NCBI GenBank assembly: GCA_963540065.1
Contig: CAUTNK010000006.1
Span: forward strand, 50,766-114,765
From: an uncultured Bacteroidia bacterium
GTDB lineage: Bacteria; Bacteroidota; Bacteroidia; Bacteroidales; CAJPTX01
Length of the DNA: 64,000 bases
Direction: 5' to 3'
Shown here: piece after piece, positions 1-64,000 of the stretch
Position numbering within the stretch: position 1 is the first letter of the stretch
How the letters are laid out: each line of letters begins with the position of its first letter
The notes under the pieces: model-generated
What the model was told of the DNA's origin: nothing
Database searches by the model: none
The model's input: the letters and a program-made list of their open reading frames with translations, nothing else
Program-made: the position numbers and the translations under genes

Positions 1-1
1 T

Positions 2-175
2 TTCCGAATCCCCTACACCGAAGGTTTGCAAGCATTCAACGCGGCAAGATTACTCGGCGTGCCTGCAAGACTCTGCGTCTATCCCGATGCTACCCATTTT
101 ATGATAAAGCCGCAGGATGCTGTGGTATGGCATTACGAATTCTTTAATTGGTTGGATAGGTGGTTAAAACAATAG
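2..175 (+). CDS. C-terminal end of an S9-family (prolyl oligopeptidase / acylaminoacyl peptidase type) serine peptidase. The gene starts upstream of the window.
   Basis: Frame 2 is open from the window edge to TAG at 173-175. It translates to FRIPYTEGLQAFNAARLLGVPARLCVYPDATHFMIKPQDAVVWHYEFFNWLDRWLKQ, the typical S9 C-terminus carrying the catalytic His (DATH). Confidence 0.55.
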   Translation, partial: FRIPYTEGLQAFNAARLLGVPARLCVYPDATHFMIKPQDAVVWHYEFFNWLDRWLKQ

Positions 176-207
176 TACACGACTGATAAGTATATCAGAG
201 AATGTTG

Positions 208-215
208 TATATTTG
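208..215 (+). promoter_or_regulatory. Candidate Bacteroidota -7 promoter box (TATATTTG, matches TAnnTTTG)
   Basis: Perfect match to the TAnnTTTG consensus. It lies about 220 nt upstream of the next start at 435, which implies a long leader. Confidence 0.3.
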
Positions 216-434
216 TTTTGAAAATATGACGGAATCATATCGACAAGGGACGAGTATTAGATTGCAATAAGGTAAAATACACAATAAACCATGTGTGTAC
301 GTGGTAAATTGGGGTGCCGGTTCCTGTTGCAGCAAACAGGGAAGGCACGTGTAAACCAACGCAAGTTACAAGTCAGGAAACGCCCTTTATGGTTTTGTCT
401 TTGTGAGGAATAGGCTACGTAATAAAGTGAAATC

Positions 435-824
435 ATGGATGTGTTAGAAATCCCCAATACTGCGAAAACTCCACAGATTAGCTTAAATCCCGACGGGAGA
501 CTCTTCTTCAGCGGAAGATCTATCCCAGAGAACTCCATCGAGTTCTACAGACCCGTTATGGATTGGTTGACCGAGTACGCTAGAGATGCTCAACCGCTCA
601 CCGTGGTCGAAATGCGATTTGAGTATTTCAATACGAGCTCCTCTAAATGTATCCTCGACGTCTTTAAGCGACTAGGCATGATACACGATCTCCCCGGAAA
701 GGAAGTGCAGGTAAAATGGTATTTCCTTAACGAGGACGAAGACATGTACGAGTCGGGGAATGACTACAGTACTATCGTAAAAATCCCATTCGAACTGATT
801 GCTACCTCCTCGGAAGAGGCTTAG
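435..824 (+). CDS. DUF1987 / SiaC-family regulatory phosphoprotein
   Basis: 129 aa. It carries the family hallmarks TPQISLNPDGRLFFSGRSIPENSIEFYRPVMDWL, YFNTSSSKCILDVFKRL and VKWYFLNEDEDMYESGNDY. Confidence 0.8.
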   Translation: MDVLEIPNTAKTPQISLNPDGRLFFSGRSIPENSIEFYRPVMDWLTEYARDAQPLTVVEMRFEYFNTSSSKCILDVFKRLGMIHDLPGKEVQVKWYFLNEDEDMYESGNDYSTIVKIPFELIATSSEEA

Positions 825-850
825 AAGTACCTGTATGGGCACTTCTTTAT
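823..850 (+). terminator. Possible weak rho-independent terminator after the SiaC-like gene
   Basis: Hairpin AGAAGTACC / GGCACTTCT (one A.C mismatch, 6-nt loop) followed by TTATCTTT. Confidence 0.35.
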
Positions 851-1044
851 CTTTGTAGCGTGAGTTTGTTACAAAGACCTGCGAACTGACTTCCGGAATG
901 TACACGAGCTGCTACTGTAGGAGGGGATAAGCTCAGCAGTAGTGTTTGTCGCGCGTTCGTACGTCGGGAAGTTAGGCTTGCGGTGTTGGTGAGATATCGG
1001 GGTAGGTTCGGAGTGCATTACCCAAAGAAAAGATCGCAGAGGCG

Positions 1045-4000
1045 GTGGAGAAGCTAGACTTCAAGCACTTACTAGTGCAAGTAGCGGATTTACCTCAGGT
1101 GGGCGCTATTGCCCAGTGTAGACTCCAGCAAACGTCCTCGCGATTGTATGGTGTTGTTGGCTCGTGGCTTTCGTGTGTAATAGGGGCAGAATGTCTCTAC
1201 GCGTCGAGACAAACGACCTCACCTACTCCCTTTTGTTCATTACTTATTTGTCAGGATCATGATACAGCTGCGCATATCTATACCGAACTGAGTGCGTGGC
1301 AGTTGCCGTCGGAAGTTCATCTGTTTCCGTCTTCCTATCGTGGTCGTGTCCTACCTGCCAATATGCAGGCTGAGCGTATTGTACAACGAAACGAGACCCT
1401 ACTAAATCTTACAAAAGCAACCTCGCAAGCGCATATTGTTATAACTTACGCTGAGGCACTTGCTGAGAAAATTGCATTACAAAATACACAGGACGAAAAT
1501 AAAAAGTCGCTAAAACAAGGCGATGAACTAGATAGGGAACTCCTGATCGAAGAGCTCGAGGCTATGGGTTTTACGCAAGAGGAGTTTGTCTACGAACCCG
1601 GACAGTATGCAAGGCGTGGGGCTATTTTAGATGTCTTCTCCTATGCCGATTATTACCCTTACAGAATAGACTTTTTGGATAATGAGGTAGACTCTATCAG
1701 GCGTTTCGATGCCGATTCGCAGCGATCTATAGAAATCCTACAAGAGGTAACTATCGTCGGCGCATTAAAAGAAGAACCAGATGCTACACAATCACTTACC
1801 TCAGTGCTCCCTCAAACGCAAACCCTCCTCTGGCTCCCAGAGCTAAAGGCTGTAAAAAAGCAGTATAGCGACGTTTATACAGAAGTGGACGAAGAGCTCA
1901 ACCCATATTTCGCCTCGCCTACCGAATGGGAAAATACTCTGGATGCTTTTACGTGCTTAGAGTTTGATACAGTAGAAACGCCACAAAAAGGGGAAGCGAC
2001 GATCGCCTTTCGTACCAAACCGCAACCGGTCTTTCATAAAAATTTCGACCTCCTCGCCGAAACACTCCACAAAGAGCACACCTGCGGCCATACTACCTAC
2101 ATATTTGTCGAGCAGCCCTCGCAAGTGGAGCGTTTGCAAAATATTCTCAAAGATCACAACCTCCAAGCAGGCGAGGACTATACGTTGGTACAAGCCCCCA
2201 TTTATCGCGGATTTATGAGCGAGGAACTAGGGCTAAACTTCTTTACCGATCACGAGATCTTGGAACGGTTCCATGCCTATCATCTAGCTAAGAAGCTTTC
2301 CCAAAGGGATGCCCTAACCCTCACCGAGTTACAACACCTCAAACCAGGCGACTATGTTGTGCATGCCGACTACGGAGTGGGCATTTTCGAAGGGCTTATC
2401 ACACACAGAAAAGATGGCGTAAACTACGAACTGGTGCGCTTATCGTATCGCGATCGCGATTCGCTCCTGATGAGTGTACATAGTCTCGATAAGCTATCTA
2501 AATACCGATCGAGCGACGATACCCCACCCACTCTAAATAAACTAAATTCCAGTGCCTGGAACAAGCTAAAAGCAAAAACCAAAAGGCAGGTTAAGGATAT
2601 CGCGCGCGATCTGATCCAACTCTACGCACAACGACGTGCAAAAGAGGGTTTCGCCTTTTCTACAGATACCTATCTACAAGAAGAATTGGAAGCCTCTTTT
2701 CAGTATGAGGATACCCCCGATCAGTTAGCTACTACACTGGCAGTAAAGCGCGACATGGAAAAGAACATCCCCATGGATCGTCTTATCTGTGCCGATGTCG
2801 GATTTGGAAAGACCGAAATCGCTATCCGAGCAGCATTCAAAGCAGTTTGCGATAGTAAGCAGGTGGCAGTGCTTGTTCCAACTACCGTGCTCGCGCTACA
2901 GCATTTCAGAACTTTTTCACAAAGACTTGCCCAATTCCCGGCACGGGTCGCTGTCCTTTCTAGGTTGCAAACAGCCAAAGAGCAGAAACAGATTATTGCC
3001 GAACTCGCCGAAGGGAAAATAGATATACTCATAGGTACACACGCCTTGTTGCGCTCTACAGTGCAGTTTAAGGATTTAGGCTTGTTGATTGTTGACGAGG
3101 AACAAAAATTCGGAGTTGCTGCTAAAGAGCACTTAAAAAATATGCGCACTCAGATAGATACGCTTACCCTCACGGCAACTCCCATTCCACGTACTCTACA
3201 GTTCTCGCTAATGGGTGCTAGAGATATGTCGGTAATAGCTACGCCGCCGCCCAACCGGTACCCTATCGAGACGCAAGTTATGACTTTCGAGCCCGAGCGG
3301 ATTGCACAAGCTATTCGATTCGAAATTCAACGCGGAGGGCAAGTCTACTTTATCAACAATCTGGTGCAGAACCTATCGGTAATTGCCGCAAGACTCGAGG
3401 AGCTCATACCCGAGATCCGAATAGCTATTGCACATGGGCAGATGCCTGCTAAAGACCTCGAAGCGGTAATGCTCGACTTTATGAATGCCGATTACGACCT
3501 ACTACTGTGTACCTCCATTGTAGAAGCGGGTCTCGACATCCAAAACGTTAATACCATCTTTATAAATAATGGCAACCACTTCGGACTGAGCGATTTGCAT
3601 CAACTCCGTGGACGGGTTGGGCGCTCCGATCGTAAAGCGTATTGCTATATAATTATTCCCGCAACAGAACTCCTAACGCCAAGTGCGCAAAAACGATTGA
3701 GAGCTATTGTCGATTATTCCGATCTGGGTAGTGGCATGAGTCTGGCTATGCAGGATCTGAATATCCGTGGTGCTGGCGACTTGCTTGGTGCCGAGCAGAG
3801 TGGCTTTATTGTCGACCTAGGTATCGAGACCTACTATCGTATCCTAGACGAGGCGGTAGAAGAGCTCAAACAGGAAGAATTTGCCGAGCTCTTTGAAGAA
3901 GAGAAAAAACAAAGCTATCGCATTCCAGAATGTGTGGTAGATGGTGATCTACCGCTCTATCTCCCCACAGAGTACGTGGAGAGCACACCAGAGCGATTAA

Positions 4001-4374
4001 GCCTCTACAGAAGGCTCACAAACATACACACCAGCGAGGAGATCGATGCTTTTACCGAGGAGTTGGAAGATAGATTTGGTCCGTTACCACCAGAAGCTAC
4101 CGAACTCCTGAAAATCCCGCAACTAAAATGGACAGCGAACGCCCTCGGGATTCAACGAATACAGTTCCAGAACCATGTCATGATCCTGCAGTTCGTAACG
4201 CCTATGTCCTCGCCATTCTATGCAAGTGCTACTTTCGGGAATGTGCTGAAACAGATATCTACCTTTGGGAATCGCGCGCAGATACGTCAAACGGAATCGC
4301 AACTGGCATTTGTGGTAAGAGACATTCACTCCGTCGCCGACGCACAAAATTTGTTAAACGAACTGGCATCGTAA
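1045..4374 (+). CDS. mfd: Transcription-repair coupling factor Mfd
   Basis: 1109 aa with a GTG start. CarD-like segment (LKPGDYVVHADYGVGIF), helicase motifs (GFGKTEIAIRAAF, VDEEQKFGV, TATPIPRT, QLRGRVGR) and a C-terminal TRCF domain. Confidence 0.97.
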   Translation: MEKLDFKHLLVQVADLPQVGAIAQCRLQQTSSRLYGVVGSWLSCVIGAECLYASRQTTSPTPFCSLLICQDHDTAAHIYTELSAWQLPSEVHLFPSSYRGRVLPANMQAERIVQRNETLLNLTKATSQAHIVITYAEALAEKIALQNTQDENKKSLKQGDELDRELLIEELEAMGFTQEEFVYEPGQYARRGAILDVFSYADYYPYRIDFLDNEVDSIRRFDADSQRSIEILQEVTIVGALKEEPDATQSLTSVLPQTQTLLWLPELKAVKKQYSDVYTEVDEELNPYFASPTEWENTLDAFTCLEFDTVETPQKGEATIAFRTKPQPVFHKNFDLLAETLHKEHTCGHTTYIFVEQPSQVERLQNILKDHNLQAGEDYTLVQAPIYRGFMSEELGLNFFTDHEILERFHAYHLAKKLSQRDALTLTELQHLKPGDYVVHADYGVGIFEGLITHRKDGVNYELVRLSYRDRDSLLMSVHSLDKLSKYRSSDDTPPTLNKLNSSAWNKLKAKTKRQVKDIARDLIQLYAQRRAKEGFAFSTDTYLQEELEASFQYEDTPDQLATTLAVKRDMEKNIPMDRLICADVGFGKTEIAIRAAFKAVCDSKQVAVLVPTTVLALQHFRTFSQRLAQFPARVAVLSRLQTAKEQKQIIAELAEGKIDILIGTHALLRSTVQFKDLGLLIVDEEQKFGVAAKEHLKNMRTQIDTLTLTATPIPRTLQFSLMGARDMSVIATPPPNRYPIETQVMTFEPERIAQAIRFEIQRGGQVYFINNLVQNLSVIAARLEELIPEIRIAIAHGQMPAKDLEAVMLDFMNADYDLLLCTSIVEAGLDIQNVNTIFINNGNHFGLSDLHQLRGRVGRSDRKAYCYIIIPATELLTPSAQKRLRAIVDYSDLGSGMSLAMQDLNIRGAGDLLGAEQSGFIVDLGIETYYRILDEAVEELKQEEFAELFEEEKKQSYRIPECVVDGDLPLYLPTEYVESTPERLSLYRRLTNIHTSEEIDAFTEELEDRFGPLPPEATELLKIPQLKWTANALGIQRIQFQNHVMILQFVTPMSSPFYASATFGNVLKQISTFGNRAQIRQTESQLAFVVRDIHSVADAQNLLNELAS

Positions 4375-4380
4375 AAAGCA

Positions 4381-5112
4381 ATGCGTGCGCTGTTACTAGA
4401 TATTGGCAATTCGCGAACGAAAGCAGCAATACACGACTCGCAAAAGCTGATCGATTTCATTACCTTCGATAAAAATCAGTATGAGTCTATCTTGCAGTAT
4501 GCCAAAGAATTCCGAGCTGAGGCTTGCTGTTTTTGTAATGTTGGAGACTTGGACGAACGTTTTGTTGAGAAGCTGCAAGCTGGTTTTGCAGTATGTCATC
4601 AGGTGACTCCCGCGAGTTGTCTCCCTTTCCAACACGAAAAAGGCGCTATTTATGCAACTATGGGGAGCGATCGGATCGCAGCTCTTGCGGGAGCCTATAT
4701 TCGTTTCCCGAATCAAGCGACGCTATTGGTAGATGCGGGATCGGCTATAACCTACGATTTCTTAGACGATAAGGGTTTTTATAAAGGAGGGCTCATTACG
4801 GCTGGTCTTCGCATGCGTCTGAAAGCCTTGCATGAATTTACAGCAAAGTTGCCATTAGTAGATATCCCAGATAGCAGGTCTAGCGAGCTCTTGGCAACCG
4901 ATACCCAGCAAGCTCTACAAGCGGGTTGTGTCGCTGGGCTTAAGGGCGAATATCAGTATATTGCGAATTATCTTACAACCAGATATAGCAGTTTTCAAAC
5001 CCTACTTACGGGCGGCGACGCTCAATCCCTTGCAAAATTCTATCTTTGTAGAAACTTTATACCCAATCTAGTCTTGGAGGGCTTGTATGGTTTGTTGCAA
5101 TGTAATTGTTAG
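4381..5112 (+). CDS. coaX: Type III pantothenate kinase
   Basis: 243 aa. Motifs LLLDIGNSRTK, MGSDRIAA and VDAGSAITYD are typical of CoaX. Confidence 0.9.
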   Translation: MRALLLDIGNSRTKAAIHDSQKLIDFITFDKNQYESILQYAKEFRAEACCFCNVGDLDERFVEKLQAGFAVCHQVTPASCLPFQHEKGAIYATMGSDRIAALAGAYIRFPNQATLLVDAGSAITYDFLDDKGFYKGGLITAGLRMRLKALHEFTAKLPLVDIPDSRSSELLATDTQQALQAGCVAGLKGEYQYIANYLTTRYSSFQTLLTGGDAQSLAKFYLCRNFIPNLVLEGLYGLLQCNC

Positions 5113-6382
5113 AGCATGGCAAAAAGGGGGGCTTGCTTTTGCGCTATTCTTTTGTATTAATGCGCTATCTGCCCAAGTTACTAATACCAATTCGCCGTAC
5201 TCGAGGTTCGGACTAGGTGATCGGGAAGTTGTTGGTTACAGCAAATCGCAAGCTATGGGCGGTATTGCGTACGGACTGCGAGACAAAAATTATATCAACG
5301 CTGCCAATCCGGCTGCCTTTTCTTCGCAGGACTCCCTGTCGTTTATTTTGGAAATGGCCTTTAAGGGGCGTTATATGCTTGCGCAATCGCAGAATGATAG
5401 CCGCAAGAATGTGGCAGCTAATGTGCACCATGTGGCGATGCAGTTCCCGATCTGGAAGTACTTCGGGATGGCTATCGGCTTTCAACCCTACTCGCAGATG
5501 GGTTTTGATGTTGTCAGGTACGAGACGCGACGCGAGATCTTGAGTAAGATTGGCAACATCCGCTACAAGCATCACGGTTATGGCGGACTTAACGAGGCTT
5601 TTGGCGGATTAAGCTACAAGCCCCATAAATTGATTGCTGTAGGAGTTAATTTCCGTTTCCTTTTCGGTGCGCTTAATTTTTCGCAGAATGCCTACGTCCC
5701 GCACAACGCCTTATATGCCGATATCCGTTACGATAATAGGCTAGTGCTACGTGGCTACGGTATTACTTCAGGCCTGCAGGCGGCGATACCCTTCTCGGAT
5801 ACAAAACTCTTACGCCTAGGTGCGGTGCTGGAGCTTGTCCCTAAGTTGGTTGCCGAGCGTAGGCTAGATATCTCGCAGGTCTATCTCAACAATGCTATGC
5901 GAGTAGCGTACAATTCGAAAGCGGGCGTAGAGGAGCTGAAATATCCTATGCGCTTCGGAGCTGGACTCTACTATCAATCTGAACGAATAAGCGGCGGATT
6001 TGACTTCTCTATGCAGGACTGGTCGGCATTTCGTATGCCCGGTTCTGATCAACAAAATGCAGCAACTATAACATTAAATGCTGGTTTGCAGTGGATACCA
6101 AATCCGAGCGACTTGCGTTTTTATATGAAACGCGTCCATTACCGTTTGGGAGCTTATTTTACGCAGTTGCCAATGCGCATTGGTGAGAACCGATTGCAAG
6201 AAATAGGCTTTACCTTCGGGCTCGGGTTACCGTACAAGTACACGGGCTCTACCTTCCACACTACTTTTCGTTTCGGAACGCGTGGGAATACCTCCAATGG
6301 GCTACTGCGTGAGTTCTATTCAGAACTTATCCTTGGCGTCTCGCTCAACGACGTCTGGTTTGTGAAAAGAAAATTTCAGTAA
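5087..6382 (+). CDS. Outer-membrane beta-barrel (porin-like) protein
   Basis: Signal peptide (GLAFALFFCINALSAQ), an NSPYSRFGLGD motif, alternating beta-strand pattern and a C-terminal aromatic residue (KRKFQ). It sits in the conserved coaX-lptC neighbourhood. The start overlaps coaX by 26 nt and is uncertain. Confidence 0.6.
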   Translation: MVCCNVIVRAWQKGGLAFALFFCINALSAQVTNTNSPYSRFGLGDREVVGYSKSQAMGGIAYGLRDKNYINAANPAAFSSQDSLSFILEMAFKGRYMLAQSQNDSRKNVAANVHHVAMQFPIWKYFGMAIGFQPYSQMGFDVVRYETRREILSKIGNIRYKHHGYGGLNEAFGGLSYKPHKLIAVGVNFRFLFGALNFSQNAYVPHNALYADIRYDNRLVLRGYGITSGLQAAIPFSDTKLLRLGAVLELVPKLVAERRLDISQVYLNNAMRVAYNSKAGVEELKYPMRFGAGLYYQSERISGGFDFSMQDWSAFRMPGSDQQNAATITLNAGLQWIPNPSDLRFYMKRVHYRLGAYFTQLPMRIGENRLQEIGFTFGLGLPYKYTGSTFHTTFRFGTRGNTSNGLLREFYSELILGVSLNDVWFVKRKFQ

Positions 6383-6392
6383 TACAGAAACC

Positions 6393-6400
6393 TAAATTTG
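6393..6400 (+). promoter_or_regulatory. Candidate -7 box TAAATTTG
   Basis: Perfect TAnnTTTG only 8 nt before the ATG at 6408, which would give a near-leaderless mRNA. Confidence 0.3.
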
Positions 6401-6407
6401 AGTAACT

Positions 6408-7760
6408 ATGTTTAGAATATTCGTTTTGCGCACAATGCTACTGATGCTTCTATGCTGTGTTGTGGGAGCAACAGTTTTGTGGGCGCAAGTGAAAAATCCC
6501 ATCTTTGATAATCCTAAGTATGGCGACGACCCGCAAACGCGCGAAGAGTGTGTTAAGAATACCTCATTCTATCAAGAATTCTATAAGCAGAAAAATTACA
6601 AGGATGCCGCCCAGGGGTGGGGGATCGTTTACAAGATCTGTCCGAAGTCCAGCGAAAATATCTATATCCGTGGTGTGCAAATGCTCAAACTCGTTATCAA
6701 CGAGACGGCTGATCCGGTAGTTCGCAAAAAGCTCGTAGATAGTTTAATGCGGATTTACGATAAACGCATCAAGTACTTCAAAAAAGAAGGCGAGAACCTA
6801 GAAAAGAAAGGGCTAGATCTGCATACCTTGAGCCCAGATAGGTCGTACGAAGTATATTCGATACTTTCGAAGGCGATGGCTTTGCAACAGGATAAAGCAG
6901 AACCGGCTGTCTATCTCGCGCTTATGCAAGCAACCAAGGATTTGTACGTAAAGCAGCAATTCTCGGCAGACAGTGTAATTGCAATTTATACGCGCTTGTC
7001 CGATCGCTTCACGCGCAAGATGGCACAACATCCTGAAGACGAAAAACTCAAACCCATGTCGGAGTCCTTGGATGCCTTGTTTACCAGTGCTGGAGTCGCG
7101 AATTGCGATAACTTGGTGGCTATTTATACGCCTAAGTTCGAAGCTAATCCGATGGATATGGAGCAAAATAGAGCGATATACAATCAGCTATCTGCACTCC
7201 GTTGTAACGACTCGGAACTTTACCTGAAGGTTGCGCTTGCTATTTTTGATGCCGCTCCAAATGCTACACAAGGTTTAGAAATTGCCAGAATTTATATGGC
7301 AAAGAAAAAGAATTCGGAGGCAGATGGAGTATTTAAGAAAGCGATTGCTAGCGAACAAGATCCCGTAAAGCGCTCTTCGATGTTGGTCGAATATGCTAGT
7401 TTTGTTGGGACGGTTATGGGTGATATGGTTAGAGCGCGCACCCTTGCTAATGAGGCTATTGCATTGAATGCTGCACAGGGTTATGCCTATTTTGTAATCG
7501 GTCAGCTATACGCCTCTACGAAGCACTGCGGCGCTACAAAGATTGATAATCTGTCGGTCTACTGGGCTGCTATCGACAAATTTAATCAAGCAAGAAGTGT
7601 CGACCCGAATCTATCTGCCGATTGTACCAAGCAAATAGCCTTCTATTCGCAGTATTTCCCGACAACAGAGGAGGTCTTCTTCCAAGATCTAGAAGTCGGT
7701 AAGCAGTTTACCGTCCCGTGTTGGATTAACGAGAAGACAACCATACGTGCCAGAAATTAA
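6408..7760 (+). CDS. Secreted TPR-like helical repeat protein
   Basis: 450 aa with an N-terminal signal peptide (MLLMLLCCVVGATVLWAQ) and helical repeat character. Its position between the porin-like gene and lptC is conserved. Confidence 0.5.
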   Translation: MFRIFVLRTMLLMLLCCVVGATVLWAQVKNPIFDNPKYGDDPQTREECVKNTSFYQEFYKQKNYKDAAQGWGIVYKICPKSSENIYIRGVQMLKLVINETADPVVRKKLVDSLMRIYDKRIKYFKKEGENLEKKGLDLHTLSPDRSYEVYSILSKAMALQQDKAEPAVYLALMQATKDLYVKQQFSADSVIAIYTRLSDRFTRKMAQHPEDEKLKPMSESLDALFTSAGVANCDNLVAIYTPKFEANPMDMEQNRAIYNQLSALRCNDSELYLKVALAIFDAAPNATQGLEIARIYMAKKKNSEADGVFKKAIASEQDPVKRSSMLVEYASFVGTVMGDMVRARTLANEAIALNAAQGYAYFVIGQLYASTKHCGATKIDNLSVYWAAIDKFNQARSVDPNLSADCTKQIAFYSQYFPTTEEVFFQDLEVGKQFTVPCWINEKTTIRARN

Positions 7761-7831
7761 AGGGTACTGCGAACTTTTCGGTGTTATTATGCCGCCATAT
7801 CTGTTAGGTGGCTGAAGTGCGATAATTGACG

Positions 7832-8470
7832 ATGTATTATGCTAACCCCCACGGATTGCCACTTAAGCAGTCGGTGGGGGTTTTGTTTATACTATGGGTG
7901 GGCGCTACCTTCCTGCAAGCATGTTCGAATCCGTCTGACGAGATTCGCGATTACTCCCGTCTTGAGCAAGAACCCATGTTGGAAGCCGATGCGATTGATG
8001 TAGAGATGACCGATGGCGGGAAAACGATTCTGAGGGTACGAGCTGCAAGTATGAATTCGTTCGACCGTGAAGAAACGCAATACGACGAGTTCCCCAAAGG
8101 GATTTCCGTGCAATCCTACGACGAACAAGGCAACCCCAGTGCTAGTATCCGTGCCGATTATGCCATATATCAGCGTAAGGAAAAATTGTGGGAAGCGCGA
8201 ACCAGAGTTGTCGCGGTGAACGAAAAAGGCGATTCGATACAAACGGAACAGATCTTTTGGAACGAAACAGAGAAACGCGTCTATACTTCCGCGCGTGTCC
8301 GTATACGAACTGCCTCCGCTGTCCTATTCGGCAAAGGGCTAGAAAGTGACGACCGATTCGAGAACTGGGAGATTAAAGAACCCACCGGTATTATTGCGAT
8401 TAATGACCCTGCAACCCCTTCTCCTACAAATAACGATCTAACGCTACAAAACGCTACTACGGTGCAATGA
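7832..8470 (+). CDS. lptC: LPS export periplasmic protein LptC (lipoprotein form)
   Basis: Lipobox-like LQAC and an OstA/LptC-like beta-jellyroll sequence (ILRVRAASMNSF, SIRADYAIYQRKEKLWEARTRVVAVN). The ATG at 7832 is preferred over the TTG at 7826. Confidence 0.7.
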   Translation: MYYANPHGLPLKQSVGVLFILWVGATFLQACSNPSDEIRDYSRLEQEPMLEADAIDVEMTDGGKTILRVRAASMNSFDREETQYDEFPKGISVQSYDEQGNPSASIRADYAIYQRKEKLWEARTRVVAVNEKGDSIQTEQIFWNETEKRVYTSARVRIRTASAVLFGKGLESDDRFENWEIKEPTGIIAINDPATPSPTNNDLTLQNATTVQ

Positions 8471-8670
8471 GACTCTTTCAAATCGTTTTAGAAATTATAT
8501 GGTGCCTCTTGGGTGCCGTTTGTTTGTATCTGGGCTTTACTCGCCTCTCGGCGCCCGGACGGGTATCGCTGATCTTTTTTATACTTGCTGCGATTGCCTT
8601 TTTGATGGCATTCTTCCGGAATTATACCCGAAGAAAAAGAGAACAACGCGAGAAGAGACTATCCGAATAA
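8467..8670 (+). CDS. Small two-TM membrane protein
   Basis: 67 aa with two hydrophobic helices and a basic tail (RRKREQREKR). Its ATG overlaps the lptC stop (ATGA), suggesting translational coupling. Confidence 0.4.
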   Translation: MRLFQIVLEIIWCLLGAVCLYLGFTRLSAPGRVSLIFFILAAIAFLMAFFRNYTRRKREQREKRLSE

Positions 8671-8746
8671 AACCTCAATACGACTTTCGTAGTTTAGAGT
8701 ACGCTCCTGTTGATCTAATCTTGAACCTCCATCGCGTTATATTGTT

Positions 8747-10021
8747 TTGTGGTCGGTCTACATAGCATTCTTGTTTTCCATTCTCTTTTCGGCTATCTTC
8801 TCTGGCATGGAGATAGCTTTTCTGACAGCCAATCGGCTTAGGTTAGAGCTGGATAAAAAACAGAACCCACTATTGGCTAGGGTTATAGCCACGTATACCG
8901 AGCACCCCGCACTTTTCCTAGCGGCAATTCTGGTTGGTAACAATGTCGCTATGGTGCTCTACGGGATACTCTTTGCGCAAATTATAACACCACACATTCC
9001 GCTTTTACACAACGATCCGTGGTTACTCCTACTCTTGCAGACCTTTCTTAGCACGATCCTCCTTCTACTTATAGCAGAGTTCTTACCCAAAGCCATAGGG
9101 CGCATTCATGCCAATACATTTTTGAAAATCTTCGCATTCCCGATCTTTTTCTTCTATGTAGTCTTTTACCCGCTGAGTAAGCTTATGACTCTCATATCTC
9201 GGCATCTGGTTCGCTTGGTAACGCGACGTAGCTTTACAACACAGGTGCCGCCCACACTATTCGACCGAAACGATCTGAATGTCCTGATTGAAGAAGCGGT
9301 TCAACAAAAAGAGGATGCGAATAGTAACGACAATAAATCGTCGCACGATGCCCTGCGTATTATGCAGAATGCGATAGAGTTTAGCGAAGTACAGGTTCGC
9401 GATTGCTTGGTTCCGCGCCCAGATATGGTAGCTATTGAGGTAAATGACTCGATTGCTGAGTTGCGCGAGCTTCTTATAGCCTCTAATTATTCGCGTATCC
9501 CGGTTTTTGAGAATACGATAGACAATATTATCGGTTATGTGAATGCCAAAGCGCTTTTCAACAAGCCGAAAACTATTCGCGAAATGCTGCTAGCCATACG
9601 TTTCATACCAGAAACTATGAGTGCCAAAAAACTGCTATCTACGTTTATACACTCCTCTACAAGCTTTGCGATAGTTGTTGACGAGTTCGGCGGCACGGCA
9701 GGCTTGGTAACATTGGAGGATCTGGTGGAAGAAATTTTTGGCGAAATTAACGACGAGCACGACCACTCCTCCATTACCATGCGAGAGGTTGAAAAAGGAG
9801 TATATCATTTGTCTGGGCGTGCGGAAGTGGAAGAGGTGAACGAGCGTTTTGGCTTAGATATCCCCGAATCGGACGATTACGATACTATAGCGGGCTACAT
9901 CCTTGCTCACCAAGCCTCCCTACCCAAACAGGATGCATCGTGTGTTATAGACGACAATAGCATCAGGATTCTGAAGGCGGAGGGTAGTCGTATCCTCCTA
10001 ATAGAGCTTAAGAAGATATAG
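8747..10021 (+). CDS. CNNM/hemolysin-family membrane protein (DUF21 + CBS pair + CorC_HlyC; GldE-like)
   Basis: 424 aa. N-terminal TM domain with SGMEIAFL, a central CBS pair and a C-terminal CorC/HlyC transporter-associated domain. TTG start. Confidence 0.85.
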   Translation: MWSVYIAFLFSILFSAIFSGMEIAFLTANRLRLELDKKQNPLLARVIATYTEHPALFLAAILVGNNVAMVLYGILFAQIITPHIPLLHNDPWLLLLLQTFLSTILLLLIAEFLPKAIGRIHANTFLKIFAFPIFFFYVVFYPLSKLMTLISRHLVRLVTRRSFTTQVPPTLFDRNDLNVLIEEAVQQKEDANSNDNKSSHDALRIMQNAIEFSEVQVRDCLVPRPDMVAIEVNDSIAELRELLIASNYSRIPVFENTIDNIIGYVNAKALFNKPKTIREMLLAIRFIPETMSAKKLLSTFIHSSTSFAIVVDEFGGTAGLVTLEDLVEEIFGEINDEHDHSSITMREVEKGVYHLSGRAEVEEVNERFGLDIPESDDYDTIAGYILAHQASLPKQDASCVIDDNSIRILKAEGSRILLIELKKI

Positions 10022-11228
10022 CTTGCTGTGATTTCTTCTGTTCTTTGGGTAGGATAACTCTGGAATGCAAAATGGCGAGGTCGGTGTAGGCGAGTCGCAT
10101 GTTAGCATTGGCATCTAAGAGTTTGAGGATTTTCGAATACTCGTTGATCAGATGTGTAACGCTGCGATCGTTAATATAGGAGCTTACTTTTTGTGCAAAC
10201 TCGCGTTCCTTACTTATTAAGTAGCAAATATCCGGACGCTCTAGGTGTAGTATATATATTTCGCGCAGCATATACGCAAAGTAGAGTATCAGTGCTTTTT
10301 GCTCCTCTCGTCCTTTTTTTGCCAACTCTTCGCCCCACTTAAACAGCTCGATATATTGTCGAGAAAAGGCATTCCTATAAAGCGATTGCATCTCTTGCAG
10401 GTAAGCAGCATTGGTTTCGCCATTGGCAAGTTGGTGCGCTAAGTTATAATCGCCTTGTGCGGCATATGCTATTGTTCGTGCATCCTCTTCTGTAAGCGAG
10501 AGCGCGAGGAGATCCTGTACTATCTCTTCGTCAGTTAGGGGAGGAAAATAAATTTCTTGCACACGTGAGCGGATAGTGGGTAGGAGTGTCTCCGGATGTT
10601 CGCTTACTAATATAAAGAGGGTTTGTGGCGTGGGCTCTTCCAAAGTTTTCAGGAGTTTGTTCGCGGCATCATCGCGCATCTTCTCTGGCATCCAGATAAT
10701 ACAGACCTTGTAGCCCGATAGGAAGCTTTTGAGTTCTAGGTCTTGGATGAGATCCATGACGGTTTCGACCGATATGTAGGTATTCTTGTCTGTTTGCTCT
10801 TGGTATTGCTCGTTCCATGCAGCTTCGGTTACATACGGATTCTCGAGAAGGAGTTCTTTAAAGAGTACATTGCCCGGTCTTACATCGCCTGTTTTAGATG
10901 CTTCGGCGGTTTTGCTAGTATTGCTTTGCTTTTTGAAGGAGATTCGCTCTTCTTTTACCGGTTTTTCTTTTCCTGCCGGAAAGCATAAGAAGAGATCCGG
11001 ATGCGTGAGTTCTTGATAGAGATGACAGGAGCGGCACTCACCGCAGGAATCTCCCTCGGCAGTCGGGTTGGTACAATTCGCATATTGTGCTAGGGCGAGA
11101 GCCATGGGTAGGGTACCGCTTCCCGAACGCCCCGAAAATAGCAATGCATGTGGGATCTGAGCCTTGTCGACATACTTCCGCAACAAGCCCTTAATCCGTT
11201 CCTGACCCAAGACATCGTGGAAATACAT
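10008..11228 (-). CDS. holB: DNA polymerase III subunit delta prime
   Basis: 406 aa. AAA+ clamp-loader N-terminus (IPHALLFSGRSGSGTLPMALALAQ), a zinc module (CGECRSCHL) and the motif SRVQ. It overlaps the 3' end of the convergent upstream gene by 14 nt. Confidence 0.85.
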   Translation of the reverse strand: MYFHDVLGQERIKGLLRKYVDKAQIPHALLFSGRSGSGTLPMALALAQYANCTNPTAEGDSCGECRSCHLYQELTHPDLFLCFPAGKEKPVKEERISFKKQSNTSKTAEASKTGDVRPGNVLFKELLLENPYVTEAAWNEQYQEQTDKNTYISVETVMDLIQDLELKSFLSGYKVCIIWMPEKMRDDAANKLLKTLEEPTPQTLFILVSEHPETLLPTIRSRVQEIYFPPLTDEEIVQDLLALSLTEEDARTIAYAAQGDYNLAHQLANGETNAAYLQEMQSLYRNAFSRQYIELFKWGEELAKKGREEQKALILYFAYMLREIYILHLERPDICYLISKEREFAQKVSSYINDRSVTHLINEYSKILKLLDANANMRLAYTDLAILHSRVILPKEQKKSQQAISS

Positions 11229-11294
11229 AGCAAGCCTAGTATTGGTATATGCGATTTAGCGATACTTGCCGCCTCCCATTAGCCCTTTTTAGGT

Positions 11295-12563
11295 TTAGGC
11301 TTCGTGGGAGGCTATGCCAATTTCTTGCTCTAAGGTACGAACTATTTCGTGGGAGACGCCGATGTGCGACCGTACGTATTCTTGTGCTATAGTCCCCATC
11401 TGGCTTCGTGCAGTGGTATCTTGCATAAGCGGAACGATTACCTGCGCAAAGTCGTCGGGGGTTCGCACAACTTTTGCGCCGCCCACAGCTATGAGTTCGA
11501 GAGCTTCGCGAAAGGCTTGGTGCTTAGGACCTATAATTACAGGTACGCCACAAGCTGCGGGTTCCAACGTATTGTGGATTCCTACTCCGAATCCCCCTCC
11601 TACGTAGGCAAGCTGCGCATAGTGGTATATCTGCAGTAAAATCCCTACGCGGTCTACAATCAACAATCGTGCTGCTTGTAATTCGGCAGGGGTAGGCTGG
11701 TTAGAGTAGCGAACAGCAAGTGGGGCATAGGTCTCCGTCCATTGTGCGATATGCGTTTCGTGAATCTCGTGGGGTACCAAGATAAATTTCCAATGGGTAG
11801 GGAGTGCGGCGATGACTCGGTGTAACCCCTCCTCATCTGTTGGCCATGTACTTCCTGCTACAAAGATTTGTGAATCGCCACAGAAAGTAGCAACCATGTC
11901 CAGCGGGGTGCGTTGTTGTGCGGCTTCGTAGACGCGATCAAAACGTGCATCGCCGAGCACAGCTACCCCCTCCTGTATGCCGCAAGCAGCTAATAACTCT
12001 GCGGAGCGAGTATCTTGTAAGAGTAACCCGCGAAAGAAGTGCAGCCATTGCCGATAGAAACCACCATACGACTTAAAAAATAGTTGTTCGGGACGGAAGA
12101 TCCCGCAGATGAGGTAGGTTGTTATGTTTCGTCGATGCAACTCGCGCAGATAAAAGTACCAGAATTCGTATTTAACGAATATTGCAATACGCGGGCGGAG
12201 GATATCTAAGAATTCGCGCGCATTGCGTGGCGTGTCCAAGGGTAGGTAACACACACAGTCGGCACCGGGATAATCTTTGCGAACTTGGTAGCCTGAAGGC
12301 GAAAAAAAGCTAAGGACTAACTGCCAATCCGGGTGTTGGAGCCTGAATAGCTCCATTACTGAGCGTCCTTGTTCAAACTCGCCTAATGAGGCACAGTGGA
12401 ACCAAATTACCCGATCCGAAGTCGGTTGAAATGCGTTGGATAGCTGTTTGCGCCATTTGCGTCGCCCCGTAATCCAAGCACGTGCTTTGGGGTGCACGAA
12501 AGAAGCCAACCAGACGAGTGCTAAATAAAAAGCGAGCCCCAACCTATAGAGATATGTTCCCAC
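11295..12563 (-). CDS. waaA: 3-deoxy-D-manno-octulosonic acid (Kdo) transferase
   Basis: 422 aa. Motif WFHCASLGEFEQGRSV and a GT30 C-terminal domain (VGGGFGVGIHNTLEPAACGVPV). Confidence 0.9.
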   Translation of the reverse strand: MGTYLYRLGLAFYLALVWLASFVHPKARAWITGRRKWRKQLSNAFQPTSDRVIWFHCASLGEFEQGRSVMELFRLQHPDWQLVLSFFSPSGYQVRKDYPGADCVCYLPLDTPRNAREFLDILRPRIAIFVKYEFWYFYLRELHRRNITTYLICGIFRPEQLFFKSYGGFYRQWLHFFRGLLLQDTRSAELLAACGIQEGVAVLGDARFDRVYEAAQQRTPLDMVATFCGDSQIFVAGSTWPTDEEGLHRVIAALPTHWKFILVPHEIHETHIAQWTETYAPLAVRYSNQPTPAELQAARLLIVDRVGILLQIYHYAQLAYVGGGFGVGIHNTLEPAACGVPVIIGPKHQAFREALELIAVGGAKVVRTPDDFAQVIVPLMQDTTARSQMGTIAQEYVRSHIGVSHEIVRTLEQEIGIASHEA

Positions 12564-12664
12564 AACAACTATTACTTGCTAACAAAGCTAGTAAAAAAGG
12601 AAGGATGCCTTGCGAAACCGCGTTTATCACCCTTCCCCACGAAGAAAATGTATTGCAGTATTAC

Positions 12665-13624
12665 TTATTTTTGAATGTAATGCAAGTGCTTAGCTACTTG
12701 GTCGCCCTCGTCGTTTAGAGCAATCTGAAACTCGAGTGTGTCGCCCACTTGCAACTGCATGATATCGATATTTTCCAAATCCTGACGATAGAAGAATAGG
12801 TTGTTTGGCGGATATTTTATAAACCCGTACCCTTTGCTGGCATTTAGATTCATGATCTGCCCGACGTAGTGTTGCGCGCCGGTTTCGTCTTCCCACGACT
12901 CTAATGCGGGATCCGGGGTAAACATCTCGTCGTTTGTAGAGATTTCGGGCATGCGTGGTGCGGTGACATTGGCTTCGGTCGATACAAAGAGATCGTTGAC
13001 GTACTCGCAACCCGCATCTAGTCCTTCGTCTATCAGGATGTGCGCGGCTACGGGATAGGTTACCTCCTGTAGGAGATCCTGCGCGGTGCGTGTTACGATC
13101 TCGCGTCCGGAGTCGTCGACATACGCAAACTCCCAGTTGAGAACCATGGTCTTTACTCCTAGTGAGTTGAGTTTACGAACCAGTGGCACGTACTCGCCGT
13201 CGGAGGTTATAAGTACTAGTACATCGAACTTCTTAATAAGAGTCTGTTCGTAGGCTTCCAGCGCCAACCAAACATCTATACCCTTTTCCTCTTTTTTACC
13301 ACTACGCGTGCGCAATGGTAAGAAATGCGATACGATGCCTACGGACATGAGGATGTCGTCAAAAACGCGGTCGTTGTACAGTTGATTGCCGCGCTGCGAT
13401 GCCTCCTGAGCACTGAGTCTGCCGCGAAAGTAATGAGCGCCAATAATACGGCTATACTGAACTGGTATTTGTTCGGACTCTGCTACCAAATGACGAATAA
13501 ATCCATGAAATGCCGGTAAACTTAAACGTTGATGCATCGGATGGAAGTAGTTGTAATAATTGCTCACGTGCAGGAAATAATTTCCGTCGTAGAATACACC
13601 AATTTTCAAAATCTCCGTCCCCAT
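12665..13624 (-). CDS. NYN (LabA-like PIN) nuclease domain fused to a C-terminal cold-shock/S1-like domain
   Basis: 319 aa. The NYN core is IGVFYDGNYF ... EKGIDVWLALEAY ... LITSDGEYVPLVRKL. The C-terminal CSD signature is GQIMNLNASKGYGFIKY. Confidence 0.8.
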   Translation of the reverse strand: MGTEILKIGVFYDGNYFLHVSNYYNYFHPMHQRLSLPAFHGFIRHLVAESEQIPVQYSRIIGAHYFRGRLSAQEASQRGNQLYNDRVFDDILMSVGIVSHFLPLRTRSGKKEEKGIDVWLALEAYEQTLIKKFDVLVLITSDGEYVPLVRKLNSLGVKTMVLNWEFAYVDDSGREIVTRTAQDLLQEVTYPVAAHILIDEGLDAGCEYVNDLFVSTEANVTAPRMPEISTNDEMFTPDPALESWEDETGAQHYVGQIMNLNASKGYGFIKYPPNNLFFYRQDLENIDIMQLQVGDTLEFQIALNDEGDQVAKHLHYIQK

Positions 13625-13719
13625 TATATAACTATTTAATAAAACAAATCAACTATTTGTCACAAATGTACAATAAAACTTAAAACGCACTGTAACCCAT
13701 CCTACATACGGATCTTTTT

Positions 13720-13727
13720 TATCTTTG
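13720..13727 (+). promoter_or_regulatory. Candidate -7 box TATCTTTG
   Basis: Perfect TAnnTTTG 29 nt upstream of the ATG at 13756. Confidence 0.45.
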
Positions 13728-13755
13728 TTAGCGTTTTAGACGGAGGAGGTTTAGA

Positions 13756-14214
13756 ATGCGGTTACATTTGCGAATGGTCGATCCGACCAACGAGGACTTC
13801 CGGCGAGAGTATCTCGTTAGTCCCGATGCCACTTTTTACGACTTTTATCGTTTCCTCTGCAACGATCTACAACTCCCTACCAACGTCCTCATGTCGTTCT
13901 ATAAGGCGAATGACTACTGGGAGAAGGAACTCGAACTTACCCTTTTGGACATGGGCGACGAATATAGCGAGATCCCTACAGCAGCGATGAGTGAGCTACA
14001 CATCCGCGATGTCTTGCAACAGCAAGGGGATCATCTAATTTTTTGTTACGATATCTTTCTGAATCGCTCCTTTTATTGCGTGTTATTAGATATTGCGCCC
14101 GAACATATCGACTCTTTTCCGGCAAAGTGTATTGTAGCAGAGGGTGAGAATCCCGCTCCTAGTCCGGATATGAATCTTTCGGTAGATGCCGACATTGCCG
14201 ACTTCTACTCCTGA
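13756..14214 (+). CDS. Hypothetical protein, possibly with a PRiA4b-ORF3-like fold
   Basis: 152 aa, acidic. The pattern DFRREYLVSPDATFYDFYRFLCNDLQL resembles the pRiA4b ORF-3 / IS1096 TnpR-passenger domain. The assignment is tentative. Confidence 0.45.
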   Translation: MRLHLRMVDPTNEDFRREYLVSPDATFYDFYRFLCNDLQLPTNVLMSFYKANDYWEKELELTLLDMGDEYSEIPTAAMSELHIRDVLQQQGDHLIFCYDIFLNRSFYCVLLDIAPEHIDSFPAKCIVAEGENPAPSPDMNLSVDADIADFYS

Positions 14215-15139
14215 CTCGCTTCCCACAGCCCAGGACTTCCTACTCGTGGTGCTGTATGGCGCTACGGCAGTGGGTAAGACAGCCTTGGCGGTAAGGCTTG
14301 CAACGGAGCTGGGGTGCCCTGTAATATCATCCGATTCGCGGCAATGTTATCGCGAAATGCCCATCGGAACAGCGCAACCTACACCAGAAGAACTGGCAAC
14401 CGTACAGCATTTCTTCGTAGCAACACACAGCGTGCGAGATCGATTCTCGGCAGGCGATTTCGAGTTAGAAGCCTTAAAACTCATCGAGCAACTACGTAAA
14501 AAAACAACGCGAGCCATACTAACCGGTGGAGCGATGCTCTATATAGATGCTCTTTTGCACGGAATAGACGCCTTCCCGCCCCCGGATAGCAATCTCAGGT
14601 ATCAGCTAGCCTCAAGACTAAGAAACGAAGGCACAAAGGCTTTATTTCGCGAATTAGAAGTATTGGATCCGCAAATCGCACAGCGCATAGATCCCAAAAA
14701 CGGCGCTAGAGTCCTTCGTGCCCTCGAAGTCTGCATACAAACAGGGAGACCCTATAGCTCTTGGCTGACAACCGAAAAACCACCAAGACCCTTTCGAACC
14801 TTAGCGATCGGTATTTATCGAAACCCAGACGAACTGCAGGAGCGTATCCGAAAACGTGTAGATGATATGATGGCGCAAGGGCTCCTCGAGGAAGTGATTG
14901 CGCTTAAAGAGTATCGCGATTTACCGGCACTAAAAACTGTGGGTTACCGCGAAATTTTTGAATATTTGGACGGAAAATGTGACCAACCCACCGCCATCGA
15001 GAACATTAAGATCCATACCCGACAGTATGCACGAAAACAAATGCAGTGGTGGAAGCGAGACCCTACCATACGTTGGTTTGACGCGGAGGACTATACTGCT
15101 ATCCGAAATTTTGTATGCGAAGCCCTAAAAAGTGAATGA
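14186..15139 (+). CDS. miaA: tRNA dimethylallyltransferase
   Basis: 317 aa. P-loop GATAVGKT, plus SSDSRQCYREMPIGTAQP and the motif GYREI. Confidence 0.95.
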   Translation: MPTLPTSTPDSLPTAQDFLLVVLYGATAVGKTALAVRLATELGCPVISSDSRQCYREMPIGTAQPTPEELATVQHFFVATHSVRDRFSAGDFELEALKLIEQLRKKTTRAILTGGAMLYIDALLHGIDAFPPPDSNLRYQLASRLRNEGTKALFRELEVLDPQIAQRIDPKNGARVLRALEVCIQTGRPYSSWLTTEKPPRPFRTLAIGIYRNPDELQERIRKRVDDMMAQGLLEEVIALKEYRDLPALKTVGYREIFEYLDGKCDQPTAIENIKIHTRQYARKQMQWWKRDPTIRWFDAEDYTAIRNFVCEALKSE

Positions 15140-16119
15140 ATCGCTGGAAAATTGCACTGGTAGTGCCTGTTTATAATCGCCCCAACGAGTTGAAAGATTT
15201 GTTGGAAAGCCTCTGCCAGCAACAAGAAAAAGATTTTGCACTGGTGGTTGTGGAAGACGGATCGACCATCGACTCCGAAGCGCTGTGCGAGGAGTATAGC
15301 AAGCGCCTCAATCTCACGTATCTGAAACAAGCTAACACAGGACCTGCTGTTGCACGAAACAGAGGTGTGGACTCCCTAGGCGATAATAGCGAATTTGTTC
15401 TTTTTGTAGATTCGGATTGCACCCTTCCGCCCGATTACATCGCTAAAGCATATACATGGCTTGCTACTACGCCTAGAGTAGATTTGTGGGGGGGACCCGA
15501 TGCTTGGGATGCTAATTTTTCGCCCATACAGAAAGCGATAAGTTATGCTATGACCTCGCCTTTTAGTACTGGAGGGATCCGTGGTGGGAGCGAGGCGGCC
15601 GACAAATTCTATCCACGCACCTTCAATATGGGTGTGCGCACTGAGGCATTTCATGCTGTGGGTGGTTTTGCTAATCTTCGTTACGGCGAAGATGTCGACC
15701 TGAGTATGCGACTCATCGAAGCTGGCTATCAATCGCACCTGAGTACGGATCTGTATCTTTTTCACAAACGACGCACCTCGTGGACTAGTTTTTTTAGGCA
15801 AGTAGCCCATTCGGGTGCAGCGCGCTATGAGCTAACGAAAAGGCATCCGGGCACTCTCAAACTCGTACACGTACTACCCTCGCTGGCAATGTTTGTGGCT
15901 TTGCTGATTCTTCTAATTCCTCTTACTTGGGTGCAGTATGTGGTATTGGGGGGGGGAGCTTTTCTTTACGCTTTGGTGCTTTTTGCTGGGGCTTTGCGCT
16001 CGTTTCGTAGCTTCGGGTTAGCGCTGCGTAGTACGTGGGCATGTGGCATTATGCTACTGGGCTACGGCTGGGGCTTGGTAGTTGCATGGATGATACGAAA
16101 GCCTTTGCGAGAAAAATAG
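15136..16119 (+). CDS. Family 2 glycosyltransferase with a C-terminal TM region
   Basis: 327 aa. GT-A motifs (VVPVYNRPNEL, VVVEDGS, FVDSDC) and a hydrophobic C-terminus. The start overlaps the miaA stop (ATGA). It contains G7 (15488-15494) and G9 (15948-15956) homopolymers. Confidence 0.85.
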   Translation: MNRWKIALVVPVYNRPNELKDLLESLCQQQEKDFALVVVEDGSTIDSEALCEEYSKRLNLTYLKQANTGPAVARNRGVDSLGDNSEFVLFVDSDCTLPPDYIAKAYTWLATTPRVDLWGGPDAWDANFSPIQKAISYAMTSPFSTGGIRGGSEAADKFYPRTFNMGVRTEAFHAVGGFANLRYGEDVDLSMRLIEAGYQSHLSTDLYLFHKRRTSWTSFFRQVAHSGAARYELTKRHPGTLKLVHVLPSLAMFVALLILLIPLTWVQYVVLGGGAFLYALVLFAGALRSFRSFGLALRSTWACGIMLLGYGWGLVVAWMIRKPLREK

Positions 16120-16135
16120 CATATACCAGTACACC

Positions 16136-18247
16136 ATGACGGATTCTGCCATCATACACTCGTCTATAAGGGTTCTGAATTTTTCGCCAACGTGGGTTCA
16201 AGCACTCGAAAAAGAGCTGAACCTGTTCACCCTCGAGGATATCCTTCTGTATGCTCCGTCGCACTACAACGATAGAAGTAAAATCCTGACCTATACGCAG
16301 ATATCCGGTACACAGGATGCCGTGCAGCTCATTGCTCAATTAGAACGGATAGACTACGTAGGGCAGGGTGTCAAACGCAGACTCGAAGTGAGGTTCCGTG
16401 ACGCGAGTGCGACTTTTAGCGTTATCTTTTTCAAGCGGCAGCAGTATATCTTCAAGAAGTTGCAAATTGGAGCGAATTACGTAATCTTCGGCAAACCAAC
16501 CAATTACAATCATATATATTCGTTCGTACATCCGGAAGTCGAACTCCTTATTCCAGGGCGAAAACCGAGGCTGGGCTTCGAACCCGTCTATGAAACAACC
16601 GAGGCTCTGAAAAAGCTATACATCAACAGCCGGCGTTTTCAGCAAATTGTCCTACAGTGCTTTCAATACTTAAACGGGAATATCGAGGAGTTTCTTCCCC
16701 CCGACCTTATGCGCGATGAGCAATTAATGCCCAGACGTGATGCCTTCCTAAAGCTGCATTTCCCGCACAGTCGGATGGAAATGGAAAGAGCGAAGTTCCG
16801 CTTCAAATACGAGGAGTGGTTTTTGCTACAAATCGAGCAAGCGGATTGGCTCCTGCAAGAGACTGTGGTAAGAGGGCTACGTTGTACGCGAGTGGGTAAC
16901 CTTTTCAATGCGTTCTACAAGGAGTATCTGGCTTTCGATCTTACGGATGCGCAAAAACGAGTGCTGCGCGATATCCATGCCGATATGAAGAGCGGACGGC
17001 AAATGAATCGTTTACTGCAGGGCGATGTGGGGAGTGGAAAGACCCTTGTTGCGCTATTTGCACTTCTACTCGCGGCGGACAACGACCTACAGGGCTGTCT
17101 GATGGCTCCTACCGAGATCCTTGCAACACAGCACTACCTGAGTATTTGCCGAATGTTGGCACCCCTCAACGTCCGGGTGGCATTGCTAACAGGTAGTACT
17201 CCGCAAAGAGAACGACGCGTAATACACGACGACTTAGAATCGGGCAAACTGCAAATAATTATCGGCACGCATGCACTTATCGAAGACGATGTGCGCTTCC
17301 ATAACCTCGGACTCGTGATTGTCGACGAACAGCACCGCTTCGGGGTTGCGCAGCGTGCAAAACTCTGGGGCAAAAACCCCAATGTACTGCCACACATCTT
17401 GGTGATGTCGGCGACGCCTATCCCTCGCACCCTAGCTCTTACCCTCTATGCCGGACTCGATATTAGTGTGATTGATCAGTTACCAGCCGGCAGAAAAGCT
17501 ATTTATACGCGTATTTTGTACGAAAATCAGCGAGAAAAACTCTATAAATTTCTGAAGGAGGAAATCGGGCACGGGCATCAGGTTTACATTGTCTATCCGC
17601 TTGTGAATGAATCGGAAAAGCTCGATTTCCAGAGCGTTACAGAGGGTTATCAGCGCATTTGCGAAGAGTTTCCTACACCGGAGTATCGCGTAGGTATGCT
17701 GCACGGACAAATGCCAACCGATGAAAAAGAAAGCGTTATGAATGCTTTTTCTCGTGGCGAGTTACAAATACTGGTAGCTACTACGGTTATAGAGGTGGGG
17801 GTCGATGTCCCGAATGCGACAGTAATTGTTATAGAGGATGCGCAACGTTTTGGACTGACACAGCTTCATCAGCTTCGTGGTCGTGTCGGGCGAGGAGATG
17901 CCAAGAGTTATTGTTTCCTTGTCACGAACTACGAGATAAAAGCTAAAACTCGCGAACGACTCCGCATCCTCGAACAAACCAACGACGGCTTTAAGATAGC
18001 AGATGCCGATCTCCGTTTGCGAGGTTTCGGCGAACTTGGTGGTCTCGCGCAAAGTGGGAAGAGTCTCACTCTTCAGTTTGTTGATTTCGGTGAGGATGTC
18101 GATCTTATCGAGAAAGTCCGGCATCGCGTGCGTGCGATCTGTTTAGCAGATTCTGATTTGGAAGCCGAGCCATACCAACCGCTGAAGCGATATATCGAAC
18201 AGCGAAAGAAACGCGCGCAAGTCCCGATGATTGCTAAAATAGGGTAG
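16136..18247 (+). CDS. recG: ATP-dependent DNA helicase RecG
   Basis: 703 aa. Wedge/OB N-terminus and helicase motifs (GDVGSGKT, VDEQHRFGV, SATPIPRT, QLRGRVGRG). Confidence 0.95.
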   Translation: MTDSAIIHSSIRVLNFSPTWVQALEKELNLFTLEDILLYAPSHYNDRSKILTYTQISGTQDAVQLIAQLERIDYVGQGVKRRLEVRFRDASATFSVIFFKRQQYIFKKLQIGANYVIFGKPTNYNHIYSFVHPEVELLIPGRKPRLGFEPVYETTEALKKLYINSRRFQQIVLQCFQYLNGNIEEFLPPDLMRDEQLMPRRDAFLKLHFPHSRMEMERAKFRFKYEEWFLLQIEQADWLLQETVVRGLRCTRVGNLFNAFYKEYLAFDLTDAQKRVLRDIHADMKSGRQMNRLLQGDVGSGKTLVALFALLLAADNDLQGCLMAPTEILATQHYLSICRMLAPLNVRVALLTGSTPQRERRVIHDDLESGKLQIIIGTHALIEDDVRFHNLGLVIVDEQHRFGVAQRAKLWGKNPNVLPHILVMSATPIPRTLALTLYAGLDISVIDQLPAGRKAIYTRILYENQREKLYKFLKEEIGHGHQVYIVYPLVNESEKLDFQSVTEGYQRICEEFPTPEYRVGMLHGQMPTDEKESVMNAFSRGELQILVATTVIEVGVDVPNATVIVIEDAQRFGLTQLHQLRGRVGRGDAKSYCFLVTNYEIKAKTRERLRILEQTNDGFKIADADLRLRGFGELGGLAQSGKSLTLQFVDFGEDVDLIEKVRHRVRAICLADSDLEAEPYQPLKRYIEQRKKRAQVPMIAKIG

Positions 18248-18496
18248 TATATGGTGTTAATCAATGCTTAGGATGCCTAGGCTTTTACCATGGCTAAAGA
18301 TATCCCTTATCGGTTTTTGGGAAATTAGTTGGGCTTTCTGGCGATTAATGGTTGATCTGAACCCCTTAATGGCGCTCTGAAAAACCGATCACTCTATCTT
18401 TAACACTTAATAGGTATTTTCTGCACTATTGAGGTATAATAGATCCGTTGTCGAAAAAAAGATTTTAATTTGTTAATTGTTCTAGTTAAACTAAAT

Positions 18497-20089
18497 ATGC
18501 GAGAGATGAGAAAAATACTACTGTGTACTGTAAAATGGCTATTAATAAGTCTTTCTATTTTGGGATTTGGTGCATCTGTTAAAGCGGAAGATTATGGTTT
18601 AAAGATTGCAGGGGTTCCAGTTACGAGCGACAATTATACCAATTTAGCTGCACTTGCACCTGGGAAGATTACTCTTGAAAAAGGTGGTTATTTTGCCTAT
18701 GATCCGGAAAATAAAATCCTGACTATGCGTAAGGTAACTATCAAAGCTGATACAGATGAGAATGCAATTTTTAATAGAAACGTAGATGGACTGAGGATTG
18801 TAGTAGCAGGTAAGAATACTTTAGATGCTACTACTTGGGCTGCATTAAATATTTGGCGCCCGACAGTATTGCATGGAACTGGAAAACTTGTAGTTAAGTC
18901 TACTAAAAACTATGGAATTTACCTTGACAAGGCTTCTCTTACAATATCGGATATTGTTGTTGAGGTCTCAGGAAGATACGGAATAAGCGGTGAATCGACG
19001 GGCGAAAAAGTCGAAGTCAATAATGCTACTGTTACACTCAATGGGACTAGTGGCGCTACTGTGAAATTAGACGGTTTTAATTTAGTGGGTTGCCAGATTG
19101 TAGAACCCGCAGGTGCAGCATGGAGTGCTTCAGACCACGCTATAATGGCTGGTGGTGTTAACCCCAAGAAGGTAAAAATAGAGCCTACTCCAAGCACACG
19201 CTATGATCTTTTGATAGCAGGTGTGAAGGTAACTAATAAGAACTGCAATGACTTGAGTGGGATTTCTGATAAAGTTTCTGTACCAAGTGGCGGTCAGTTT
19301 AAATATGATCCTCAGAATAAAATTCTGACACTAAAGGGGGTGACGATAGAGAGCGATACCGAGATACCAATACATAATGAGGGTATTGAAGGTCTGAAGA
19401 TACGGTTCTTAAATGCGAATACAATCAAGTCGGCAAACAAGGAGGGGATATTAATCCTCAAGGATACGGAATTTCAGGGCGATGGAAAGCTTATTGTAGA
19501 AACACCTTCAGAGGCTGGCATTCGTGTAAATAAAAATGCTCAGTTAACGATTTCTACTATTATTATTGAGGTTTCGGGGCAGTTAGGGATATCTGGAACA
19601 AATGCCACAAGTGATGAGTCGCTTAAGCTAAACAAGACAGCAATAACAGCCAAGGGGACAGGCTTTGCTATTGGTAATTTCTCTACGTGTATTCTTAGAG
19701 ATTGCCGAATCGCCTCACCAGCAAAGGGTAAGTGGGACGATACTCAGCGCACAATCGTAGACGCAACAAATACTGTGGCTCAAGAGGTAAAGATCGTACG
19801 TAGTGCACCTTCTCCCAGTCCCACTCCGGATCCTAATGCCGTAGAGGATGCAGTATTTGCAGGAATCTTGGTGGCGCCAAACCCGTTCTCTACTGTATTG
19901 CGCATTTCGAATGTAGAGCGCACGGGTATACGCTATAGTCTGTTCGATGCACAGGGCGTATCGATTCTTTCTGGCGAGTTGCCCGAAGGCGAAATTAGCT
20001 TATCTACCGAGGCTTTACCTGCAGGTTTGTATTTGCTGCAGCTACAAGCTGCCGATGGCGCTATTAAGCATTGGCGCGTGGTGAAGTAA
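18497..20089 (+). CDS. T9SS-secreted protein with a tandemly duplicated ~200-aa domain and a C-terminal sorting domain
   Basis: Signal peptide. Two homologous units at about nt 18590-19198 and 19199-19800 (DYGLKIAGVPVT.../RYDLLIAGVKVT...; YDPENKILTMRKVTI/YDPQNKILTLKGVTI). A Pro-rich linker precedes a Por-type CTD at about 19835-20086 (VAPNPFSTVLRI...LPAGLYLLQL). The start is either 18497 or 18506. Confidence 0.8.
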   Translation: MREMRKILLCTVKWLLISLSILGFGASVKAEDYGLKIAGVPVTSDNYTNLAALAPGKITLEKGGYFAYDPENKILTMRKVTIKADTDENAIFNRNVDGLRIVVAGKNTLDATTWAALNIWRPTVLHGTGKLVVKSTKNYGIYLDKASLTISDIVVEVSGRYGISGESTGEKVEVNNATVTLNGTSGATVKLDGFNLVGCQIVEPAGAAWSASDHAIMAGGVNPKKVKIEPTPSTRYDLLIAGVKVTNKNCNDLSGISDKVSVPSGGQFKYDPQNKILTLKGVTIESDTEIPIHNEGIEGLKIRFLNANTIKSANKEGILILKDTEFQGDGKLIVETPSEAGIRVNKNAQLTISTIIIEVSGQLGISGTNATSDESLKLNKTAITAKGTGFAIGNFSTCILRDCRIASPAKGKWDDTQRTIVDATNTVAQEVKIVRSAPSPSPTPDPNAVEDAVFAGILVAPNPFSTVLRISNVERTGIRYSLFDAQGVSILSGELPEGEISLSTEALPAGLYLLQLQAADGAIKHWRVVK

Positions 20090-20110
20090 TTTCCTTTTCA
20101 TAATTGTGAT

Positions 20111-20149
20111 AGAGGTGTGCTTTCTGAGAGGAGAGTGCGCCTCTTTTTT
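20111..20149 (+). terminator. Rho-independent terminator
   Basis: 10-bp stem AGAGGTGTGC / GTGCGCCTCT (3 G.U pairs) followed by a T5 tract. A second GC hairpin (CCCCGG/CCGGGG) follows at about 20152-20180. Confidence 0.7.
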
Positions 20150-20291
20150 ATGTTTTCCCCCCCGGTAACGCCGGGGAAAAATAGAGCAAATTGCACAAAA
20201 CAATTCGTACCCGCCGAGAAATATTAATCGCTCGCAACGCTTGCCGATCGCCTAAAAAGACGTCTAGAAAACTTGTTCCTAAAAATAAGAC

Positions 20292-20299
20292 TACCTTTG
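20292..20299 (+). promoter_or_regulatory. Candidate -7 box TACCTTTG
   Basis: Perfect TAnnTTTG 33 nt upstream of the ATG at 20332. Confidence 0.45.
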
Positions 20300-20331
20300 T
20301 TCGTTGTAATCGAGGATAAGGGTTCGGGCGT

Positions 20332-20985
20332 ATGGGGATTCATAAAGAGGGACTGCCTCTTGTCGTTATACTTGCAATTTTTCAAGCTCTAGGCTTGTTT
20401 TTAATCTTTTTGTGGGCGCCTATCCTAGTATTTTGGATAGTTTTTGCCCTCTTTTTAGGTCTGCTTCTTTTTGTAGCTCATTTTTTCCGGAAAGCAAAAC
20501 GACAGTCGCCCGCAAAAGAGAATACGGTTTATAGCCCTGCGGACGGGCGAGTCGTTGCCATTGAGCAAGTCTTCGAGCCAGAAGTACTAAATGCCGAAGT
20601 GCGTGTTATTTCGGTATTTATGTCGGTGTGGAACGTACACGCAAATTTTTTCCCTATAAGCGGCAATGTGGAATACATGCGTTACCATAAAGGGAAATTC
20701 TTGGTGGCGTGGCTCCCTAAATCATCTACAGAAAATGAGCGCACCTCGCTCGTTGTTCGTACTGAGGGCGGAGTTCGTATCTTGTTCCGGCAAATTGCAG
20801 GTGCTGTAGCACGCCGTATCTGTTGCTATGCCAAAGAGAATGACACGGCAAAGGTCGGAACCGAGTTCGGATTTATAAAATTCGGCTCGCGAGTGGATAT
20901 ATTTATTCCGTTGGATGCACAGGTGCACGTACAGTTGGGCGACAAAGTCAAGGCTTGTTTGACGCCTTTAGCAGAGATCCGATAA
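20332..20985 (+). CDS. psd: Phosphatidylserine decarboxylase (short form proenzyme)
   Basis: 217 aa with N-terminal TM helices. The motif FIKFGSRVDIF contains the G-S self-cleavage site. Confidence 0.9.
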   Translation: MGIHKEGLPLVVILAIFQALGLFLIFLWAPILVFWIVFALFLGLLLFVAHFFRKAKRQSPAKENTVYSPADGRVVAIEQVFEPEVLNAEVRVISVFMSVWNVHANFFPISGNVEYMRYHKGKFLVAWLPKSSTENERTSLVVRTEGGVRILFRQIAGAVARRICCYAKENDTAKVGTEFGFIKFGSRVDIFIPLDAQVHVQLGDKVKACLTPLAEIR

Positions 20986-21007
20986 AAACTATATACGGTT
21001 AGAGTAA

Positions 21008-22555
21008 ATGAAGATAACAGCTGAAAATAATCCAGAGCTGCCTAATGTCTTAACCCTACACTTGGAGTTTGAACCAGAAGATTATACTCCAGACTATAAA
21101 AAAGAGATCGTACAACTCGCTAAGGGGATCAACCTGCCCGGTTTCCGCAAAGGGCACGTGCCTACGGGGCTTATCGAAAAGAAGTATGGCGACGATCTCT
21201 TGCGCGATGTGATACAAAAAAAGAGCGAAACCTCCATAAACGAATACATCGAGCAGGAAAAGCTCATGCCCCTGAGTAGATTACTCCCCAGCCAAAAACA
21301 GGAGAGCTACAGCTTCAAGAAGGATGAAAAGGTGGAACTCTTTCTGGATCTCCTAATAGCACCAGAGTTGCAGTTCCCCGAAAACCCTAAAGTAGAAGTA
21401 CTCAAACCTATTTTTAATGACGAGTATTGGCAGTTGTACGACCGGAAATTGTTCCGCCAATACAATCTGGAGGATAAAAAAGAGCAGGTTGAAGAATCTA
21501 CGACAATAAAGATTGTCTGTACAAAAAAGAAAGAAGCGCCGAAAACCGATGCAGAACAGCCTACCGAGCAAGATCTGTGGGTGAGGTGCGCCGATTTTTA
21601 TGCTGACTGGGACGAATTCTCGCCCGAATTGCAAGCTCTACTTCGTGGGAAAAAGAAAGATGAGGAGTTCCTCTGCCCGAAAGAGTTAACGAGTACCCTG
21701 ACTCCATTCTTTTTCAATGCCGAAATTTGGCAAATGAATACAGAGGATACTTTCAACAATGCAGAAATAAAACTCAAAGTAGAAGATATCTTTTCGTATA
21801 CCGATCAGGAGCCAACCTTGGAGTTGTTGCGCGCGATGTTGCCCGAACAGACCGAACTCCACGACAACATCGACAAGATGCTGGGCTACTTCCACGATCT
21901 GCAACGCGAAAAGATGGAACTCGCCGGAAAGTACGCTGCTCTGATCCCGATTCTGAAACAAGTCGCTGCAGAGTGGGAGTGCGAGATCCCGCTAAAAATA
22001 GTCGAGACGATGTTTATGGTCGAAGGCGTTCCGCGCGAGCAGCTTTACCATTCTTTCGCTTTTCTTACACGAAGCAGACACCTCCGCGAACTAGCCTTCT
22101 ATACGCGCTTGTCTAAACAGTTCGTCGTAAAAGAAGAACACAAGGAAAAGGATTATTTCACGCGAGCCCTAGTGGCGATGGATCTGGTAAATTCCAATCA
22201 GCAGCATGCCTCCCTCATACGCATCTTTAACGATTTGCAGCAGTGGTCGCTCTTACGGAAGCACATGCAGCAGGATGAGCAACTCAACGACGAGTTTATG
22301 TTTAAGTTAGAGCGTTTACATATGCTGGAAGCATGGTCGGAAAAGCTCACCGATCTCTCGTACCGCGACATAAAAGTGCAGGATATGAATGTTACTCTCT
22401 TGCTAAAAGAACTGCAGCACGGGGCGCTCCCGTTTAAGAAAACCAAGAAAGAAGAGGAAGAGTTCCTATCGATGCTCACCTCCAGTATGTCGAATAACAT
22501 GAAGGAGTCGTTGCCAGCCGAGGATGGCAAAACAGAGGCGCAGCCACAAGAATAG
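21008..22555 (+). CDS. tig: Trigger factor
   Basis: 515 aa. The N-terminal ribosome-binding domain carries the GFRKGHVP signature. The gene lies upstream of clpP, as in the conserved tig-clpP arrangement. The middle region is divergent and Lys/Glu-rich. Confidence 0.85.
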   Translation: MKITAENNPELPNVLTLHLEFEPEDYTPDYKKEIVQLAKGINLPGFRKGHVPTGLIEKKYGDDLLRDVIQKKSETSINEYIEQEKLMPLSRLLPSQKQESYSFKKDEKVELFLDLLIAPELQFPENPKVEVLKPIFNDEYWQLYDRKLFRQYNLEDKKEQVEESTTIKIVCTKKKEAPKTDAEQPTEQDLWVRCADFYADWDEFSPELQALLRGKKKDEEFLCPKELTSTLTPFFFNAEIWQMNTEDTFNNAEIKLKVEDIFSYTDQEPTLELLRAMLPEQTELHDNIDKMLGYFHDLQREKMELAGKYAALIPILKQVAAEWECEIPLKIVETMFMVEGVPREQLYHSFAFLTRSRHLRELAFYTRLSKQFVVKEEHKEKDYFTRALVAMDLVNSNQQHASLIRIFNDLQQWSLLRKHMQQDEQLNDEFMFKLERLHMLEAWSEKLTDLSYRDIKVQDMNVTLLLKELQHGALPFKKTKKEEEEFLSMLTSSMSNNMKESLPAEDGKTEAQPQE

Positions 22556-22648
22556 TTCAAGGCACTATGCCGACGGGAGCCGACATTTGCGGCAAAAAGG
22601 CTCCTGCCAACGACTTAACAAATACTGTAAGCTAAAGTAAGCGACTAG

Positions 22649-23338
22649 ATGCACGAGGAAGATTGTAAGCGCGAGTTTCAGAAATTTGCGCGTAGTACAG
22701 TTGGTGTAAGTAGCAATACCATAGATCGCTACGCACAACATACAGCAAGCTACATCAATCCGCAGGTGGTTATCGAGCGGCAAATGAACGTGCAGGTTAT
22801 GGACGTTTTTTCTCGCCTTCTGATGGATCGGATTATTTTCCTAGGTGTCCCGATCGACGACGATGTCGCGAATATTATACAAGCGCAACTCCTGTTTTTA
22901 GAATCTATGGCAGGGGAGGGGACTCGCGATATCAATATGTATATCAACTCGCCGGGTGGGATCCTGCATGGTGGGCTGGGCATTTACGATACCATGCAAT
23001 ACCTATCCTCGGACATTGCGACGATTTGTACGGGGATGGCGGCTTCCATGGCTGCAGTGCTCCTTGCGGCAGGTACGAAGGGAAAGCGGTCGGCTCTCCC
23101 TCACGCGCGTGTGATGATTCATCAACCCCTCGGTGGTGTTCGTGGACAAGCTTCCGATATTGAAATCGAAGCCCGTGAAATAAAATTGGCGCGTGCTGAA
23201 CTCAACAAAATCCTAGCAGAACATACCTCGCAGGACATAGAAAAAATCCATCAGGATACCGATCGCGACTACTGGATGTCGGCACAAGAAGCTGTAGACT
23301 ACGGTATGATCGATCGCGTGATGAAGAAAAGAGAGTAG
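22649..23338 (+). CDS. clpP: ATP-dependent Clp protease proteolytic subunit
   Basis: 229 aa. Motifs [29 protein letters not shown] and MIHQPLGG supply the catalytic Ser and His context. Confidence 0.95.
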
Positions 23339-23390
23339 TGAAACATAAAATCAATATACTTAGTTCTAACTTGTAGAATCGATCAATAGC

Positions 23391-23960
23391 ATGGCTACTA
23401 CTGCTGATTTCAGAACCGGGATGTGTATCGAGTTTAATGGTAAACTCTACGTCGTGACCTATTTTCAACACGTAAAGCCCGGGAAAGGTGGCGCTTTCGT
23501 ACGGACAAAATTGAAAAACCTAGAAACGGGGCGTACCCTCGAAAATACTTTTAATGCTGGGGTTAAGATAAATCCTATCCGTGTTGAGACACGCCCCTAT
23601 CAGTACCTATACAAGGACGACCTCGGTTTCCATTTCATGCATAGCGAGACCTTTGAAGAGATTTACCTAGATCCCGCCCTCATCGAAAATAGCGACCTAT
23701 TGAAGGATGGGCAAGTTGTACAAATGCTCGTTCATGCCGACGAAGAGCGTATCCTGACCTGCGAACTCCCGCCATTTGTAGAGTTAGAAGTAACCTACAC
23801 AGAGCCCGGAGTACGTGGCGATACAGCATCTTCTACAGCATTAAAGCAAGCGGAGTTGGAAACCGGAGCTATTGTCAACGTACCACTTTTCATTGTATCG
23901 GGCGAAAAGATTCGAGTGGATACCCGCACCCGCGAGTATTCCGAACGTGTTAAGGTCTGA
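23391..23960 (+). CDS. efp: Elongation factor P
   Basis: 189 aa. The motif [17 protein letters not shown] and three OB-like domains. Confidence 0.97.
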
Positions 23961-24066
23961 TAGAGTCTCGCGTATACTGCATTTTTAGACGACGGCACCA
24001 ATGGTGATGCCGATGCTTACGTTGTCTCCTTTGTCGCTTTTACGACACAACGATTACTTGTAGCGG

Positions 24067-25338
24067 ATGACTGTCTTGGTTGGGCGTGCGCGTTCTAGTT
24101 CGCAGGACGAGCGTCTGAAGCTAAATCTACTGAAGTTAAAGGCGCTCTTGGACTATACCTCGGAGTTCGGTTTCGATAACTCCGCCGAGGGATTGCTGCG
24201 CCGCTTTAAGAAGATCTTGGAAGAGGATCTCGATATCAATCGCATCCTATACTACTTTCGGGTTGAAGATCAGTGGCGGCTCCTCCTCAACGTGAATTGT
24301 AGCGAGGAAGATGTGTCGGTGATCGATGCAGAACAGATCTTAGCAGCATATACTAGGACTACGATCGTAAGTAGCACCACTACCGTAGGGTTGCGCGAAA
24401 TAGATCTGATCATCCCCGTTTTACAGGGCACGGAGCCGCAAGCTTATGTTTTGTTGGGCGATACTAACGATAGGGTAAGAGGCGTTAGCCCCATCATTAT
24501 GCATTTGATGTTTGCGCAGACCCTTACCTATCTCTCCTACATAGGATTGCGAAATTTGTATGCTATCGAACGACAGAAGCTCGAAACGGAGATTAAAAGT
24601 CAGCTCGCACTAGCTGCCAACCTGCAACGCTCTTTTATCATATCTTCCGACCGACTCCCTAAAATGAAGGGCGTGAAGATTGCGACTTGGTACCAACCGT
24701 TCTATGAAGTGGGGGGCGACTATTTCGATTTTATCGATCTTAACGGCGAAGAGTTGATGTTTTGCGTCTCCGACGTCTCAGGGAAAGGAATCCCAGCCTC
24801 GTTGCTGACAGCAAATTATCAGGCGCATTTTAAGGCACAAAGCGCTGCTGGGGTGCCGCTAGAGGTTATCGTAAGCAAGCTGAACAGACTGGTTTTTGCT
24901 GTTGCGCAGGAGTCAAGTTCCTACATTACATCGTTTATTGGGCGTTACAATACTCGCACACACCTTTTGGAATACGTTAATCTGGGTCACAATGCCCCCT
25001 ACCTCTACGATATGCAGACCGGGCAGGCGCGGCAATTACATTCCGATACCGTGGCGCTGGCTATGCTGGAAGAACTACCCGAAATAAACGTATCGAAAAT
25101 GCTAATACAAGATTCGACCATGCTCCTATGCTATACCGACGGGGTTACTGAGTGGCGAATTAACGGGCGGGAGGTAACAGGATCCGGATTCCTGATAGGT
25201 CTTTTGCATCGATATAAGGATCCCCGTTCGTTGGTTGCTGCTATTTCGTCTAGGATGGAGCATGACGAGTATCTGGGGCTGCGTGAGACTTTTGACGATA
25301 TATCGATTGTTGCTCTAAAATTCTCTCCTACCGAGTAG
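24067..25338 (+). CDS. PP2C-family (SpoIIE/RsbU-type) Ser/Thr phosphatase with an N-terminal sensor-like region
   Basis: 423 aa. C-terminal SpoIIE domain motifs are YEVGGDYFDF, FCVSDVSGKGIPASLL, LGHNAPYLY and CYTDGVTE. The N-terminal ~180 aa is GAF-like. Confidence 0.85.
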   Translation: MTVLVGRARSSSQDERLKLNLLKLKALLDYTSEFGFDNSAEGLLRRFKKILEEDLDINRILYYFRVEDQWRLLLNVNCSEEDVSVIDAEQILAAYTRTTIVSSTTTVGLREIDLIIPVLQGTEPQAYVLLGDTNDRVRGVSPIIMHLMFAQTLTYLSYIGLRNLYAIERQKLETEIKSQLALAANLQRSFIISSDRLPKMKGVKIATWYQPFYEVGGDYFDFIDLNGEELMFCVSDVSGKGIPASLLTANYQAHFKAQSAAGVPLEVIVSKLNRLVFAVAQESSSYITSFIGRYNTRTHLLEYVNLGHNAPYLYDMQTGQARQLHSDTVALAMLEELPEINVSKMLIQDSTMLLCYTDGVTEWRINGREVTGSGFLIGLLHRYKDPRSLVAAISSRMEHDEYLGLRETFDDISIVALKFSPTE

Positions 25339-25339
25339 T

Positions 25340-25831
25340 ATGCCGGATCTCCCCACAACGACGCCAAAGGAAATCCCAGAAGCTATCCGGCGTTTTATAG
25401 ACGAGCATCATGTCCTTACGCTCTCAACCTCGGTAAACGAGGAGGCGTGGTGTGCGCATTGTTTTTATGTGTTTTTGCCGCAGTATAGCTGTTTTATATT
25501 TGCTTCCGATTCTGCTACAAAACATATGCAACAGATTTGTCACAACTCATTTGTTGCAGCGAGTATTGTGCTGGAGAGCGAGACTGTTGGGGTTTTGCGC
25601 GGATTGCAAATACAAGGCTCTGTATTTCAGTTATTAAGCTCGATAGAAAAGGAAGCGCAACGTGCCTATATCAAACGTTTCCCGCTGGCCAGATTAATGG
25701 ATCTACACCTGTGGCAGTTGGACGTTACTTACTTTAAATTTACGGATAATAGGCTCGGTTTCGGAAAAAAAATCGTCTGGCAACGTGAAGCAGAATTTTT
25801 CGAAAAGTGGGAGCGATTGCAAGATAGGTAG
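25340..25831 (+). CDS. Pyridoxamine 5'-phosphate oxidase-like (YhbP-type) FMN-binding protein
   Basis: 163 aa. The pattern HHVLTLSTSVNEEAWCAHCFYVF resembles UPF0306/YhbP split-barrel proteins. The start lies 2 nt after the preceding stop. Confidence 0.55.
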   Translation: MPDLPTTTPKEIPEAIRRFIDEHHVLTLSTSVNEEAWCAHCFYVFLPQYSCFIFASDSATKHMQQICHNSFVAASIVLESETVGVLRGLQIQGSVFQLLSSIEKEAQRAYIKRFPLARLMDLHLWQLDVTYFKFTDNRLGFGKKIVWQREAEFFEKWERLQDR

Positions 25832-25878
25832 CGTTAGGAGCCTTGCGAAATTAGCGAAGCCTTCGAGGGTGTGTCAAT

Positions 25879-28611
25879 ATGAAAACAGGGCACTCTTCGT
25901 ATTCTAATTTTTCGATGCCCTACCTTTCGCCTCTTGCGCAAGAACTCCAAACGGGAGTTATGACGGGAAACAGCGCCGATCAACCACCCCCCATCTCTTC
26001 CCTCAAGCAACTAGCGCTCCTGATGGCGGGCAAAGCGCAACTGTTGGCACGCTCGATTAGTGCAGTTCTTGAGGACGAACAGAGTAAAACCGCTCAAAGC
26101 CTCTTGCAACAAATCTCGCGTATGAAGACGGTGTTGCGAAGAGATATATCGCACACCGAGTTCGCCGATTGGTACGCCCAAACCCTCATCTACGGCTTGT
26201 TTGCAGCGCGCTATCATGCACCTGATATACAAGAGTTTACCAGAGAAACCGCGGCAAAACAGATCCCTCGCAGCAACCCTTTTCTGCGCAAACTCTTTCA
26301 TTATTTGGGTGCTTTGGATTTGGATGAACGCCTCCTTTGGATTGTTAACGATTTGGTTGCAATCTTTGCTTTAACCCCTATTACAGAGCTTTTTACGGAC
26401 TCGTTGCGGTTGCATAAAGACCCCGTCATGCTCTTCTACGAGGACTTCCTAACAGCCTACAATCCGGTGCGGCGCAAGGCTCGCGGGGTTTATTACACGC
26501 CCGCTCCGGTGGTCGAGTTTATGGTGCGTGCCGTGGACGAGATCCTGATCCGCGATTTCGGCATGCGCGAGGGATTAGCCGACTGTAGTTTTTTGCCCGA
26601 TAAAAGCCACGTACACCGCCTTCAGATACTGGATCCTGCTACGAGTACCGGAACGTTTTTGGTGGAAGTTGTGCGGGCAATACATCGCAAGTTTGAAGGT
26701 CGTCAGGGCGTTTGGAACGACTACGTTAGAGAGCACTTGTTGCCTCGCCTCCACGGCTACGAAATCCTGATGGCACCTTACGCGATGGCGCATCTCAACC
26801 TAGATCACGTTCTTCACGCGACGGGGGCAACGGAACTTGGCAATGCACGCTATGGAATCTATCTGACGAACACTCTCGAGGCGCAGCACCCTGAGTCCAA
26901 CGGCTTGTTTCCGATTGATACCGAGGCGAATGCAGTCAATGCTCTTAAGTGCGATCGCCACGTAATGGTGATGATCGGCAACCCTCCGTACAACGTCAGC
27001 TCGTGCAACAAAAATCAATGGATCGAGGCGCTGATGCAGAGCTACAAAGCGGGTTTGAACGAGAAGAACATCATGGCGCTGTCGGACGACTACATAAAGT
27101 TTATTCGTTATGCGCAGTATCAGATCGAACGTACGGGGGAGGGCGTCGTTGCATTCATCACGAACAATAGCTTTTTGGACGGGGTCATCCATCGCCAAAT
27201 GCGTAAAGAGCTTTTGCGCGTGTTTGATATTATTTACATAGTTAATCTTCACGGTAACAGTCGGTTAAAGGAGAAGACTCCGGAGGGTGGCAAAGATGAA
27301 AATGTGTTTGATATTCAGGCTGGTGTGAGTATTGTTATTTTAGTTAGGAATCAGGATTCTGGGGCGTCACAAACACCGCAAATTCTTTACAGTGAGGTCT
27401 TTGGCGATCATGCGATAAAGAGAAATTATCTCGAAGTATTGCGTATAGCGCGTGATAGTTGGAAACGCTTAACTCCGGTTGCGCCGTATTATTTCTTTGT
27501 GGAAAAGGATTTTGCACTACAGCAGGAGTACGATAACTTCTTTTCGCTGAGCGAGTTATTCGAAACGTATGCTGTGGGAGTGAAAACGCATCGCGACTCG
27601 CTTGTAGTGCATTATACTCGCGGGGAGTGTCAAAAATTGCGCGATGACTTCTTAACACTACCGGGAAGTTCGCTTTGTGCTATTTATACAATACCGCCCG
27701 ATGTTCGCGATTGGACGTTGTCTCGTGCTCTAGCGGATGTAGCGGCTGCTGAGCAAGCGCACGAAGGGCAGATAATTCGGTATAGTTTCCGCCCGTACGA
27801 CTGTCGGCATCTTTATTACACCGGGAAAACGAGGGGCGTGGTATCCTATCCCCGATTTCATCTTTTGGGCGCCTTACTATGCCACGAGAATTATGCTTTG
27901 TGTACGACACGTATTATGCGGGAGAACGATTTTCAGCATAATTTTTTAACGCGAGGGCTGCCCGACAAGGCATATATTTCGGACACGACGTTTACTTTTC
28001 CGCTTTACAAATTCCGCGAAGGTTGGGATTATACTCCGGCAGAAATTGTAGCTGGAGTGACAAAGGAAGGAAAACTGATAGAACTGGAGCTCAACATGCG
28101 CTCAGAAATTCTAGCTAAAATAAGCAAAACAATAGGCGAACCTGTAAAAGGCGAGGACGTGTTTGATTACATCTACGGCGTGCTGCATGATGAGGAGTAC
28201 CGCACGAAATACTTTGAGTTTCTGAAAATAGAATATCCACGCATCCCCTACCCAAAGGATAAAGCAGATTATCAGCGCTTTGTGAGTATAGGAGGATACC
28301 TCCGTCGTTTGCATCTGATGGACGAAAGCTTGGACATCCCGCACACCACAACCTTCGATGTGGCAGGCACCAACCTTGTAGAATGCGTTCGTTATGACGA
28401 AGCAACGAGACGCGTCTGGATCAACGACACGCAGTATTTCGGAGCAGTACCTCTTGCAGTTTGGAATCACTGGGTGGGCTCGTATCAGCCGGCAAGGTTG
28501 TGGTTGCAGAAACGAATCGGTCGCACGCTCAACTACGAAGAGGTCTGCTGGTACCAACGCGTAGTGGATACCATTGCCGAAGAGCTGCGGTTTAGAGCAA
28601 CAAAAGGTTAA
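25879..28611 (+). CDS. N6-adenine DNA methyltransferase with a Type ISP-like C-terminal specificity domain. No nuclease or helicase domain is present.
   Basis: 910 aa. It carries FADWYAQTLIYGLFAARY (a PglX/MmeI/Type ISP-type N-terminal helical motif), LDPATSTGTF (SAM motif I), IGNPPYNV (motif IV), and a C-terminus typical of Type_ISP_C (IYGVLHDEEYRTKYFEFLKIEYPRIPYP ... VWNHWVGSYQPARLWLQKR). Confidence 0.85.
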   Translation: MKTGHSSYSNFSMPYLSPLAQELQTGVMTGNSADQPPPISSLKQLALLMAGKAQLLARSISAVLEDEQSKTAQSLLQQISRMKTVLRRDISHTEFADWYAQTLIYGLFAARYHAPDIQEFTRETAAKQIPRSNPFLRKLFHYLGALDLDERLLWIVNDLVAIFALTPITELFTDSLRLHKDPVMLFYEDFLTAYNPVRRKARGVYYTPAPVVEFMVRAVDEILIRDFGMREGLADCSFLPDKSHVHRLQILDPATSTGTFLVEVVRAIHRKFEGRQGVWNDYVREHLLPRLHGYEILMAPYAMAHLNLDHVLHATGATELGNARYGIYLTNTLEAQHPESNGLFPIDTEANAVNALKCDRHVMVMIGNPPYNVSSCNKNQWIEALMQSYKAGLNEKNIMALSDDYIKFIRYAQYQIERTGEGVVAFITNNSFLDGVIHRQMRKELLRVFDIIYIVNLHGNSRLKEKTPEGGKDENVFDIQAGVSIVILVRNQDSGASQTPQILYSEVFGDHAIKRNYLEVLRIARDSWKRLTPVAPYYFFVEKDFALQQEYDNFFSLSELFETYAVGVKTHRDSLVVHYTRGECQKLRDDFLTLPGSSLCAIYTIPPDVRDWTLSRALADVAAAEQAHEGQIIRYSFRPYDCRHLYYTGKTRGVVSYPRFHLLGALLCHENYALCTTRIMRENDFQHNFLTRGLPDKAYISDTTFTFPLYKFREGWDYTPAEIVAGVTKEGKLIELELNMRSEILAKISKTIGEPVKGEDVFDYIYGVLHDEEYRTKYFEFLKIEYPRIPYPKDKADYQRFVSIGGYLRRLHLMDESLDIPHTTTFDVAGTNLVECVRYDEATRRVWINDTQYFGAVPLAVWNHWVGSYQPARLWLQKRIGRTLNYEEVCWYQRVVDTIAEELRFRATKG

Positions 28612-28615
28612 CTCG

Positions 28616-28623
28616 TAACTTTG
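28616..28623 (+). promoter_or_regulatory. Candidate -7 box TAACTTTG
   Basis: Perfect TAnnTTTG 16 nt upstream of the ATG at 28639. Confidence 0.45.
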
Positions 28624-28638
28624 TAGAAAATTTTCGCA

Positions 28639-29217
28639 ATGGAGACCAGTTTTTTCGCACACGAGTCGGCTATTATCGACGACGGAGCAGTAATCGGTGC
28701 GGGGACTCGTATCTGGCATTTTTCTCATATCATGGGCGGAGTGCAGATCGGGCAAGAGTGTTCCATTGGGCAAAATGTGTTTATAGCCTCGGGGGTTACT
28801 TTAGGCGATCGCACAAAGGTTCAGAACAATGTGTCTATCTACACGGGGGTTACTACGGAGGCGGATGTCTTTCTGGGTCCTTCCTGCGTATTTACGAATG
28901 TTTGGAACCCCAGAGCGCACATACAACGAAAAGATGAATTCCGTGCCACACATTTAGGACGAGGCGTAACCATAGGTGCCAACGCAACCATAGTTTGTGG
29001 GCATACCATTGGCGAGTATGCTTTCGTGGGCGCAGGCGCTGTGGTTACAAAGGATATCCGTCCGTACGAACTGCTGGTGGGGAATCCGGCGCGTGTGGTA
29101 GGCTGGATGAGTAGATCCGGCGCTCGCTTGCAGTTCAAGCATCAGGAAGCTATTTGTCCGTTGAGTGGCGAGGTGTACCTAGTGGCGGATGGAATCGTAT
29201 TTTTGAAAGAGAATTAG
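28639..29217 (+). CDS. Left-handed beta-helix sugar N-acetyltransferase (WbpD/WlbB-like)
   Basis: 192 aa. Hexapeptide repeats throughout, with the motif VGNPARVVGWMS typical of UDP-2-acetamido-3-amino-2,3-dideoxy-glucuronate N-acetyltransferases. Confidence 0.8.
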   Translation: METSFFAHESAIIDDGAVIGAGTRIWHFSHIMGGVQIGQECSIGQNVFIASGVTLGDRTKVQNNVSIYTGVTTEADVFLGPSCVFTNVWNPRAHIQRKDEFRATHLGRGVTIGANATIVCGHTIGEYAFVGAGAVVTKDIRPYELLVGNPARVVGWMSRSGARLQFKHQEAICPLSGEVYLVADGIVFLKEN

Positions 29218-29224
29218 CAATAAT

Positions 29225-30523
29225 ATGCAGCCTATTTATGAAGCTCTAGCGCAAAAACAAGCAAAATTAGCAGTGATCGGTCTCGGTTACGTCGGGTTGC
29301 CGTTAGCTCTAGCTTTTGCTCGTCATTTTTCGGTTATGGGGTTCGACGTCAATGAATCAAGACTTGAGCAAATGCGACACTCCGAAGACCCGAGCAATGA
29401 GCTCCACGCCGAGGATTTCCGGGGTTGCGATATCCAATTTACGAGTTCGTTGGAACAACTTCGCACGGCACGTTTTTTTGTTGTTGCTGTCCCTACACCC
29501 ATCGATAGCTTTAATAATCCCGATCTGAAGGCGTTGTTAGCAGCGACACGTACAGTGGCAGAGGTTCTGAAAAAAGGCGATTACGTGTGCTACGAGTCAA
29601 CTGTTTATCCGGGCTGTACGGAAGAGGATTGTATTCCGCATCTCGCGACGGTTTCGGGTTTGCAGCCTACCGAGGATTTTAAGTATGGTTATAGTCCGGA
29701 GCGGATTAATCCGGGCGATCGCGAGCATACCCTGCACAACACGCAAAAGATAGTAGCTGCTTGCGACAAGGAAGCGCTTTCGGAGATTGCGAAAGTTTAT
29801 GAGACGGTGATTGAAGCAGGAGTCTATCGCGCCTCGTCTATAAAAGTGGCAGAGGCTGGGAAGATTATTGAAAATACGCAGCGTGATGTCAATATTGCCC
29901 TGATGAACGAACTTTCGATAATTTTCGGTCGCCTAGGCATCAACACGTACGACGTCCTAGAGGCTGCTGCTACGAAGTGGAATTTTCTACCCTTCTCGCC
30001 TGGGTTGGTGGGTGGGCATTGCATTGGTGTCGACCCATACTATCTGGTACATAAGGCGAAAGAGCTTAAGTATCATCCGCAAATTATTACTGCTGGCCGT
30101 TTTATTAATGATTCGATGGGGGGCTACATTGCCAAAAAGGTGGTGAAGCGACTCATCCGGAAAGGGAAAGCCATACTCGGGGCGCGTGCTTTGGTGCTAG
30201 GTATCACGTTCAAGGAAAATGTGGCAGATATCCGGAATTCGAAGGTAGTGGATATTATCAACGAGCTTAAGGATTTTGGGATTTCGGTAGAGGTGGTCGA
30301 TCCAAGAGCCAATACCGAGGAAGTGCAACACGAGTACGGTCTCACGCTACAAAAAGCCCCGACGCCTAGGTACGATATGATTATCCTTGCTGTTGCGCAC
30401 GACGAATACCGTAACTGGACAGAAGACTATATCCGAAGCCTAGGGAATGCAGATCTTCTCTTTGTCGATGTAAAGGGCGTGTATCGCGGAAAAATTACTA
30501 GTTTGGACTATTGGAGTCTATAG
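29225..30523 (+). CDS. Nucleotide-sugar 6-dehydrogenase (UDP-GlcNAc/GalNAc dehydrogenase type, WbpA/WbpO/TviB-like)
   Basis: 432 aa. Rossmann motif (AVIGLGYVGLPLA), catalytic Cys context (GGHCIGVDPYY) and the C-terminal UDP-binding domain. Confidence 0.9.
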   Translation: MQPIYEALAQKQAKLAVIGLGYVGLPLALAFARHFSVMGFDVNESRLEQMRHSEDPSNELHAEDFRGCDIQFTSSLEQLRTARFFVVAVPTPIDSFNNPDLKALLAATRTVAEVLKKGDYVCYESTVYPGCTEEDCIPHLATVSGLQPTEDFKYGYSPERINPGDREHTLHNTQKIVAACDKEALSEIAKVYETVIEAGVYRASSIKVAEAGKIIENTQRDVNIALMNELSIIFGRLGINTYDVLEAAATKWNFLPFSPGLVGGHCIGVDPYYLVHKAKELKYHPQIITAGRFINDSMGGYIAKKVVKRLIRKGKAILGARALVLGITFKENVADIRNSKVVDIINELKDFGISVEVVDPRANTEEVQHEYGLTLQKAPTPRYDMIILAVAHDEYRNWTEDYIRSLGNADLLFVDVKGVYRGKITSLDYWSL

Positions 30524-30645
30524 GCTATAAAAACGCGCGTACGAGCCTCCAAAACCCCTAAAACATGAAAAGAAACATCGCGGCGCATGTAGTTGGATAC
30601 CTTCCCAGTGTTTCAATAGTGCTGTTGGCGGAGTGTGGGAGCTAA

Positions 30646-31893
30646 ATGTTTGGGGAAAGGTATCGTTTTGTGCGTTCGTTGCTCACGCTAGGTGTGGGTA
30701 CCTCTTTTGCGCAACTTATTCCGATACTTTTCTATCCCGTCCTTTCGCGACTGTATACCCCATCCGAGTTCGGCGACCTCGCTCTTGTAGTGGCTCTTTA
30801 CGGCGCTTTAGCCTATTTGTTAGATTTACAGTACGAGCGCGGAATTCTGATCCAAGAGACGCAGCGCAATCTGTTCAATTATGTTATTCTGTGCGTGTGG
30901 CTTGCGCTCGTTATGGCTGTTCTGCTATTTCCTATCCTTACGCTGTTGTGGTACGTGGGCGTTTTCCCGTCCAGTATATCTTTCCTGTGGATAGTTTTTA
31001 TTGTCGTAAACGGGTTGTTGTATACACTTTATAATATTCACATTGAGTGGTGTGTCCGCGAGCGTTTTTTTCGATCGGTTTCTGTGCAGCGTTTTTCGAA
31101 TGCGACTACTACCTCGTTGTTCAAACTAGGTTTTGCCTATTGTCCTAGCCTGAAGAGTGGCGGGCTGATTTACGGAGATCTCCTTTCGCGCCTTTTTGTA
31201 GCATTGATGGCAATAGGGCATTTTGTGCATAAACAACACAAGTACTGGTCTTTGTTTTCGCGAAAACGGACGTTTGCGCTTCTGTATCGGTATCGGGAGT
31301 ATCCGAAATATTGGGTTTTGGGAACATTCTTGTACGACCTAGCGCCCGTCGTGTTCCTTATTCTTTTTATGCGCCGTTTCGGAAATGCCGATGCGGGGCA
31401 TTATTCCATGGCACTACTTTTGCTTAGTGTACCGATTACGCTGCTGGGCAAGGCGCTTTCCGATGCTTTTCGCTCGCAGGCGCAAGAGCTCTATAGGGCA
31501 AGTGGTTCTTGTGCTGATTTTTATAGGCGTACGATGCGTTTTTTTTTGCCCCTTACTGTCCTGATGAGTCTTGCGGGGTATTTTCTTTTACCGTTAGTGA
31601 TTCCGTATATTCTAGGTTCGCAGTGGCTATTGGCTTCCAAGCTTAGTGCAATATTGGCTTTAGGTCTTTTGTTACAGATTGCGAGTATGATTGCAGCAAC
31701 ACTTTGGGTTATTACGCATAGGCATCGGGAACAACTGTTTTTTCAACTGTTTTACTTCCTATTTTATGTAGTGCCGCCCTGTTGTGTGATGTTTTTTGGA
31801 TGCGATACTACGGTTACTATTTGGACTCTCGCCCTGAGTCTGCTCTCATACCATATAGTGCTGATTCTGCGGGGATATATCTTAGCCAAGTAG
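30646..31893 (+). CDS. Polysaccharide flippase (Wzx / PST family)
   Basis: 415 aa, polytopic membrane protein. The N-terminal pattern is GVGTSFAQLIPILFYPVLSRLYTPSEFGDLAL. It contains a T9 run at 31539-31547. Confidence 0.8.
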   Translation: MFGERYRFVRSLLTLGVGTSFAQLIPILFYPVLSRLYTPSEFGDLALVVALYGALAYLLDLQYERGILIQETQRNLFNYVILCVWLALVMAVLLFPILTLLWYVGVFPSSISFLWIVFIVVNGLLYTLYNIHIEWCVRERFFRSVSVQRFSNATTTSLFKLGFAYCPSLKSGGLIYGDLLSRLFVALMAIGHFVHKQHKYWSLFSRKRTFALLYRYREYPKYWVLGTFLYDLAPVVFLILFMRRFGNADAGHYSMALLLLSVPITLLGKALSDAFRSQAQELYRASGSCADFYRRTMRFFLPLTVLMSLAGYFLLPLVIPYILGSQWLLASKLSAILALGLLLQIASMIAATLWVITHRHREQLFFQLFYFLFYVVPPCCVMFFGCDTTVTIWTLALSLLSYHIVLILRGYILAK

Positions 31894-31907
31894 CTTAGCG
31901 TACGCGA

Positions 31908-32732
31908 ATGTCTGGAATAGAGAATTTCGAAGTCTACGGGCGACACTTTTTAGTATACTTCGGCGATCTGTCGCAGATGCAATTCCGTACCCCCGACGAA
32001 CTCCGGGGTTGGTGCAATTGCAAAAAGGTGTTGGGCGTGGCGAACCCCTACGATTTTGATTGTGATAGCAAAACCTCATATTGGTATGTTCTTCAGGATC
32101 GTTTTCGCGAGATAGCGGAGTACGAAAGCACTAACACACGCAGAAAGATTCGCGGCGCTCTTGCTAGGTATCGTTTCGAGCTAGTTAGCAACGATGTCAT
32201 GCTACAGTTGGGTTACTCTATCTACTGCCAAGCATTTCAGCGTTACGCATTGCGTCCGCCGCTTACGGAAGCTAAATTCCGCCAACAGCTCAGAGAGCAA
32301 ATGGTCTATGGTGAGAATTATTGGATGGCCTTTGATAACGATTCGGGGCGCCCAGCTGCTTATATTTCGGTTCTGGTACGTGGTAGAAGTGTTTTTATGA
32401 ATTTTGAACGGCTGAGTTCTGATTTTACGCAACACTCGCCTATCTACGGTTTTATCTACACGCTTACCGAATACTACCTTCGCGATCGCGGCTATTTGTG
32501 GTTAGTGTCTGGTGCGCGTACGGTTCGTGAGCATTCGAAGGTACAGGAGCAAAAAATTACTCGCTTGCAATTCCGAAAAGCCTACTGCCGCTTACAACTA
32601 GAACTTGTTCCGTGGTTGCGAATAGCTACTCGCCTGCTTTACCCGTTTCGTAAGTTGTTGCGTTGGCAAAAGACCTTAACAGCATTTTTGAAACTCTACG
32701 AATATGCCGAAAAATCGCAAAGGGGAGGGTAG
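31908..32732 (+). CDS. FemAB-like / GNAT-fold (Acetyltransf_6-like) aminoacyl- or acyltransferase candidate
   Basis: 274 aa. The pattern NTRRKIRGALARYRFELV ... AAYISVLVRGRSVFMNFERLSSDF ... IYGFIYTLTEYYLRDRGYLWLVSG resembles FemABX-type GNAT domains. This is a motif-level assignment only. Confidence 0.45.
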   Translation: MSGIENFEVYGRHFLVYFGDLSQMQFRTPDELRGWCNCKKVLGVANPYDFDCDSKTSYWYVLQDRFREIAEYESTNTRRKIRGALARYRFELVSNDVMLQLGYSIYCQAFQRYALRPPLTEAKFRQQLREQMVYGENYWMAFDNDSGRPAAYISVLVRGRSVFMNFERLSSDFTQHSPIYGFIYTLTEYYLRDRGYLWLVSGARTVREHSKVQEQKITRLQFRKAYCRLQLELVPWLRIATRLLYPFRKLLRWQKTLTAFLKLYEYAEKSQRGG

Positions 32733-32841
32733 TGAGCTAGGTAATAAGCACCAATTTTTTGCTGCTTAACACCGGATCCCGATATTTTGTTTTTCGTGTT
32801 TCGAGTTTTTTTGATGTGCAGCGATCTCTTTACGATTTTAC

Positions 32842-32849
32842 TATATTTG
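32842..32849 (+). promoter_or_regulatory. Candidate -7 box TATATTTG
   Basis: Perfect TAnnTTTG 20-38 nt upstream of the candidate starts at 32869 (GTG) and 32887 (ATG). Confidence 0.45.
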
Positions 32850-32868
32850 TGCTACAGAAACAACTAGG

Positions 32869-33543
32869 GTGGTGAGTGACGGTGTAATGCACAGTCGGTT
32901 GGAACAGGATTTGAGTCGTGGCGAGGAGCCTATAGAGGTACTCGGCGAGCTACGATATTGTGGTATAATAGACCATCAGACCTTTGTGAATTTCGTGCAA
33001 ATGAGTCTGACAGACAACGAAAATTTACAACAACTCTTGGATTGCTATCAGGTCTATTCGCGTTCCTTTCATATTACGGTGGAGCTCATGCAGAACGTCA
33101 ATAGGCATGGTGCACGCTTGGGTACAGAAAAAATCATCAACGAACAACGCTCTTCCATAGATTCGCTAAATATGAATCCGTATCCGTGCTGGATATCTTA
33201 CGCGCTTTTGGTTACAGAGGCGGAGGTGATCATACGCTGTTCCAACTTTGTTGTAGAGGGCATGCGTGCGAAACTGGAAAAGAAACTCGGTAATAGCGAT
33301 CGGCTAACCCCCGAAGAAAGCCGAATCATCTACATGACACAACTCTCAACAGGAACCTTAAGCGAACGGGGGGGCGCTGGTCTTGGACTTATAGACGTCG
33401 CGCGAAAGAGCTCCGAATTCCGTTGGTGGTTTACACCGTATAATGACGAGAAGACGCTTTTTACGGTAGAATCGCGTCTTAATCGCGCCGATCTGAAAAG
33501 AAAGCAAGAAGAGTTCCGCGCTCGGATTGCTACAAAGAGATAG
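32869..33543 (+). CDS. SiaB-family (GHKL/RsbW-like) protein kinase
   Basis: 224 aa. It carries ITVELMQNVNRHG (N-box-like), ERGGAGLGLIDVARKS (G-box) and a C-terminal EKTLFTVESRL. The start may instead be the ATG at 32887. Confidence 0.75.
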   Translation: MVSDGVMHSRLEQDLSRGEEPIEVLGELRYCGIIDHQTFVNFVQMSLTDNENLQQLLDCYQVYSRSFHITVELMQNVNRHGARLGTEKIINEQRSSIDSLNMNPYPCWISYALLVTEAEVIIRCSNFVVEGMRAKLEKKLGNSDRLTPEESRIIYMTQLSTGTLSERGGAGLGLIDVARKSSEFRWWFTPYNDEKTLFTVESRLNRADLKRKQEEFRARIATKR

Positions 33544-33600
33544 TGAATTAAATTTTTTGCTCGTATCTTTAACCATTGATAACCCTAAAGGATTGTAGAC

Positions 33601-34593
33601 ATGAAAGTCAGTTTTCTCGTCCTGTTGATATTGAGCCCTATCGTGCTGCTTGCGCAATTGGATCGCGAGGCTATCGAACGCCAGCGCATTGTAGCCAACC
33701 ATATAGCACAAGCTACACAGTATACGCATAAGTATACAAAGGATAAACCGGCACCGCAGGGCTATGTTACTTGTGTGACCAAGTACGACCGGAATGGCAA
33801 CCCTACTTCGGTTATTAACTATCGTGCTAATGGCGAGGTCTCGTCCAAGCTTACTTATGTCTATAATACCCTAGGGCAGCGCATCGAGTACAAGAAAGAG
33901 GAACCTGCGGGGAAAGAAGCGAAGAATGGTAAAGCGCAGGACTCGATGAAGCTATCTTACAAGCAAGTACTTACCTACGATGCCAGAGGTTATAAGAAAA
34001 CGGAGACTGGATGGGATGGGACATCGAACTACCGCATCGTCTACAATTACCTCCCCAATGGTCGCTTAGCAGATATCACACGCTTTAATGCCGACAATTC
34101 GGTTGCCGAACGCTGGATCTATTCCTACAACGGGTCGAAGCAGCAAATTCGTGTCACACCCAAGACGGGCGCAGCATATACTGTAGAAAAGGAGTTTGAT
34201 GCCAAGAACAACCTGATAAAGGATACCCAAACCTCGGCTGATGGTAAGGAAATGCGCAAGATTGTCTATACCTACGATGCGCAAAACAGAATTGAGTCGG
34301 AAACAGAAAGTTATGCTGGAGCTTTCCGCCATACCCTGAAGTATATTTTTAATTCGAAAGGGCAGTTGGTGCGGATCATGAAAAAGGAAAGTGCGAGTAG
34401 TAAGGATCGCATCAATAACGACTATGCCTATGACGACGAAGGCAACCTAGTTACCGAGCAGTGGAACGACGGAGACGCATATTCTAAAAAGGATTCGGAG
34501 TTTGACCAGTCCGGCAACATGGTGAAGGTTGATTCCTATTACGCACCCTACAAGTACCGGGTGATGTACTCCTACCAGTACAAAAAATATTAG
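33601..34593 (+). CDS. Secreted protein built from YD/RHS-like short repeats
   Basis: 330 aa with a signal peptide. Recurrent Y-x-Y-D/N-x-x-G-x units are present: YVYNTLGQRIEY, TYDARGYKK, YNYLPNGRLADI, YTYDAQNRIESE, YAYDDEGNLVTE. Confidence 0.55.
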   Translation: MKVSFLVLLILSPIVLLAQLDREAIERQRIVANHIAQATQYTHKYTKDKPAPQGYVTCVTKYDRNGNPTSVINYRANGEVSSKLTYVYNTLGQRIEYKKEEPAGKEAKNGKAQDSMKLSYKQVLTYDARGYKKTETGWDGTSNYRIVYNYLPNGRLADITRFNADNSVAERWIYSYNGSKQQIRVTPKTGAAYTVEKEFDAKNNLIKDTQTSADGKEMRKIVYTYDAQNRIESETESYAGAFRHTLKYIFNSKGQLVRIMKKESASSKDRINNDYAYDDEGNLVTEQWNDGDAYSKKDSEFDQSGNMVKVDSYYAPYKYRVMYSYQYKKY

Positions 34594-34621
34594 TTCAATA
34601 ATTTGGGTTAAGTAGAATAGG

Positions 34622-34662
34622 GGTGGTAGGCGCCATTTGTGTGGTACTACCGCCTTTTTTTT
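34622..34662 (+). terminator. Rho-independent terminator
   Basis: Stem GGTGGTAG / CTACCGCC followed by a T8 tract. Confidence 0.7.
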
Positions 34663-34746
34663 GGATATTAGATAGCCGGAAGAACAATTTCGTTTTTGGA
34701 TTTGTACAGGCCTTAGGGGTTTGCAAGAATAAAAGTATTTAGAACG

Positions 34747-35442
34747 ATGAGGTTATTACTGATTAGCAATTCGACCAATGCTGGCGAAGCTTACTTGGCA
34801 TATGCTATGCCCGAGATTGGTAACTTCCTGAAGGGTGTCCAACGTGTGGTTTTTATTCCGTATGCCGGCGTACGTTTTTCCTACGATGCTTATACAGAGA
34901 AGGTTGCTAAATGTTTCGACTCGGTGGGTATAGCTTTAGAGTCTGTGCATAAGGTTGCATCACCTAAAAAGGCGATTGCCGAGGCAGAAGCGCTGGTTAT
35001 TGGTGGTGGTAATACTTGGCGTTTGTTGCAGCAAATGCAGGATAATGATTTGCTTGGTGTTATTCGTGAACGCGTAAACAATGGGATGCCCTACGTGGGT
35101 TGGAGTGCCGGTTCTAATGTAAGCTGCCCTACACTGAGCACTACGAACGATATGCCCATTATTGCGCCGAAAAGTTTCGAGGCTCTGAAGTTGATTCCGT
35201 ACCAGATCAATCCGCATTACTTGGATGCGAACCCAGAAGGGCATGCTGGTGAGACGCGCGAAGAGCGCATTATCGAGTACATCGAGCTCAATCAGAATAC
35301 AACCGTTGTTGGCTTACGTGAGGGTACGATGCTGCGTATCGAAGGCGACCAAACTACGCTTATAGGCAAGAAATCGGCACGTATATTCCACTACGGAAAG
35401 GAGACCTACGAGATTCAGCCGGGGAATTTTGTATTAGACTAG
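34747..35442 (+). CDS. pepE: Dipeptidase E (peptidase S51)
   Basis: 231 aa. Motifs ISNS, GGGNTWRLL and the catalytic-Ser motif GWSAGSNV. Confidence 0.9.
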   Translation: MRLLLISNSTNAGEAYLAYAMPEIGNFLKGVQRVVFIPYAGVRFSYDAYTEKVAKCFDSVGIALESVHKVASPKKAIAEAEALVIGGGNTWRLLQQMQDNDLLGVIRERVNNGMPYVGWSAGSNVSCPTLSTTNDMPIIAPKSFEALKLIPYQINPHYLDANPEGHAGETREERIIEYIELNQNTTVVGLREGTMLRIEGDQTTLIGKKSARIFHYGKETYEIQPGNFVLD

Positions 35443-35506
35443 TATTCTGGGTAGAGACGGTTTGTTTTTAGGACGACTCGTATCGTTAGCAGCGATTGTA
35501 GGTTAT

Positions 35507-35514
35507 TATTTTTG
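35507..35514 (+). promoter_or_regulatory. Candidate -7 box TATTTTTG
   Basis: Perfect TAnnTTTG 26 nt upstream of the ATG at 35540. Confidence 0.45.
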
Positions 35515-35539
35515 CTGGTGGTAGTCCCTGTGAAAAGAG

Positions 35540-37291
35540 ATGCCCTTCGCATTCAAAGTGAGTTTTGGGAATCGACAGCGTGCCATAGCTGTGAGTTTTT
35601 TCGTAGGTGTTCTTTGTGGATTGGCGGCTGTCCTCCTCAAGCATACTGTGCATTGGACACACGAGTTCGTGCTCTCGCTAACCGATAATCCGTACGGAAA
35701 TATTCTTTACCTCATCTTACCGGGCGTAGGGATTCTGCTCACCTATTGGACAGTTCGCTTCTTGGTACGCGACAATATAAGCCATGGGGTTACGCGGATC
35801 TTGTATGCTATCTCGCGGCATCGTGGTCGTATCCGTTTACACAACACGTGGAGTTCGATACTTACGAGTAGCCTTACGATAGGTTTTGGCGGATCGGTAG
35901 GAGCCGAGTCGCCTGTAGTGTTGACGGGAGCGGCGATTGGTTCGAATGTTGCGCGCTTTTTTAAGATGGATAGCAAAACCATGAACCTAATGGTGGGTTG
36001 TGGTGCCGCCGCGGGAGTTGCTGCTATCTTCAAAGCACCACTTGCCGGTATGGTTTTTACCCTCGAGGTCTTGATGTTGGATCTTACCTTGAGTTCGATA
36101 GTTCCGCTTTTGGTGAGTGCAGTATCGGCCACGTTGGTATCCTCTTTTTTGTTGGGCGATGCCACGCTATTTCATTTTGTTTATAACGTTCCTTTTGATC
36201 TTACCAAAACTCCGTATTACTTAATATTGGGTGTCTTTACAGGGCTCCTTTCTGTATATTTTACGCGAATTGCTATGCGTATGGAGAGTTGGCTCGGGAA
36301 GATGAAGAACTACCCCTACCGTCGTATGGCGCTTAGTGCACTAGCTCTTGGGATTCTAATTTTCTTCTTTCCGCCCTTATACGGAGAAGGGTATGAGTCG
36401 GTACAAGCCCTTTTTGAGGAAAAAGCCGTACAACTCCTTCACAGTTCGCCTTGGGAATCGCTTAGTAATAGCTCGTGGGGCGTAGTGCTTTTTCTTTTGG
36501 GACTCTTGCTCCTAAAAGTATTTGCCATGGCGGTAACTACCGGTGGTGGCGGCGTAGGCGGTTCCTTTGCACCGACCCTTTTTGTGGGGGGCGTGGCAGG
36601 TTTTTTCCTGTGCACGTTGCTTAATCAGCTTTTTAATGCGCATTTGGGTGAAGCCAATTTTGTACTGGTGGGGATGTCTGGCGCGATGGCAGGCGTTATG
36701 CATGCGCCGTTGCTGGGTATTTTCCTTATCGCCGAACTTACAGGGGGCTATGTGCTTCTGTTGCCGTTGATGATTACCGCCACGATTGCGTATATCATAA
36801 GTTCGTATTTTGATGAGCACTCTATATATACGCAGCGTTTGGCAGCTCAGGGCGACCTGATTACGCATCACAAGGATAAGGCCGTGCTTACAATGCTTGC
36901 TCTGCGTAATGTGATAGAAACGGATCTGATTCCGATACATCCCGACGACACGCTCGGCGAACTAGTGAAAACAGTGGCGCGTTCGCATCGAAATATCTTT
37001 CCGGTTACCGATGCCGGAGGGAAGCTCCTTGGGATCCTACTCCTCGATGATATTCGTTCGGTGATGTTCGATGCCGATAAGTACGAAGAGTATGCTGTGC
37101 ACGATTTTATGACACATCCTCCCGCTACTGTCGAGCTCGAAGAAAATATGAGCGATGTGATGGATAAGTTCGAAAACTCTGGGGCGTGGAATTTACCAGT
37201 TATTCACGACGGGATTTATGTCGGTTTCGTATCCAAGGCAAAGATATTCTCAGCTTACCGCGAGTTGCTCGTACAGTTCTCGAACGAATAA
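35540..37291 (+). CDS. ClC-family chloride channel/antiporter with a C-terminal CBS pair
   Basis: 583 aa. Motifs GGSVGAESP, FKAPLAGMVFTLE and GVMHAPLLG, with two CBS domains at the C-terminus. Confidence 0.9.
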   Translation: MPFAFKVSFGNRQRAIAVSFFVGVLCGLAAVLLKHTVHWTHEFVLSLTDNPYGNILYLILPGVGILLTYWTVRFLVRDNISHGVTRILYAISRHRGRIRLHNTWSSILTSSLTIGFGGSVGAESPVVLTGAAIGSNVARFFKMDSKTMNLMVGCGAAAGVAAIFKAPLAGMVFTLEVLMLDLTLSSIVPLLVSAVSATLVSSFLLGDATLFHFVYNVPFDLTKTPYYLILGVFTGLLSVYFTRIAMRMESWLGKMKNYPYRRMALSALALGILIFFFPPLYGEGYESVQALFEEKAVQLLHSSPWESLSNSSWGVVLFLLGLLLLKVFAMAVTTGGGGVGGSFAPTLFVGGVAGFFLCTLLNQLFNAHLGEANFVLVGMSGAMAGVMHAPLLGIFLIAELTGGYVLLLPLMITATIAYIISSYFDEHSIYTQRLAAQGDLITHHKDKAVLTMLALRNVIETDLIPIHPDDTLGELVKTVARSHRNIFPVTDAGGKLLGILLLDDIRSVMFDADKYEEYAVHDFMTHPPATVELEENMSDVMDKFENSGAWNLPVIHDGIYVGFVSKAKIFSAYRELLVQFSNE

Positions 37292-37351
37292 GGAGAACTT
37301 TTGGCGAGATCCGTTAAAAGGTGTACCTTTGCTTCGTGAGTCTATTGGAAT

Positions 37352-37438
37352 GGAGAGATGCCAGAGTGGTCGAATGGGGCGGTCTCGAAAACCGTTGTAC
37401 TCTTTGGAGTACCAAGGGTTCGAATCCCTTTCTCTCCG
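37352..37438 (+). tRNA. tRNA-Ser (anticodon CGA)
   Basis: Hand-folded cloverleaf. Acceptor GGAGAGA/TCTCTCC, anticodon loop CTCGAAA, long variable arm GTACTC-TTTG-GAGTAC, T-loop GTTCGAATC. No CCA is encoded. Confidence 0.9.
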
Positions 37439-37448
37439 CTGCAAAAAG

Positions 37449-37490
37449 AACAGGGTGTAGATCAACGAGATTTACACCCTGTTTTGTGTT
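37449..37490 (+). terminator. Rho-independent terminator after tRNA-Ser
   Basis: 15-bp stem AACAGGGTGTAGATC / GATTTACACCCTGTT (one G.U pair), 5-nt loop, then TTGTGTTT. Confidence 0.75.
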
Positions 37491-37686
37491 TAAAAACTTG
37501 AGGATAATAAGGTAACAAGACTATTGCTACTGTTGGGTAAACCCTTTATGGAAATATTGCACAATTACTATCAATATAGATTTCTATAGGGGTGTAACGT
37601 GATTCTTCTGAATAAATGTGTTGATAAGCAGGGATTTGAATTGTTTACGCAGCAGGTTATTTCTCTAAATATTCTCGAATAATCAA

Positions 37687-38043
37687 TTATGCAATAGTCT
37701 CAATAAGTTGTTTTTCAAGGTAAGGGTTTACTTCTGACCAAATTTCATTGAACTCTTTGCAGTTGATCGTATCTTCTGGTCTAATGCCATGAACCGCAAT
37801 ATTTATGACGTCATACCGATTGTTAGGGGGTTTTACGCGCCATGTCTTTTTCTCGAAAAGAATACCATTTTTGACAACAGCAATCCCGATCTCACAGACA
37901 GAATTTTTTGAAGAAGTTGCTGTCTCAAAATCAAGCGCTACAAAGTTGAGATCACACAGTACGTTTCGCTGTAGATTGAAGGTGCGGTAATCATCCTCTT
38001 CGCCTATCGCTTCTTGCGGTAATAAACTCTCGTTCTTTTTCAT
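37687..38043 (-). pseudogene. Truncated DnaQ-like 3'-5' exonuclease (N-terminal ExoI segment only)
   Basis: 118 aa with the ExoI motif FVALDFETA. The ORF stops where the ExoII (HNAxFD) motif should begin. The downstream frames are broken. Confidence 0.55.
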
Positions 38044-38080
38044 GGGCTTTTCTTAATTCTGAAAATAGTAACCAATCCCC

Positions 38081-39031
38081 CTATGCCTTCCCCATTTCTT
38101 GACGGAAGTATTCGTAAGTCAAGCGAAGTCCTTGGGATAAGTTGACTGTTGGCGTCCATTGCAACTCCCTTTGAGCAAGCGATATGTCTGGACAACGTTT
38201 ACGAGGATCATCTGCCGGTAACGCATCTTGCGACACTCGGAAAGGGACACCAGCAATAGTTGCGATAGTCTTGGCAAGTTCTGCTATCGTACACTCTACA
38301 GGGTTGCCGATATTCAGCGGCGGATAGCAATGCGGCAACTGTAACAAGCGTACCATAGCCTCAATCAAATCTCCGATATACAGGAAACTCCGCGTTTGTT
38401 GCCCATCACCATATAAGGATAGAGGCTTCCCGTGTAGACATTGGGTCATAAAGTTGCTAATCACCCGCCCGTCATCCATTGACATTCTCGGACCATAGGT
38501 GTTGAAAATCCTAATAATCTGCGTCTGGAGTCCGTATTCTCTTTGATAGGCGACACACAGCGATTCTGACACACGCTTCCCCTCGTCATAACACGAACGT
38601 AAACCGATGGGATTCACATTTCCCCAATAAGATTCTCTCTGCGGATGTTGTAGCGGGTCACCATACACCTCACTTGTGGAAGCAAGCAAGACCTTAGCGC
38701 CTGTAGATTTGGCATGTTCTAGCACATGCATTGTACCTAATGTGTTCACTTTGAGTGTATGAACAGGCATGCGCTGATAAACAGACGGCGAGGCTGGGCT
38801 AGCTAAGTGACATATCCAGTCAAAACTCAAACACATTGCTGCAGGTATCCCTAGCGCCACGTCGTGCTCTAAGAAATGTAGTCGCGACGAAGCGAGACTC
38901 TGCTCTAAATTACTCAATCGCCCAGTACACAGATTATCTATAGCATAGACCTCAACGCCCATAGCCAAAAGCGCATCGCATAGATGTGAACCCACAAAAC
39001 CTGTCGCACCGGTCACTAATACGCTCCTCAT
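38081..39031 (-). CDS. UDP-glucuronate decarboxylase (UDP-xylose synthase, SDR family)
   Basis: About 316 aa. It has VLVTGATGFVGSH (GxxGxxG), the catalytic YDEGKR, and a sequence typical of UXS/ArnA-decarboxylase-like enzymes throughout. The Met at 39031 removes the overlap with the upstream stop. Confidence 0.9.
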   Translation of the reverse strand: MRSVLVTGATGFVGSHLCDALLAMGVEVYAIDNLCTGRLSNLEQSLASSRLHFLEHDVALGIPAAMCLSFDWICHLASPASPSVYQRMPVHTLKVNTLGTMHVLEHAKSTGAKVLLASTSEVYGDPLQHPQRESYWGNVNPIGLRSCYDEGKRVSESLCVAYQREYGLQTQIIRIFNTYGPRMSMDDGRVISNFMTQCLHGKPLSLYGDGQQTRSFLYIGDLIEAMVRLLQLPHCYPPLNIGNPVECTIAELAKTIATIAGVPFRVSQDALPADDPRKRCPDISLAQRELQWTPTVNLSQGLRLTYEYFRQEMGKA

Positions 39032-39732
39032 AGCACACATACACATTCCCCCCTCTCATCAATAACCTGCTGCACTCCATCCAGACGAACGACAAATGCT
39101 ATACCGTTATAAAACGGCTCTATACGCAAATAGCGTTGCGTATAAATCGGCTTCCCCGACTTGTCTATATGCATCCAGCCCTCCAAATCCTGTGCTATAG
39201 CATACCGCTTGTGATATACGCCTAATGATTCATAAGCATAAGGATGCAAGTAACTTCCGTCTCGCGTCATATGCCGATAGAGCCCCGAGGATAGGCGCAC
39301 AGACGACACTCCGTCCTTAAAATCGCCACAGTAGCGGTATACCTCTGGATAAATATACGCCCCATTGATATCTATATGCTTATAACCGCCACCAGCTAAG
39401 CGCACAGGACATAAAGCTTCCTGATAATTACCCACCCAAGCATAACTTTGCTCATAGCTCCGAGTACCGTGCTCGTCAATATGATACCATGCACCATCGT
39501 TATCTACCACAGCAGCCCGAGAGCAGTAATAGCCAAAAACTCGACGGTAACGATGGGCATATAACGGCGTGCCCGAAGCATCGATATGATACCCACCCGA
39601 AGCATCTAATACCGCGGCAATGCCCGGGGGGTGGAAATTGAGTACCTCTATAAAATTCTTACCAAAGAGCCTCCGACCTTCGTATAGATAGTGGGTATTA
39701 TCTAACGAGGTCTCTATCTTCTTCCAATCCAT
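39028..39732 (-). CDS. WG-repeat (KWG-like) protein
   Basis: About 234 aa made of 5-6 degenerate units of the form (W/Y)xHID..G..(I/L)Y...Y: GGYHIDASGTPLY, GAWYHIDEHGTRSY, GGYKHIDINGAYIY, LYRHMTRDGSYLH, GWMHIDKSGKPIY. The start overlaps the carbamoyltransferase 3' end by at least 35 nt. Confidence 0.7.
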   Translation of the reverse strand: MDWKKIETSLDNTHYLYEGRRLFGKNFIEVLNFHPPGIAAVLDASGGYHIDASGTPLYAHRYRRVFGYYCSRAAVVDNDGAWYHIDEHGTRSYEQSYAWVGNYQEALCPVRLAGGGYKHIDINGAYIYPEVYRYCGDFKDGVSSVRLSSGLYRHMTRDGSYLHPYAYESLGVYHKRYAIAQDLEGWMHIDKSGKPIYTQRYLRIEPFYNGIAFVVRLDGVQQVIDERGECVCVL

Positions 39733-41389
39733 CAGGTAAATAAAGTTTGTATTCAATAACGACTCCATCTAACCCCATCCGCGGCATAGCTGCAAGTGCC
39801 TCCTCAGGACGGTGTATTATAGGCTCGCCCCGTACATTGAAAGAGGTATTGATTAGTGCTAATACGCCATATTCTTTGTATAGATGTGAAAGCAACGCAT
39901 ACATCAATAGATTATCGTCTTTACTCTCAATGACCTGTATCCGCGCAGTTCCATTCACATGAACCACACCGGCTAATGCTGCACGATATTCGTCTTTGAT
40001 GTGAAAATCCATCAGCATGTACTTAGCCAACGGCTGAATGGGCGTAGCGGAGACCACTTGAACAATCTCCGCTAGCATAATTGGCGCAATAGGACGATAC
40101 CACTCCCGCTTTTTTATGTGAATCGATACATGCTCTGCCAGTTTCTTATCATTGGCTAATGCAAGAAGGCTTCTATTACCAAGCGCTCGCGGTCCCGCTT
40201 CTCCAAAGCCATTGCAAACTCCTAGTACTTTGCCTGCCATAAGGAGCTTAGCGATGTCTGCTATCAATTCGGAAGAAAACTGCTGCTGTGGAGGGATAAG
40301 CCCAAGCGTATTGAGATACGGACTATGTGTTGCAATAGCATTCCCCTTAAGCCATTCACACAAACTCGCCGCACCTAGACTCAATCCACTATCATTGCAG
40401 CAAGGGGGAATATACACTTGTTCGAAAAGACCGGTTTCTAGCAACTGTGTATTCGTTACAATGTTGAGTGCACAACCTCCTGCATAATAGAGATAACGAG
40501 CACCCGTCTGTTGCTGCAATTGACGGAATTTATCAATAACCTCACGCGAGAAGATATGCTGCAAGCTTGCCGCAACATCTTGCCAAAAGGGTATAGTACT
40601 ATCAAACGATTCGATAGATAAACCGAAGGTTGCCGCAATGGAGGCAAATATCTCTTCCTCTCGATGCCAATACTCCTTGAAATAGTTATGCTCGGCAAGC
40701 CACTGCTCAATATCTGCACGATAGTGTCCCCAACAAGCGTACCCCATCAACTTTCCGGGGACACTGGTGTGTTCGCCGGGAGCTGCTCCTATCATTGCAA
40801 AAGAGAGGGCATTGTCGTTGTAGAAGTTTGCCAAATATTTCGTTTCCCAGCCGTACTCCAACAACTGGATTTTTCCACCTTTGTAGAGAAAAGCAGAGAA
40901 GTTGGATAGACTTGCCGCTCCGTCTAGGTGTACCAGTAAGCTATTCTCTTGGAACGCTCCGTAGAATGGCAAGCAGCTAGCGATATGCGCTAACTCTTGG
41001 GAGCAATTGTAGGCTTCGATCTCCCTTCCCTGCCACGTTTCATACTGATAGTACCCCCATGCGGACTCTAAGTTTTCTGTCAGATGTGAGAGTTTATGCG
41101 CCTCGAACCGAAGCTTACCGCCCGAGGTGATAAAAGCGTTTCCGACAAAGGCATTGACACTCACAAGATCAAACTCCTCCGGGAGTTGGAGTAACCCCTT
41201 ATCAATAAGCTCTTCCAAAAAGAGATCGAGCCGATTGTCATATTTACGACGCGTGTAACGTTCCAACTGAAGATACTGCAACACACGCCCATCCTGCATT
41301 AGACATAGATTGTGATCGTGGGTATAGGCGGGATAATGCAACTGGTTTCGGTCTTTGATACCATATATGGCTAATGTAGCTTTACTCAT
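39698..41389 (-). CDS. NodU/CmcH/TobZ-family carbamoyltransferase
   Basis: 563 aa. Motifs HDHNLCL, YYAGGCALNIVTN and LINTSFNVRGEPIIHRPEEAL match the Carbam_trans N- and C-terminal domains. Confidence 0.9.
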   Translation of the reverse strand: MSKATLAIYGIKDRNQLHYPAYTHDHNLCLMQDGRVLQYLQLERYTRRKYDNRLDLFLEELIDKGLLQLPEEFDLVSVNAFVGNAFITSGGKLRFEAHKLSHLTENLESAWGYYQYETWQGREIEAYNCSQELAHIASCLPFYGAFQENSLLVHLDGAASLSNFSAFLYKGGKIQLLEYGWETKYLANFYNDNALSFAMIGAAPGEHTSVPGKLMGYACWGHYRADIEQWLAEHNYFKEYWHREEEIFASIAATFGLSIESFDSTIPFWQDVAASLQHIFSREVIDKFRQLQQQTGARYLYYAGGCALNIVTNTQLLETGLFEQVYIPPCCNDSGLSLGAASLCEWLKGNAIATHSPYLNTLGLIPPQQQFSSELIADIAKLLMAGKVLGVCNGFGEAGPRALGNRSLLALANDKKLAEHVSIHIKKREWYRPIAPIMLAEIVQVVSATPIQPLAKYMLMDFHIKDEYRAALAGVVHVNGTARIQVIESKDDNLLMYALLSHLYKEYGVLALINTSFNVRGEPIIHRPEEALAAMPRMGLDGVVIEYKLYLPDGLEEDRDLVR

Positions 41390-42027
41390 CTACGTTGTAT
41401 TTTGAAACGGACATCTCGTATTTCTTCGATAGATAGCCCACAAGCGCGTAAGTAAGACTCTATGCCCCCTTCTGCCGCTATCAACGCAATCGCCATCAGA
41501 ATAAGCTCTGCCTGGGTATCCTGTGCACTAGCCAAGTAATCTTGCACGATCTCTTCTATCCCAGCCCCAGTTAGCAAAGCAAGAATCGCGATGATACAGC
41601 CTGTTCTATCCTTACCGTAGACACAATGTATCAATACAGCCCCCGGACTTCGGAGTATTGCGAGCAACGCCTGCCGAACTTGCTCGCGACACCCAACAAT
41701 GAAGTAGCGGTAAGCTATATCATTGCCAGAGCCTGTATGAAACTCGCTTTGCTTAAACCATTCGGACTGCTTCCATGGGTCAAATGGGATAGAGATGTAG
41801 TGCACGCCCTCTAAAACCCCGTGTCGATAAGGTTGTTCTATGACTTCACACTCTGCGCGTAGATCAATAATCGTTGCGATACGGTATTCTTGGCACAACG
41901 ACCGACTATGTGCTTGATCTGACAACATACACAACGCAGCACTACGATAAACGCGCTCCATCGCAAACGAAGAGACGTACTTAGAGGCATCGCGAAAGTT
42001 CAAACAATCGTTTAGGTGGTATATCAT
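41386..42027 (-). CDS. Cys-based (CX5R) protein-tyrosine/dual-specificity-type phosphatase
   Basis: 213 aa. P-loop VLIHCVYGKDRTG (HCX5R[T]) in a Y_phosphatase3-like architecture. ATGA overlaps occur at both ends. Confidence 0.8.
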   Translation of the reverse strand: MIYHLNDCLNFRDASKYVSSFAMERVYRSAALCMLSDQAHSRSLCQEYRIATIIDLRAECEVIEQPYRHGVLEGVHYISIPFDPWKQSEWFKQSEFHTGSGNDIAYRYFIVGCREQVRQALLAILRSPGAVLIHCVYGKDRTGCIIAILALLTGAGIEEIVQDYLASAQDTQAELILMAIALIAAEGGIESYLRACGLSIEEIRDVRFKIQRR

Positions 42028-43085
42028 ATCTCAGACGTCTCAACCTTATTTGCCTCTACAGGTCGGCGCATATTACAGCCTTTACACAACGGATACTCCC
42101 TATAATGCTGTAAGAGATGCTGGTATTCAGCACTACAGAGCACCTCGCGTAAGGTACGCTCCGCTATATTACCAAAATCACCCAGCGCTTGGCGTTGCGT
42201 ATCTGGCGCACAGCAAGGCGATATCTTTCCTGAAGCAGAAATCCACAGCTCTTGTCCTAGAAAAGGACAGATATAAGAGTAGTCGAGCACTTGGTTTGCT
42301 TTCTCCTGTAACGGCAATATATTGTCCAAAATCACCATACTGCCATCTGGCTTTCGATAGCGTACTTGCGCCTCTTTTGCTTTCTCTACAATTTCGTTCC
42401 ACTCTTGGATATACTCCGGTTTCGACGCTATTGCATAGTCCTTAATTTCAGCGAAATGTGTCCACAGTTGATGCCCTTTGACGCGATCTACTCCACACGT
42501 CGCAGCCAAGCGTATGATATCTGGTAATTCGTGCATCGTATGGGACATAAAAGTCAACTGTAGCGTAATGCGACAACGATATCCCGTCGCGGCATAATGC
42601 TGGTCTCGCACGGTTATTAGTTTGTGCAAATTGCTCAATGCAGTAGCAAAATTGCCTCGACGCATCACTCGTTCGTAAGTTTCGGCACAAGCGCCGTTCC
42701 AACTAACTTTAACATCCGAGGTCGTTGGCACAATGAGCTTTGCCCAAGCCTCCACGCCACGTCCAGGAAATGTACCATTGGTGGTAAGGTTAATCTTAAG
42801 CCCATACTCCTTTGCCAACTCATAAATACGATCCATGTGGGCATAAAGCAAGGGTTCTCCCATTGTAGAGGGGATAATTGTATCCACCCCGAGTACTGCC
42901 GCCTCGCTGATGAGTCGCTCCACAATAGGGAGTGGCATACGTCGAGAGCGAATGCCTGTTTTAGCAAACAGTTCCGCCTTAAAATGACTATAGGGGCTGT
43001 GCTCCTCGCACATCACACAATTCAGATTACAATCCTCCGGATTGGTGTCTAGCGTTATACGCCAGAGTTTACTTTCGTTGCACAT
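42024..43085 (-). CDS. Radical SAM enzyme with a SPASM/twitch-like C-terminal Cys cluster
   Basis: 353 aa. It has CNLNCVMC (CX3CX2C), GEPLLY, and the C-terminal CPFLGQELWISASGKISPCCAPD ... PLCKGCNM. Confidence 0.85.
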   Translation of the reverse strand: MCNESKLWRITLDTNPEDCNLNCVMCEEHSPYSHFKAELFAKTGIRSRRMPLPIVERLISEAAVLGVDTIIPSTMGEPLLYAHMDRIYELAKEYGLKINLTTNGTFPGRGVEAWAKLIVPTTSDVKVSWNGACAETYERVMRRGNFATALSNLHKLITVRDQHYAATGYRCRITLQLTFMSHTMHELPDIIRLAATCGVDRVKGHQLWTHFAEIKDYAIASKPEYIQEWNEIVEKAKEAQVRYRKPDGSMVILDNILPLQEKANQVLDYSYICPFLGQELWISASGKISPCCAPDTQRQALGDFGNIAERTLREVLCSAEYQHLLQHYREYPLCKGCNMRRPVEANKVETSEI

Positions 43086-44361
43086 TTCGGAATAACTCCG
43101 ATAAAATCTGACAATGAGCTTCGATGGAGACTACGCGCCCATCCTCCGAATAGAGATACCCCCGCTGCCCCATACGTAAGAGTTCCTCCGCGTGCATTAC
43201 AGCCCATTGCATTTGCTTTCGTAAAGAGGCCGTATCTCTGTGCTTAAACAATAGCCCATTGTCGTGGTGATGCACATACTCAGCCATGCCACCATATTCT
43301 GCCGTAATCACAGGGATGTGACACGCTTGCGCCTCATGAATCACGAGCGGCGAATTCTCTGCCCAGATACTGGGAACTACAATACAGTCCACTTGGTTGA
43401 AGACACGATCGCCCAATTCACTATTGACATATTCGCCACAGAACTCAACTGGGAGGCGACACTGTGCAGCCTGTTCCCTCAATGCGACGGTACTTTGCCC
43501 ATTACTTCGTCCGTAGATCCGGAGTCGCGCATCGCCTTGCAAACCCGAGAAAGCCTCTATAAGCATATTCACCCCCTTAGCGGGTATATGCGTACCTATA
43601 TAGCCAAAAGTAAATGGAGAATGAGGGCAGCGAGGCGTTTGAGGAGGCTGTAAATACTCTAGTGGGAATCCGTAATCGAGATACACTATCTTACGCTCTG
43701 GTAAGCCAAAATCTGTAACAAAGCGCTGGTAGAGATATCGCGCTGGTGCTATAAACAAATCCACTTTATTGATGAAACTGCGTGTAGTCTCCATGCGTCG
43801 CTTAATCCACTGACTCACGGCCGTGAGCTCCCGCTCGCGTTCGTCTTCATGACCAGAGAAATAGACCTCATAACAGCTTTCTGCACATTTGCGATCTTCC
43901 TGCCCTGTACACAAGGCAAAGTTGCAATCTCGCCCAATACTCCGAGTAAGAAATTGACCACGGGGGCACATCAACCAGTAATCATGCAACATATAGACTA
44001 TCGGCACGGCATGTCTATGAAGAACATCGACAATACCCGTAGACAGGTGGGATAGATGCCCTATATACGCTACGTCAGGTTTTAACGTAAGGAGTAACTC
44101 TTCGAAAACAGCATCCATCTGCGCATGACGGTAACCATCCTTCCCCTGCGGATTGTTTACAACATAGATATCCAGTGACGGAGACGCCGCTATATGCCGC
44201 ACAGAGAAGTCACGGGCGTACAAATTCTCTTCTCTTGTAAAGACCGAAACGTGGTGTACTTTACTCAGCTCGCGACATACGGACTGCGAGTAAACCTCAG
44301 AACCGGCATTGTAAACCGGTGGGTAGCCGTGAATAATCTTCAGGATGTGCATTTCTGACAA
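43069..44361 (-). CDS. Family 4 (GT-B) glycosyltransferase with a Cys-rich insertion
   Basis: 430 aa. The C-terminal GT1/GT4 domain carries the E-x7-E-type region (VVPSIWAENSPLVIHEAQACHIPVI). The N-terminal domain has an insertion, CPRGQFL...CNFALCTGQEDRKCAESC. Confidence 0.85.
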   Translation of the reverse strand: MSEMHILKIIHGYPPVYNAGSEVYSQSVCRELSKVHHVSVFTREENLYARDFSVRHIAASPSLDIYVVNNPQGKDGYRHAQMDAVFEELLLTLKPDVAYIGHLSHLSTGIVDVLHRHAVPIVYMLHDYWLMCPRGQFLTRSIGRDCNFALCTGQEDRKCAESCYEVYFSGHEDERERELTAVSQWIKRRMETTRSFINKVDLFIAPARYLYQRFVTDFGLPERKIVYLDYGFPLEYLQPPQTPRCPHSPFTFGYIGTHIPAKGVNMLIEAFSGLQGDARLRIYGRSNGQSTVALREQAAQCRLPVEFCGEYVNSELGDRVFNQVDCIVVPSIWAENSPLVIHEAQACHIPVITAEYGGMAEYVHHHDNGLLFKHRDTASLRKQMQWAVMHAEELLRMGQRGYLYSEDGRVVSIEAHCQILSELFRNVQRK

Positions 44362-44769
44362 CGTTTTCTCAACGATAAGAATCTTGGACTCCAGCTAAAT
44401 AACCGGCAGCATATGCGGCGTGAGGACTTTTATGTCTAACTGTTTCCGCTTGACTTTCGGGCAAAGAATCCAACCTAAGCTTAATTGTTCTCGCCGTTTT
44501 AAGCCATCTTGATACCCTCTTGCTGGCTTCAAGTCACCAATGCAACTTCTCATTCCATTGCCCCGAAATAACAATGCCAAATTTACGTAAAGCACAATCT
44601 TTCGACGTTAAGTTGCTAAGAGATTTTCTAGGACGATTATTAAGGCTACTCCTGTTTGGCTAAAACGAACTCCGAGAGTTTTGGGCGGTTAAAGATTTTT
44701 TTACTATTTTGCATACATAACTGCAGAAATGTGCTCTATCTTACATTATTCTGCACTTAAAATAGAGAA

Positions 44770-46092
44770 ATGGAAATTAGAAGAGATCTTATAGATACGT
44801 TCCTAAAATGGAAAGGGGAAGCTGATAGGAAACCAATTCTCTTGAAAGGAGCAAGGCAAATAGGAAAGACCTGGGCAATGGAAGCTTTCGGTAAAGAGGC
44901 TTTTGAGTTTTGCGCAAAGTTTGATTTTGACCGACAACCAGAATTGAAAAGCGTTTTTCAGACTACTAAGAACCCCGAACGCATCCTTAAAGAGCTGTCG
45001 CTTTATACAGAAGTGCCTCTGGTGGCAGGAAAAACACTCATCATCTTTGATGAAATACAAGAATGTGAGGAGGCACTTAATAGTTTGAAATATTTTTACG
45101 AAGAGGCGCCCGAGTATCATATCATTGCAGCGGGCAGTTTGTTAGGAGTGGCAGTGAAAAAGAAGAGTATGACCGTTCCCGTGGGGAAGGTGCGCATATT
45201 GCGAATGTATCCTATCAGCTTTAGGGAGTTCTTACGTTCGGCAGATGAACGTCTGTTTGAATATGTAGAAGACCTAGAGCAGGCGACACCACTTCCAGAA
45301 ATTATTTTCAACAGGTTAAAAACAGAATACAGACGCTACATGGTCTGCGGCGGTATGCCCGAAGCGGTTATTAGTTTGCTTGATAACAAGGGAATGGAAG
45401 CAGTGGAACAAGTGTTACAAGATATTCTCGATCTCTACGAACTGGATTTTGCTAAGTATGCCACTCCCAAAGAAATACCACGTATTCATACTATATGGCA
45501 TTCTCTTCCGTCGCAATTGGCAAAGGAGAACCGCAAGTTTATTTATAAGGTACTAAAATCTGGTGCACGCTCCAAAGATTACGAGGATGCGCTTCTTTGG
45601 TTGGAAGATGCAGGGATGATTTATCGTGTGTTCAATATTACCAAACCCTCCTTACCAGTTTCAGCCTACGAAGATCCCTCTGCATTTAAGGTCTATGCGT
45701 GCGATTGCGGTCTGCTACGCCGCTTGGCAAAGTTGCCTGCAACTGTTGTGCTGAATTCCACTGCGAATTACACAGAGTTCAAAGGGAGCATGGCAGAGAA
45801 TGCTATTTTACAATCCTTGATGCCACTACTGAAAGACGACGTTCCGCATTATTGGTCGCCAGATAGCAGGGCAGAAGTTGAGTTTATTATCCAACATGGA
45901 GAGGATATTATCCCTATTGAAGTAAAAGCCGAGCAATGTGTCAGCGGACGCAGTTTGTCTGTGTATACCGAAAAATATCAACCCAAACATCGCATACGCT
46001 TCTCTTTTCTTAACCTGCAATACAAGAGTGGTCTACTTAGTTGTCCCTCTCCGCTTGCCGAATGGTATGAGCGCTTCTTGCCGAAGGCATAA
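44770..46092 (+). CDS. AAA-family ATPase with a C-terminal DUF4143-type (restriction-endonuclease-like) domain
   Basis: 440 aa. Walker A LLKGARQIGKTW, Walker B LIIFDEIQ, and a C-terminal EVEFIIQHGEDIIPIEVK (D/E-x-K-like) segment. Confidence 0.85.
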   Translation: MEIRRDLIDTFLKWKGEADRKPILLKGARQIGKTWAMEAFGKEAFEFCAKFDFDRQPELKSVFQTTKNPERILKELSLYTEVPLVAGKTLIIFDEIQECEEALNSLKYFYEEAPEYHIIAAGSLLGVAVKKKSMTVPVGKVRILRMYPISFREFLRSADERLFEYVEDLEQATPLPEIIFNRLKTEYRRYMVCGGMPEAVISLLDNKGMEAVEQVLQDILDLYELDFAKYATPKEIPRIHTIWHSLPSQLAKENRKFIYKVLKSGARSKDYEDALLWLEDAGMIYRVFNITKPSLPVSAYEDPSAFKVYACDCGLLRRLAKLPATVVLNSTANYTEFKGSMAENAILQSLMPLLKDDVPHYWSPDSRAEVEFIIQHGEDIIPIEVKAEQCVSGRSLSVYTEKYQPKHRIRFSFLNLQYKSGLLSCPSPLAEWYERFLPKA

Positions 46093-46202
46093 TATACCTA
46101 ACCAAGCCAAAATCTGCACACTATTGTACGCATCTAAAGGCAACAGCCGAAAAAGAGTAGTCTTGTTATTTACTGCAATCCGCTTCAGGAATAAGGTGGT
46201 GC

Positions 46203-46247
46203 CCGAAAAAAAAATGCAACTACTGAAAGGGTAACAATAGTTGCATT
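46203..46247 (-). terminator. Rho-independent terminator for the minus-strand OMP gene
   Basis: Perfect 11-bp inverted repeat AAATGCAACTA / TAGTTGCATTT (46212-46222 and 46237-46247). On the minus strand it is followed by a T9 run. Confidence 0.7.
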
Positions 46248-46337
46248 TGAAACTTTCCCAGAAGAGAGGAACGACTCCTCCCTTCTCTTGAACTTCCTTC
46301 AAAAGGTTTATGTCCAATTTCTGGAGTTCACTTCAGT

Positions 46338-46847
46338 CTAGAATTTCTGTACAAAACCCACAGAAACAATGGGAACGGCGGAAAAGAAGATTTCGCTGCC
46401 TATTAACGATGTGGGTGCTAGTTCAAAATCGATACCTAGCATATTGGTAAACATGTAACGTCCACCGAGGAAGACGGCAGTGAGTGGTCTGAGTGCCAAG
46501 CCAGAGTCTTCAAACTTCATCATCCGGATTCCGCCCAAAGCGCCACCATAGAGGTCGAAACTTTTACCTAGTTGATTGTGAAGCGTAAGTCTTGCTGCGG
46601 CAATGCTGTGCGAATATTCCAAAAAATAGCCCACGTAACCTCCGAGTCCTAAGGACGAGGTGCCGCGAAATAGATTATCAACAAGATTGTATTCGTAGGT
46701 TAAACCTAGCGCTACTCCGGAGTAGGCATAACCCAGCCGTTCGGAGAGTAACGATTCGCCTTTATTGAATGCTTTAGTAGAATTCTGTCCGTTCGCAACA
46801 GAATAACACAGCGCGAACAAACAAGCTAATAAAAGGATTTTTTTCAT
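46338..46847 (-). CDS. Small outer-membrane beta-barrel protein
   Basis: About 169 aa from MKKILLLACLFALCYSVANGQ. Gly/Tyr-rich alternating strands and a C-terminal F. Confidence 0.6.
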   Translation of the reverse strand: MKKILLLACLFALCYSVANGQNSTKAFNKGESLLSERLGYAYSGVALGLTYEYNLVDNLFRGTSSLGLGGYVGYFLEYSHSIAAARLTLHNQLGKSFDLYGGALGGIRMMKFEDSGLALRPLTAVFLGGRYMFTNMLGIDFELAPTSLIGSEIFFSAVPIVSVGFVQKF

Positions 46848-46874
46848 GGTGTTTGAATTTATGAAATTAACTTC

Positions 46875-46882
46875 CAAAGTTA
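46875..46882 (-). promoter_or_regulatory. Candidate -7 box (TAACTTTG on the minus strand)
   Basis: Perfect TAnnTTTG 28 nt upstream of the start at 46847. Confidence 0.4.
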
Positions 46883-46963
46883 GCTATAGATATTCTTTTG
46901 AAGGAGAACGCTTCTAAACTCATCCAAAATGACTATCTTGTAATAAAATTACTACCTTTAGGC

Positions 46964-48460
46964 ATGAGTACATTTATAGAACGTCTGGGGAAACATATCT
47001 ACGGAGTCGATCCGAAGGAGAGGAGGAAAGGAATACGGAATATAGTCGCATTCCTGTTGTGTACTTTGATTTTTGTAGCCTTTTGGCTTATCCCCCCCAA
47101 TTTGTATGGGCTACCTTCCGATCTCCCTGTCACGCAGCAGCGCGTCATAGCGTTGTTTATCTTTGCGGCGCTGCTTTGGGTAGCCGAACCTGTGCCGGCC
47201 TGGGTTACATCTATAACAGTGTTGGTGCTACTGTTGCTTACAGTATCAGACAGCGGTTTTACCTTCTTTCGCACAGATAGCGAAGGCACTCTGGGTACTC
47301 TCATCAATTACAAAACCCTCATACATACCTTTGCAGATCCTATTATTATGCTCTTTATGGGCGGATTTGTGCTGGCGATGGCAGCCAGTCACGTCGGTTT
47401 AGATGTAGCTATAGCGCGCTTGCTGTTAAAACCTTTCGGAACAAAGTCGGAGTATGTCCTTTTAGCATTCATACTCATCACAGGACTTTTCTCCATGTTC
47501 ATCAGCAATACAGCAACGGCAGCCCTCATGATAACCATACTTACGCCGGTACTCAAGACGTTGCCCAAGGACGGAAAAGGTCGTATCGCGCTTGCGCTTG
47601 CCATTCCCGTAGGGGCTAACATCGGTGGGATCGGTACTCCTATCGGAACCCCTCCTAATGCGATTGCCCTGAAGTATTTGAACGACCCCGCAGGCCTGAA
47701 TCTTAACATCGGCTTCGGAGAATGGGTTGCCTATATGATGCCCCTAACCTTTGTGCTACTATTCGTTTCGTGGTTGCTGTTGAAATGGCTTTTTCCTTTC
47801 AAGCAAAAGCGTATTCATCTGGTTATAACTGGAGGACTCAAGAAGGGCTGGCGCACACAAGTTGTGGAGATCACCTTTGTGCTAACCGTTTTACTCTGGA
47901 TGTTCGATAAACTAACAGGTATTCAGGCGGGAGTAGTGGCTCTCATCCCTATTGCTATTTTTAGCCTTCTGGGGGTCATTACCAAAGAGGATCTCGGAAA
48001 GATCAACTGGAGTGTGCTTTGGATGGTGGCGGGCGGTTTTGCATTGGGAGAGGGGATGAAAGAGACCGGCTTGGCGCAAACTATAGTGAGTTCTATCCCA
48101 TTCCACGCGTGGCCAGCATTTGTCGTAATCGTGGCTTCGGGGCTGGTATGTTGGTTGCTCTCTACTTTTATAAGCAACACTGCAACGGCTGCATTGCTAA
48201 TGCCTATTCTTGCAGTTGTGGGGGTAGGGATGACAGATCTCCTGCTTCCTTTCGGAGGCGAAAAGACCCTACTTATTGGGCTTGCGCTTTCGGCTTCGCT
48301 GGCTATGATGTTGCCTGTAAGTACTCCTCCGAATGCTATTGCACACTCTACAGGATTTATAGAGGTGCGCGATATGGAGCGATTTGGTTTACTGACAGGT
48401 GTCATCGGACTTGCTTTGGGCTATGGCGCATTGATCCTCTTTGGTCGGCTTCTGTGGTGA
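46964..48460 (+). CDS. DASS/SLC13-family anion:sodium symporter
   Basis: About 498 aa from MSTFIERL. Polytopic, with the duplicated SNTATAA hairpin motif (FISNTATAALMI and FISNTATAALLM) and two PPN motifs. Confidence 0.85.
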   Translation: MSTFIERLGKHIYGVDPKERRKGIRNIVAFLLCTLIFVAFWLIPPNLYGLPSDLPVTQQRVIALFIFAALLWVAEPVPAWVTSITVLVLLLLTVSDSGFTFFRTDSEGTLGTLINYKTLIHTFADPIIMLFMGGFVLAMAASHVGLDVAIARLLLKPFGTKSEYVLLAFILITGLFSMFISNTATAALMITILTPVLKTLPKDGKGRIALALAIPVGANIGGIGTPIGTPPNAIALKYLNDPAGLNLNIGFGEWVAYMMPLTFVLLFVSWLLLKWLFPFKQKRIHLVITGGLKKGWRTQVVEITFVLTVLLWMFDKLTGIQAGVVALIPIAIFSLLGVITKEDLGKINWSVLWMVAGGFALGEGMKETGLAQTIVSSIPFHAWPAFVVIVASGLVCWLLSTFISNTATAALLMPILAVVGVGMTDLLLPFGGEKTLLIGLALSASLAMMLPVSTPPNAIAHSTGFIEVRDMERFGLLTGVIGLALGYGALILFGRLLW

Positions 48461-48516
48461 TAGAGTTGTAGAGCTTTGATAGTTTCAGAGGGATTGGCGG
48501 GGGAGGGAGGAGAGCA

Positions 48517-49560
48517 ATGGAAACGTCGAATAATACGCAGATATTAATATATAGAAATAGGGAGGGCGATATTGCTCTTGATGTGCGTCTTGAAGGGGAG
48601 GATGTATGGTTGACGCAGGCGCAAATTGCGATTCTGTTTGGAAAGGCACGAACTACTATTACTGAACACATTGCTCATATTTTTGAAGAGGGGGAGTTGG
48701 ATGAAAAAGTGGTATGTCGGAATTTCCGACATACCACCCCACATGGTGCACTCGAATCTCGTATACAGGAAAGAGATGTAAAGCATTATAATCTGGATAT
48801 GGTAATTTCTGTAGGTTATCGAGTTAAGTCGCTGCAAGGAATCCATTTCCGCCAGTGGGCAACACAGCGATTGCGTGAGTATATTGTTAAAGGATTTTCT
48901 CTCGACGACCAACGATTGAAGAATCTGGGAGGCGGCAATTATTGGAAGGAACTCCTGGAACGTATTCGTGATATCCGTTCGAGCGAGAAGGTGATGTATC
49001 GTCAAGTCTTAGATTTGTATGCTACGGCGAGTGATTATGATCCGAAAAGTGAGGCGAGTCTTCTTTTTTTCAAAACGGTGCAAAATAAATTGCATTATGC
49101 AGCGCATGGGCATACTGCTAGCGAAATTATATATATGCGGGTAGGTAGTGATAAACCCTTTGCGGGGCTTACGAATTTTAATGGACCCTTCCCTACGCAA
49201 GCCGAGGCTATGATAGCTAAAAATTATTTGAGTGAACAAGAATTGCGTATTCTCAATAACTTGGTTTCTGCCTATTTTGATTTGGCAGAAATTAGTGCCG
49301 TTGAGCAACGTGTGATGTGTATGGCAGACCACCTAAGAGAGCTTGATAATATTCTGCAGGCAACGGGACGCCCCTTATTAAAGAATGCAGGGAAAGTATC
49401 ACATAAAGTAGCTAAGCAAAAAGCTAAGCGAGAGATTCAACAGTATGGCGCTAAGATGCTGAGTCCTGTGGAAAAAGCTTACCTGTCAAGTATTACTACT
49501 TTAGAGAAAACAGCTAAGAAAGCAAGCAAGCAGGACACTACTAGCAAGGATGGTAAATAG
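48517..49560 (+). CDS. RhuM-family virulence-associated protein
   Basis: 347 aa. The motifs VWLTQAQIAILFGKARTTITEHI ... YNLDMVISVGYRVKSLQGIHFRQWATQRLREYIVKGF are characteristic of RhuM. Confidence 0.85.
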   Translation: METSNNTQILIYRNREGDIALDVRLEGEDVWLTQAQIAILFGKARTTITEHIAHIFEEGELDEKVVCRNFRHTTPHGALESRIQERDVKHYNLDMVISVGYRVKSLQGIHFRQWATQRLREYIVKGFSLDDQRLKNLGGGNYWKELLERIRDIRSSEKVMYRQVLDLYATASDYDPKSEASLLFFKTVQNKLHYAAHGHTASEIIYMRVGSDKPFAGLTNFNGPFPTQAEAMIAKNYLSEQELRILNNLVSAYFDLAEISAVEQRVMCMADHLRELDNILQATGRPLLKNAGKVSHKVAKQKAKREIQQYGAKMLSPVEKAYLSSITTLEKTAKKASKQDTTSKDGK

Positions 49561-49665
49561 CAGAATGTACTTACTAAATGGCTTGAAATCATATACTTAG
49601 TGAATACTTTCTATTAGCAAAGTAACAGAAAGTACAGAACAAGAAGGTATACTCGTTTTTCCATC

Positions 49666-52551
49666 TTACCATCTTAACACATCCTTTAGACGGACTTCGC
49701 GCACTCGGTAGTGTGCTTTAAGCGCCTTTAGGTTGATAGTGCGTGGGTCGCCCACAATGGTTATAAGGCGTTTTTTGTTGTTAAACTGATTGCGGTAGTA
49801 GGTGTAGAATTGCTCCCATGTTATATTGGGCAATTCTGCCGCAATACCAACACGCGGATCGGCGTCGAAGCCCAAACGTTCGTAGGTACTTACATAGTTT
49901 GGTAAACTGCGGAAAGAGGGTACACGCTGCGCCAGAGCATTCAGTATAGTTTCTTTATGTTCTGCAAGTCGTTCGGGGTATTGTGGCATAGAATCCAGAA
50001 GTCGCAGATATAGGCTTAGGGCTTCGATAGCTTTGTCGCCTTGTGTTTCGAGTTTTCCCGTGAAGAAGGTACTGTTTTGGAGCGTGATGGGGTAAGTTAA
50101 GTTCCCGTAGGTAGAGTACGCTAGCGAGCGGAATTCGCGAATCTCTTGTAAGAGGAGCCCACTAAATCCGTCGCTCAGGTATGAATTGAGCAAGACTTGG
50201 AGTGGTTCGCGTGTATGTTTGTAATCTTCCACACGTTGTATGATAGAAATTTTGGCTTGTGTTGCTTTCCGGTTCGGTAGGAAGATGATATCGACATCTT
50301 CTACAGGTTCCCATTCTTCTTGTGTTGGAGTGGGAGCTTGGAAGTTCTCGATGTTTGGTAATACTGTTTTTAGGTCGGTTGTAAGCTTGTCGGCACTCTG
50401 TTGGCCTACGTAGTAGATTTCGCAAGGAGTATGGACTGCACTCCGGAAAATAGAGTCGTAGCGTGTGGTGGGGGCGGCTCTGAGCTCCTGCGTCGTGGGC
50501 TCTAGGAGGTAGGTACTTTGTTTACCGCGTCGTGCATATTCTTCGAGAACGTCTACTTGGAAGTCGACCGATTTCCGTTGTACGCGCTGTTCGGTACGTA
50601 CATTGCCTATGAAAGTTGCTTTTTCTTTTTTAGCGAGGTGTGCCGTCCTGAGGAAACGTTGCAAAAGCACGAGAGTCGGTTGGTAGTTTGCTTCTAATCC
50701 TTGCACACTGATAGTTAGCGATTTACCAGAGGGTTTCACTGAAATGGTGGCACCTAGAATACCTAATTCTTCTTTGTATTGCTCGAGGGTTAATCCTTCG
50801 GGACTTGCACTATTCATCGCAGATAAGTAGCTGATGTTTTTCGCAAAATCCGACGGATACTGGCGGTAGTGCAACTGGAGCGTAAAGATTTCATTCAGCT
50901 CATTACGCTTGCTAAAGAGTTGGTTACCATGTCCGAGGTCTTGTTTTTCGTAATCTTTCCCGAGGGTGATGGGTATCCATGGTGCAGCTTGAGAGGGGAT
51001 CCTTTTTAGAGAATCTGCAAATTCTGACGATCCTTTTGCTGATGCAATAGTAGGCTTATACGGAGGTTTTGCGATTTTTGTCCCTCCAGAGAGCCCCATT
51101 TTATTGCGGAAGAGGAGGTAGTTGGTATCGAAGTTCTTCTTGGCGAACGCAATGACCTCTTCGCGAGTTACTGCTTTCAGTAAATCTTTGTAACGGAGTA
51201 CATCTGCAATACTTTTGCCTTGGATGTACATTTCGAACCACGTTGTAAAACGCTGGGCAGGATCCTCCATATTCCGCTCCCATTCGATAAGGTTGCTTTG
51301 TTTAGCGATTTCGAGTGACTTATCTGTAAACCGACCAGAACGGATGTCGTCTATAGCCCATCGTACGAGTCGTTCTGCGGATCGGAAGCGTTGACCTACT
51401 AATTTCGGGACAAAGGCGAAGAGTATCCCCGTCTGATCCACTAAAGGTATTTTAAGAGCCAGTGCAGCCATGAGTTCGCCCTGAAGCGATAGGCTATCTA
51501 ACTTCCCGGTTTCGGCAGTATTGGTGAAAAGAGACCGCGTTACCTCCTCGATGGCTTCTTCCTTCGGGCTCAGATCGGTATAGCGGAAAGCGAGTCCACC
51601 AGCACGGATTGGGAAGCTCCGAACCGATACAACCTCGCGTCCGTTAAAGGGTTTCTCTTCGACGCGCTGATACTCGGGGAGCGGCTTGGATTGCCAAGGG
51701 GCAAAGTATTTTTCTATTAATGTTTTTGCTCGTTCTACGGGGAAGTTGCCAGTGAGGACTAGCATCATGTTGTTCGGGACGTAGTAGGTGTTGAAAAAAT
51801 CGCGCATTTGTGTAAGGGAGGGCCTCTTGAGGTGTTCGAGTTTTCCGATAAGCGGGCGCGATCCGTAGGGGTGCGTGGGATAAAAGGCAGCTAAAAACTG
51901 ATCGTAGATGCGCGTAGCAATGTTGTCGGCATTAGCATTTTGCTCTTCGTAAACGACTTCGAGTTCGGCTTGGAAACCACGAAAGACAGGTTTTTCGAAA
52001 CGGTGTGCATAGAGTGCCATCCACTTTTCCATCTCGGTGCTGGGGAAAGCATTGAAATAAACGGTTGCATCCCACGAGGTAGCAGCATTCATTCCCGTAC
52101 CTCCCGCCTGCTTAATTAATTTGTCAAACTCGTTAACAATGACATATTGCGATGCGGCTACGGATTCGTCGTTAATAGCGCGTTGGAGGCTATCTACGCC
52201 CGCTTTGTCTGTTGTCTGCGCTAATTGGTCGTAAAGAGCAAAAATACGGTCTATATGCGCTTTTTCGGCTTGCCAGTTGGAGGTGCCTAGTTCCTCGGTA
52301 CCTTTAAAGAGCATATGTTCTTGGTAGTGAGCTAAGCCGGTAGCGTCGTAGGATTCGTGTTTGGCACCTACATTGACAATGATCCCGCCAAAAACTTTGT
52401 CGCTCGAGGCTACAGGATCCAGAAGCACGCGCATCCCGTTGGGAAGTGTATAAGCCTCGGGAACAAGTTCTTGGGCGGATGTCATAGAACAAACAATAGG
52501 ATTAAAAAAAGAAGAGCAGGCGAGAAGGGGGAGCAGGCGATGTATTTTCAT
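49666..52551 (-). CDS. M16-family zinc peptidase (double-module insulinase/pitrilysin-like)
   Basis: About 961 aa from MKIHRLLPLLA. Signal peptide, inverted zinc motif HYQEHMLFKGT, and four M16 half-domains. Confidence 0.9.
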   Translation of the reverse strand: MKIHRLLPLLACSSFFNPIVCSMTSAQELVPEAYTLPNGMRVLLDPVASSDKVFGGIIVNVGAKHESYDATGLAHYQEHMLFKGTEELGTSNWQAEKAHIDRIFALYDQLAQTTDKAGVDSLQRAINDESVAASQYVIVNEFDKLIKQAGGTGMNAATSWDATVYFNAFPSTEMEKWMALYAHRFEKPVFRGFQAELEVVYEEQNANADNIATRIYDQFLAAFYPTHPYGSRPLIGKLEHLKRPSLTQMRDFFNTYYVPNNMMLVLTGNFPVERAKTLIEKYFAPWQSKPLPEYQRVEEKPFNGREVVSVRSFPIRAGGLAFRYTDLSPKEEAIEEVTRSLFTNTAETGKLDSLSLQGELMAALALKIPLVDQTGILFAFVPKLVGQRFRSAERLVRWAIDDIRSGRFTDKSLEIAKQSNLIEWERNMEDPAQRFTTWFEMYIQGKSIADVLRYKDLLKAVTREEVIAFAKKNFDTNYLLFRNKMGLSGGTKIAKPPYKPTIASAKGSSEFADSLKRIPSQAAPWIPITLGKDYEKQDLGHGNQLFSKRNELNEIFTLQLHYRQYPSDFAKNISYLSAMNSASPEGLTLEQYKEELGILGATISVKPSGKSLTISVQGLEANYQPTLVLLQRFLRTAHLAKKEKATFIGNVRTEQRVQRKSVDFQVDVLEEYARRGKQSTYLLEPTTQELRAAPTTRYDSIFRSAVHTPCEIYYVGQQSADKLTTDLKTVLPNIENFQAPTPTQEEWEPVEDVDIIFLPNRKATQAKISIIQRVEDYKHTREPLQVLLNSYLSDGFSGLLLQEIREFRSLAYSTYGNLTYPITLQNSTFFTGKLETQGDKAIEALSLYLRLLDSMPQYPERLAEHKETILNALAQRVPSFRSLPNYVSTYERLGFDADPRVGIAAELPNITWEQFYTYYRNQFNNKKRLITIVGDPRTINLKALKAHYRVREVRLKDVLRW

Positions 52552-52674
52552 CAGGTAGTGCCTTTTATCAATTCTACACAAAGATAGAAAGTACCGCGAT
52601 TTTTGTTGTTACGACTCTTGGGTATGCTATACGAGAAAGAGTAATTCGGGTACACGTGGGAGCTTTTCTCCCCA

Positions 52675-54291
52675 CTACAAAACTTCTGTTTTCCACGTTT
52701 TTAGGTTGCGCCGCCACGAGTCGAAACTAGCACCGATGAGCATGATCTGCTTACGACTCGATAGGAACTTGTCGGCATACCCCTGCTTTTTGATCTGTTT
52801 GATGGCATCGCGCGAAGAACCCCGACTCCAGAGCTTAAACTCGAAAATATAGATAATATTGGCAGTGTGCACGATAGCATCTACCCGACCAGTAGCACAA
52901 TGTACCTCGGTTTGGACAAGGCGCCCCAGCATTTGGAAGATTACCGCCACGATACTCTGATAATATTCCTCGCGCCACTTGCGATCCTCCTTGGAAAATG
53001 TGCTGTAGGGAATACCTGCTATGATCGACTTAATGCGAGTCATAAACGCATCGACTTTGCCGGCATCGATCTCTGCATTAAAATCGGCGAGATCGCAGTT
53101 GATTTCGCGCTTTAGATTGACGTATGCCGGATACAAGACTTCGAGAAATGCGTAGCGCACCTCGTTGTTCGGGAACCCGAGGCGAAAGAGCTCTTTCTCT
53201 TCGTCGTAGTCTTTAATCGTCAGATAACCAGATTGATAGAAAATAGAAACAAGTTGCGAGGGGGCGGCTCGCATATTTTCCAGCATCCTCTTGCCTATCA
53301 ATACGTTATTGTTGTCGAGATCGGGGATAAAGAAGTGCTCCGCTTGCAAATATTTTATGAGGAATGTCGGCGTACCGGAGTAGAACCAGTAGTCGTCGAA
53401 ATCATTGGCATCGAACGCTTTTAATAAACTAAATGGATTGTAAATGCTTTGGGCATTTGCGGCAAATTTGTAGCCATCGTACTGTAGTTTTAAGCGCTGG
53501 AGGGTTGCTTCTACGGTAGTATTTTTTTCTTGGGCAAGTGCTTTTATCTCGGGGTCGAAATATCGTTGAAGTTCGTCCTCAGTGATACCGCAAATGGTTG
53601 CGTATTTAGTGTGTAAACTGATATCATTCAGGTTGTTGAGGTCGCTAAATATGCTGATTTTGCCAAACTTCGTAACGCCCGTGAGGAATGCAAGGCGGAT
53701 ATATTGGTCGCAGTTCTTAAGCACCCCGTAGAATCCTTTTAGGATTTTGCGATACGCTTCGTTGAGCTCAGCGTCTTTGGGTTCGATGGTTTCGAGGAGG
53801 GGTTTGTCGTACTCGTCTATGAGGATTACAACTTGCTGATGGGTAGTTTCGTAGATAGTTTTTAAGAGGATTTTGAATCTATCTTCTGGGGTTTCTTCTT
53901 TTCTTGCTATCGAATATTTTTCTTCCCAATCCGATAAATGAAAATCTAAAATCTCTAGTAAGCTCTTACGACTCACGTAATTTTTGGCATTCAGATCTAA
54001 GTGCAGTACGGGGAACGTTATCCACGGTTCGCGTCCTTGTTCGGTAGCAAGAGTTTCTTCACGCTCGCCGATGTAGAGCCCTTCAAAAAGCTCTTTTTGT
54101 CCGAGGAAATAAGCCTTTAGGGTAGATAGGAAAAGGCTTTTCCCGAAACGGCGTGGGCGGGAGAGGAAGTAGTATTTATATTGCGAGAGGAGGGCTTCGA
54201 TAAAGGGGGTTTTATCTACGTAGACGCAACTCATGTTGCGTAGTGATCCGAAATCTTGCCCACCGATGGGGAGTACTCGACGATTACCCAT
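52675..54291 (-). CDS. AAA-ATPase-like (PF09820-type) protein with a C-terminal PD-(D/E)XK nuclease domain (PDDEXK_9 type)
   Basis: 538 aa. It carries YFLSRPRRFGKSLFLSTL, VILIDEYDKPL, and the C-terminal GRVDAIVHTANIIYIFEFKL. Confidence 0.85.
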   Translation of the reverse strand: MGNRRVLPIGGQDFGSLRNMSCVYVDKTPFIEALLSQYKYYFLSRPRRFGKSLFLSTLKAYFLGQKELFEGLYIGEREETLATEQGREPWITFPVLHLDLNAKNYVSRKSLLEILDFHLSDWEEKYSIARKEETPEDRFKILLKTIYETTHQQVVILIDEYDKPLLETIEPKDAELNEAYRKILKGFYGVLKNCDQYIRLAFLTGVTKFGKISIFSDLNNLNDISLHTKYATICGITEDELQRYFDPEIKALAQEKNTTVEATLQRLKLQYDGYKFAANAQSIYNPFSLLKAFDANDFDDYWFYSGTPTFLIKYLQAEHFFIPDLDNNNVLIGKRMLENMRAAPSQLVSIFYQSGYLTIKDYDEEKELFRLGFPNNEVRYAFLEVLYPAYVNLKREINCDLADFNAEIDAGKVDAFMTRIKSIIAGIPYSTFSKEDRKWREEYYQSIVAVIFQMLGRLVQTEVHCATGRVDAIVHTANIIYIFEFKLWSRGSSRDAIKQIKKQGYADKFLSSRKQIMLIGASFDSWRRNLKTWKTEVL

Positions 54292-54450
54292 TATGCCTAC
54301 GAACTTTATGGGTAAAAATACAAAAAACTAGTAATTAGCGCTTAAGAGCAAAACGAAATATCATGTTGAAAGGTGGGGTATAGCGATAAGGTTCGAAAAA
54401 AAAGGGAACGAACAAATTGTACATTCCCCCGCGTTTCAGTAGTCTCGTTC

Positions 54451-54894
54451 TTATTTCTTCTTTCCAACAATGTTGATAGTTGCGCTACTATCTTTAAATC
54501 TAACAGTAAGCTTGAATTCCTTATTAGCAGCTTCGTAGCTAGCCTCCGTATCGCTGTCACTTAGCGAGCTCTTAAATGAGATCTTGCCATTTTTGTTCTC
54601 TACTACTGGAAGATCGTAAGATTGACTGCGCTCGCTTCCGTTAGCGTCGAATTTTACTTCTACCAAGATATTCCCATCATTCTTTTCAGATTTCTTAATG
54701 GTAAACACGGTAAGACTGAAGTTTTGGGGGGCGTTCGGATTCTCTTTAGTAGGAATACTTATTGTTCCTGTATAGGAACCTAGGACTTCATCCAAATTTA
54801 CCGGTTTACCGTCATCCTTCTCTTTCTTGCTACAGGAGGCGAACAAAAGTACAATCGTCGTCGCTCCCAACACAAACAATTTCAGCTGTTTCAT
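54451..54894 (-). CDS. Small lipoprotein, function unknown
   Basis: About 147 aa from MKQLKLFVLGATTIVLLFASC (lipobox), with a beta-rich sequence. Confidence 0.5.
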   Translation of the reverse strand: MKQLKLFVLGATTIVLLFASCSKKEKDDGKPVNLDEVLGSYTGTISIPTKENPNAPQNFSLTVFTIKKSEKNDGNILVEVKFDANGSERSQSYDLPVVENKNGKISFKSSLSDSDTEASYEAANKEFKLTVRFKDSSATINIVGKKK

Positions 54895-55000
54895 TACCTT
54901 TTTATAATTAACTGAACAAATGTACCTCAAACCGTACAACCATATGTAATGTAAGGCAATACCATTGTAGCGCTTAAATTCTAGTGCCGCGCCTTTTGTG

Positions 55001-55540
55001 CTAACCTTCCCGCAAAGCTAGTGCTGCAGCAAAGGGGTTACGAATAATTCGCTGATTAGAACTCCCGCGGAAACGCAACTCTTCACCACCTGCCACTTCT
55101 TTCTTAATATCCGCTTCGCGGATGGCTTGGATGAAAGGACCATCAACCAATACGTCTATGTATTCGAGAGGGGCTAGAAATTCGGGTGAGTTAGCTAACT
55201 GCTCCAGCGTATAGCCCGTGTAGCACCAGATATTCATTTTGGTGCGGGTTTTCAGTATCTGTAGCAGAGCTAAAAGCCCCTTCGGGTTAAAAAAGGGATC
55301 TCCGCCCGTGAGTGTGAGCCCTAGTAATAGCGAATTACTCAGAATATTCTGAATGTGCTTTTCTAACAGTTCGTCGGTAAGGAGTTTGCCACCTTGCGGA
55401 TCCCAACTCTGCTTGTTGTGACAACCAGGGCACGCATGCCGACATCCAGCCAAATAAAACGAGTAACGAATACCATCGCCGTCGGCTATCGTGTCTTCGT
55501 ATACTTGCAAAAGATGCAACCCATAGTCGGCTAATGGCAT
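55001..55540 (-). CDS. nrdG: Anaerobic ribonucleoside-triphosphate reductase activating protein
   Basis: 179 aa. Motifs DGDGIRYSFYLAGCRHACPGCHN (CX3CX2C) and LTGGDP. Confidence 0.85.
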   Translation of the reverse strand: MPLADYGLHLLQVYEDTIADGDGIRYSFYLAGCRHACPGCHNKQSWDPQGGKLLTDELLEKHIQNILSNSLLLGLTLTGGDPFFNPKGLLALLQILKTRTKMNIWCYTGYTLEQLANSPEFLAPLEYIDVLVDGPFIQAIREADIKKEVAGGEELRFRGSSNQRIIRNPFAAALALREG

Positions 55541-55573
55541 AGCGTGTATGGATAGTGCCCCAGAGGCGTAAAA

Positions 55574-56179
55574 CTAATTAAACTGGGTAGCTCCGTACTC
55601 GAAAAGTTGTTGCTCGGCAGCGATTTTTCGAAGATTGATCAGCGCGTAACGCATGCGACCCAGTGCTGTGTTGATGCTTACCCCCGTATGCGTAGCAATC
55701 TCTTGGAAGGTAAGACCCAAGAAATGCCGCAGTATAACCACTTCTTTTTGCGATTCGGGTAGTTCGCGGATCAACTCGCGCACTTGTGTCCGTTGTTGTG
55801 CTGCTAGGAGATCGTTGTCGGTACTCATGCTAGAAGCGAAAGTATCCGGAAGCATCGAGACCTCGCGATCGGAGTGTACTTGGTGGAAGCGTTTCCTATC
55901 GCGGTAGTGATCCATAAGTACATTGCGTGCAATGCGTACCAACCATGGTTCGAATCTGCCGTCCTCGTGATATTGCCCACGTTTAATCGAGACGAAAGCT
56001 TTCATCATCGTCTCCTGCAATAAATCGCGAGCAAGGTTATCCTCCTTTACGGAAGCTAATATATAGCCATATAGGCGCTTTTGGTATTTTGTGAAAAGAC
56101 GCTCGGCAGCATCCACACTCCCCCTTTGTAACTCCTCGATCAGGGTTACATTCTCGGATTCTGAAAATGAAGTATTCAC
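55574..56179 (-). CDS. ECF-type sigma-70 family RNA polymerase sigma factor
   Basis: 201 aa. Region 2 is LARDLLQETMMKAF ... WLVRIARN. The region 4 HTH is LGLTFQEIATHTGVSINTALGRMRYA. Confidence 0.85.
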   Translation of the reverse strand: MNTSFSESENVTLIEELQRGSVDAAERLFTKYQKRLYGYILASVKEDNLARDLLQETMMKAFVSIKRGQYHEDGRFEPWLVRIARNVLMDHYRDRKRFHQVHSDREVSMLPDTFASSMSTDNDLLAAQQRTQVRELIRELPESQKEVVILRHFLGLTFQEIATHTGVSINTALGRMRYALINLRKIAAEQQLFEYGATQFN

Positions 56180-56245
56180 GTCTGCAATAGCTTGGTTACG
56201 TAAATATCACTCTATGGGCAAAAGTTTTTTAGTGTTTCACGGTTG

Positions 56246-56253
56246 CAAAGATA
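56246..56253 (-). promoter_or_regulatory. Candidate -7 box (TATCTTTG on the minus strand)
   Basis: Perfect TAnnTTTG 67 nt upstream of the sigma-factor start. Confidence 0.35.
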
Positions 56254-56351
56254 CTCTTTTTTCGAGTTATACAATACTAGGCTATGCTGCAATTTCTCTG
56301 ATTCTGATTAGTCGAAACTCGGAAAAGACACGATAAAGCATAGAAGATCAG

Positions 56352-57137
56352 CTACTTAACGAGTAACTCCGAAAGTTTGTTTTGTAGCTGTTTGCGCGAA
56401 AGCCCTTCTTCACGTACATTGTTGTAAAACAGACTTATAGCACCAGTTTCTTCGGAGACGACAACCAGGAGAGCGTCTGTTTGTTCTGCGAGTCCGATAG
56501 CAGCACGGTGTCGCAGGCCGAGGCGTTTAGGGATATTGAGATCGTTAGAAACAGGGAGAATACATTGCGCTGCCTCGAGTCGGTCGTTACGGATCACAAC
56601 AGCACCGTCGTGTAGTGGGGCATTTTTGAAAAAGAAACTTTCCAAGAGGCGAGCACGCACCAAAGCATCTACCCCCACACCGGTTTCGATAACATCCTGC
56701 AAATTGTCGTGCCGAGCAATAGCGATAAGAGCTCCTGTGAACTGCGCACCCATTTGTGCACAACCCTCGGCGAGTTCGGAAATATTATTCTCGCTCATGA
56801 TACGCCCCTTTCGGTTGAGGAAATTACGAAAGGAGAGACGGTGACGCATCTTGTAATAATTCCCTACGTAAATGAGAAAACGGCGAATTTCTTGCTGAAA
56901 CACTATAATCAGGGCTAGGAGGCCGACGCCAGTAACTTGACCTAGTATGGTACTCAGCAGCTCCATATTCAGAGCTCGTGCCAACACCCAAGTTGCGTAC
57001 AGCAGACTGATAGCCCAGAAGATGGTAATAGCCGTAGTGCCTCGCGCCATCTTATAAATCTTATAGATCAGGAAGGCGACCAAGAGGATATCCACAACGT
57101 CCAGGATACCGATGTTAAAGATGCTTTGTATTTCCAT
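56352..57137 (-). CDS. cdaA: Diadenylate cyclase (c-di-AMP synthase, CdaA type)
   Basis: 261 aa with three N-terminal TM helices. The DAC domain carries the GALIAI, HDGAVVI and GLRHRAA motifs. Confidence 0.9.
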   Translation of the reverse strand: MEIQSIFNIGILDVVDILLVAFLIYKIYKMARGTTAITIFWAISLLYATWVLARALNMELLSTILGQVTGVGLLALIIVFQQEIRRFLIYVGNYYKMRHRLSFRNFLNRKGRIMSENNISELAEGCAQMGAQFTGALIAIARHDNLQDVIETGVGVDALVRARLLESFFFKNAPLHDGAVVIRNDRLEAAQCILPVSNDLNIPKRLGLRHRAAIGLAEQTDALLVVVSEETGAISLFYNNVREEGLSRKQLQNKLSELLVK

Positions 57138-57179
57138 GGTTTGCGCTAGGGAAACGAAGCAAGAATAAAAAGCTAGACG

Positions 57180-58100
57180 CTAAGGAAGCACAGGTTGCTG
57201 TATGTAAGCTTTGTAGAGTTGTAGGGTATCGTGGGCAGCTCGGACATCGTGTACGCGAAGAATAGTAGCGCCCTGTATGAGAGCTAGAGTTTGTAGAACT
57301 TGTGTCCCGAGCAGCGCCCCCGCGGCATCCGTATTAAGCGGTTTGTATATCATACTTTTGCGCGAGAGACCAGCCAGTATAGGAAGGTCGATAAGCGAAA
57401 AAGCCGAAAGATTTCGTAGCAGCGAGTAATTGTGTTCGATACTCTTTCCGAAGCCAAAACCCGGATCTAGGACAATATCGGTAATCCCCCTTGTGCGTAA
57501 CTCTGCCACCCGCTCGGTAAAGAATTGTTCTACTTCTTCTATCAGATTTTCGTAGTGTGGAGCATCTTGCATAGTGGCGGGGGTACCTTGCATATGCGTG
57601 AGTACGTACGCCGTACGGTAGTGCGCTACAACATCGAACATAGACGGATCAAGGTTCCCGCCAGAAATATCGTTAATCATTTCGACGGAAAAGTCTGCGA
57701 GGAGTTTTTCAGCAACATCCGCCCGATAGGTATCAACCGAGATAGGGAGCTCGGGGGCAGTACTACGTGCAATACTGATGGCGCGTTTTAACTCGTTGTA
57801 TTCTTGCGCTGCCGTTGGAGGAGTGCTACCCGGACGTGTCGAACAAGCCCCCACATCAATAATAGCAGCACCCTCGTCGCGAATCTGAGCTACACGCTGG
57901 GCTATCTCCTCGTCTGTGCTGCAACGACTCTGTGGGTAAAAGCTATTCTCAGTCACATTAAGGATCCCCATGAGGATGGGGCTTTGTAGGGAGAGGAGTC
58001 GAGCTCCGCAACGCAGAGTCTTGGCTTTTGTGGGTCGGAGCCCCCCGAGCTGTTCGTTACATTCGCTACAAGGGATAGTTTGAGTTAGAGTTTCGTTCAT
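57180..58100 (-). CDS. folP: Dihydropteroate synthase
   Basis: 306 aa. Pterin-binding motifs are MGILNVTENSFY, IIDVGACSTRPG, ISVDTY, INDISGG and DPGFGFGK. Confidence 0.9.
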   Translation of the reverse strand: MNETLTQTIPCSECNEQLGGLRPTKAKTLRCGARLLSLQSPILMGILNVTENSFYPQSRCSTDEEIAQRVAQIRDEGAAIIDVGACSTRPGSTPPTAAQEYNELKRAISIARSTAPELPISVDTYRADVAEKLLADFSVEMINDISGGNLDPSMFDVVAHYRTAYVLTHMQGTPATMQDAPHYENLIEEVEQFFTERVAELRTRGITDIVLDPGFGFGKSIEHNYSLLRNLSAFSLIDLPILAGLSRKSMIYKPLNTDAAGALLGTQVLQTLALIQGATILRVHDVRAAHDTLQLYKAYIQQPVLP

Positions 58101-58130
58101 TTTTTGTGCAACGGCTTGCGTTTGGTTTGG

Positions 58131-59258
58131 CTAGTTTTTTCGGATGTCCCCTTTTGTATTAGAACTGAAGGTATTGCCCTTTTCGTTTTTTAGTTGCGCG
58201 CCGTAGAGGACAATTCCGTAGCCGCGATTGTGTGCAAAATGCGAGTTCGATACTTCCAAATCTTTTACATCATAGACAACTAGGGCGCCTTCCACCTCGC
58301 CTCCGCCACCAGCTTCGAAAGTACACTTACGAAAATAACTCTGTGCGCCCAATACATAGGTATTTACGATCACACTTTGCCAAGTACCCGGACTTTTGGT
58401 GGTAGACCGCGAGGTAAAAGTAACGTTATCGGCGTGGATACGTGTGGTAGTAAATTGTCCGAAATTTAGAGCGCCATCGCGTTCAAATTCGAAGCGAGTG
58501 TTCGGTGGTATAGTTACTTCCTCTGCATTGATAGCAATCTCACTCTTGACGACATAGGGGCAGTTGTAATTGTAGAAAGTGCAACGCTTCAGCGAGAGGC
58601 TACCTCCGGTTAGATAAATGCCGTTGGGAGAGGTTAGTTTTAATCCGCCTCCGAGCGCAGCGAGTAGCGAGGCATTCCCGTATATAGCAAATCCGTGCGC
58701 CGCCTGGATGTAAATATTGCGCAGATAGGGTTCGGGAGTGGCTGCACATTGTTGAATGTTAATAGCATTGCCTTCGCAATCAAGGAGTTGAGAGTCTGTA
58801 ACGAGGAAGTCGAGGTTTTGGAAACTGAGTGCGTAGGTATCGCCTTGCCCGGCACGTTGTAGTTCCAGAAAGTGTATACGGCTGTTTCCGTTGTTTTTTA
58901 GGAAATGAATCCCGCGCCAAGAGCTTTCTTTAGATTGTGCAGTGATGCGTACGGGTTGATTGGCAGTTCCTAAGATCCTAAGTCCAGCTTTTTTTTGCTC
59001 GCCTACCATGATCTTTGCTCTTTCGCCCATACGGATGGTAGTACCAGCTTCAATGGTTAGTGTAGCACCTTCGATGTGTAGGGTACCTTCTAGTAGAATT
59101 GGGTTATCTGATTTCCAGATGGTATCGCGCTCGATGCGTAGGGAGCCTACACCGTTCAGGTCGTTAGGGTCGTCTAGTTTACAGCTCGCGAACCCGAGAG
59201 TAAACAACAAAAGCAAACAGAAAAAAAACGAAAAACGAGGAAATCGTCGTATACGCAT
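58131..59258 (-). CDS. Lipoprotein with a predicted right-handed beta-helix
   Basis: About 375 aa from MRIRRFPRF...LGFASC (lipobox). Repetitive turn patterns such as GxxIxxxxxT/N run throughout. Confidence 0.5.
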   Translation of the reverse strand: MRIRRFPRFSFFFCLLLLFTLGFASCKLDDPNDLNGVGSLRIERDTIWKSDNPILLEGTLHIEGATLTIEAGTTIRMGERAKIMVGEQKKAGLRILGTANQPVRITAQSKESSWRGIHFLKNNGNSRIHFLELQRAGQGDTYALSFQNLDFLVTDSQLLDCEGNAINIQQCAATPEPYLRNIYIQAAHGFAIYGNASLLAALGGGLKLTSPNGIYLTGGSLSLKRCTFYNYNCPYVVKSEIAINAEEVTIPPNTRFEFERDGALNFGQFTTTRIHADNVTFTSRSTTKSPGTWQSVIVNTYVLGAQSYFRKCTFEAGGGGEVEGALVVYDVKDLEVSNSHFAHNRGYGIVLYGAQLKNEKGNTFSSNTKGDIRKN

Positions 59259-59370
59259 AGATTTTAGACCATTAATAGAGCAAAGATAACAGATTGTAGA
59301 TAACTGCAATAAAGTTGCTGTCCAATAAAAAAGAGGGTGTGTCATAATGAAAGTATTGCACAATAAAAAT

Positions 59371-59401
59371 GAGTGTAGTAGCTAGTATGCGTACTATACT
59401 C
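59371..59401 (-). terminator. Probable rho-independent terminator for the OMP gene at 59443-60075
   Basis: On the minus strand, a GAGTATAGTA / TACTACACTC stem (one G.U pair) is followed by ATTTTTATT. Confidence 0.5.
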
Positions 59402-59442
59402 ACTGTATCTGTAGGAGAAGAGTCTTTATAAAATTTAGTCTC

Positions 59443-60075
59443 TTATAAAGGAAAGCCTCTTTGCCCTATTCCGAGAGTTAATGCTAAACCAAGGGTACGG
59501 TGTGTATAAAGATTTTCACTTTGCCCCTCGCCGCGATTTATTTTATAGATCGGAATGAAGTTGCGATCCCAAAACGCTTTAACCCCAATGCTGAAAAACT
59601 GAAAGTGGTATCGAATGCCACCTTGAAAACGTAGGGCTACATCAAAACGTTGATGAAATTTATCCACTCTAGAGTTTACACAGAAATTTCCTACAACTCC
59701 TGCCCCGATGGGTATACTTAAATAGTTGCTATAGCCAGTAGGTATTCCGATGAGGATTTCGGGAATAAAATCCGCATCCAAATAATTAAAACGAATGGTC
59801 GAAGGTATTCCAACTATTGACGACTTCCCACCACGTTGTGTCCAAGAAAAGTTGTGTTCCCATCCTAAAGCAAAATAGGGCGAAAACCATAACTCGATAT
59901 TATACCCCAAACTTAAATGAGCTCCGGGATAGCTATTAGTAGCGCTTCCATCAGTTCCCACGATTTTAGGAATACTAACACCACTCCCCAAAAAGTAATT
60001 GCCTCCACCACCAATTTTCCCCCATGTCATAATGACAGATAAAAGGAAGACAACGGTAAATAGGTATTTTTTCAT
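59443..60075 (-). CDS. Small outer-membrane beta-barrel protein
   Basis: 210 aa with a signal peptide and Gly/aromatic-rich alternating strands. Visibly AT-richer than its neighbours. Confidence 0.5.
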   Translation of the reverse strand: MKKYLFTVVFLLSVIMTWGKIGGGGNYFLGSGVSIPKIVGTDGSATNSYPGAHLSLGYNIELWFSPYFALGWEHNFSWTQRGGKSSIVGIPSTIRFNYLDADFIPEILIGIPTGYSNYLSIPIGAGVVGNFCVNSRVDKFHQRFDVALRFQGGIRYHFQFFSIGVKAFWDRNFIPIYKINRGEGQSENLYTHRTLGLALTLGIGQRGFPL

Positions 60076-60155
60076 ACTGAATAGTATTAATTCTGAAAGT
60101 TTGCGTTCTTAAACGGCTACAAAAAAACGTATTTCGAATCTAGTCTAAATGGTTT

Positions 60156-60812
60156 TTATCGTAGCGTGCCTTTTCGTTGGGGCGAGAAACGCGATTCGGT
60201 GTGTGTGATAAGTCGTTTGATATTAGCTCGGTGTGTTACAAGTAGGAGGAGTGCAATGAGTATCGAAAAGATAATAAGGGGCAGGTCGCGCACACCAAAA
60301 AGAAAAAATAGGAACAGGGGGAAGGAGATGCCTGCTGTCATAGAGCCCAACGATACGTAGCGTGTTAGGGCGAGTACGAGTGCAAAGACACCCAGTGCAC
60401 AAAGGGTAGCAAGGGGATGAAGACCTAAAACTACGCCACAGAGTGTAGCAACACCTTTCCCGCCACGGAAGCCTGCAAATATTGGAAAGATGTGACCTAC
60501 AACGGCGCAAATACCAAACACTATGGCAAAAAGTGATACAGACAAACTAGTGCTAGGTGGTGGTGCCACGACAAAGAGGAGTAACGCTAACGTGGTGGAT
60601 AAGTAACCTTTTAGCACATCTATGGCAAAGACAATTAGCCCTACGGCGAGCCCTAGGGTTCGAATCGTATTTGTGGCACCAGCATTTTTACTGCCATGCT
60701 CGCGGACATCTATCCGGAAAAAGCTTTTTCCTATCCAGACTGCCGTCGGGATACTTCCCAAAAGATAGGCTACAACTGAAAAAAGAACCGTATAAACAAT
60801 CGTCAGCAACAT
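60156..60812 (-). CDS. plsY: Glycerol-3-phosphate acyltransferase PlsY
   Basis: About 218 aa from MLLTIVYTVLF. Motifs GSIPTAVWIGK, GSKNAGATN and FRGGKGVAT. The annotated upstream Met at 60887 is unlikely. Confidence 0.9.
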   Translation of the reverse strand: MLLTIVYTVLFSVVAYLLGSIPTAVWIGKSFFRIDVREHGSKNAGATNTIRTLGLAVGLIVFAIDVLKGYLSTTLALLLFVVAPPPSTSLSVSLFAIVFGICAVVGHIFPIFAGFRGGKGVATLCGVVLGLHPLATLCALGVFALVLALTRYVSLGSMTAGISFPLFLFFLFGVRDLPLIIFSILIALLLLVTHRANIKRLITHTESRFSPQRKGTLR

Positions 60813-60833
60813 CCTACACAAAGTTTGGTTGTA

Positions 60834-60841
60834 CAAATTTA
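60834..60841 (-). promoter_or_regulatory. Candidate -7 box (TAAATTTG on the minus strand) for plsY
   Basis: Perfect TAnnTTTG 22 nt upstream of the start at 60812. Confidence 0.45.
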
Positions 60842-60844
60842 GGG

Positions 60845-60852
60845 TAATTTTG
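60845..60852 (+). promoter_or_regulatory. Candidate -7 box TAATTTTG for the 60890 gene
   Basis: Perfect TAnnTTTG 38 nt upstream of the ATG at 60890, back-to-back with the plsY box. Confidence 0.45.
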
Positions 60853-60889
60853 TTGCCAATCACGCGGATGCGCCGATATCTAAACATCC

Positions 60890-61534
60890 ATGACTACAGA
60901 ATCAGAATTATCTATAACGAGGCAGCGAGCGCGTCTCGTTGCGGAAACGAAAGAGCGTCTGCATGCCTCCACCATCACCGACCAACAAGACGCGCTGGAT
61001 ACGATTCGCCACGAAGGCATTGACGAGCTTTTCGATGAGCTGCTCGCTCTTCTATCTTCTACACAGAACCAAGAGCTGACAAGACAAATAGTTGATCTGC
61101 TGATAGATGCCCGAAGTTCGCTCTTGGTAGATGCAATTGGTAATGCGCTAAAGGCGGAAAATCTACCCACCGAGTATCTCGCACAGTTGCTTTCGCTTTG
61201 TTGGCAGAGTCTGTTGGATTTTTCTCCAATTCTTTCGCAACTAATACCCTATTTACGACATCCAGATCTGCAAGTCGTTATCGAAGCTGTAACGAGTGTG
61301 GAAATTGCTCTGGATCACGCCTCGCGACAAGCATTGCAGGATACTATCCCGACTTTTAAGTACTACCTTGCCCAAGAGAAGCAGAGTGCAGAAGGACGTC
61401 GCTTTCTCGAAGAACTGCTTGCAAAGGCACAGATATCTCTACAACAGCAAACCAATGCGGCGCGAGAAGCACGAACGAACCATTCGCACCACCACCATAC
61501 GTGTGAATGCGACCATGAAAACGAGGATAATTAG
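60890..61534 (+). CDS. Helical-repeat (HEAT-like) protein with a His/Cys-rich C-terminal tail
   Basis: 214 aa, all-alpha with leucine-rich repeats. The tail is NHSHHHHTCECDHENEDN. Confidence 0.4.
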   Translation: MTTESELSITRQRARLVAETKERLHASTITDQQDALDTIRHEGIDELFDELLALLSSTQNQELTRQIVDLLIDARSSLLVDAIGNALKAENLPTEYLAQLLSLCWQSLLDFSPILSQLIPYLRHPDLQVVIEAVTSVEIALDHASRQALQDTIPTFKYYLAQEKQSAEGRRFLEELLAKAQISLQQQTNAAREARTNHSHHHHTCECDHENEDN

Positions 61535-61535
61535 T

Positions 61536-62045
61536 ATGGATGCGCAGTGGAAAAAACGGAATCCCCTTACTGATTTTTCTCCCAACCCCTTTACCTATTT
61601 CAATAATGCGCCGATACTGTTGGTTGGCACACGGAATCAGAGCAATGCTATGACCATAGGTTGGGGGCTTGTCGGGACACTTTGGAACCAACCCACGCTT
61701 ACGGTTTTTGTAGCTCCGGCGCGTTATACGTTCGATTTTATGCAATCTGCACCGTACTTTATGGTTATGGATTTTGAAAATCGGTCGATTGCAGACTACT
61801 TGGGTTGTCATAGCGGGCGGGAAGAGGATAAAGCTCAAGCACTACAGCTTACCACTCGTTATACAGAAAACGGGACTCCGTTTTATGAAGAAGCAACCCG
61901 ACTTATAGAGTGTCAAACGATGTATGCAGCGCCGTTTTTGCCCGAAAATATCAAACACCCCATCCCAAAGGAATATTATGCACAATCCCGTTCGGGTATA
62001 CACTCATTTTATGTAGGTGCTATTTGTAATATTTGGGAAAAATAA
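61536..62045 (+). CDS. Flavin reductase-like (FMN-binding split-barrel) protein
   Basis: 169 aa from MDAQWKKRNPL. The pattern NAMTIGWG is typical of flavin reductase-like domains. The start lies 1 nt after the upstream stop. Confidence 0.6.
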   Translation: MDAQWKKRNPLTDFSPNPFTYFNNAPILLVGTRNQSNAMTIGWGLVGTLWNQPTLTVFVAPARYTFDFMQSAPYFMVMDFENRSIADYLGCHSGREEDKAQALQLTTRYTENGTPFYEEATRLIECQTMYAAPFLPENIKHPIPKEYYAQSRSGIHSFYVGAICNIWEK

Positions 62046-62066
62046 ATCACAGCTAAAGACTTTGTT

Positions 62067-62867
62067 ATGCGTAAAATCCTCGTTTTATTGTCCTTAGTAG
62101 TTTTTTCGTTGGGGGCTTTTGCTCAAACTGCACGCGATACCATTTTCAACCAAACAGACGCAAAAGGTCGGAAAACAGGCTTTTGGAAAAAATTGTACCG
62201 CAATGGTAAGGTGGCATATCTAGCTGAGTTTAAGGACGGGCTCCAAGTCGGACGGATGATCCGTTACGACGAGGAGGGGAAACGACGAGCAGTAGTCGAC
62301 ATGCAGCCTAACCAGCATCTTGCGCGTGCACTGCTCTATGCTGCCGACGGTACCCTTGCTGCAAAAGGCAACTACTACGATAAGCAAAAGGATAGTATCT
62401 GGAATTATTATGCTGCCAGCGGAAAGATAATCCGTATCGAACACTGGAAAAAAGGCCAACAGGATGGCGAACAACTCTCCTATTCGGACGAGGGGAAACT
62501 TGCCGAAAAATTGCGCTTTCGACAAGGTAAGCAGCACGGATTTCAGGAGCTCTACTACGACACGGGAAACCTCCGCATGAAGTGGAATATGAATAACGAT
62601 CAGCCCGAGGGACTCTTCTTAAGTCTATTCCCCGACGGAAAAAAGCGCATCGAAGGGCAGTATCGTGACGGAAAACCCGACGGGATCTGGACCACTTGGG
62701 GGAATGACGGCAAGGAGATTAGCCGAACGGAATATAAGGATGGGGTCCCCACCAATGCCGCGCATCAAAACAGACAACAGGATAGTATGTTGCGAGCTTT
62801 ATTTCGGAATGCAGGGCGGATTCCCGAGCCTACCGTGCCCTCAGGACAGGGCGACGACTACTATTGA
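62067..62867 (+). CDS. MORN-variant repeat protein (YwqK-family)
   Basis: 266 aa with a signal peptide. Repeated G-x-x-x-G-x-x-x-x-Y/W units are present: KQHGFQELYYDTGNL, QPEGLFLSLFPDGKK, KPDGIWTTWGNDGK. Confidence 0.75.
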   Translation: MRKILVLLSLVVFSLGAFAQTARDTIFNQTDAKGRKTGFWKKLYRNGKVAYLAEFKDGLQVGRMIRYDEEGKRRAVVDMQPNQHLARALLYAADGTLAAKGNYYDKQKDSIWNYYAASGKIIRIEHWKKGQQDGEQLSYSDEGKLAEKLRFRQGKQHGFQELYYDTGNLRMKWNMNNDQPEGLFLSLFPDGKKRIEGQYRDGKPDGIWTTWGNDGKEISRTEYKDGVPTNAAHQNRQQDSMLRALFRNAGRIPEPTVPSGQGDDYY

Positions 62868-62906
62868 TGCAACATGTTGCGATACATAAGTTCGACTAAC
62901 ATGCAG

Positions 62907-62945
62907 AAAAAAGGTAGTCTCCTAAACGGAAAACTACCTTTTGTA
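62907..62945. terminator. Bidirectional rho-independent terminator
   Basis: Stem AAAAGGTAGT / ACTACCTTTT flanked by an A-run and a T-run. It serves the plus-strand gene ending at 62867 and the minus-strand tRNA-Thr. Confidence 0.65.
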
Positions 62946-62951
62946 TTTCTG

Positions 62952-63024
62952 AGCCTCTCATGGGACTCGAACCCACGACCTGCTCATTACGAATGAGCCG
63001 CTCTACCAACTGAGCTAAAGAGGC
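62952..63024 (-). tRNA. tRNA-Thr (anticodon CGT)
   Basis: The reverse complement folds as a cloverleaf. Acceptor GCCTCTT/GAGAGGC, D-arm GCTC-AGTTGGTA-GAGC, anticodon loop TTCGTAA, T-loop TTCGAGT. Confidence 0.9.
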
Positions 63025-63256
63025 AACAGCGCAAAAGTAGTTAGCCTAGACGAATTGACCAAATTCGTCTAGTACTGCACCCTTTACGCTTTGAGCATAT
63101 TAATGCCTTGCAAAATTATCCCCTGATATCTTTTGTACTAGGGAGCAAGTGCCTTACCATTTGGTGTGCTACTCTGCTGTTAGGTTTGTATAAAGCTATC
63201 ATGCTGTTTCGCTGCAGGCTTTTTCGTATCTTCGTACTGCAAAGGGGGATACCAAG

Positions 63257-64000
63257 ATGAATCAACTAAGAGATTTACCCATCGGTGTACAGAGTTTTGA
63301 GAATATTCGCAATCGAGGCTATGTGTATGTTGATAAAACTCAATATATCAGAGATTTGGTGCGAGGACATGTTTACTTCTTGAGCCGCCCACGGCGCTTT
63401 GGGAAAAGTCTGTTCCTCTCTACCTTAGCTGCGTATTTTGAAGGAAAAAAAGAGCTATTCCAAAGGCTTCATTTGGAAAAAGCAGAAGAGGATCTCGCCG
63501 TTGCCCAAGGACGCGAAGCATGGCAGAAGTATCCGGTACTGCATCTAGATTTGAATACAGGAGAGTATAAAAATGCCGAAGAGCTGAAAAGTGTACTAGT
63601 CTATCACCTGCATCAATGGGAAGAATTGTATGGTAAACCCACCAGCGAAGATACTCTAACGCTTCGTTTCGCAGGAATCCTCCGCAGAGCCTACGAACAG
63701 ACTGGGCAACAGGTTGTATTCTTGGTCGACGAGTACGACAAACCTCTTCTGCAGTCTGTGAATAACCCCGAGTTGTACGAGCAGTTCCGTTCGTTACTCT
63801 ATGCATTTTATTCGAACATTAAGAGCAACGATCAATACATTCGTTTTGTCTTCCTGACGGGAGTATCGCGTTTCGGCAAGCTGACGATCTTTAGTGGGCT
63901 CAACAACCTTGAAGATATCAGTATGGATCCGAACTATGCGGGGATTTGCGGTATTACGGAAACCGAGCTTGTTTCGAATTTTGCGCCCGAGATAGAGACA
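63257..64000 (+). CDS. AAA-ATPase-like (PF09820-type) protein, N-terminal part. It is a paralog of 52675-54291 and continues beyond the window.
   Basis: Open frame from the ATG at 63257 to the window edge. It reads MNQLRDLPIGVQSFENIRNRGYVYVDKTQYI ... YFLSRPRRFGKSLFLSTL ... VFLVDEYDKPL. It is absent from the ORF track because no stop is reached. Confidence 0.85.
   Translation, partial: MNQLRDLPIGVQSFENIRNRGYVYVDKTQYIRDLVRGHVYFLSRPRRFGKSLFLSTLAAYFEGKKELFQRLHLEKAEEDLAVAQGREAWQKYPVLHLDLNTGEYKNAEELKSVLVYHLHQWEELYGKPTSEDTLTLRFAGILRRAYEQTGQQVVFLVDEYDKPLLQSVNNPELYEQFRSLLYAFYSNIKSNDQYIRFVFLTGVSRFGKLTIFSGLNNLEDISMDPNYAGICGITETELVSNFAPEIET

Follow-up and report, generated by a model that had tools for sequence, protein, structure and literature searches.

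The 64,000-nucleotide stretch of DNA that we analyzed (the window) probably encodes a functional phospho-switch of the SiaB/SiaC type, the operon of which has been broken apart. Three forward-strand genes, which are unlinked at about 0.4, 24, and 33 kb, encode its putative components: a SiaC-family (DUF1987) phosphoprotein of 129 amino acids (435-824), a cytoplasmic PP2C/SpoIIE-class Ser/Thr phosphatase of 423 amino acids (24067-25338), and a divergent SiaB-type (DUF6272) GHKL Ser/Thr protein kinase of 224 amino acids counted from a GTG codon (32869-33543). All three open reading frames had been named in an original prediction made from the sequence alone and are present where it placed them. 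The same species also has all three on a single metagenomic scaffold (ERZ28638699 scaffold_81; loci L002 and L010).

The assignment of 435-824 to the DUF1987/SiaC type was confirmed by a Pfam profile search (PF09345, E = 2.3e-35, 121.3 bits at a cut-off of 24.5), in which the match extends over profile positions 1-119 of 120. The protein also matches SiaC of Pseudomonas aeruginosa (PDB 6KKO_C/6K4F) over residues 3-122 with E = 4e-16, and T67 in its EYFNTSSSK segment is aligned to the threonine of LLYLNTSSIK in the P. aeruginosa protein. The phosphosite of the latter is T68, located in the NTSS loop at the start of helix alpha2 (PMC7647112). In the window protein, the predicted phospho-acceptor T67 lies within the invariant loop EYFNTSSSKCILD; it is itself invariant in an alignment of 20 Bacteroidota SiaC homologs, which contains 46 invariant columns. 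Compared to relative L012, the SiaC-like protein is 80% identical, while its neighbors Mfd and CoaX reach 66% and 48%, respectively. The score against the SiaC equivalog model NF038265 is 83.6 bits (cut-off 150), and judged by its sequence the protein is a member of the SiaC family and not a functional equivalog.

In order to define the genomic organization of these genes, we surveyed siaC loci from ~80 Bacteroidota species, or ~160 loci when those of the PP2C phosphatase are included. The kinase gene is located immediately upstream of siaC, with a median gap of 19 bp, in essentially every locus outside the window clade. By automatic count, siaB and siaC lie side by side in 74 of 79 loci; the remaining five are two members of the window clade (L011 and L012), two ORF-calling artefacts (L070 and L075), and L048, in which both genes are fused in a single ORF. 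Nowhere among the surveyed loci is siaB-siaC accompanied by siaA or siaD, and a PP2C or GGDEF gene within 10 kb of siaC was found in none of ~80 loci, so that the four-gene siaABCD operon used as reference in the original prediction is the wrong yardstick for this group. The ancestral and nearly universal form in the Bacteroidota is a two-gene siaB-siaC operon without siaA and siaD.

In the window, by comparison with this form, the siaC-like gene and the kinase gene are ~32 kb apart. The gene order is S9 peptidase-siaC-mfd-coaX in the window and in L011, L012, and L091, and rlmL-siaB-siaC-mfd-coaX in the sister lineage L092, the SiaC of which is 61% identical. Since L092 retains rlmL-siaB-siaC-mfd, the dispersal is a recent split of the two-gene operon that is specific to the clade. 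The dispersal noticed earlier is therefore real for the three genes in the window, but it does not describe the group as a whole, in which siaB-siaC is a tight operon. Among relatives within the window clade, SiaC is 70-84% and the kinase 66-78% identical, with synonymous sites being saturated; both genes are thus maintained, with their catalytic and acceptor residues intact.

The SiaB-type GHKL kinase proposed at 32869-33543 was borne out by a match above threshold to Pfam DUF6272 (PF19788, E = 3e-16, 59.7 bits, cut-off 26.6) and by its structural model (AF2, pLDDT 72), for which P. aeruginosa SiaB (6KKO_A) is the sole PDB match with E < 1e-3 in Foldseek (1.1e-5, TMt 0.59), followed by anti-sigma-F kinases. 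The protein scores 53.9 bits on the NCBIfam SiaB-family kinase model NF038262 (cut-off 85), compared to 104 and 154 bits for siaC-adjacent kinases of relatives, and 24 bits on the SiaB equivalog model (cut-off 225). Close relatives start at the residue aligned to M7, and the true start is thus probably the ATG at 32887, giving 218 amino acids. Intact N-box (E72-x-x-Q75-N76) and ATP-lid (G168-GAGLGL-174) motifs are present and invariant (alignment A3), and an insert of ~15 amino acids (~90-105) as well as a basic C-terminal helix are specific to the clade. Because identity to siaC-adjacent kinases of other species is 22-36% and the score lies below the NCBIfam SiaB-family cut-off, the window kinase could, on sequence grounds, be a paralog acting on some other substrate. 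Additional DUF6272 and SiaC paralogs were found in some Bacteroidales (L014, L025, and L082), and a further siaB or siaC gene may be present in the genome beyond the window.

Upstream of the kinase gene, a TATATTTG box at 32842-32849 on the forward strand lies within the 136-bp spacer that follows the glycan-locus gene. It was read from the sequence as a promoter candidate and matches TAnnTTTG, which we take to be the Bacteroidetes -7 element and on which the designation of this box and of a second one upstream of the SiaC-like gene is based. The block AGTATATTTGTGC also precedes the L173 kinase, which is 72% identical. Downstream, 33601-34593 (forward strand) encodes a secreted YD/RHS-repeat protein of 330 amino acids (PF05593, E = 4.2e-11) with a signal peptide and a hydrophobic N-terminus (KD 2.24). 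The pair of kinase and YD-repeat gene is retained in L173 (74% identity). The ORF that precedes the kinase there has no similarity to any window protein, while the promoter-like box is kept together with the YD-repeat gene. The kinase had been described as appended to the glycan locus; given its own TAnnTTTG box and the different preceding ORF in L173, this proximity is incidental.

The third component, 24067-25338, is an intact ORF and, as predicted, a SpoIIE/PP2C phosphatase (PF07228, E = 2.8e-31, 109.4 bits, cut-off 25, residues 228-419). Its AF2 model (pLDDT 84.6) comprises an N-terminal alpha/beta region at ~10-135, which is GAF-like according to sub-threshold matches only, a long linker helix (147-190), and the PP2C domain (196-420). 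The top Foldseek matches of the model are RssB, Rv1364c RsbU, RsbX, SpoIIE, and the SiaA PP2C domain 6K4E (TMt 0.79), with E-values from 1e-12 to 1e-10 for these partner-switch proteins. The metal-binding motifs GGD(218), D236-G241, TDG(357-359), and DD(410-411) show no variation among 28 orthologs. We found no transmembrane or hydrophobic segment in the protein (maximum KD 1.33). An orthology to SiaA was rejected, as the score on NF038263 is 17.8 bits at a cut-off of 700, covers a generic PP2C stretch only, and a membrane segment is absent.

The phosphatase gene is efp-linked across the Bacteroidota. In the window it is preceded by efp (elongation factor P, 23391-23960, forward strand; EFP Pfam domains on the same-species contig), and an efp-size gene is located directly upstream of the PP2C ortholog in 69 of 80 metagenome loci. 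It is followed, starting 2 nt past the stop codon, by a YhbP-family (PNPOx-like) gene (25340-25831, forward strand; NF002900, E = 1.8e-40, below the cut-off), an order that is kept within the clade, as seen in L093 and L160. Full-length orthologs occur in siaBC-carrying lineages, namely Tenuifilum and Fluviicola/Crocinitomicaceae, and the gene was never next to siaB or siaC in ~160 loci. With this phylum-wide linkage to efp and never to siaB or siaC, a role equivalent to that of SiaA is plausible but unproven; we infer that the enzyme is the most plausible candidate for the SiaC phosphatase.

The output of the switch is not c-di-GMP synthesis. A six-frame search of the window did not reveal a GG[DE]EF motif, and no GGDEF or EAL Pfam domain was found in the window ORFs scanned or annotated on same-species contigs, in agreement with the earlier statement that the window lacks a diguanylate cyclase. 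Unbiased clustering of neighbors around siaC (~80 loci) likewise yielded no cyclase family. Across orders, the only common neighbors are a tail-to-tail gene for a TerB-ABC exporter together with two small secreted-protein genes, p140 and p300 (34 of 63 loci). This cassette is found in both orders despite wholly different upstream flanks (rlmL in 33 vs 0 loci, a methyltransferase gene in 1 vs 17). It is convergent to siaBC and not co-transcribed with it; about half of the loci lack it, as does the window. In genomes that carry it, the cassette is the best candidate target of SiaB-SiaC. As a possible, though rather doubtful, general model, SiaB-SiaC of the Bacteroidota might act independently of c-di-GMP, with SiaC docking onto the N-terminal cytoplasmic region of the ABCG-type exporter with the TerB domain, which has two secreted partners, and thereby gating export of envelope or surface components. 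The efp-linked PP2C would then provide metabolic input, and in the window clade, where linkage to kinase and exporter was lost, the switch would since have been redirected to a different target.

According to the explanation that we consider probable for the window itself, the DUF6272 kinase would phosphorylate the SiaC-like protein on T67, the PP2C phosphatase would remove the phosphate, and the phosphorylation state of SiaC would set the binding and modulation of a target protein. In the window clade, the kinase gene left the siaC locus after divergence from the L092 lineage; it has a promoter-like box of its own, either newly gained or retained, moves together with the YD-repeat gene, and has diverged more rapidly than siaC with its catalytic motifs preserved. 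It is also conceivable, albeit unlikely, that the three genes do not work together in one pathway. The phosphatase might act on another substrate, such as STAS-type anti-sigma antagonists; the kinase might have a new substrate or have joined a pathway with the YD-repeat protein; and the SiaC-like protein might be an orphan or be served by a kinase elsewhere. STAS proteins are classical PP2C substrates and are common in related genomes and loci, the PP2C gene holds its efp position (69 of 80 loci) and is never beside siaB or siaC, and orphan SiaC and DUF6272 paralogs occur in other Bacteroidota. The high divergence of the kinase, with its score below the SiaB-family cut-off and its clade-specific insert and tail, points in the same direction. 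This extra divergence is, however, modest compared to the lineage trend, as the L092 kinase, which is still siaC-adjacent, is only 33% identical to others. Moreover, the near-universal adjacency of kinase and SiaC genes and the one fused ORF argue that the two families cooperate, both proteins are conserved in the window clade and retain their catalytic and acceptor residues, and the kinase has its best fold match in the SiaB of a SiaB-SiaC complex (6KKO).

A transcriptional partner switch, in which the kinase also serves as an anti-sigma factor and sequesters a sigma factor, such as the ECF sigma factor at 55574-56179, until unphosphorylated SiaC sets it free, is very unlikely. The anti-sigma-F kinases that rank next after SiaB among the fold matches are in line with such a role, as are the structural relationship of SiaC to STAS antagonists (PMC7647112, PMC8457831) and the presence of orthologs of the window ECF sigma factor 4-7 kb from siaBC in eight loci. 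Those ECF genes, however, adjoin uvrA, which looks like passive synteny, they account for only 8 of ~80 loci, and no sigma factor adjoins siaBC in any surveyed locus. ECF sigma factors also normally pair with their own anti-sigma factors and not with GHKL kinases. In the one characterized system, SiaB does not act as an anti-sigma factor (PMC7647112). Least probable of all, and in our view highly improbable, is a regulation of CdaA by the SiaC-like protein in the way in which SiaC regulates SiaD. The original prediction had pointed to cdaA, which we indeed found at 56352-57137 on the reverse strand (DAC and CdaA_N domains) as the only gene for a cyclic-nucleotide synthase in the window, and in L173 the kinase gene is ~5 kb from cdaA. 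The latter proximity is due to rearrangement of the same block. The hint at c-di-AMP did not hold in the survey, since cdaA was never within 10 kb of siaBC or the PP2C gene in ~160 loci, and its window copy is on the opposite strand at a distance of 23 kb. Known regulators of CdaA are CdaR and GlmM.

The SiaABCD system of P. aeruginosa (PA0169-PA0172) consists of the PP2C phosphatase SiaA, the kinase SiaB, the DUF1987 phosphoprotein SiaC, and the diguanylate cyclase SiaD. The window shares with it a SiaC-family protein with the acceptor threonine at the same position, a GHKL kinase with SiaB as the closest structure, a PP2C in the same structural class as the phosphatase domain of SiaA, and, presumably, the principle of a protein-protein interaction gated by phosphorylation. 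In contrast, the window lacks SiaD or any GGDEF protein, its genes do not form one operon (the ancestral Bacteroidota form being siaB-siaC only), and its SiaC and SiaB homologs score well below the equivalog cut-offs (83.6 vs 150 and 24 vs 225 bits, respectively). The phosphatase is a cytoplasmic protein and carries a GAF-like domain, whereas SiaA is a sensor anchored in the membrane, with HAMP and a periplasmic domain. The Bacillus switches RsbU/RsbV/RsbW and SpoIIE/SpoIIAA/SpoIIAB likewise combine a PP2C with a regulatory domain at its N-terminus, a GHKL Ser/Thr kinase, and a small antagonist that receives the phosphate at a helix N-terminus. Among the matches of the PP2C model are RsbX, SpoIIE, and the RsbU domain of Rv1364c. 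Here, however, the antagonist is DUF1987 and not a canonical STAS protein, the kinase is DUF6272 and not HATPase_c_2, and no sigma factor is linked. HptB-HsbR-HsbA-HsbD of P. aeruginosa and BgrSTUWV-BgrR of Sinorhizobium are partner switches that control enzymes instead of sigma factors and thus set an earlier example of an enzyme being regulated by an antagonist-type protein that binds it directly (PMC8457831). Their outputs are diguanylate cyclases and their antagonists STAS proteins, whereas the candidate output in relatives is an ABC exporter.

In the literature searched, SiaC/DUF1987 is understood through a single system with a diguanylate cyclase as output. SiaC of the Bacteroidota is very strongly constrained, with its 46 invariant columns and a conservation above that of neighboring mfd, in the absence of a linked cyclase. 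In this phylum, which is dominant in gut, rumen, and marine communities, there must therefore be another class of target for the family. The minimal conserved unit is siaB-siaC, and the single phylum-wide PP2C may be a shared phosphatase. The candidate effector cassette of TerB-ABC, p140, and p300 is testable in cultivable Flavobacteriales or Bacteroidales. The window represents a natural experiment in which the siaB/siaC pair persists when unlinked.

We additionally inspected the leader of the SiaC-like gene, which had been singled out for its length. The second TATATTTG box (208-215, forward strand; read from the sequence as a promoter candidate) lies within the 259-bp spacer 3' of the S9 peptidase gene; a sigma-70 scan gave no match. 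Most of the extra length is a window-specific insertion of ~95 nt at 243-340 on the forward strand (approximate edges), which is missing from L011, L012, and L091 (alignment A4) and present in one copy only in the window; the leader matches no Rfam family. A strong hairpin (313-348) spans the 3' edge of the insertion (fold z-score -2.98), and the block GTTGTATATTTGTT at the promoter candidate is common to the window and its relative L011.

Bacteroidota hold a minimal, highly conserved siaB-siaC operon that is free of a cyclase, which is the chief result of this analysis. We surveyed 80 siaC loci from GTDB species representatives and several metagenomic contigs, which were annotated with purpose-built HMMs. 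By automatic count, a DUF6272 kinase gene lies directly upstream of siaC on the same strand in 74 of the 79 loci with enough upstream sequence, and the gap between the two genes has a median of 19 bp (range -11 to 74). There are five exceptions. Two of them (L011 and L012) belong to the clade of the window, while in two others (L070 and L075) siaC was over-extended by ORF calling and the kinase gene is nonetheless present. The fifth, L048, carries a single 311-aa ORF (9422-10354, + strand) with DUF6272 at residues 42-174 and SiaC at residues 193-308 according to Pfam, which may represent either a true fusion or a stop codon lost in the MAG. Across Bacteroidales-type and Flavobacteriales genomes, the SiaB-type kinase and SiaC families are therefore closely coupled. 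Unbiased clustering of the neighbours at the siaC loci revealed no cyclase family, and none of the loci has a gene homologous to the window PP2C (E<1e-3) within 10 kb of siaC. The Bacteroidota unit is thus siaB-siaC and not siaABCD; in contrast to the P. aeruginosa system, it comes without a linked phosphatase and without a linked cyclase. A literature search on DUF6272, the SiaB family or partner switching in Bacteroidetes returned nothing relevant.

The original prediction had centred on three dispersed partner-switching components. More informative is that the window shows a clade in which the siaB-siaC operon has been pulled apart. In the sister lineage L092 (SiaC 61% identical), the gene order is rlmL-siaB-siaC-mfd-coaX, and the genes further downstream are those also found there in the window. 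In the window, the same-species contigs L001-L006, and the relatives L091 (70%), L012 (80%) and L011 (84%), siaC is likewise directly followed by mfd and coaX, and no kinase gene lies upstream; where annotated, the upstream gene in these split loci encodes an S9 peptidase. A tblastn search for a kinase remnant upstream of siaC in the window clade gave nothing above noise. The kinase gene of the window lies 32 kb from siaC, behind a 136-bp spacer that contains a TATATTTG box of its own (32842-32849). Judged by these gene orders, the split of the operon appears to be recent and specific to the window clade. The kinase gene had also been described as appended to a surface-glycan locus, an attachment that is incidental, since L173, a locus with a 72%-identical kinase, keeps the same box and the downstream YD-repeat gene, while its ORF preceding the kinase has no similarity to any window protein. 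Beside the kinase-YD-repeat pair, this Bacteroidia relative encodes a 553-aa protein with an MCP signalling domain (L173:2365-4026), of which the window has no homolog.

The S9 peptidase gene and siaC are separated by 259 bp, in which a TATATTTG box lies at 208-215. The long leader of siaC, to which attention had been drawn, owes its extra ~95 nt (~243-340) to a segment that is present in the window and lacking in L011, L012, and L091. This insertion occurs once in the window, and its 3' edge is spanned by a strong hairpin (GGTGCC...GGCAC, 313-348). An Rfam scan of the window returned two tRNAs only, with no match for the leader segment and no riboswitch. The insertion is no conserved regulatory feature.

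We confirmed the ORFs for SiaC (435-824), the PP2C phosphatase (24067-25338), and the kinase (32869-33543), and profile matches agreed with the families originally called for the three proteins. SiaC (129 aa) falls into DUF1987, with a match to Pfam PF09345 that spans the whole domain (E=2.3e-35); against the NCBIfam SiaC equivalog it scores 83.6 bits, which is under the 150-bit cut-off. In a PDB search, it aligned with the P. aeruginosa SiaC structures 6KKO_C and 6K4F (E=4e-16). T67 within its EYFNTSSSK motif is aligned to the threonine of LLYLNTSSIK in P. aeruginosa, which is phosphorylated by SiaB and dephosphorylated by SiaA according to mass spectrometry (PMC7647112). The protein is under strong constraint: 46 columns, including the entire E63-D75 loop, are invariant among 20 Bacteroidota homologs of 52-83% identity, and identity between the window and L012 amounts to 80% for SiaC, 66% for the adjacent Mfd and 48% for CoaX. 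Among species representatives, the closest are MAGs that bear the label "uncultured Bacteroidia bacterium"; their SiaC proteins are 84% and 80% identical to that of the window.

For the kinase (224 aa), membership in the SiaB family held at the level of Pfam, where the DUF6272 threshold was passed (E=3e-16), and fell short with the NCBIfam SiaB-family model (E=1.5e-14; 53.9 bits, under the 85-bit cut-off). Its start is more likely the ATG at 32887 than the GTG at 32869, since the kinases of close relatives start at the residue aligned with M7. The GHKL N-box (E72, Q75, N76) and the Gly-rich lid (G168-GAGLGL) are kept in all 14 aligned homologs. The best PDB match of the AlphaFold2 model (pLDDT 72), and the sole one with E<1e-3, was P. 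aeruginosa SiaB in the SiaB-SiaC complex 6KKO (E=1.1e-5), followed by anti-sigma-F kinases.

Identity of the kinase within the window clade is 66-78%, and the protein is thus well maintained. It is 28% identical to the L092 kinase and about equidistant, at 22-36% identity, from all DUF6272 subclasses compared, namely the siaC-adjacent type, a double-domain 360-aa type, and an orphan type next to ABC-F. The kinases diverge faster than SiaC everywhere: the median identity to other loci is 57% for SiaC and 33% for the kinase in L092, and 53% and 26%, respectively, in the window. Since synonymous sites are saturated for both genes, dN/dS is not computable. The divergence fits a relocated ortholog that may have accelerated after its move. 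The window kinase may instead be a paralog; extra DUF6272 and SiaC paralogs are present in some genomes (L014, L025, L082). Among these Bacteroidales loci, L025 encodes a 379-aa protein in which the DUF6272 domain occurs twice, with a divergent SiaC gene behind it (2235-3772). In L082, the main siaB-siaC pair is preceded, 4 kb upstream, by another such pair (5432-6354), and L014 has an orphan DUF6272 gene beside an ABC-F gene (4649-5179).

The phosphatase (423 aa) contains a SpoIIE/PP2C domain at residues 228-419 (E=2.8e-31), whose metal-binding Asp motifs are kept in 28 orthologs. Its model (pLDDT 84.6) consists of a soluble alpha/beta domain, a helix of ~45 residues, and the PP2C domain, and no membrane segment was found in the protein. 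The modelled PP2C domain matches RssB, the RsbU domain of Rv1364c, RsbX, SpoIIE, and SiaA-PP2C (6K4E, TMt 0.79). The profile of the N-terminal domain gave sub-threshold matches (E=0.04-0.17) to the PDB chains 3O5Y, 9QQ6 (a NifA-type regulator) and 4MCW, which are GAF-containing proteins, and the domain is only tentatively termed "GAF-like". Full-length orthologs including this domain (30-47% identity) are widespread in Bacteroidota, for example in Tenuifilum and Fluviicola, lineages which both also carry siaBC. The immediate upstream neighbour of the PP2C ortholog is efp in 69 of 80 metagenomic loci, the block psd-tig-clpP-efp-PP2C-yhbP is conserved in the window clade, and a DUF6272 gene was never adjacent to PP2C in the PP2C loci surveyed. 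In the window (efp-PP2C-yhbP, 23391-25831), the YhbP-family gene begins 2 nt past the PP2C stop codon, a pairing kept in the clade. Directly thereafter, a 910-aa MmeI/Type ISP-like fusion of an N6-adenine methyltransferase and a restriction enzyme is encoded (25879-28611, + strand), at which synteny with the relatives stops, marking this region as variable. We also noted a divergent, kinase-less SiaC-family paralog (127-156 aa) ~7 kb upstream of PP2C on the opposite strand in 16 of 33 loci (L111, L116, L147, L168, and others). A functional link between the two was rejected and the arrangement read as lineage synteny, because six unrelated genes (fba, tolC-like, hlyD-like, tsaB-like, DUF3108, and efp) intervene.

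Anatomy and comparative data together tip the balance slightly towards a three-step mechanism, in which the kinase would phosphorylate SiaC on T67, the putatively GAF-like PP2C would remove this phosphate, and unphosphorylated SiaC would bind a target other than a cyclase. Within this scheme, the link between kinase and SiaC is firmer than the scheme as a whole and that of PP2C is weaker. As an enzyme, PP2C suits this role, and on a coarse scale it is found together with siaBC, so that it may serve as the SiaC phosphatase; against this assignment speaks that STAS proteins, the classical PP2C substrates, are common in related genomes. A non-cyclase target accords with the lack of a GGDEF protein noted at the outset, which was borne out: the motif GG[DE]EF occurs in no reading frame of the window, and GGDEF, EAL, and STAS domains were absent from the window ORFs scanned and from the annotations of same-species contigs.

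Regarding the output, exactly three genes are common to the siaBC neighbourhoods of both orders, all directly downstream on the opposite strand. They encode an ABCG-like exporter (~1030 aa; TIGR00955, E=2e-79, below cut-off), which combines a TerB-like N-terminal domain with ABC_tran and ABC2_membrane, a ~140-aa protein that carries a signal peptide (p140), and a lipoprotein-like protein of ~300 aa without a Pfam or NCBIfam family (p300). The cassette is found, for example, at L007:8444-12888 (- strand), with equivalents in L008, L019-L021, L030, L035, and others. Of the 63 loci with enough downstream sequence, 34 have the exporter gene tail-to-tail with siaB-siaC; sorted by label, it occurs in 11 of 23 Flavobacteriales loci and 25 of 57 others, while the upstream flanks differ completely between the orders (rlmL, 33 versus 0; methyltransferase, 1 versus 17). 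DUF1987 proteins were proposed, by those who solved the SiaC-SiaD structure, to act in general as modulators of adjacent proteins (PMC8457831), and on this reasoning we regard the exporter as the best candidate for a SiaC target in genomes that carry the cassette. However, it is convergent and not co-transcribed with siaBC, and it is missing from half of the loci. Homologs of the ABC exporter, p140, p300 or STAS proteins were not found in the window, and the exporter is already lacking in L092. Weak "ABC" matches near some loci were discarded, as they correspond to UvrA, ABC-F, and an MsbA-like protein. A sigma-factor output has little or no support: in 8 loci, siaBC has an ortholog of the window ECF sigma factor at a distance of 4-7 kb, but these orthologs adjoin uvrA. 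The cdaA gene had been called correctly, its product having DAC and CdaA_N domains; c-di-AMP as output likewise has little or no support, given that cdaA never lies within 10 kb of siaBC or PP2C in ~160 loci.

The ECF sigma factor of the window is encoded at 55574-56179 (- strand), and its ortholog in L160 lies ~4 kb from PP2C. The 161-aa ORF that follows the sigma factor gene (54451-54939) belongs to no family. In the region 44770-54291, a DUF4143 AAA ATPase, RhuM, and an AAA-ATPase_like/PDDEXK_9 protein are encoded in a cluster of the kind seen in mobile or defence islands, with genes for a transporter and an M16 peptidase among them. A further surface-glycan cluster, the second in the window, occupies 38081-44361 (- strand) and encodes an epimerase, a WG-repeat protein, a carbamoyltransferase, a Y_phosphatase3 tyrosine phosphatase, a radical SAM/SPASM enzyme, and a GT4 glycosyltransferase.

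Follow-up and report, generated by a model that had tools for sequence, protein, structure and literature searches.

Four open reading frames lie together on the forward strand of the 64-kb window (the whole stretch of DNA analysed, from an uncultured gut-type Bacteroidales bacterium), confirming the four co-directional, closely spaced genes reported in the first-pass annotation (Table 1; genes 1 to 4 below). Intergenic gaps are 7 nt (WbpD-WbpA), 122 nt (WbpA-Wzx) and 14 nt (Wzx-GNAT), with 136 nt between the GNAT gene and a downstream DUF6272/SiaB-like gene. The motif TAnnTTTG, which we take to be the Bacteroidota -7 promoter-type consensus, follows directly after the stop codon of the upstream methyltransferase gene (position 28611) and occurs again before the SiaB-like gene, where it putatively marks the downstream edge of the four-gene unit. 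A motif scan detected it 33 times on the forward strand of the window and 20-40 nt upstream of five of the 16 gene starts checked, with none upstream of the Wzx or GNAT start. These promoter-like motifs fit a four-gene unit separate from both the methyltransferase and SiaB-like genes. Judging from spacing and this short motif the four genes are probably co-transcribed, although the 122-nt gap could hide a promoter. The flanking genes were also as first described: a domain search of the upstream protein identified N6-MTase and Type_ISP_C domains and no nuclease or helicase domain, consistent with an orphan methyltransferase, and the downstream DUF6272/SiaB-like protein matched SiaB_fam_kinase at 53.9 bits, under the cutoff of 85. 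No evidence in this analysis tied either gene functionally to the locus. Within the four-gene unit the domain search found no glycosyltransferase, Wzy or initiating transferase, making it unlike a self-contained O-antigen or capsule cassette.

Table 1. Features of the four-gene locus and the T9SS cargo gene encoded in the same window.
Feature	Position	Strand	Size or comment
WlbB/WbpD-type N-acetyltransferase ORF (gene 1)	28639-29217	+	192 aa
WbpA/WbpO/TviB-class UDP-N-acetylhexosamine 6-dehydrogenase ORF (gene 2)	29225-30523	+	432 aa
Divergent Wzx-like MOP-family flippase ORF (gene 3)	30646-31893	+	415 aa
FemX-like double-GNAT ORF (gene 4)	31908-32732	+	274 aa
TAnnTTTG motif	28616-28623	+	23 nt upstream of WbpD-type start; putative transcription-unit start
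TAnnTTTG motif	32842-32849	+	27 nt upstream of DUF6272/SiaB-like gene; putative separate promoter
T9SS type A sorting domain protein	18470-20089		

The assignments made previously for the first two genes, a WbpD-type 3-N-acetyltransferase and a UDP-GlcNAc 6-dehydrogenase of the WbpA step, were both borne out. Gene 1 contains hexapeptide (Hexapep) repeats, and the closest protein of solved structure is WlbB (3MQG, E=1.9e-68; 105 of 184 aligned positions identical, 57%, the match spanning 181 residues), the second-best solved relative reaching only 1.3e-32. Its predicted reaction is the conversion of UDP-GlcNAc3NA to UDP-GlcNAc(3NAc)A. Gene 2 has three UDPG_MGDP_dh domains and passes TIGR03026 (375 bits, cutoff 190), while its score against the TviB equivalog (470 bits) is under the cutoff of 592. 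Its identity is 75-76% in the nearest relatives and approximately 69-70% in Odoribacteraceae, Acetobacteroides, Butyricimonas and Porphyromonadaceae; in one Porphyromonadaceae-labelled genome a 69% identical homologue adjoins WbpB-like and WbpE-like genes. Together WbpD(WlbB) and WbpA, a conserved gene pair, supply the first and last of four steps from UDP-GlcNAc to UDP-2,3-diacetamido-2,3-dideoxy-glucuronic acid, the Wbp/Wlb pathway of P. aeruginosa (WbpA/B/E/D) and Bordetella (WlbA/C/B). As only these two core steps are present, WbpB and WbpE, which the first-pass annotation had noted as missing and which were found nowhere in the 64-kb window, must be encoded elsewhere. The pathway genes are likewise scattered in P. 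gingivalis (UgdA PGN_0613, WbpB PGN_0168, PorR PGN_1236 and WbpD PGN_0002).

Gene 3 matches Polysacc_synt_3 (37 bits, cutoff 23, E=2.9e-9) but no NCBIfam family, and has approximately 10-12 hydrophobic segments. The proposed Wzx flippase is thus upheld as a Wzx-like but very divergent protein, with same-species copies at 99% identity and all other homologues at 29% or below. In the two closest relatives found (L029 and L030), WbpD (68% identical) is adjacent to WbpA (74-75%), with no Wzx or GNAT gene beside them. L030 also shares the downstream DUF6272 (66%) and RHS-like (79%) genes with the present locus, the region downstream of WbpA being rearranged between the two. Since both relatives keep only WbpD-WbpA, the Wzx and GNAT genes represent a species-specific addition, and the locus is shown to consist of two evolutionary layers. 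Within the species it is fixed: each of the four proteins has 8-14 near-identical variants, contigs of the same size (e.g. 140,620 and 200,919 bp) recur across all four protein clusters, and the genes are arranged alike in all strain-level contigs readable across the locus. The layers might be two unrelated parts, an ancestral WbpD-WbpA pair serving one glycan and a Wzx-GNAT insertion serving another, as suggested by the pair standing alone in L029 and L030, the 122-nt gap lying exactly at the layer boundary, the rearrangement past WbpA relative to L030, and the rarity with which GNAT relatives co-occur with Wbp genes (see below). We consider this unlikely, however, as the gap contains neither a promoter-type motif nor a convincing terminator, the arrangement is invariant among strains, and no compositional anomaly was seen across the locus, all four genes being alike in composition.

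Gene 4 had been labelled FemAB-like, a label supported by fold and by weak matches of family members but not by its own sequence. It matched nothing in Pfam or NCBIfam at E<0.01 (PF13480 at E=0.062 and 13.9 bits, below the curated threshold) and nothing in a sequence search of the PDB, and its weak PDB profile matches were to RimI acetyltransferases. The confident AlphaFold (AF2) model (pLDDT 95.9, pTM 0.91) comprises a reduced N-terminal lobe (residues 1-65), a full GNAT domain (75-233) and a C-terminal helical hairpin. Its best Foldseek matches in the PDB were FemX, the aminoacyl-phosphatidylglycerol synthase (A-PGS) domain of MprF, and Sbb17/Sba18, with moderate query-normalised TM scores of 0.50-0.58 for the best chains (Foldseek E approximately 1e-7 and probability 1.00 for FemX/MprF). 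Matches to the CoA-dependent tandem GNATs VipF, MAB_4324 and the clavulanate tandem GNAT were also significant, at TM scores of 0.38-0.46. An F222-R223-K224 motif, invariant among close homologues, lies where the final strand of the C-terminal GNAT domain begins and is a candidate F-x-K catalytic motif corresponding to the FemX F304-K305 dyad, matched in the model by position in the fold rather than by superposition. The Q/RxxGxG/A signature after beta4 is a CoA-binding signature, and inspection of the GNAT family consensus did not reveal it. The family itself (approximately 270 aa, unnamed, 911 clusters) is an undescribed FemX-like double-GNAT family, of which 20 of 114 relatives weakly matched PF13480 and six of 114 TIGR03019 in profile searches.

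The enzymes with the nearest folds are aminoacyl-tRNA-dependent: FemX/FemA/FemB and the MprF aminoacyl-phosphatidylglycerol synthase act on UDP-MurNAc-pentapeptide, lipid II or phosphatidylglycerol. Gene 4 has only 9-14% sequence identity to these proteins and no Pfam FemAB or DUF2156 match; it is much smaller than FemA/B, with domain 1 truncated and no coiled-coil arm, and its context is glycan synthesis rather than peptidoglycan or lipid. That Fem-like enzymes can couple an amino acid to the amine of a sugar through an amide bond is exemplified by Orf11/Sbb17/Sba18, which carry out Gly-tRNA-dependent aminoacylation of the streptothrisamine amino sugar (Orf11, PMC12945691). Sbb17/Sba18 are similar in size to gene 4 (285-288 aa against 274 aa; query-normalised TM 0.53-0.55), although they belong to actinomycete secondary metabolism, have a small-molecule acceptor and show no sequence-level relation. 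Gene 4 probably transfers an aminoacyl (or acyl) group to an amino sugar and is a likely sugar N-acyltransferase dependent on aminoacyl-tRNA, with aminoacyl-tRNA and acyl-CoA as candidate donors.

Relatives of gene 4 occur in standard glycan clusters among GT2, Bac_transf, GT4, Wzx, Wzy, DegT, PglF-like and ATP-grasp genes. A GT2 gene lies directly upstream of them, often with overlapping stop and start codons, and Bac_transf genes occur 11 times among the neighbours at 14 loci of the family. Fusions were seen to an MraY/WecA-type transferase in one member and to a sulfotransferase in another. This gene content links the family to glycan assembly, where it may act at the lipid-carrier step, and like FemX/MprF it is associated with lipid-carrier-linked substrates. 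At L002 and L008 the GNAT gene is followed by PglC-like and PglE-like genes, and at L008 by a PglF-like gene as well, a position in which a PglD-type acetyltransferase would be expected. By comparison, a WbpA-like gene (47-49% identical) was near a gene 4 relative at only three of 22 genome loci and a full-length WlbB-type gene at none of the 22. Because relatives typically stand beside GT2, Bac_transf, DegT and PglF-like genes and not beside Wbp genes, the acceptor here may differ from the Wbp product. The same neighbourhoods, together with the PglD-like placement and the extreme Wzx divergence typical of variable glycan loci, are compatible with an O-antigen, capsule or EPS tailoring module unrelated to T9SS, in which the GNAT would be an acetyl- or acyl-CoA-dependent amino-sugar N-acyltransferase and the Wzx the flippase of that variable glycan. 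The CoA-dependent fold matches and RimI profile matches also point this way, but aminoacyl-tRNA-dependent enzymes give the highest-scoring and most consistent matches in structure, the CoA signature was not seen, the locus is invariant rather than strain-variable within the species, and the unit itself contains no glycosyltransferase, leaving this explanation rather improbable.

The four genes are a real surface-sugar module, and the reading we favour, and hold to be probable by a small measure, is that one surface-glycan precursor module is formed by a conserved Wbp pair for the sugar precursor, the flippase, and the GNAT as a probable sugar N-acyltransferase dependent on aminoacyl-tRNA. The GNAT would acylate an amino sugar at a free amine; FemX, MprF, Orf11/Sbb17 and, presumably, VimA suggest by analogy that the group added is most likely an amino acid delivered by aminoacyl-tRNA. 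It would be accepted by a nucleotide sugar or an undecaprenyl-PP-linked unit at the cytoplasmic face, and flipping of the lipid-linked unit by the adjacent Wzx would follow.

The first-pass annotation went further and suggested that the four genes may make the T9SS cargo-linking sugar in consolidated form. On that reading WbpA and WbpD would produce the di-N-acetyl uronic acid, Wzx would act as PorS, and the FemAB-like protein would act as VimA, attaching the amino acid through which PorU joins cargo. A T9SS type A cargo protein is indeed encoded in the window (TIGR04183 33.8 bits, cutoff 23; Pfam 29.1, cutoff 27), and L029 encodes a CHU_C (type B CTD) protein. In P. gingivalis A-LPS and the linking sugar require WbpA/B/E/D and VimA/E (PMC7468200, PMC4031482), and VimA (PGN_1056; BFO_2568 in T. 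forsythia), which determines the amino acid (Ser or Gly) carried by the linking sugar, is a FemAB-family protein matching TIGR03019 (PMC7468200). Like VimA, gene 4 is a double-GNAT protein of the FemABX-like structural class and occurs together with Wbp genes and a flippase in an organism with T9SS; some members of its family weakly match TIGR03019. Fixation of the locus in the species and the composition of the unit, which lacks glycosyltransferase, Wzy and initiating transferase, are likewise consistent with such a role. Furthermore, linking sugars and their pathways vary among T9SS species, and the P. intermedia alanyl-transfer enzyme is not known (PMC11969387).

Against this, no WbpI, WbpS, VimE-type deacetylase, VimF-type glycosyltransferase or VimA-like (PF13480-strong) gene was found in the 64-kb window, and without deacetylation there would be no free 2-amine for aminoacylation. 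A complete T9SS anchor-sugar pathway was accordingly rejected for these four genes, which provide two of four core steps and no VimE-type deacetylase. The missing glycosyltransferase, the occurrence of WbpD-WbpA alone in L029 and L030 (T9SS cargo being present in at least one of the two) and the lack of Wzx homologues above 29% identity outside the species also argue against a consolidated pathway. Gene 4 is approximately 60 residues shorter than a VimA-type protein of 331 aa, with its N-terminal lobe reduced, and has no adjacent VimE-type or VimF-type gene. It showed no significant similarity to the VimA-type FemAB protein of the Porphyromonadaceae-labelled genome (BLASTP best E=2.3; hhalign probability 1%), and was rejected as a VimA orthologue for want of detectable pairwise or profile similarity. 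As a further difference from VimA, its relatives group with ordinary polysaccharide cassettes, which is part of what the first-pass annotation had named as refuting its reading, and extend to non-T9SS taxa. They lie on contigs labelled Bacteroides, Bacteroidaceae, Muribaculaceae and Opitutae. B. fragilis and B. thetaiotaomicron lack T9SS (PMC4031482). Some of the other taxa may lack it too. The four-gene linking-sugar route therefore appears very unlikely, and a GNAT acting as a VimA analogue is, if anything, more doubtful; that the Wbp pair feeds the linking sugar is unlikely, and a candidate role of the module in T9SS cargo anchoring is plausible.

A true consolidated, co-directional Wbp/Vim-like polysaccharide locus is present in the Porphyromonadaceae-labelled genome (L031/L032, GCA_027666085.1), and its different composition also speaks against the linking-sugar route here. 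It additionally contains DegT (WbpE-like), GFO_IDH_MocA (WbpB-like), NusG/UpxY-like regulator, WbaP, Wzy, VimE-like deacetylase and DUF354 genes; its FemAB protein, unlike gene 4, is PF13480/TIGR03019-positive, and its acetyltransferase is not WlbB-type (30% identity). Its overlap with the present locus consists of WbpA (69% identical), Wzx, one hexapeptide acetyltransferase and one FemAB-family protein.

What this analysis most usefully brings to light is a FemX-fold family, so far without annotation, in the glycan loci of Bacteroidales. In the window it is represented by the last of four genes (genes 1-4), proposed in the first-pass annotation as a possible consolidated Wbp/Vim route to the sugar that anchors T9SS cargo. 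All four ORFs are present on the + strand and are separated by only 7, 122 and 14 nt, in agreement with their description as co-directional and closely set. The gene 1 product contains the hexapeptide repeats of a left-handed beta-helix (Hexapep E=9.7e-22, Hexapep_2 E=5.1e-14), and its best solved relative is WlbB (3MQG), identical at 105 of 184 aligned positions (57%) across residues 7-187 (E=1.9e-68), a wide margin over the next matches (WxcM-like, QdtC and others) at 1.3e-32 or weaker. This full-length and specific match confirms gene 1 as WbpD-type, UDP-GlcNAc3NA being the substrate acetylated by both WlbB and WbpD (PMC4031482). The gene 2 product has the three-domain architecture of nucleotide-sugar dehydrogenases (PF03721, PF00984 and PF03720) and passes the NDP-sugar dehydrogenase subfamily model TIGR03026 (375 bits, cutoff 190), supporting its WbpA-type identity. 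Its score against the TviB UDP-GlcNAc 6-dehydrogenase model NF011729 was 470 bits, under the equivalog cutoff of 592, with ManNAc- and Glc-dehydrogenase models far below this at 200 bits or less. Gene 3 encodes a polytopic membrane protein with about 10-12 hydrophobic segments and a weak but above-threshold match to Polysacc_synt_3 (37 bits, cutoff 23), upholding the flippase assignment; no match was found in NCBIfam, no homologue above 29% identity was found outside the species, and a metagenome scan returned a same-species fragment only. In these comparisons solved WlbB and one locus labelled Porphyromonadaceae (L031/L032, GCA_027666085.1) stood in as proxies for P. gingivalis PGN_0002, PGN_0613, PorS (PGN_1235) and VimA.

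Features of the window discussed in the text
Feature	Position	Strand	Product
BamG family gene	5087-6382	+	431 aa
ORF beside BamG family gene	6408-7760		450 aa
T9SS cargo protein	18470-20089	+	right-handed beta-helix, T9SS type A sorting domain
Partner-switching-type signalling genes	24067-25338; 32869-33543		SpoIIE/PP2C phosphatase and DUF6272/SiaB-like kinase
Methyltransferase	25879-28611	+	910 aa, N6-adenine methyltransferase
Gene 1	28639-29217	+	192 aa, WbpD/WlbB-type acetyltransferase
Gene 2	29225-30523	+	432 aa, WbpA-type dehydrogenase
Gene 3	30646-31893	+	415 aa, Wzx-like flippase
Gene 4	31908-32732	+	274 aa, FemX-fold double GNAT (predicted)
Second glycan-type cluster	38081-44361	-	six genes, as follows
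	38081-39046	-	NAD-dependent epimerase/dehydratase
	39028-39768	-	WG-repeat protein
	39698-41389	-	carbamoyltransferase
	41386-42027	-	tyrosine-phosphatase family
	42024-43085	-	radical SAM/SPASM
	43069-44361	-	GT4
Mobile-/defence-type stretch	44770-54291		includes the next three
	44770-46092		DUF4143/AAA_14 ATPase
	48517-49560		RhuM family
	52675-54291		AAA-ATPase_like + PDDEXK_9
Second beta-helix protein	58131-59363	-	410 aa, right-handed beta-helix

Genes 1-4 and their neighbours are co-directional over a long stretch (20.3-37.3 kb), and a shared orientation therefore defines no unit by itself; a generic scan for sigma-70 promoters and intrinsic terminators performed no better than on shuffled sequence (19 against a shuffle mean of 16, and 15 against 12.4). 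The + strand of the window has only 33 copies of the Bacteroidota-type promoter motif, consensus TAnnTTTG. One occurrence is 23 nt upstream of gene 1, directly after the methyltransferase stop codon, and another is 27 nt upstream of the gene following gene 4; in the same + strand scan none was found before gene 3 or gene 4. These positions provide modest, sequence-based evidence for a four-gene unit with the methyltransferase and the SiaB-like gene outside it. A functional tie of either gene to the locus was looked for and no evidence was found, and both appear to be neighbours of the unit rather than parts of it. The methyltransferase carries a Type ISP C-terminal specificity domain and has neither a nuclease nor a helicase part. 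It is only 94% identical to its counterpart in another strain of the species (contig L001), its neighbours being 99-100% identical; the differences are concentrated in residues 101-200, and the nucleotide alignment is broken for about 125 nt at about 26291-26416, within the gene. Signalling genes of the partner-switching type lie close to the WbpD-WbpA pair in each of three related genomes, that of the window and those of the two closest relatives found (contigs L029, 8176-11478, and L030, 14829-15509). The DUF6272/SiaB-like kinase scores below the NCBIfam cutoff, and the recurrence could be plain synteny.

Of the set WbpA, WbpB, WbpE, WbpD, VimE, VimA and VimF, the window holds only the WbpA-type and WbpD-type genes. 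The reported lack of the WbpB and WbpE steps was confirmed by tblastn and Pfam scans: the WbpB-like, DegT, VimE-like and FemAB proteins of L031 found nothing in the 64-kb window, neither GFO_IDH_MocA nor DegT was detected by Pfam or NCBIfam in most of its other large ORFs, and neither WbpB nor WbpE was found in a 15.7-kb contig of another strain reaching past the right end of the window. The P. gingivalis pathway genes are themselves scattered (PGN_0002, 0168, 0613 and 1236, with vimA/vimE at 1056/1055; PMC4031482), so absence from the window is not absence from the genome. The term 'consolidated' is still contradicted, with WbpB, WbpE, VimE and a VimA-type protein all missing from the window and no Wzx-GNAT genes beside the pair in L029 or L030. 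Without a VimE-type deacetylase, moreover, the Wbp product would offer no free 2-amine for VimA-type aminoacyl transfer, following the logic of PMC7468200.

A genuinely consolidated Wbp/Vim-like polysaccharide locus was encountered in L031/L032 while tracing WbpA homologues. There, positions 6149-19290 encode a co-directional series of DegT, NusG-like, GFO_IDH_MocA, WbpA, WbaP, Wzy, Wzx, VimE-like, hexapeptide acetyltransferase, FemAB/PF13480 and DUF354 proteins. The WbpA is 69% identical to gene 2, the VimE-like deacetylase matches NF053580 (E=8e-12), and the 331-aa FemAB/PF13480 protein matches TIGR03019 (E=2.7e-12), the model that VimA also matches according to Veith et al. (PMC7468200). 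Unlike the window locus, L031/L032 thus holds WbpB-like, WbpE-like, VimE-like and PF13480-positive FemAB genes. BLASTP of gene 4 against the 331-aa FemAB protein found nothing significant (best E=2.3), and in hhalign the probability was 1.1% (E=0.049). Given this lack of BLASTP or profile similarity, gene 4 is not a VimA orthologue; it would at most be distantly related to VimA within one superfamily.

The 'FemAB-like' label originally given to gene 4 could not be recovered from its sequence alone, since no match was obtained in Pfam or NCBIfam at E<0.01, nor to PF02388 or TIGR03019, and PDB sequence and profile searches yielded chance-level or RimI matches only. The nearest approach was to PF13480 (E=0.062; 13.9 bits, below the cutoff of 22), so that gene 4 falls below family thresholds as well as failing to match the VimA-type protein. 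A word-indexed search recovered no more than three clusters; the four-sequence profile, used in a full HMM search, recovered 911 (counted at 50% identity) at E<=1e-3, almost all of 260-290 aa and named 'hypothetical protein' or nameless in their sources. Gene 4 therefore belongs to an undescribed, widespread family of approximately 270-aa proteins (hereafter the GNAT family) that is absent from Pfam and NCBIfam. Scanned singly, 20 of 114 relatives matched PF13480 (Acetyltransf_6; best E 3.7e-8) and six of the 114 matched TIGR03019 (pepcterm_femAB; best E 4.7e-6).

The part of the label that stood concerns predicted structure. An AlphaFold model of gene 4 built from four sequences (pLDDT 58.5) was discarded, and a 114-sequence alignment was used instead, giving an AF2 model with pLDDT 95.9 and pTM 0.91. 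In the model a small N-terminal lobe (1-65) precedes a complete GNAT domain (75-233), and a helical hairpin follows at the C-terminus. The fold is a double GNAT with an inter-lobe cleft and a C-terminal helical element, its N-terminal lobe being reduced. In a Foldseek search of the PDB the top match was W. viridescens FemX (7z6a; E=1.6e-7, query-normalised TM 0.58), further leading matches being MprF aminoacyl-PG synthase domains, Sbb17/Sba18 and S. aureus FemX. Sbb17/Sba18, aminoacyl-tRNA-dependent enzymes of 285-288 aa solved with the amino-sugar compound streptothrisamine, gave TM 0.53-0.55, whereas the CoA-dependent tandem GNATs (VipF, MAB_4324 and the clavulanate tandem GNAT) were significant at a lower TM of 0.38-0.46. 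Residues F222-R223-K224, invariant in four close homologues and part of 'FRKAYC' in the family consensus, lie in the model where the last strand of GNAT domain 2 begins. They stand where the catalytic aromatic-Lys dyad of FemX (F304-K305) and DhpH-C (F328-K329; PMC12945691) would be expected, matched by fold position only. The model thus supports a FemX/FemAB-like fold for gene 4, and from the higher TM-scores to aminoacyl-tRNA-dependent enzymes than to CoA-dependent tandem GNATs we infer that an aminoacyl-tRNA is the probable donor. Three longer family members were observed. In P0038 (635 aa) the GNAT is preceded by an MraY/WecA-type polyprenyl-phosphate sugar-phosphate transferase at the N-terminus, in P0080 (551 aa) it is joined to a sulfotransferase domain at the C-terminus, and P0077 (541 aa) is extended at its N-terminus by approximately 300 aa that have no PDB relative.

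A genome-collection scan with the 4-sequence alignment identified 22 GNAT loci in species-representative genomes, 23-37% identical to gene 4 and almost all from Bacteroidales MAGs; no copy above 37% was present in the GTDB representative set. The 22 include contigs labelled Bacteroides, Bacteroidaceae and Muribaculaceae and one labelled Opitutae; B. fragilis and B. thetaiotaomicron are without T9SS (PMC4031482). Among 127 ORFs surrounding the GNAT at 14 loci, Pfam counts were 22 for GT2, 11 for Bac_transf, seven for GT1/GT4, 6-7 for UDP-sugar dehydrogenases, five each for DegT and TupA-like ATP-grasp, and four each for Wzx and Wzy_C. A GT2 gene is directly upstream of the GNAT at five loci (L002, L008, L011, L013 and L021), with overlapping stop and start codons in some. 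At two of these, L002 and L008, PglC-like and PglE-like genes come after the GNAT, with a PglF-like gene as well in L008, and there the GNAT occupies the usual place of a PglD-type N-acetyltransferase. Cytidylyltransferase, RhaM, ManC, PglF-like, 547-aa protein, Wzy_C, Bac_transf, GT2, GNAT and PfkB genes form a cluster conserved in at least six MAGs (L010, L015, L016, L017, L021 and L026; for example L021, 722-12084), and no aminotransferase was seen in its annotated part. In this cluster the PglF-like dehydratase is of 645 aa, the 547-aa protein is unknown, the Bac_transf is small and EF-G follows PfkB. A WbpA-like gene (47-49% identical) was near the GNAT at only three of the 22 loci, and a full-length WlbB-type gene at none. 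Neighbours and fusions together indicate that the enzyme tailors glycans in ordinary polysaccharide clusters and is linked there to the lipid-carrier initiation step. Gene 4 relatives do therefore group with ordinary cassettes, and the family is neither T9SS-specific nor Wbp-specific.

T9SS cargo is anchored through a 'linking sugar' bearing an amino acid. The organism does carry such cargo, as had been noted, in the form of a right-handed beta-helix protein with a T9SS type A sorting domain; in a second right-handed beta-helix protein no CTD was detected. Linking sugars vary among T9SS species, and the P. intermedia linker differs, the enzyme responsible for alanyl transfer being unidentified (PMC11969387). 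On these grounds a role for the GNAT family in cargo anchoring was kept as a minority reading, to which we attach a low probability. Under it, the family would attach a free amino acid to an amino sugar within a lipid-linked glycan, and in T9SS-bearing Bacteroidales the PorU sortase would use the alpha-amine of the product as the nucleophile in coupling to cargo C-termini; here a family member would have been recruited beside a conserved WbpD-WbpA pair and a dedicated flippase. That the family forms a second, VimA-independent class of aminoacyl-tRNA-dependent transferases supplying the PorU nucleophile in this way is accordingly put forward as an unlikely proposal, although, if true, it would explain the linking sugars of species without VimA, such as the N-alanyl-deoxyhexose linker of Prevotella intermedia. 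If the family were instead composed of plain acetyltransferases, the window locus would be an ordinary glycan-tailoring module. As a glycan-tailoring family, with or without T9SS, its members in Bacteroidales glycan loci are testable candidates for the amino-acid decoration of surface glycans, and the window locus, among the few places where one adjoins Wbp genes, is a good entry point. Overall, the first-pass annotation stood in its Wbp assignments, flippase, FemX-like fold and T9SS cargo, but not in the consolidated pathway, and gene 4 is not VimA.

Comparison with relatives separates the locus into two halves. Gene 2 homologues are 75-76% identical in the nearest relatives and approximately 69-70% identical in Odoribacteraceae, Acetobacteroides, Butyricimonas, Gabonibacter and Porphyromonadaceae. 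In L029 and L030, the nearest relatives with long contigs, WbpD (68%) adjoins WbpA (74-75%) and neither Wzx nor GNAT follows, so that both keep only the pair; L029 encodes a CHU_C type B CTD protein and thus T9SS-type cargo. Downstream, at a distance of 4.5 kb, L030 also has counterparts of the DUF6272 (66%) and RHS-like (79%) genes; the PlsY, DAC and FolP block in between adjoins WbpA there and lies 26-30 kb away in the window. Within the species, each of genes 1-4 is represented by 8-14 near-identical variants, with several same-sized contigs recurring across the four clusters, and two further readable strain contigs have the gene order of the window at 98-100% identity. Presence of the pair alone in relatives, together with conservation within the species, indicates a conserved Wbp pair with a species-specific, fixed Wzx-GNAT addition. 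A horizontal-transfer signature for Wzx-GNAT was considered and rejected (GC 0.457 and 0.470 against 0.465 for the window).

Some other features of the window were recorded. The mobile-/defence-type stretch, among whose genes are also a Na/sulfate-citrate symporter and an M16 peptidase, separates genes that neighbour each other in L030. A 450-aa ORF with no match in Pfam or NCBIfam lies beside a gene that has no Pfam match and is assigned by NCBIfam to the BamG family of beta-barrel-assembly proteins (308 bits, cutoff 250). The second glycan-type cluster, on the - strand, may make a carbamoylated sugar.

Follow-up and report, generated by a model that had tools for sequence, protein, structure and literature searches.

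Six overlapping genes on the minus strand of an uncultured Bacteroidales genome (38081-44361 of the window, the 64,000-nucleotide stretch of DNA that was analyzed) form, judging from their sequence, a single operon built on a widespread cassette for which no name was found in the literature. They encode a GT4 glycosyltransferase, a radical SAM enzyme (rSAM), a Cys-based phosphatase, a carbamoyltransferase (CT), a WG-repeat protein (WG), and a UDP-xylose synthase (UXS) (Table 1). The chances are a little better than even that the operon makes a small cytoplasmic glycoside carrying a radical-made modification and an O-carbamoyl group, UDP-xylose being the sugar donor in this lineage. The first-pass annotation had recognized no described pathway in this gene combination, and full-text literature searches yielded neither a matching pathway nor a description of the core cassette. 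Surface-polysaccharide machinery, a precursor peptide, and a defense signature were likewise not found for it.

Table 1. Features of the operon and its flanks (window coordinates).
Feature	Coordinates	Strand	Basis or remark
tRNA-Ser(cga)	37352-37439		flank of operon
DEDDh exonuclease gene, 5′ remnant	37687..38043	-	PRK06195 match; boundary marker outside the pathway
UDP-glucuronate decarboxylase (UDP-xylose synthase, UXS)	38081..39046	-	UXS1 match
WG-repeat protein, six repeats, beta-propeller-like, cytoplasmic	39028..39768	-	Pfam WG_beta_rep
TobZ/NodU-type carbamoyltransferase (Kae1-like + YrdC-like), 563 aa	39698..41389	-	Pfam
Cys-based phosphatase (Y_phosphatase3), 213 aa	41386..42027	-	Pfam PF13350, 112.8 bits
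Radical SAM enzyme, one C-terminal auxiliary Fe-S site (twitch-like/reduced SPASM), 353 aa	42024..43085	-	Pfam
GT4 (GT-B, retaining-type) glycosyltransferase	43069..44361	-	Cys-rich insertion, EX7E motif
5′ leader and probable promoter region of operon	44353..44705	-	conserved, −7 box

The six ORFs lie exactly where the first-pass annotation had placed them, and adjacent genes, read from the sequence, overlap at all five junctions. GT4 and rSAM share 17 nt (43069-43085), the rSAM/phosphatase and phosphatase/CT junctions 4 nt each, and CT and WG 35 nt with the homologue-supported WG start (M13, ATG 39732, 234 aa) or 71 nt with the first ATG. These values agree with the overlaps listed earlier, except that the WG/UXS junction, given there as 0 nt, measures 4 nt (ATGA, with the probable UXS start M6 at ATG 39031, 316 aa) or 19 nt (first ATG). 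GT4 probably begins at ATG 44352 (MHILKIIHGYPP, 427 aa, as in homologues) rather than at TTG 44361. Internal promoter or terminator matches are not in excess within the operon and a single −7 box lies upstream, which, together with overlap at every junction, argues for one operon. The box is of the Bacteroidota type (TAAATTTG, 44578-44585), a motif with matches ahead of many window genes as well. It sits in a leader whose 97.6% identity to the conspecific contig L001 ends precisely at 44705; the supposed degenerate coding remnants at 44395-44700 are thus conserved leader instead. Neither an Rfam match nor a riboswitch was found in 44353-44705, and the fold of this leader is not unusual (z-score +1.4).

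Synteny elsewhere, a check proposed alongside the first-pass annotation, is borne out: the order GT4-rSAM-phosphatase-CT-WG-UXS recurs in six related metagenome contigs (L003, L025-L029) at 56–69% protein identity, backing the co-inheritance of the six genes as one unit. Its presence in independent contigs places the arrangement far beyond chance. Among 16 genome loci from seven phyla, Heimdall- and Promethearchaeota included, GT4 invariably leads the core and is followed by rSAM in all 16, with WG 3′ of rSAM in 15. The core is seen in Bacteroidota, Verrucomicrobiota, Chloroflexota, Proteobacteria, Myxococcota, and Asgard and other archaea. By this synteny, the unit of conservation is GT4-rSAM-WG, usually with a phosphatase, and not all six genes. 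UXS and CT are, on the same comparison, lineage-specific add-ons; elsewhere a GalE-like SDR takes the place of UXS, and a phenol-type O-methyltransferase (OMT) of the COMT family that of CT. The UXS position holds UXS in L003, L025-L029, and L043 and a GalE-like SDR in L038-L041 and L047, and an NTP-transferase accompanies the core in L059; accessory genes encode a kinase, a Pol-beta-type nucleotidyltransferase, and phosphatases. CT orthologues (48–97% identical) are part of the cassette in all contigs that extend far enough, and in each they immediately precede WG on its 5′ side. CT and OMT never share a locus and both adjoin WG, a mutual exclusivity at one place that suggests they are alternative caps. 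WG also occurs in fusions (WG-OMT, WG-OMT-HisPhos, HisPhos-WG, Y_phosphatase3-WG, PhyH-WG-OMT, WG-OMT-GT4), and GT4 is fused in frame to rSAM in L014, L023, and L059; the in-frame WG-methyltransferase and WG-phosphatase fusions tie the parts of the cassette together. A chance juxtaposition of unrelated genes with no functional unit, to which we assign a negligible probability, is refuted by these fusions and by the shared order in many independent contigs and phyla.

Pfam and NCBIfam profile searches retained each of the original enzyme assignments, and the catalytic motifs are intact. GT4 matches Glycos_transf_1 (87.6 bits) and Glyco_transf_4; in a 19-sequence alignment, C132, C159, C163, E335, and E343 are invariant and C151 is nearly so. 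Its closest solved relatives, MshA and BshA, match weakly (23 bits), within the generic C-terminal domain. The rSAM enzyme matches Radical_SAM and SPASM and belongs to a large family (>3000 homologues, the best 120 all ≥54% identical). Its invariant cysteines across 26 bacterial and archaeal sequences are C19/C23/C26, C273, C291, C292, C334, and C337. The five in the C-terminal part fit one twitch-like auxiliary cluster rather than a full SPASM domain, which narrows the earlier SPASM/twitch call to the twitch-like kind. The AF2 model (pLDDT 84) has SkfB, PqqE, BlsE, SuiB, DesII, AbmM, viperin, BtrN, and MoaA as nearest folds, with identity ≤18%. With BtrN, BlsE, DesII, AbmM, MoaA, and viperin, whose substrates are sugars and nucleotides, the enzyme shares the CX3CX2C core and a C-terminal Cys-ligated auxiliary site, a point in favor of a glycoside, but TM reaches only ≤0.67 and RiPP maturases score equally well. 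No NCBIfam equivalog was reached, the best model being a tungsten-enzyme maturase (74 bits versus a 380-bit cut-off).

WG was correctly called a repeat protein at first pass but given little weight there for want of a catalytic motif; it is a core component, 40–57% identical across domains of life, and is fused to tailoring enzymes. Its AF2 model is all-beta (pLDDT 94.6), with distant propellers as the only structural matches (BamB, designed propellers; TM about 0.5). The family comprises 994 representatives at 50% identity (E ≤ 1e-30), mostly OMT fusions. A phosphatase, of either of two unrelated folds that stand in for each other, is present in most complete loci, His_Phos_1 replacing or joining Y_phosphatase3 in other lineages. 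Phosphatase orthologues in L003, L009, L019, L023, and L025-L029 are ~480 aa long with an N-terminal NTP_transf_2 nucleotidyltransferase domain, which the window protein lacks. CT (Carbam_trans_C, 164 bits; Carbam_trans_N, 82 bits) scores 156 bits against TobZ and has the two-domain architecture and YrdC-like GPRALGNRS motif common to TobZ, NodU, NovN, and GdmN. Its score against the NodU model, 145 bits, is far under the equivalog cut-off (1000 bits), and its N-terminal 130 residues are divergent. In the clade of the window, moreover, the Kae1-type metal motif starts with Gln instead of His (QELAH; HELAH in most orthologues). This substitution and the missing nucleotidyltransferase domain suggest that some pathway steps may differ in the window lineage. 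UXS is a full-length SDR match to human UXS1 (332 bits) with TSEVYG, YDEGK, and NTYGPRM intact. It differs from UXS1 and bacterial UXS in its setting, a non-polysaccharide operon; no UDP-glucose 6-dehydrogenase to feed it was found near the operon, the nearest nucleotide-sugar dehydrogenase being TviB-like.

From these genes we infer an acceptor, an order of steps, a radical SAM reaction, a role for WG, and a product as follows. UXS would supply this lineage with its dedicated sugar donor by converting UDP-glucuronate to UDP-xylose; other lineages encode another SDR for nucleotide sugars, in some cases together with a nucleotidyltransferase. The retaining GT4 would join the sugar to a phosphorylated acceptor, and the Cys-phosphatase would then take off the phosphate. 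Such two-step synthase/phosphatase logic is known from MshA/MshA2 and from the sucrose-, trehalose-, and glucosylglycerate-phosphate synthases. Like the cassette, the mycothiol (MshA/MshA2), BshA, sucrose-P, trehalose-P, and glucosyl-3-phosphoglycerate pathways pair a retaining GT4-type enzyme with a dedicated phosphatase; unlike it, they have no radical SAM enzyme, propeller, or carbamoyltransferase. The rSAM enzyme, acting with the WG propeller or on a WG-held substrate, would abstract a hydrogen atom from the glycoside, which would then be remodeled. Radical SAM enzymes are known to oxidize, decarboxylate, dehydrate, and ring-contract sugars. The TobZ-like enzyme would carbamoylate a free hydroxyl via carbamoyl-AMP, giving what would be a xylose-containing, carbamoylated product; with OMT at the same point in other lineages, this hydroxyl may be O-methylated there.

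Glycosyl transfer followed by radical SAM remodeling of the sugar has precedents in HpnI/HpnJ, PtmC, and Cds, and the pactamycin pathway also employs a carbamoyltransferase (PMC9092360). In each case (HpnI/HpnJ in bacteriohopanetetrol cyclitol ether, the pactamycin glycosyltransferase with PtmC, glycosyl-GDGT with Cds) the sugar, once attached, is rearranged by a radical SAM enzyme. The likeness lies in the pairing of the two enzyme types, whose genes in the cassette (GT4 and rSAM) are adjacent, overlapping, or fused. The acceptors of the HpnI/HpnJ, PtmC, and Cds systems are lipids or ACP-bound intermediates and, unlike the cassette, these systems have neither a WG propeller nor a dedicated phosphatase.

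UXS, GT4, and NodU/TobZ-type carbamoyltransferases are also typical of glycan loci, and xylose can occur in Bacteroidota O-glycans. The operon might accordingly place xylose, an O-carbamoyl group, and an rSAM-made modification on LPS, capsule, or the general Bacteroidota protein O-glycan, with lipid-carrier and export genes encoded elsewhere; a TviB-like UDP-GlcNAc 6-dehydrogenase, a sugar acetyltransferase, and a Wzx-like Polysacc_synt_3 protein indeed lie 6–9 kb away (28639-31893). Those genes, however, are on the other strand, beyond peptidase E, a ClC channel, an RHS fragment, and a tRNA. The block itself encodes a single glycosyltransferase and lacks a priming phosphoglycosyltransferase, Wzy, a ligase, and a transporter, in keeping with the original view that the cassette is of neither the O-antigen nor the capsule type, and no Pfam membrane or export family matches any of its six proteins. 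Nor is a flippase or polymerase a recurrent neighbor across the related loci. With the core kept in archaea and Chloroflexota despite very different envelopes, and a phenol-type small-molecule OMT as the tailoring partner elsewhere, surface-glycan decoration is unlikely.

The nature of that OMT, together with a phosphatase family named for protein tyrosine phosphatases, makes an aromatic or protein substrate possible. In a protein- or peptide-directed system, the rSAM, GT4, phosphatase, and capping enzymes would act on Tyr or another residue, and WG, which has several invariant Tyr and His residues, could itself be the target as a folded, Tyr-rich substrate or recognition domain. The best structural matches of rSAM, SkfB, PqqE, and SuiB, are peptide-modifying RiPP maturases, which counts against a glycoside; the closest models in NCBIfam describe maturases of proteins or peptides, and the accessory Pol-beta-type nucleotidyltransferase points the same way. 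Against this, no conserved short ORF that might encode a precursor peptide was found beside the core, and rSAM has one auxiliary cluster where most peptide-modifying SPASM enzymes have two. WG is a confidently folded propeller fused in varying orders to phosphatase, OMT, dioxygenase, or GT4, a pattern expected more of a catalytic or binding module than of a substrate. Dedicated nucleotide-sugar enzymes in the loci (UXS, the GalE-like SDR, the L059 NTP-transferase) count for a glycoside and, like the PhyH-type dioxygenase, suit small-molecule chemistry, making modification of a protein quite improbable.

The preferred reading, a small cytoplasmic glycoside, also has to be weighed against a conflict or anti-phage function, in which viperin-like chemistry would yield a modified nucleotide or nucleoside that is then glycosylated and capped. 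Viperin is among the rSAM fold neighbors, pVip HMMs match weakly (30 and 21 bits), as does the GT4-conflict Pfam family to GT4 (27 bits), and the accessory kinase, nucleotidyltransferase, and phosphatases would be in keeping. Of the six proteins, however, five gave no PADLOC match, and rSAM gave just noise at the sub-family level. The core occurs in five IMG/VR contigs, but these are the only viral-collection matches and at least one belongs to a provirus predicted within the genome of an isolate. A PDC-S01 candidate defense ATPase gene adjoins the operon in the window but is absent from L062 at that position. In conspecific strains the operon is constant and the flanks differ, the reverse of typical defense island cargo, and we regard such a function as very improbable.

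In all conspecific contigs of sufficient length (L062, L063, L065, L067) the operon stands at one and the same chromosomal position, and its G+C content is that of its flanks. Both observations speak against the acquired DNA proposed at first pass, although the patchy distribution of the cassette agrees with it and suggests horizontal spread across phyla. The neighboring exonuclease gene had been rightly described as truncated: the 118-aa ORF, which matches PRK06195 positions 1-83 of 309, is common to the window and L063, and a full 347-aa RNase_T+BRCT gene stands at the same spot in L062, L065, and L067.

The six operon genes form a co-inherited, physically coupled enzyme set, and profile searches with Pfam and NCBIfam support each of the domain calls made in the first-pass annotation, with none of the six proteins reaching an NCBIfam equivalog cut-off. 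Read off the sequence, adjoining genes overlap by 17 nt (the GT4 glycosyltransferase and the radical SAM enzyme, rSAM), 4 nt (rSAM and the phosphatase) and 4 nt (the phosphatase and the carbamoyltransferase, CT). CT and the WG-repeat protein (WG) share 35 nt with the homologue-aligned WG start (M13, ATG 39732). The junction of WG with the UXS gene, initially given as an overlap of 0 nt, is slightly different, at 4 nt (ATGA, M6) or 19 nt (first ATG). The GT4 start is most likely ATG 44352 (MHILKIIHGYPP), which matches all homologues.

Features of the operon and its surroundings in the window
Feature	Coordinates	Strand	Assignment
GT4	43069-44361	minus	ORF listing; Pfam Glyco_transf_4 and Glycos_transf_1
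Radical SAM enzyme	42024-43085	minus	ORF listing; Pfam Radical_SAM and SPASM
Phosphatase	41386-42027	minus	ORF listing; Pfam Y_phosphatase3
Carbamoyltransferase (CT)	39698-41389	minus	ORF listing; Pfam Carbam_trans_N and Carbam_trans_C
WG protein	39028-39768	minus	ORF listing; Pfam WG_beta_rep
SDR (UXS)	38081-39046	minus	ORF listing; extended SDR
Interval from tRNA-Ser to UXS	37440-38080		Contains exonuclease gene (RNase_T and BRCT): 347 aa, full-length, in L062, L065 and L067; 118-aa remnant in window and L063
tRNA-Ser(cga)	37352-37439		
ATPase beside GT4	44770-46092	plus	AAA_14/DUF4143; PADLOC candidate defence family PDC-S01, 543 bits
910-aa ORF	25879-28611	plus	L062-L064 counterpart annotated N6_Mtase, Eco57I/MmeI_Mtase, Type_ISP_C
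Sugar gene group	28639-31893	plus	Hexapeptide sugar acetyltransferase; TviB-like UDP-GlcNAc 6-dehydrogenase (470 bits); Wzx-like Polysacc_synt_3
DUF6272 protein	32869-33543		
RHS-repeat fragment	33601-34593		
RhuM-family gene	48517-49560		

Recurrence of the six-gene order in other genomes, put forward as a check in the first-pass annotation, is borne out by the related loci L003 and L025-L029, all with the exact order; the rSAM of L003 is 63% identical. A genome scan seeded with rSAM and restricted to one genome per species gave 16 loci, distributed over Bacteroidota, Akkermansia, Chloroflexota, Beta- and Gammaproteobacteria, Myxococcota, Heimdallarchaeota, Promethearchaeota and Methanobacteriota. 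Cultivable carriers include Pyxidicoccus caerfyrddinensis (L022) and Dysgonomonas. By tblastn with the six window proteins, GT4 is followed by rSAM in all 16 and then by WG in 15, at identities of 37-59% (GT4), 43-61% (rSAM) and 40-50% (WG). The sole exception, a Dehalococcoidia MAG (L013), has GT4 and rSAM without a detectable adjoining WG. A metagenome scan seeded with CT returned 33 loci (48-97% identity), in which CT lies inside the cassette, directly 5' of WG, wherever the contig reaches far enough.

Enzymes of the radical SAM superfamily combine a CX3CX2C motif with a TIM-barrel-like core. In the window enzyme, the ligands of the SAM-binding [4Fe-4S] cluster in this motif (C19, C23 and C26) are invariant, and the Pfam Radical_SAM score is 43.8 bits against a cut-off of 29.5; motif, profile and the fold of the AF2 model (pLDDT 84) all agree in predicting membership of the superfamily. 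The Pfam SPASM score is likewise above its cut-off (42.6 vs 21.5 bits). A full SPASM domain binds two auxiliary clusters through a seven- to eight-Cys motif, CX9-15GX4C...CX2CX5CX3C...C. Against such a domain, despite the profile score, stands an invariant C-terminal set of only five Cys (C273, C291, C292, C334 and C337) from which the CX2CX5CX3C motif is absent, and a single auxiliary cluster would fit this smaller set. In the twitch type, SPASM is shortened and has some four Cys ligands, with the spacing Cx17C...CxxC in BtrN; the arrangement C273-x17-C291/C292...C334-x2-C337 would fit that pattern. BtrN-type sugar dehydrogenases oxidise a secondary alcohol of an aminocyclitol or sugar by two electrons. 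The nearest folds to the model are SkfB, PqqE, BlsE, SuiB, DesII, AbmM, viperin, EpeE, BtrN (at rank 20-24 only, TM 0.40/0.63) and MoaA, all at no more than 18% identity, a mixture that places rSAM between the peptide-modifying and the sugar- or nucleotide-modifying enzymes. More than 3000 homologues were found, several annotated as GT-rSAM fusions; the best 120 are each at least 54% identical. Exact-sequence look-up with the window rSAM and with cluster member P0131 returned no record.

The WG protein is modelled by AF2 as a six-repeat, all-beta, propeller-like structure (pLDDT 94.6), with only distant relatives among solved structures (TM about 0.5). Its invariant residues include H46, Y70, H96, W111, N114, R123, D149, H186, K187 and N221. 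Its profile retrieves 994 representatives at 50% identity (E <= 1e-30), and the top matches are mostly 540-580 aa long. Pfam assignments of selected long matches reveal WG-OMT, WG-OMT-HisPhos, WG-HisPhos and HisPhos-WG architectures (OMT, O-methyltransferase; HisPhos, His_Phos_1 phosphatase), as well as Y_phosphatase3-WG, PhyH-WG-OMT and WG-OMT-GT4. In-frame GT4-rSAM fusions, checked by translation in L014 and L023, are also seen in L059. Because of these fusions, GT4, rSAM, WG, phosphatase and methyltransferase are taken to act in one process. WG-repeat proteins are common in Bacteroidota and spirochaetes, and neither Pfam nor the source annotations examined give a function for the family; characterisation of the cassette would provide the first.

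Clustering of neighbouring ORFs, together with Pfam, identifies the modules that accompany the core in related loci. Recurrent extras are a COMT-type OMT (PF00891), usually fused to the WG C-terminus, a His_Phos_1 phosphatase, a Y_phosphatase3 with a nucleotidyltransferase domain (PF01909) fused at its N-terminal end, a small P-loop kinase, and a GalE-like SDR that occupies the UXS position of the window operon. The 213-aa window Y_phosphatase3 protein is without the PF01909 domain. The partner OMTs of other lineages are closest to phenolic O-methyltransferases. CT and OMT occur together in no locus of the architecture table, and are thus read as alternative means of capping one position. An extended cassette is present on an IMG/VR contig of 32% G+C with an isolate-like identifier (L059:2869-12489), where an NTP-transferase and a GalE-like SDR accompany a 778-aa GT4::rSAM fusion and a 564-aa WG with an O-methyltransferase-like C-terminal domain. 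Three further ORFs of this contig are assigned from sequence and tblastn: one of 329 aa where the PhyH-type dioxygenase would lie, one resembling an ABC exporter, and one of 354 aa. The exporter-like ORF would hint that the product may leave the cell in that organism.

The remaining enzymes can be placed in known classes with varying precision. Retaining GT4 enzymes have a GT-B fold with an EX7E motif in the C-terminal domain, and the Pfam matches and the invariant E335-x7-E343 predict membership of this class. The Cys-rich insertion noticed at first reading is conserved (C132, C159 and C163 invariant, C151 near-invariant) and is probably a metal site. Assignment to the MshA/BshA-type thiol-precursor glycosyltransferases, which calls for equivalog-level similarity, is ruled out by scores of 37.8 bits against a 462-bit cut-off for MshA and 30.7 against 274 for BshA, and by PDB matches of 23 bits. 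TobZ/NodU O-carbamoyltransferases have a Kae1-like N-domain, whose metal site is His/His/Asp/Asp, and a YrdC-like C-domain that forms carbamoyl-AMP. Both Pfam domains of CT are above cut-off, predicting membership of this class; CT matches TobZ at 156 bits and falls short of the NodU equivalog cut-off (145 vs 1000 bits). Most Kae1-type metal ligands are kept, with H135, D156, D333 and the YrdC-type GPRALGNRS invariant; residue 131, the first His of the Kae1-type HxxxH, is Gln (QELAH) in the window, L003 and L025, and eight other orthologues have HELAH. UXS enzymes are extended SDRs that closely resemble characterised members and have an NAD site (GxxGxxG) together with catalytic Thr/Ser-Glu and YxxxK residues. 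The window SDR matches human UXS1 at 332 bits, and GATGFVG, TSEVYG, YDEGK and NTYGPRM are aligned and conserved, features that identify it as a predicted UDP-glucuronate decarboxylase. A group of sugar genes that includes a TviB-like UDP-GlcNAc 6-dehydrogenase lies 6-9 kb from the operon. If the UXS-like enzyme took UDP-GlcNAcA, its product would be UDP-XylNAc instead of UDP-Xyl.

By predicted activity, the six proteins comprise a dedicated source of nucleotide sugar, one glycosyltransferase, one phosphatase, an rSAM partnered by a propeller, and an enzyme that caps a hydroxyl. None of the six matches a Pfam family of membrane or export proteins, and the operon is read on this basis as a putative cytoplasmic pathway to a small modified glycoside. 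Its logic may be likened, by analogy only, to two-step synthase/phosphatase pathways and to the glycosyltransferase step followed by radical SAM remodelling of the sugar in HpnI/HpnJ, PtmC and Cds (PMC9092360). An O-antigen or capsule locus would hold a priming phosphoglycosyltransferase, several glycosyltransferases, a flippase or ABC transporter, and a polymerase or ligase. As the first-pass annotation had concluded, the block is not a standard cassette of this kind, having one glycosyltransferase and no priming enzyme, flippase/transporter or polymerase/ligase. The Polysacc_synt_3 gene is 6.3 kb from the block, on the other strand and beyond unrelated genes, and clustering of neighbour ORFs reveals no recurring flippase- or polymerase-type neighbour in related loci. 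Decoration of a surface glycan is therefore disfavoured, with both gene content and the spread across phyla speaking against it.

Modification of a protein or peptide is an alternative kept alive by the RiPP-like fold neighbours of rSAM and by the tyrosine-phosphatase and phenol-OMT families in the set, against which stand the folded, variously fused WG domain and the presence of nucleotide-sugar enzymes. RiPP clusters encode a precursor peptide beside the maturase and an RRE domain; no recurring short ORF was seen among the neighbours, in a cross-locus comparison that was systematic for ORFs of 90 aa or more, and the operon proteins have no Pfam match to an RRE domain. Synthesis of a small glycoside can be extended to a fuller, tentative reading, which we consider somewhat less probable than its converse: the GT4-rSAM-WG triad would make an undescribed low-molecular-weight metabolite in many lineages of Bacteria and Archaea, Asgard included, with WG as the obligatory rSAM partner and with interchangeable caps. 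A candidate product is a glycoside made carbocyclic, or rearranged in some other way by radical chemistry, that would act protectively or much like a cofactor. WG would then be a new kind of rSAM partner, a substrate-presenting or catalytic domain, and the same hydroxyl would receive an O-carbamoyl group in Bacteroidales and an O-methyl group in most other lineages.

All the components come from enzyme families already known, and their logic resembles that of known sugar-tailoring pathways. No description of the gene set was found in the full-text literature searched, a corpus whose coverage excludes most subscription journals, and PDB sequence searches gave no close solved structure for rSAM, GT4 or WG, with no useful match for rSAM and none for WG. 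A new, widespread metabolite, formed by the core triad via a new radical SAM reaction, is a substantial possibility. If so, the cassette would stand for both a metabolite and a reaction uncharacterised so far, in hosts ranging from Bacteroidales of host-associated or anaerobic habitats to Asgard archaea. The fusions and the four-gene minimal versions, such as GT4-rSAM-WG-HisPhos of Anaerolineae (L005), offer an experimental handle: the constructs would be small, the proteins soluble and the mass shifts predictable.

Within the host species, an uncultured Bacteroidales, conspecific contigs were defined as those encoding an identical ClC protein; by this protein, the nearest named relative is Ca. 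[Bacteroides] periocalifornicus (65%). The operon is at the same site in every conspecific contig long enough (L062-L065, L067). On the tRNA side, a mobile insertion of 5.6 kb separates the tRNA from UXS in L064 (L064:12060-17400) and encodes a resolvase, GmrSD, a BACON/T9SS protein and part of a DDE transposase. On the GT4 side, the window and L063 share the PDC-S01 ATPase, L062 has a secreted BACON/LRR protein in its place, and similarity to contig L001 ends at exactly 44705. The flanks are thus a rearrangement hot spot around an operon that is stable within the species. Kept in L063 and replaced in L062, the ATPase is best regarded as strain-variable cargo beside the operon. An anti-phage role for the operon itself, of the kind played by prokaryotic viperins and other PADLOC systems, is not supported: PADLOC gives rSAM only pVip matches of 30 and 21 bits and the other five proteins none, and the operon is constant among strains.

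In some strains the rSAM gene was called at 329 aa. A pseudogene is ruled out there, since the DNA of the stretch concerned is identical to the window in L062 and has synonymous differences only in L063; the shorter call thus reflects a different choice of start codon. The 910-aa ORF is, to judge from the annotation of its counterpart, a single-polypeptide restriction-modification enzyme, and the RHS fragment, DUF6272 and RhuM genes likewise point to a variable neighbourhood rich in mobile elements. A compositional island is ruled out, the G+C of the block (0.46-0.49) being no different from that of the flanking 1-kb windows (0.42-0.48). An Rfam Plastid-psbl-rps4 match at 37387-37438 on the minus strand (55.9 bits, gathering score 68) is antisense to tRNA-Ser and almost certainly a tRNA artefact.

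A riboswitch or structured leader is ruled out for the 353 nt 5' of GT4 by the absence of Rfam matches and by a fold z-score of +1.4; this leader contains one Bacteroidota-type -7 box. Scans for sigma-70 promoters and terminators, which are poorly suited to Bacteroidota, did no better here than on shuffled sequence. The -7 motif TAnnTTTG has 56 matches in the window against 46 expected and lies just 5' of many genes and both tRNAs (for example at 35507, 32842, 29198, 20292 and 37324), a pattern that fits a Bacteroidota host and helps to call the transcription units of the window.
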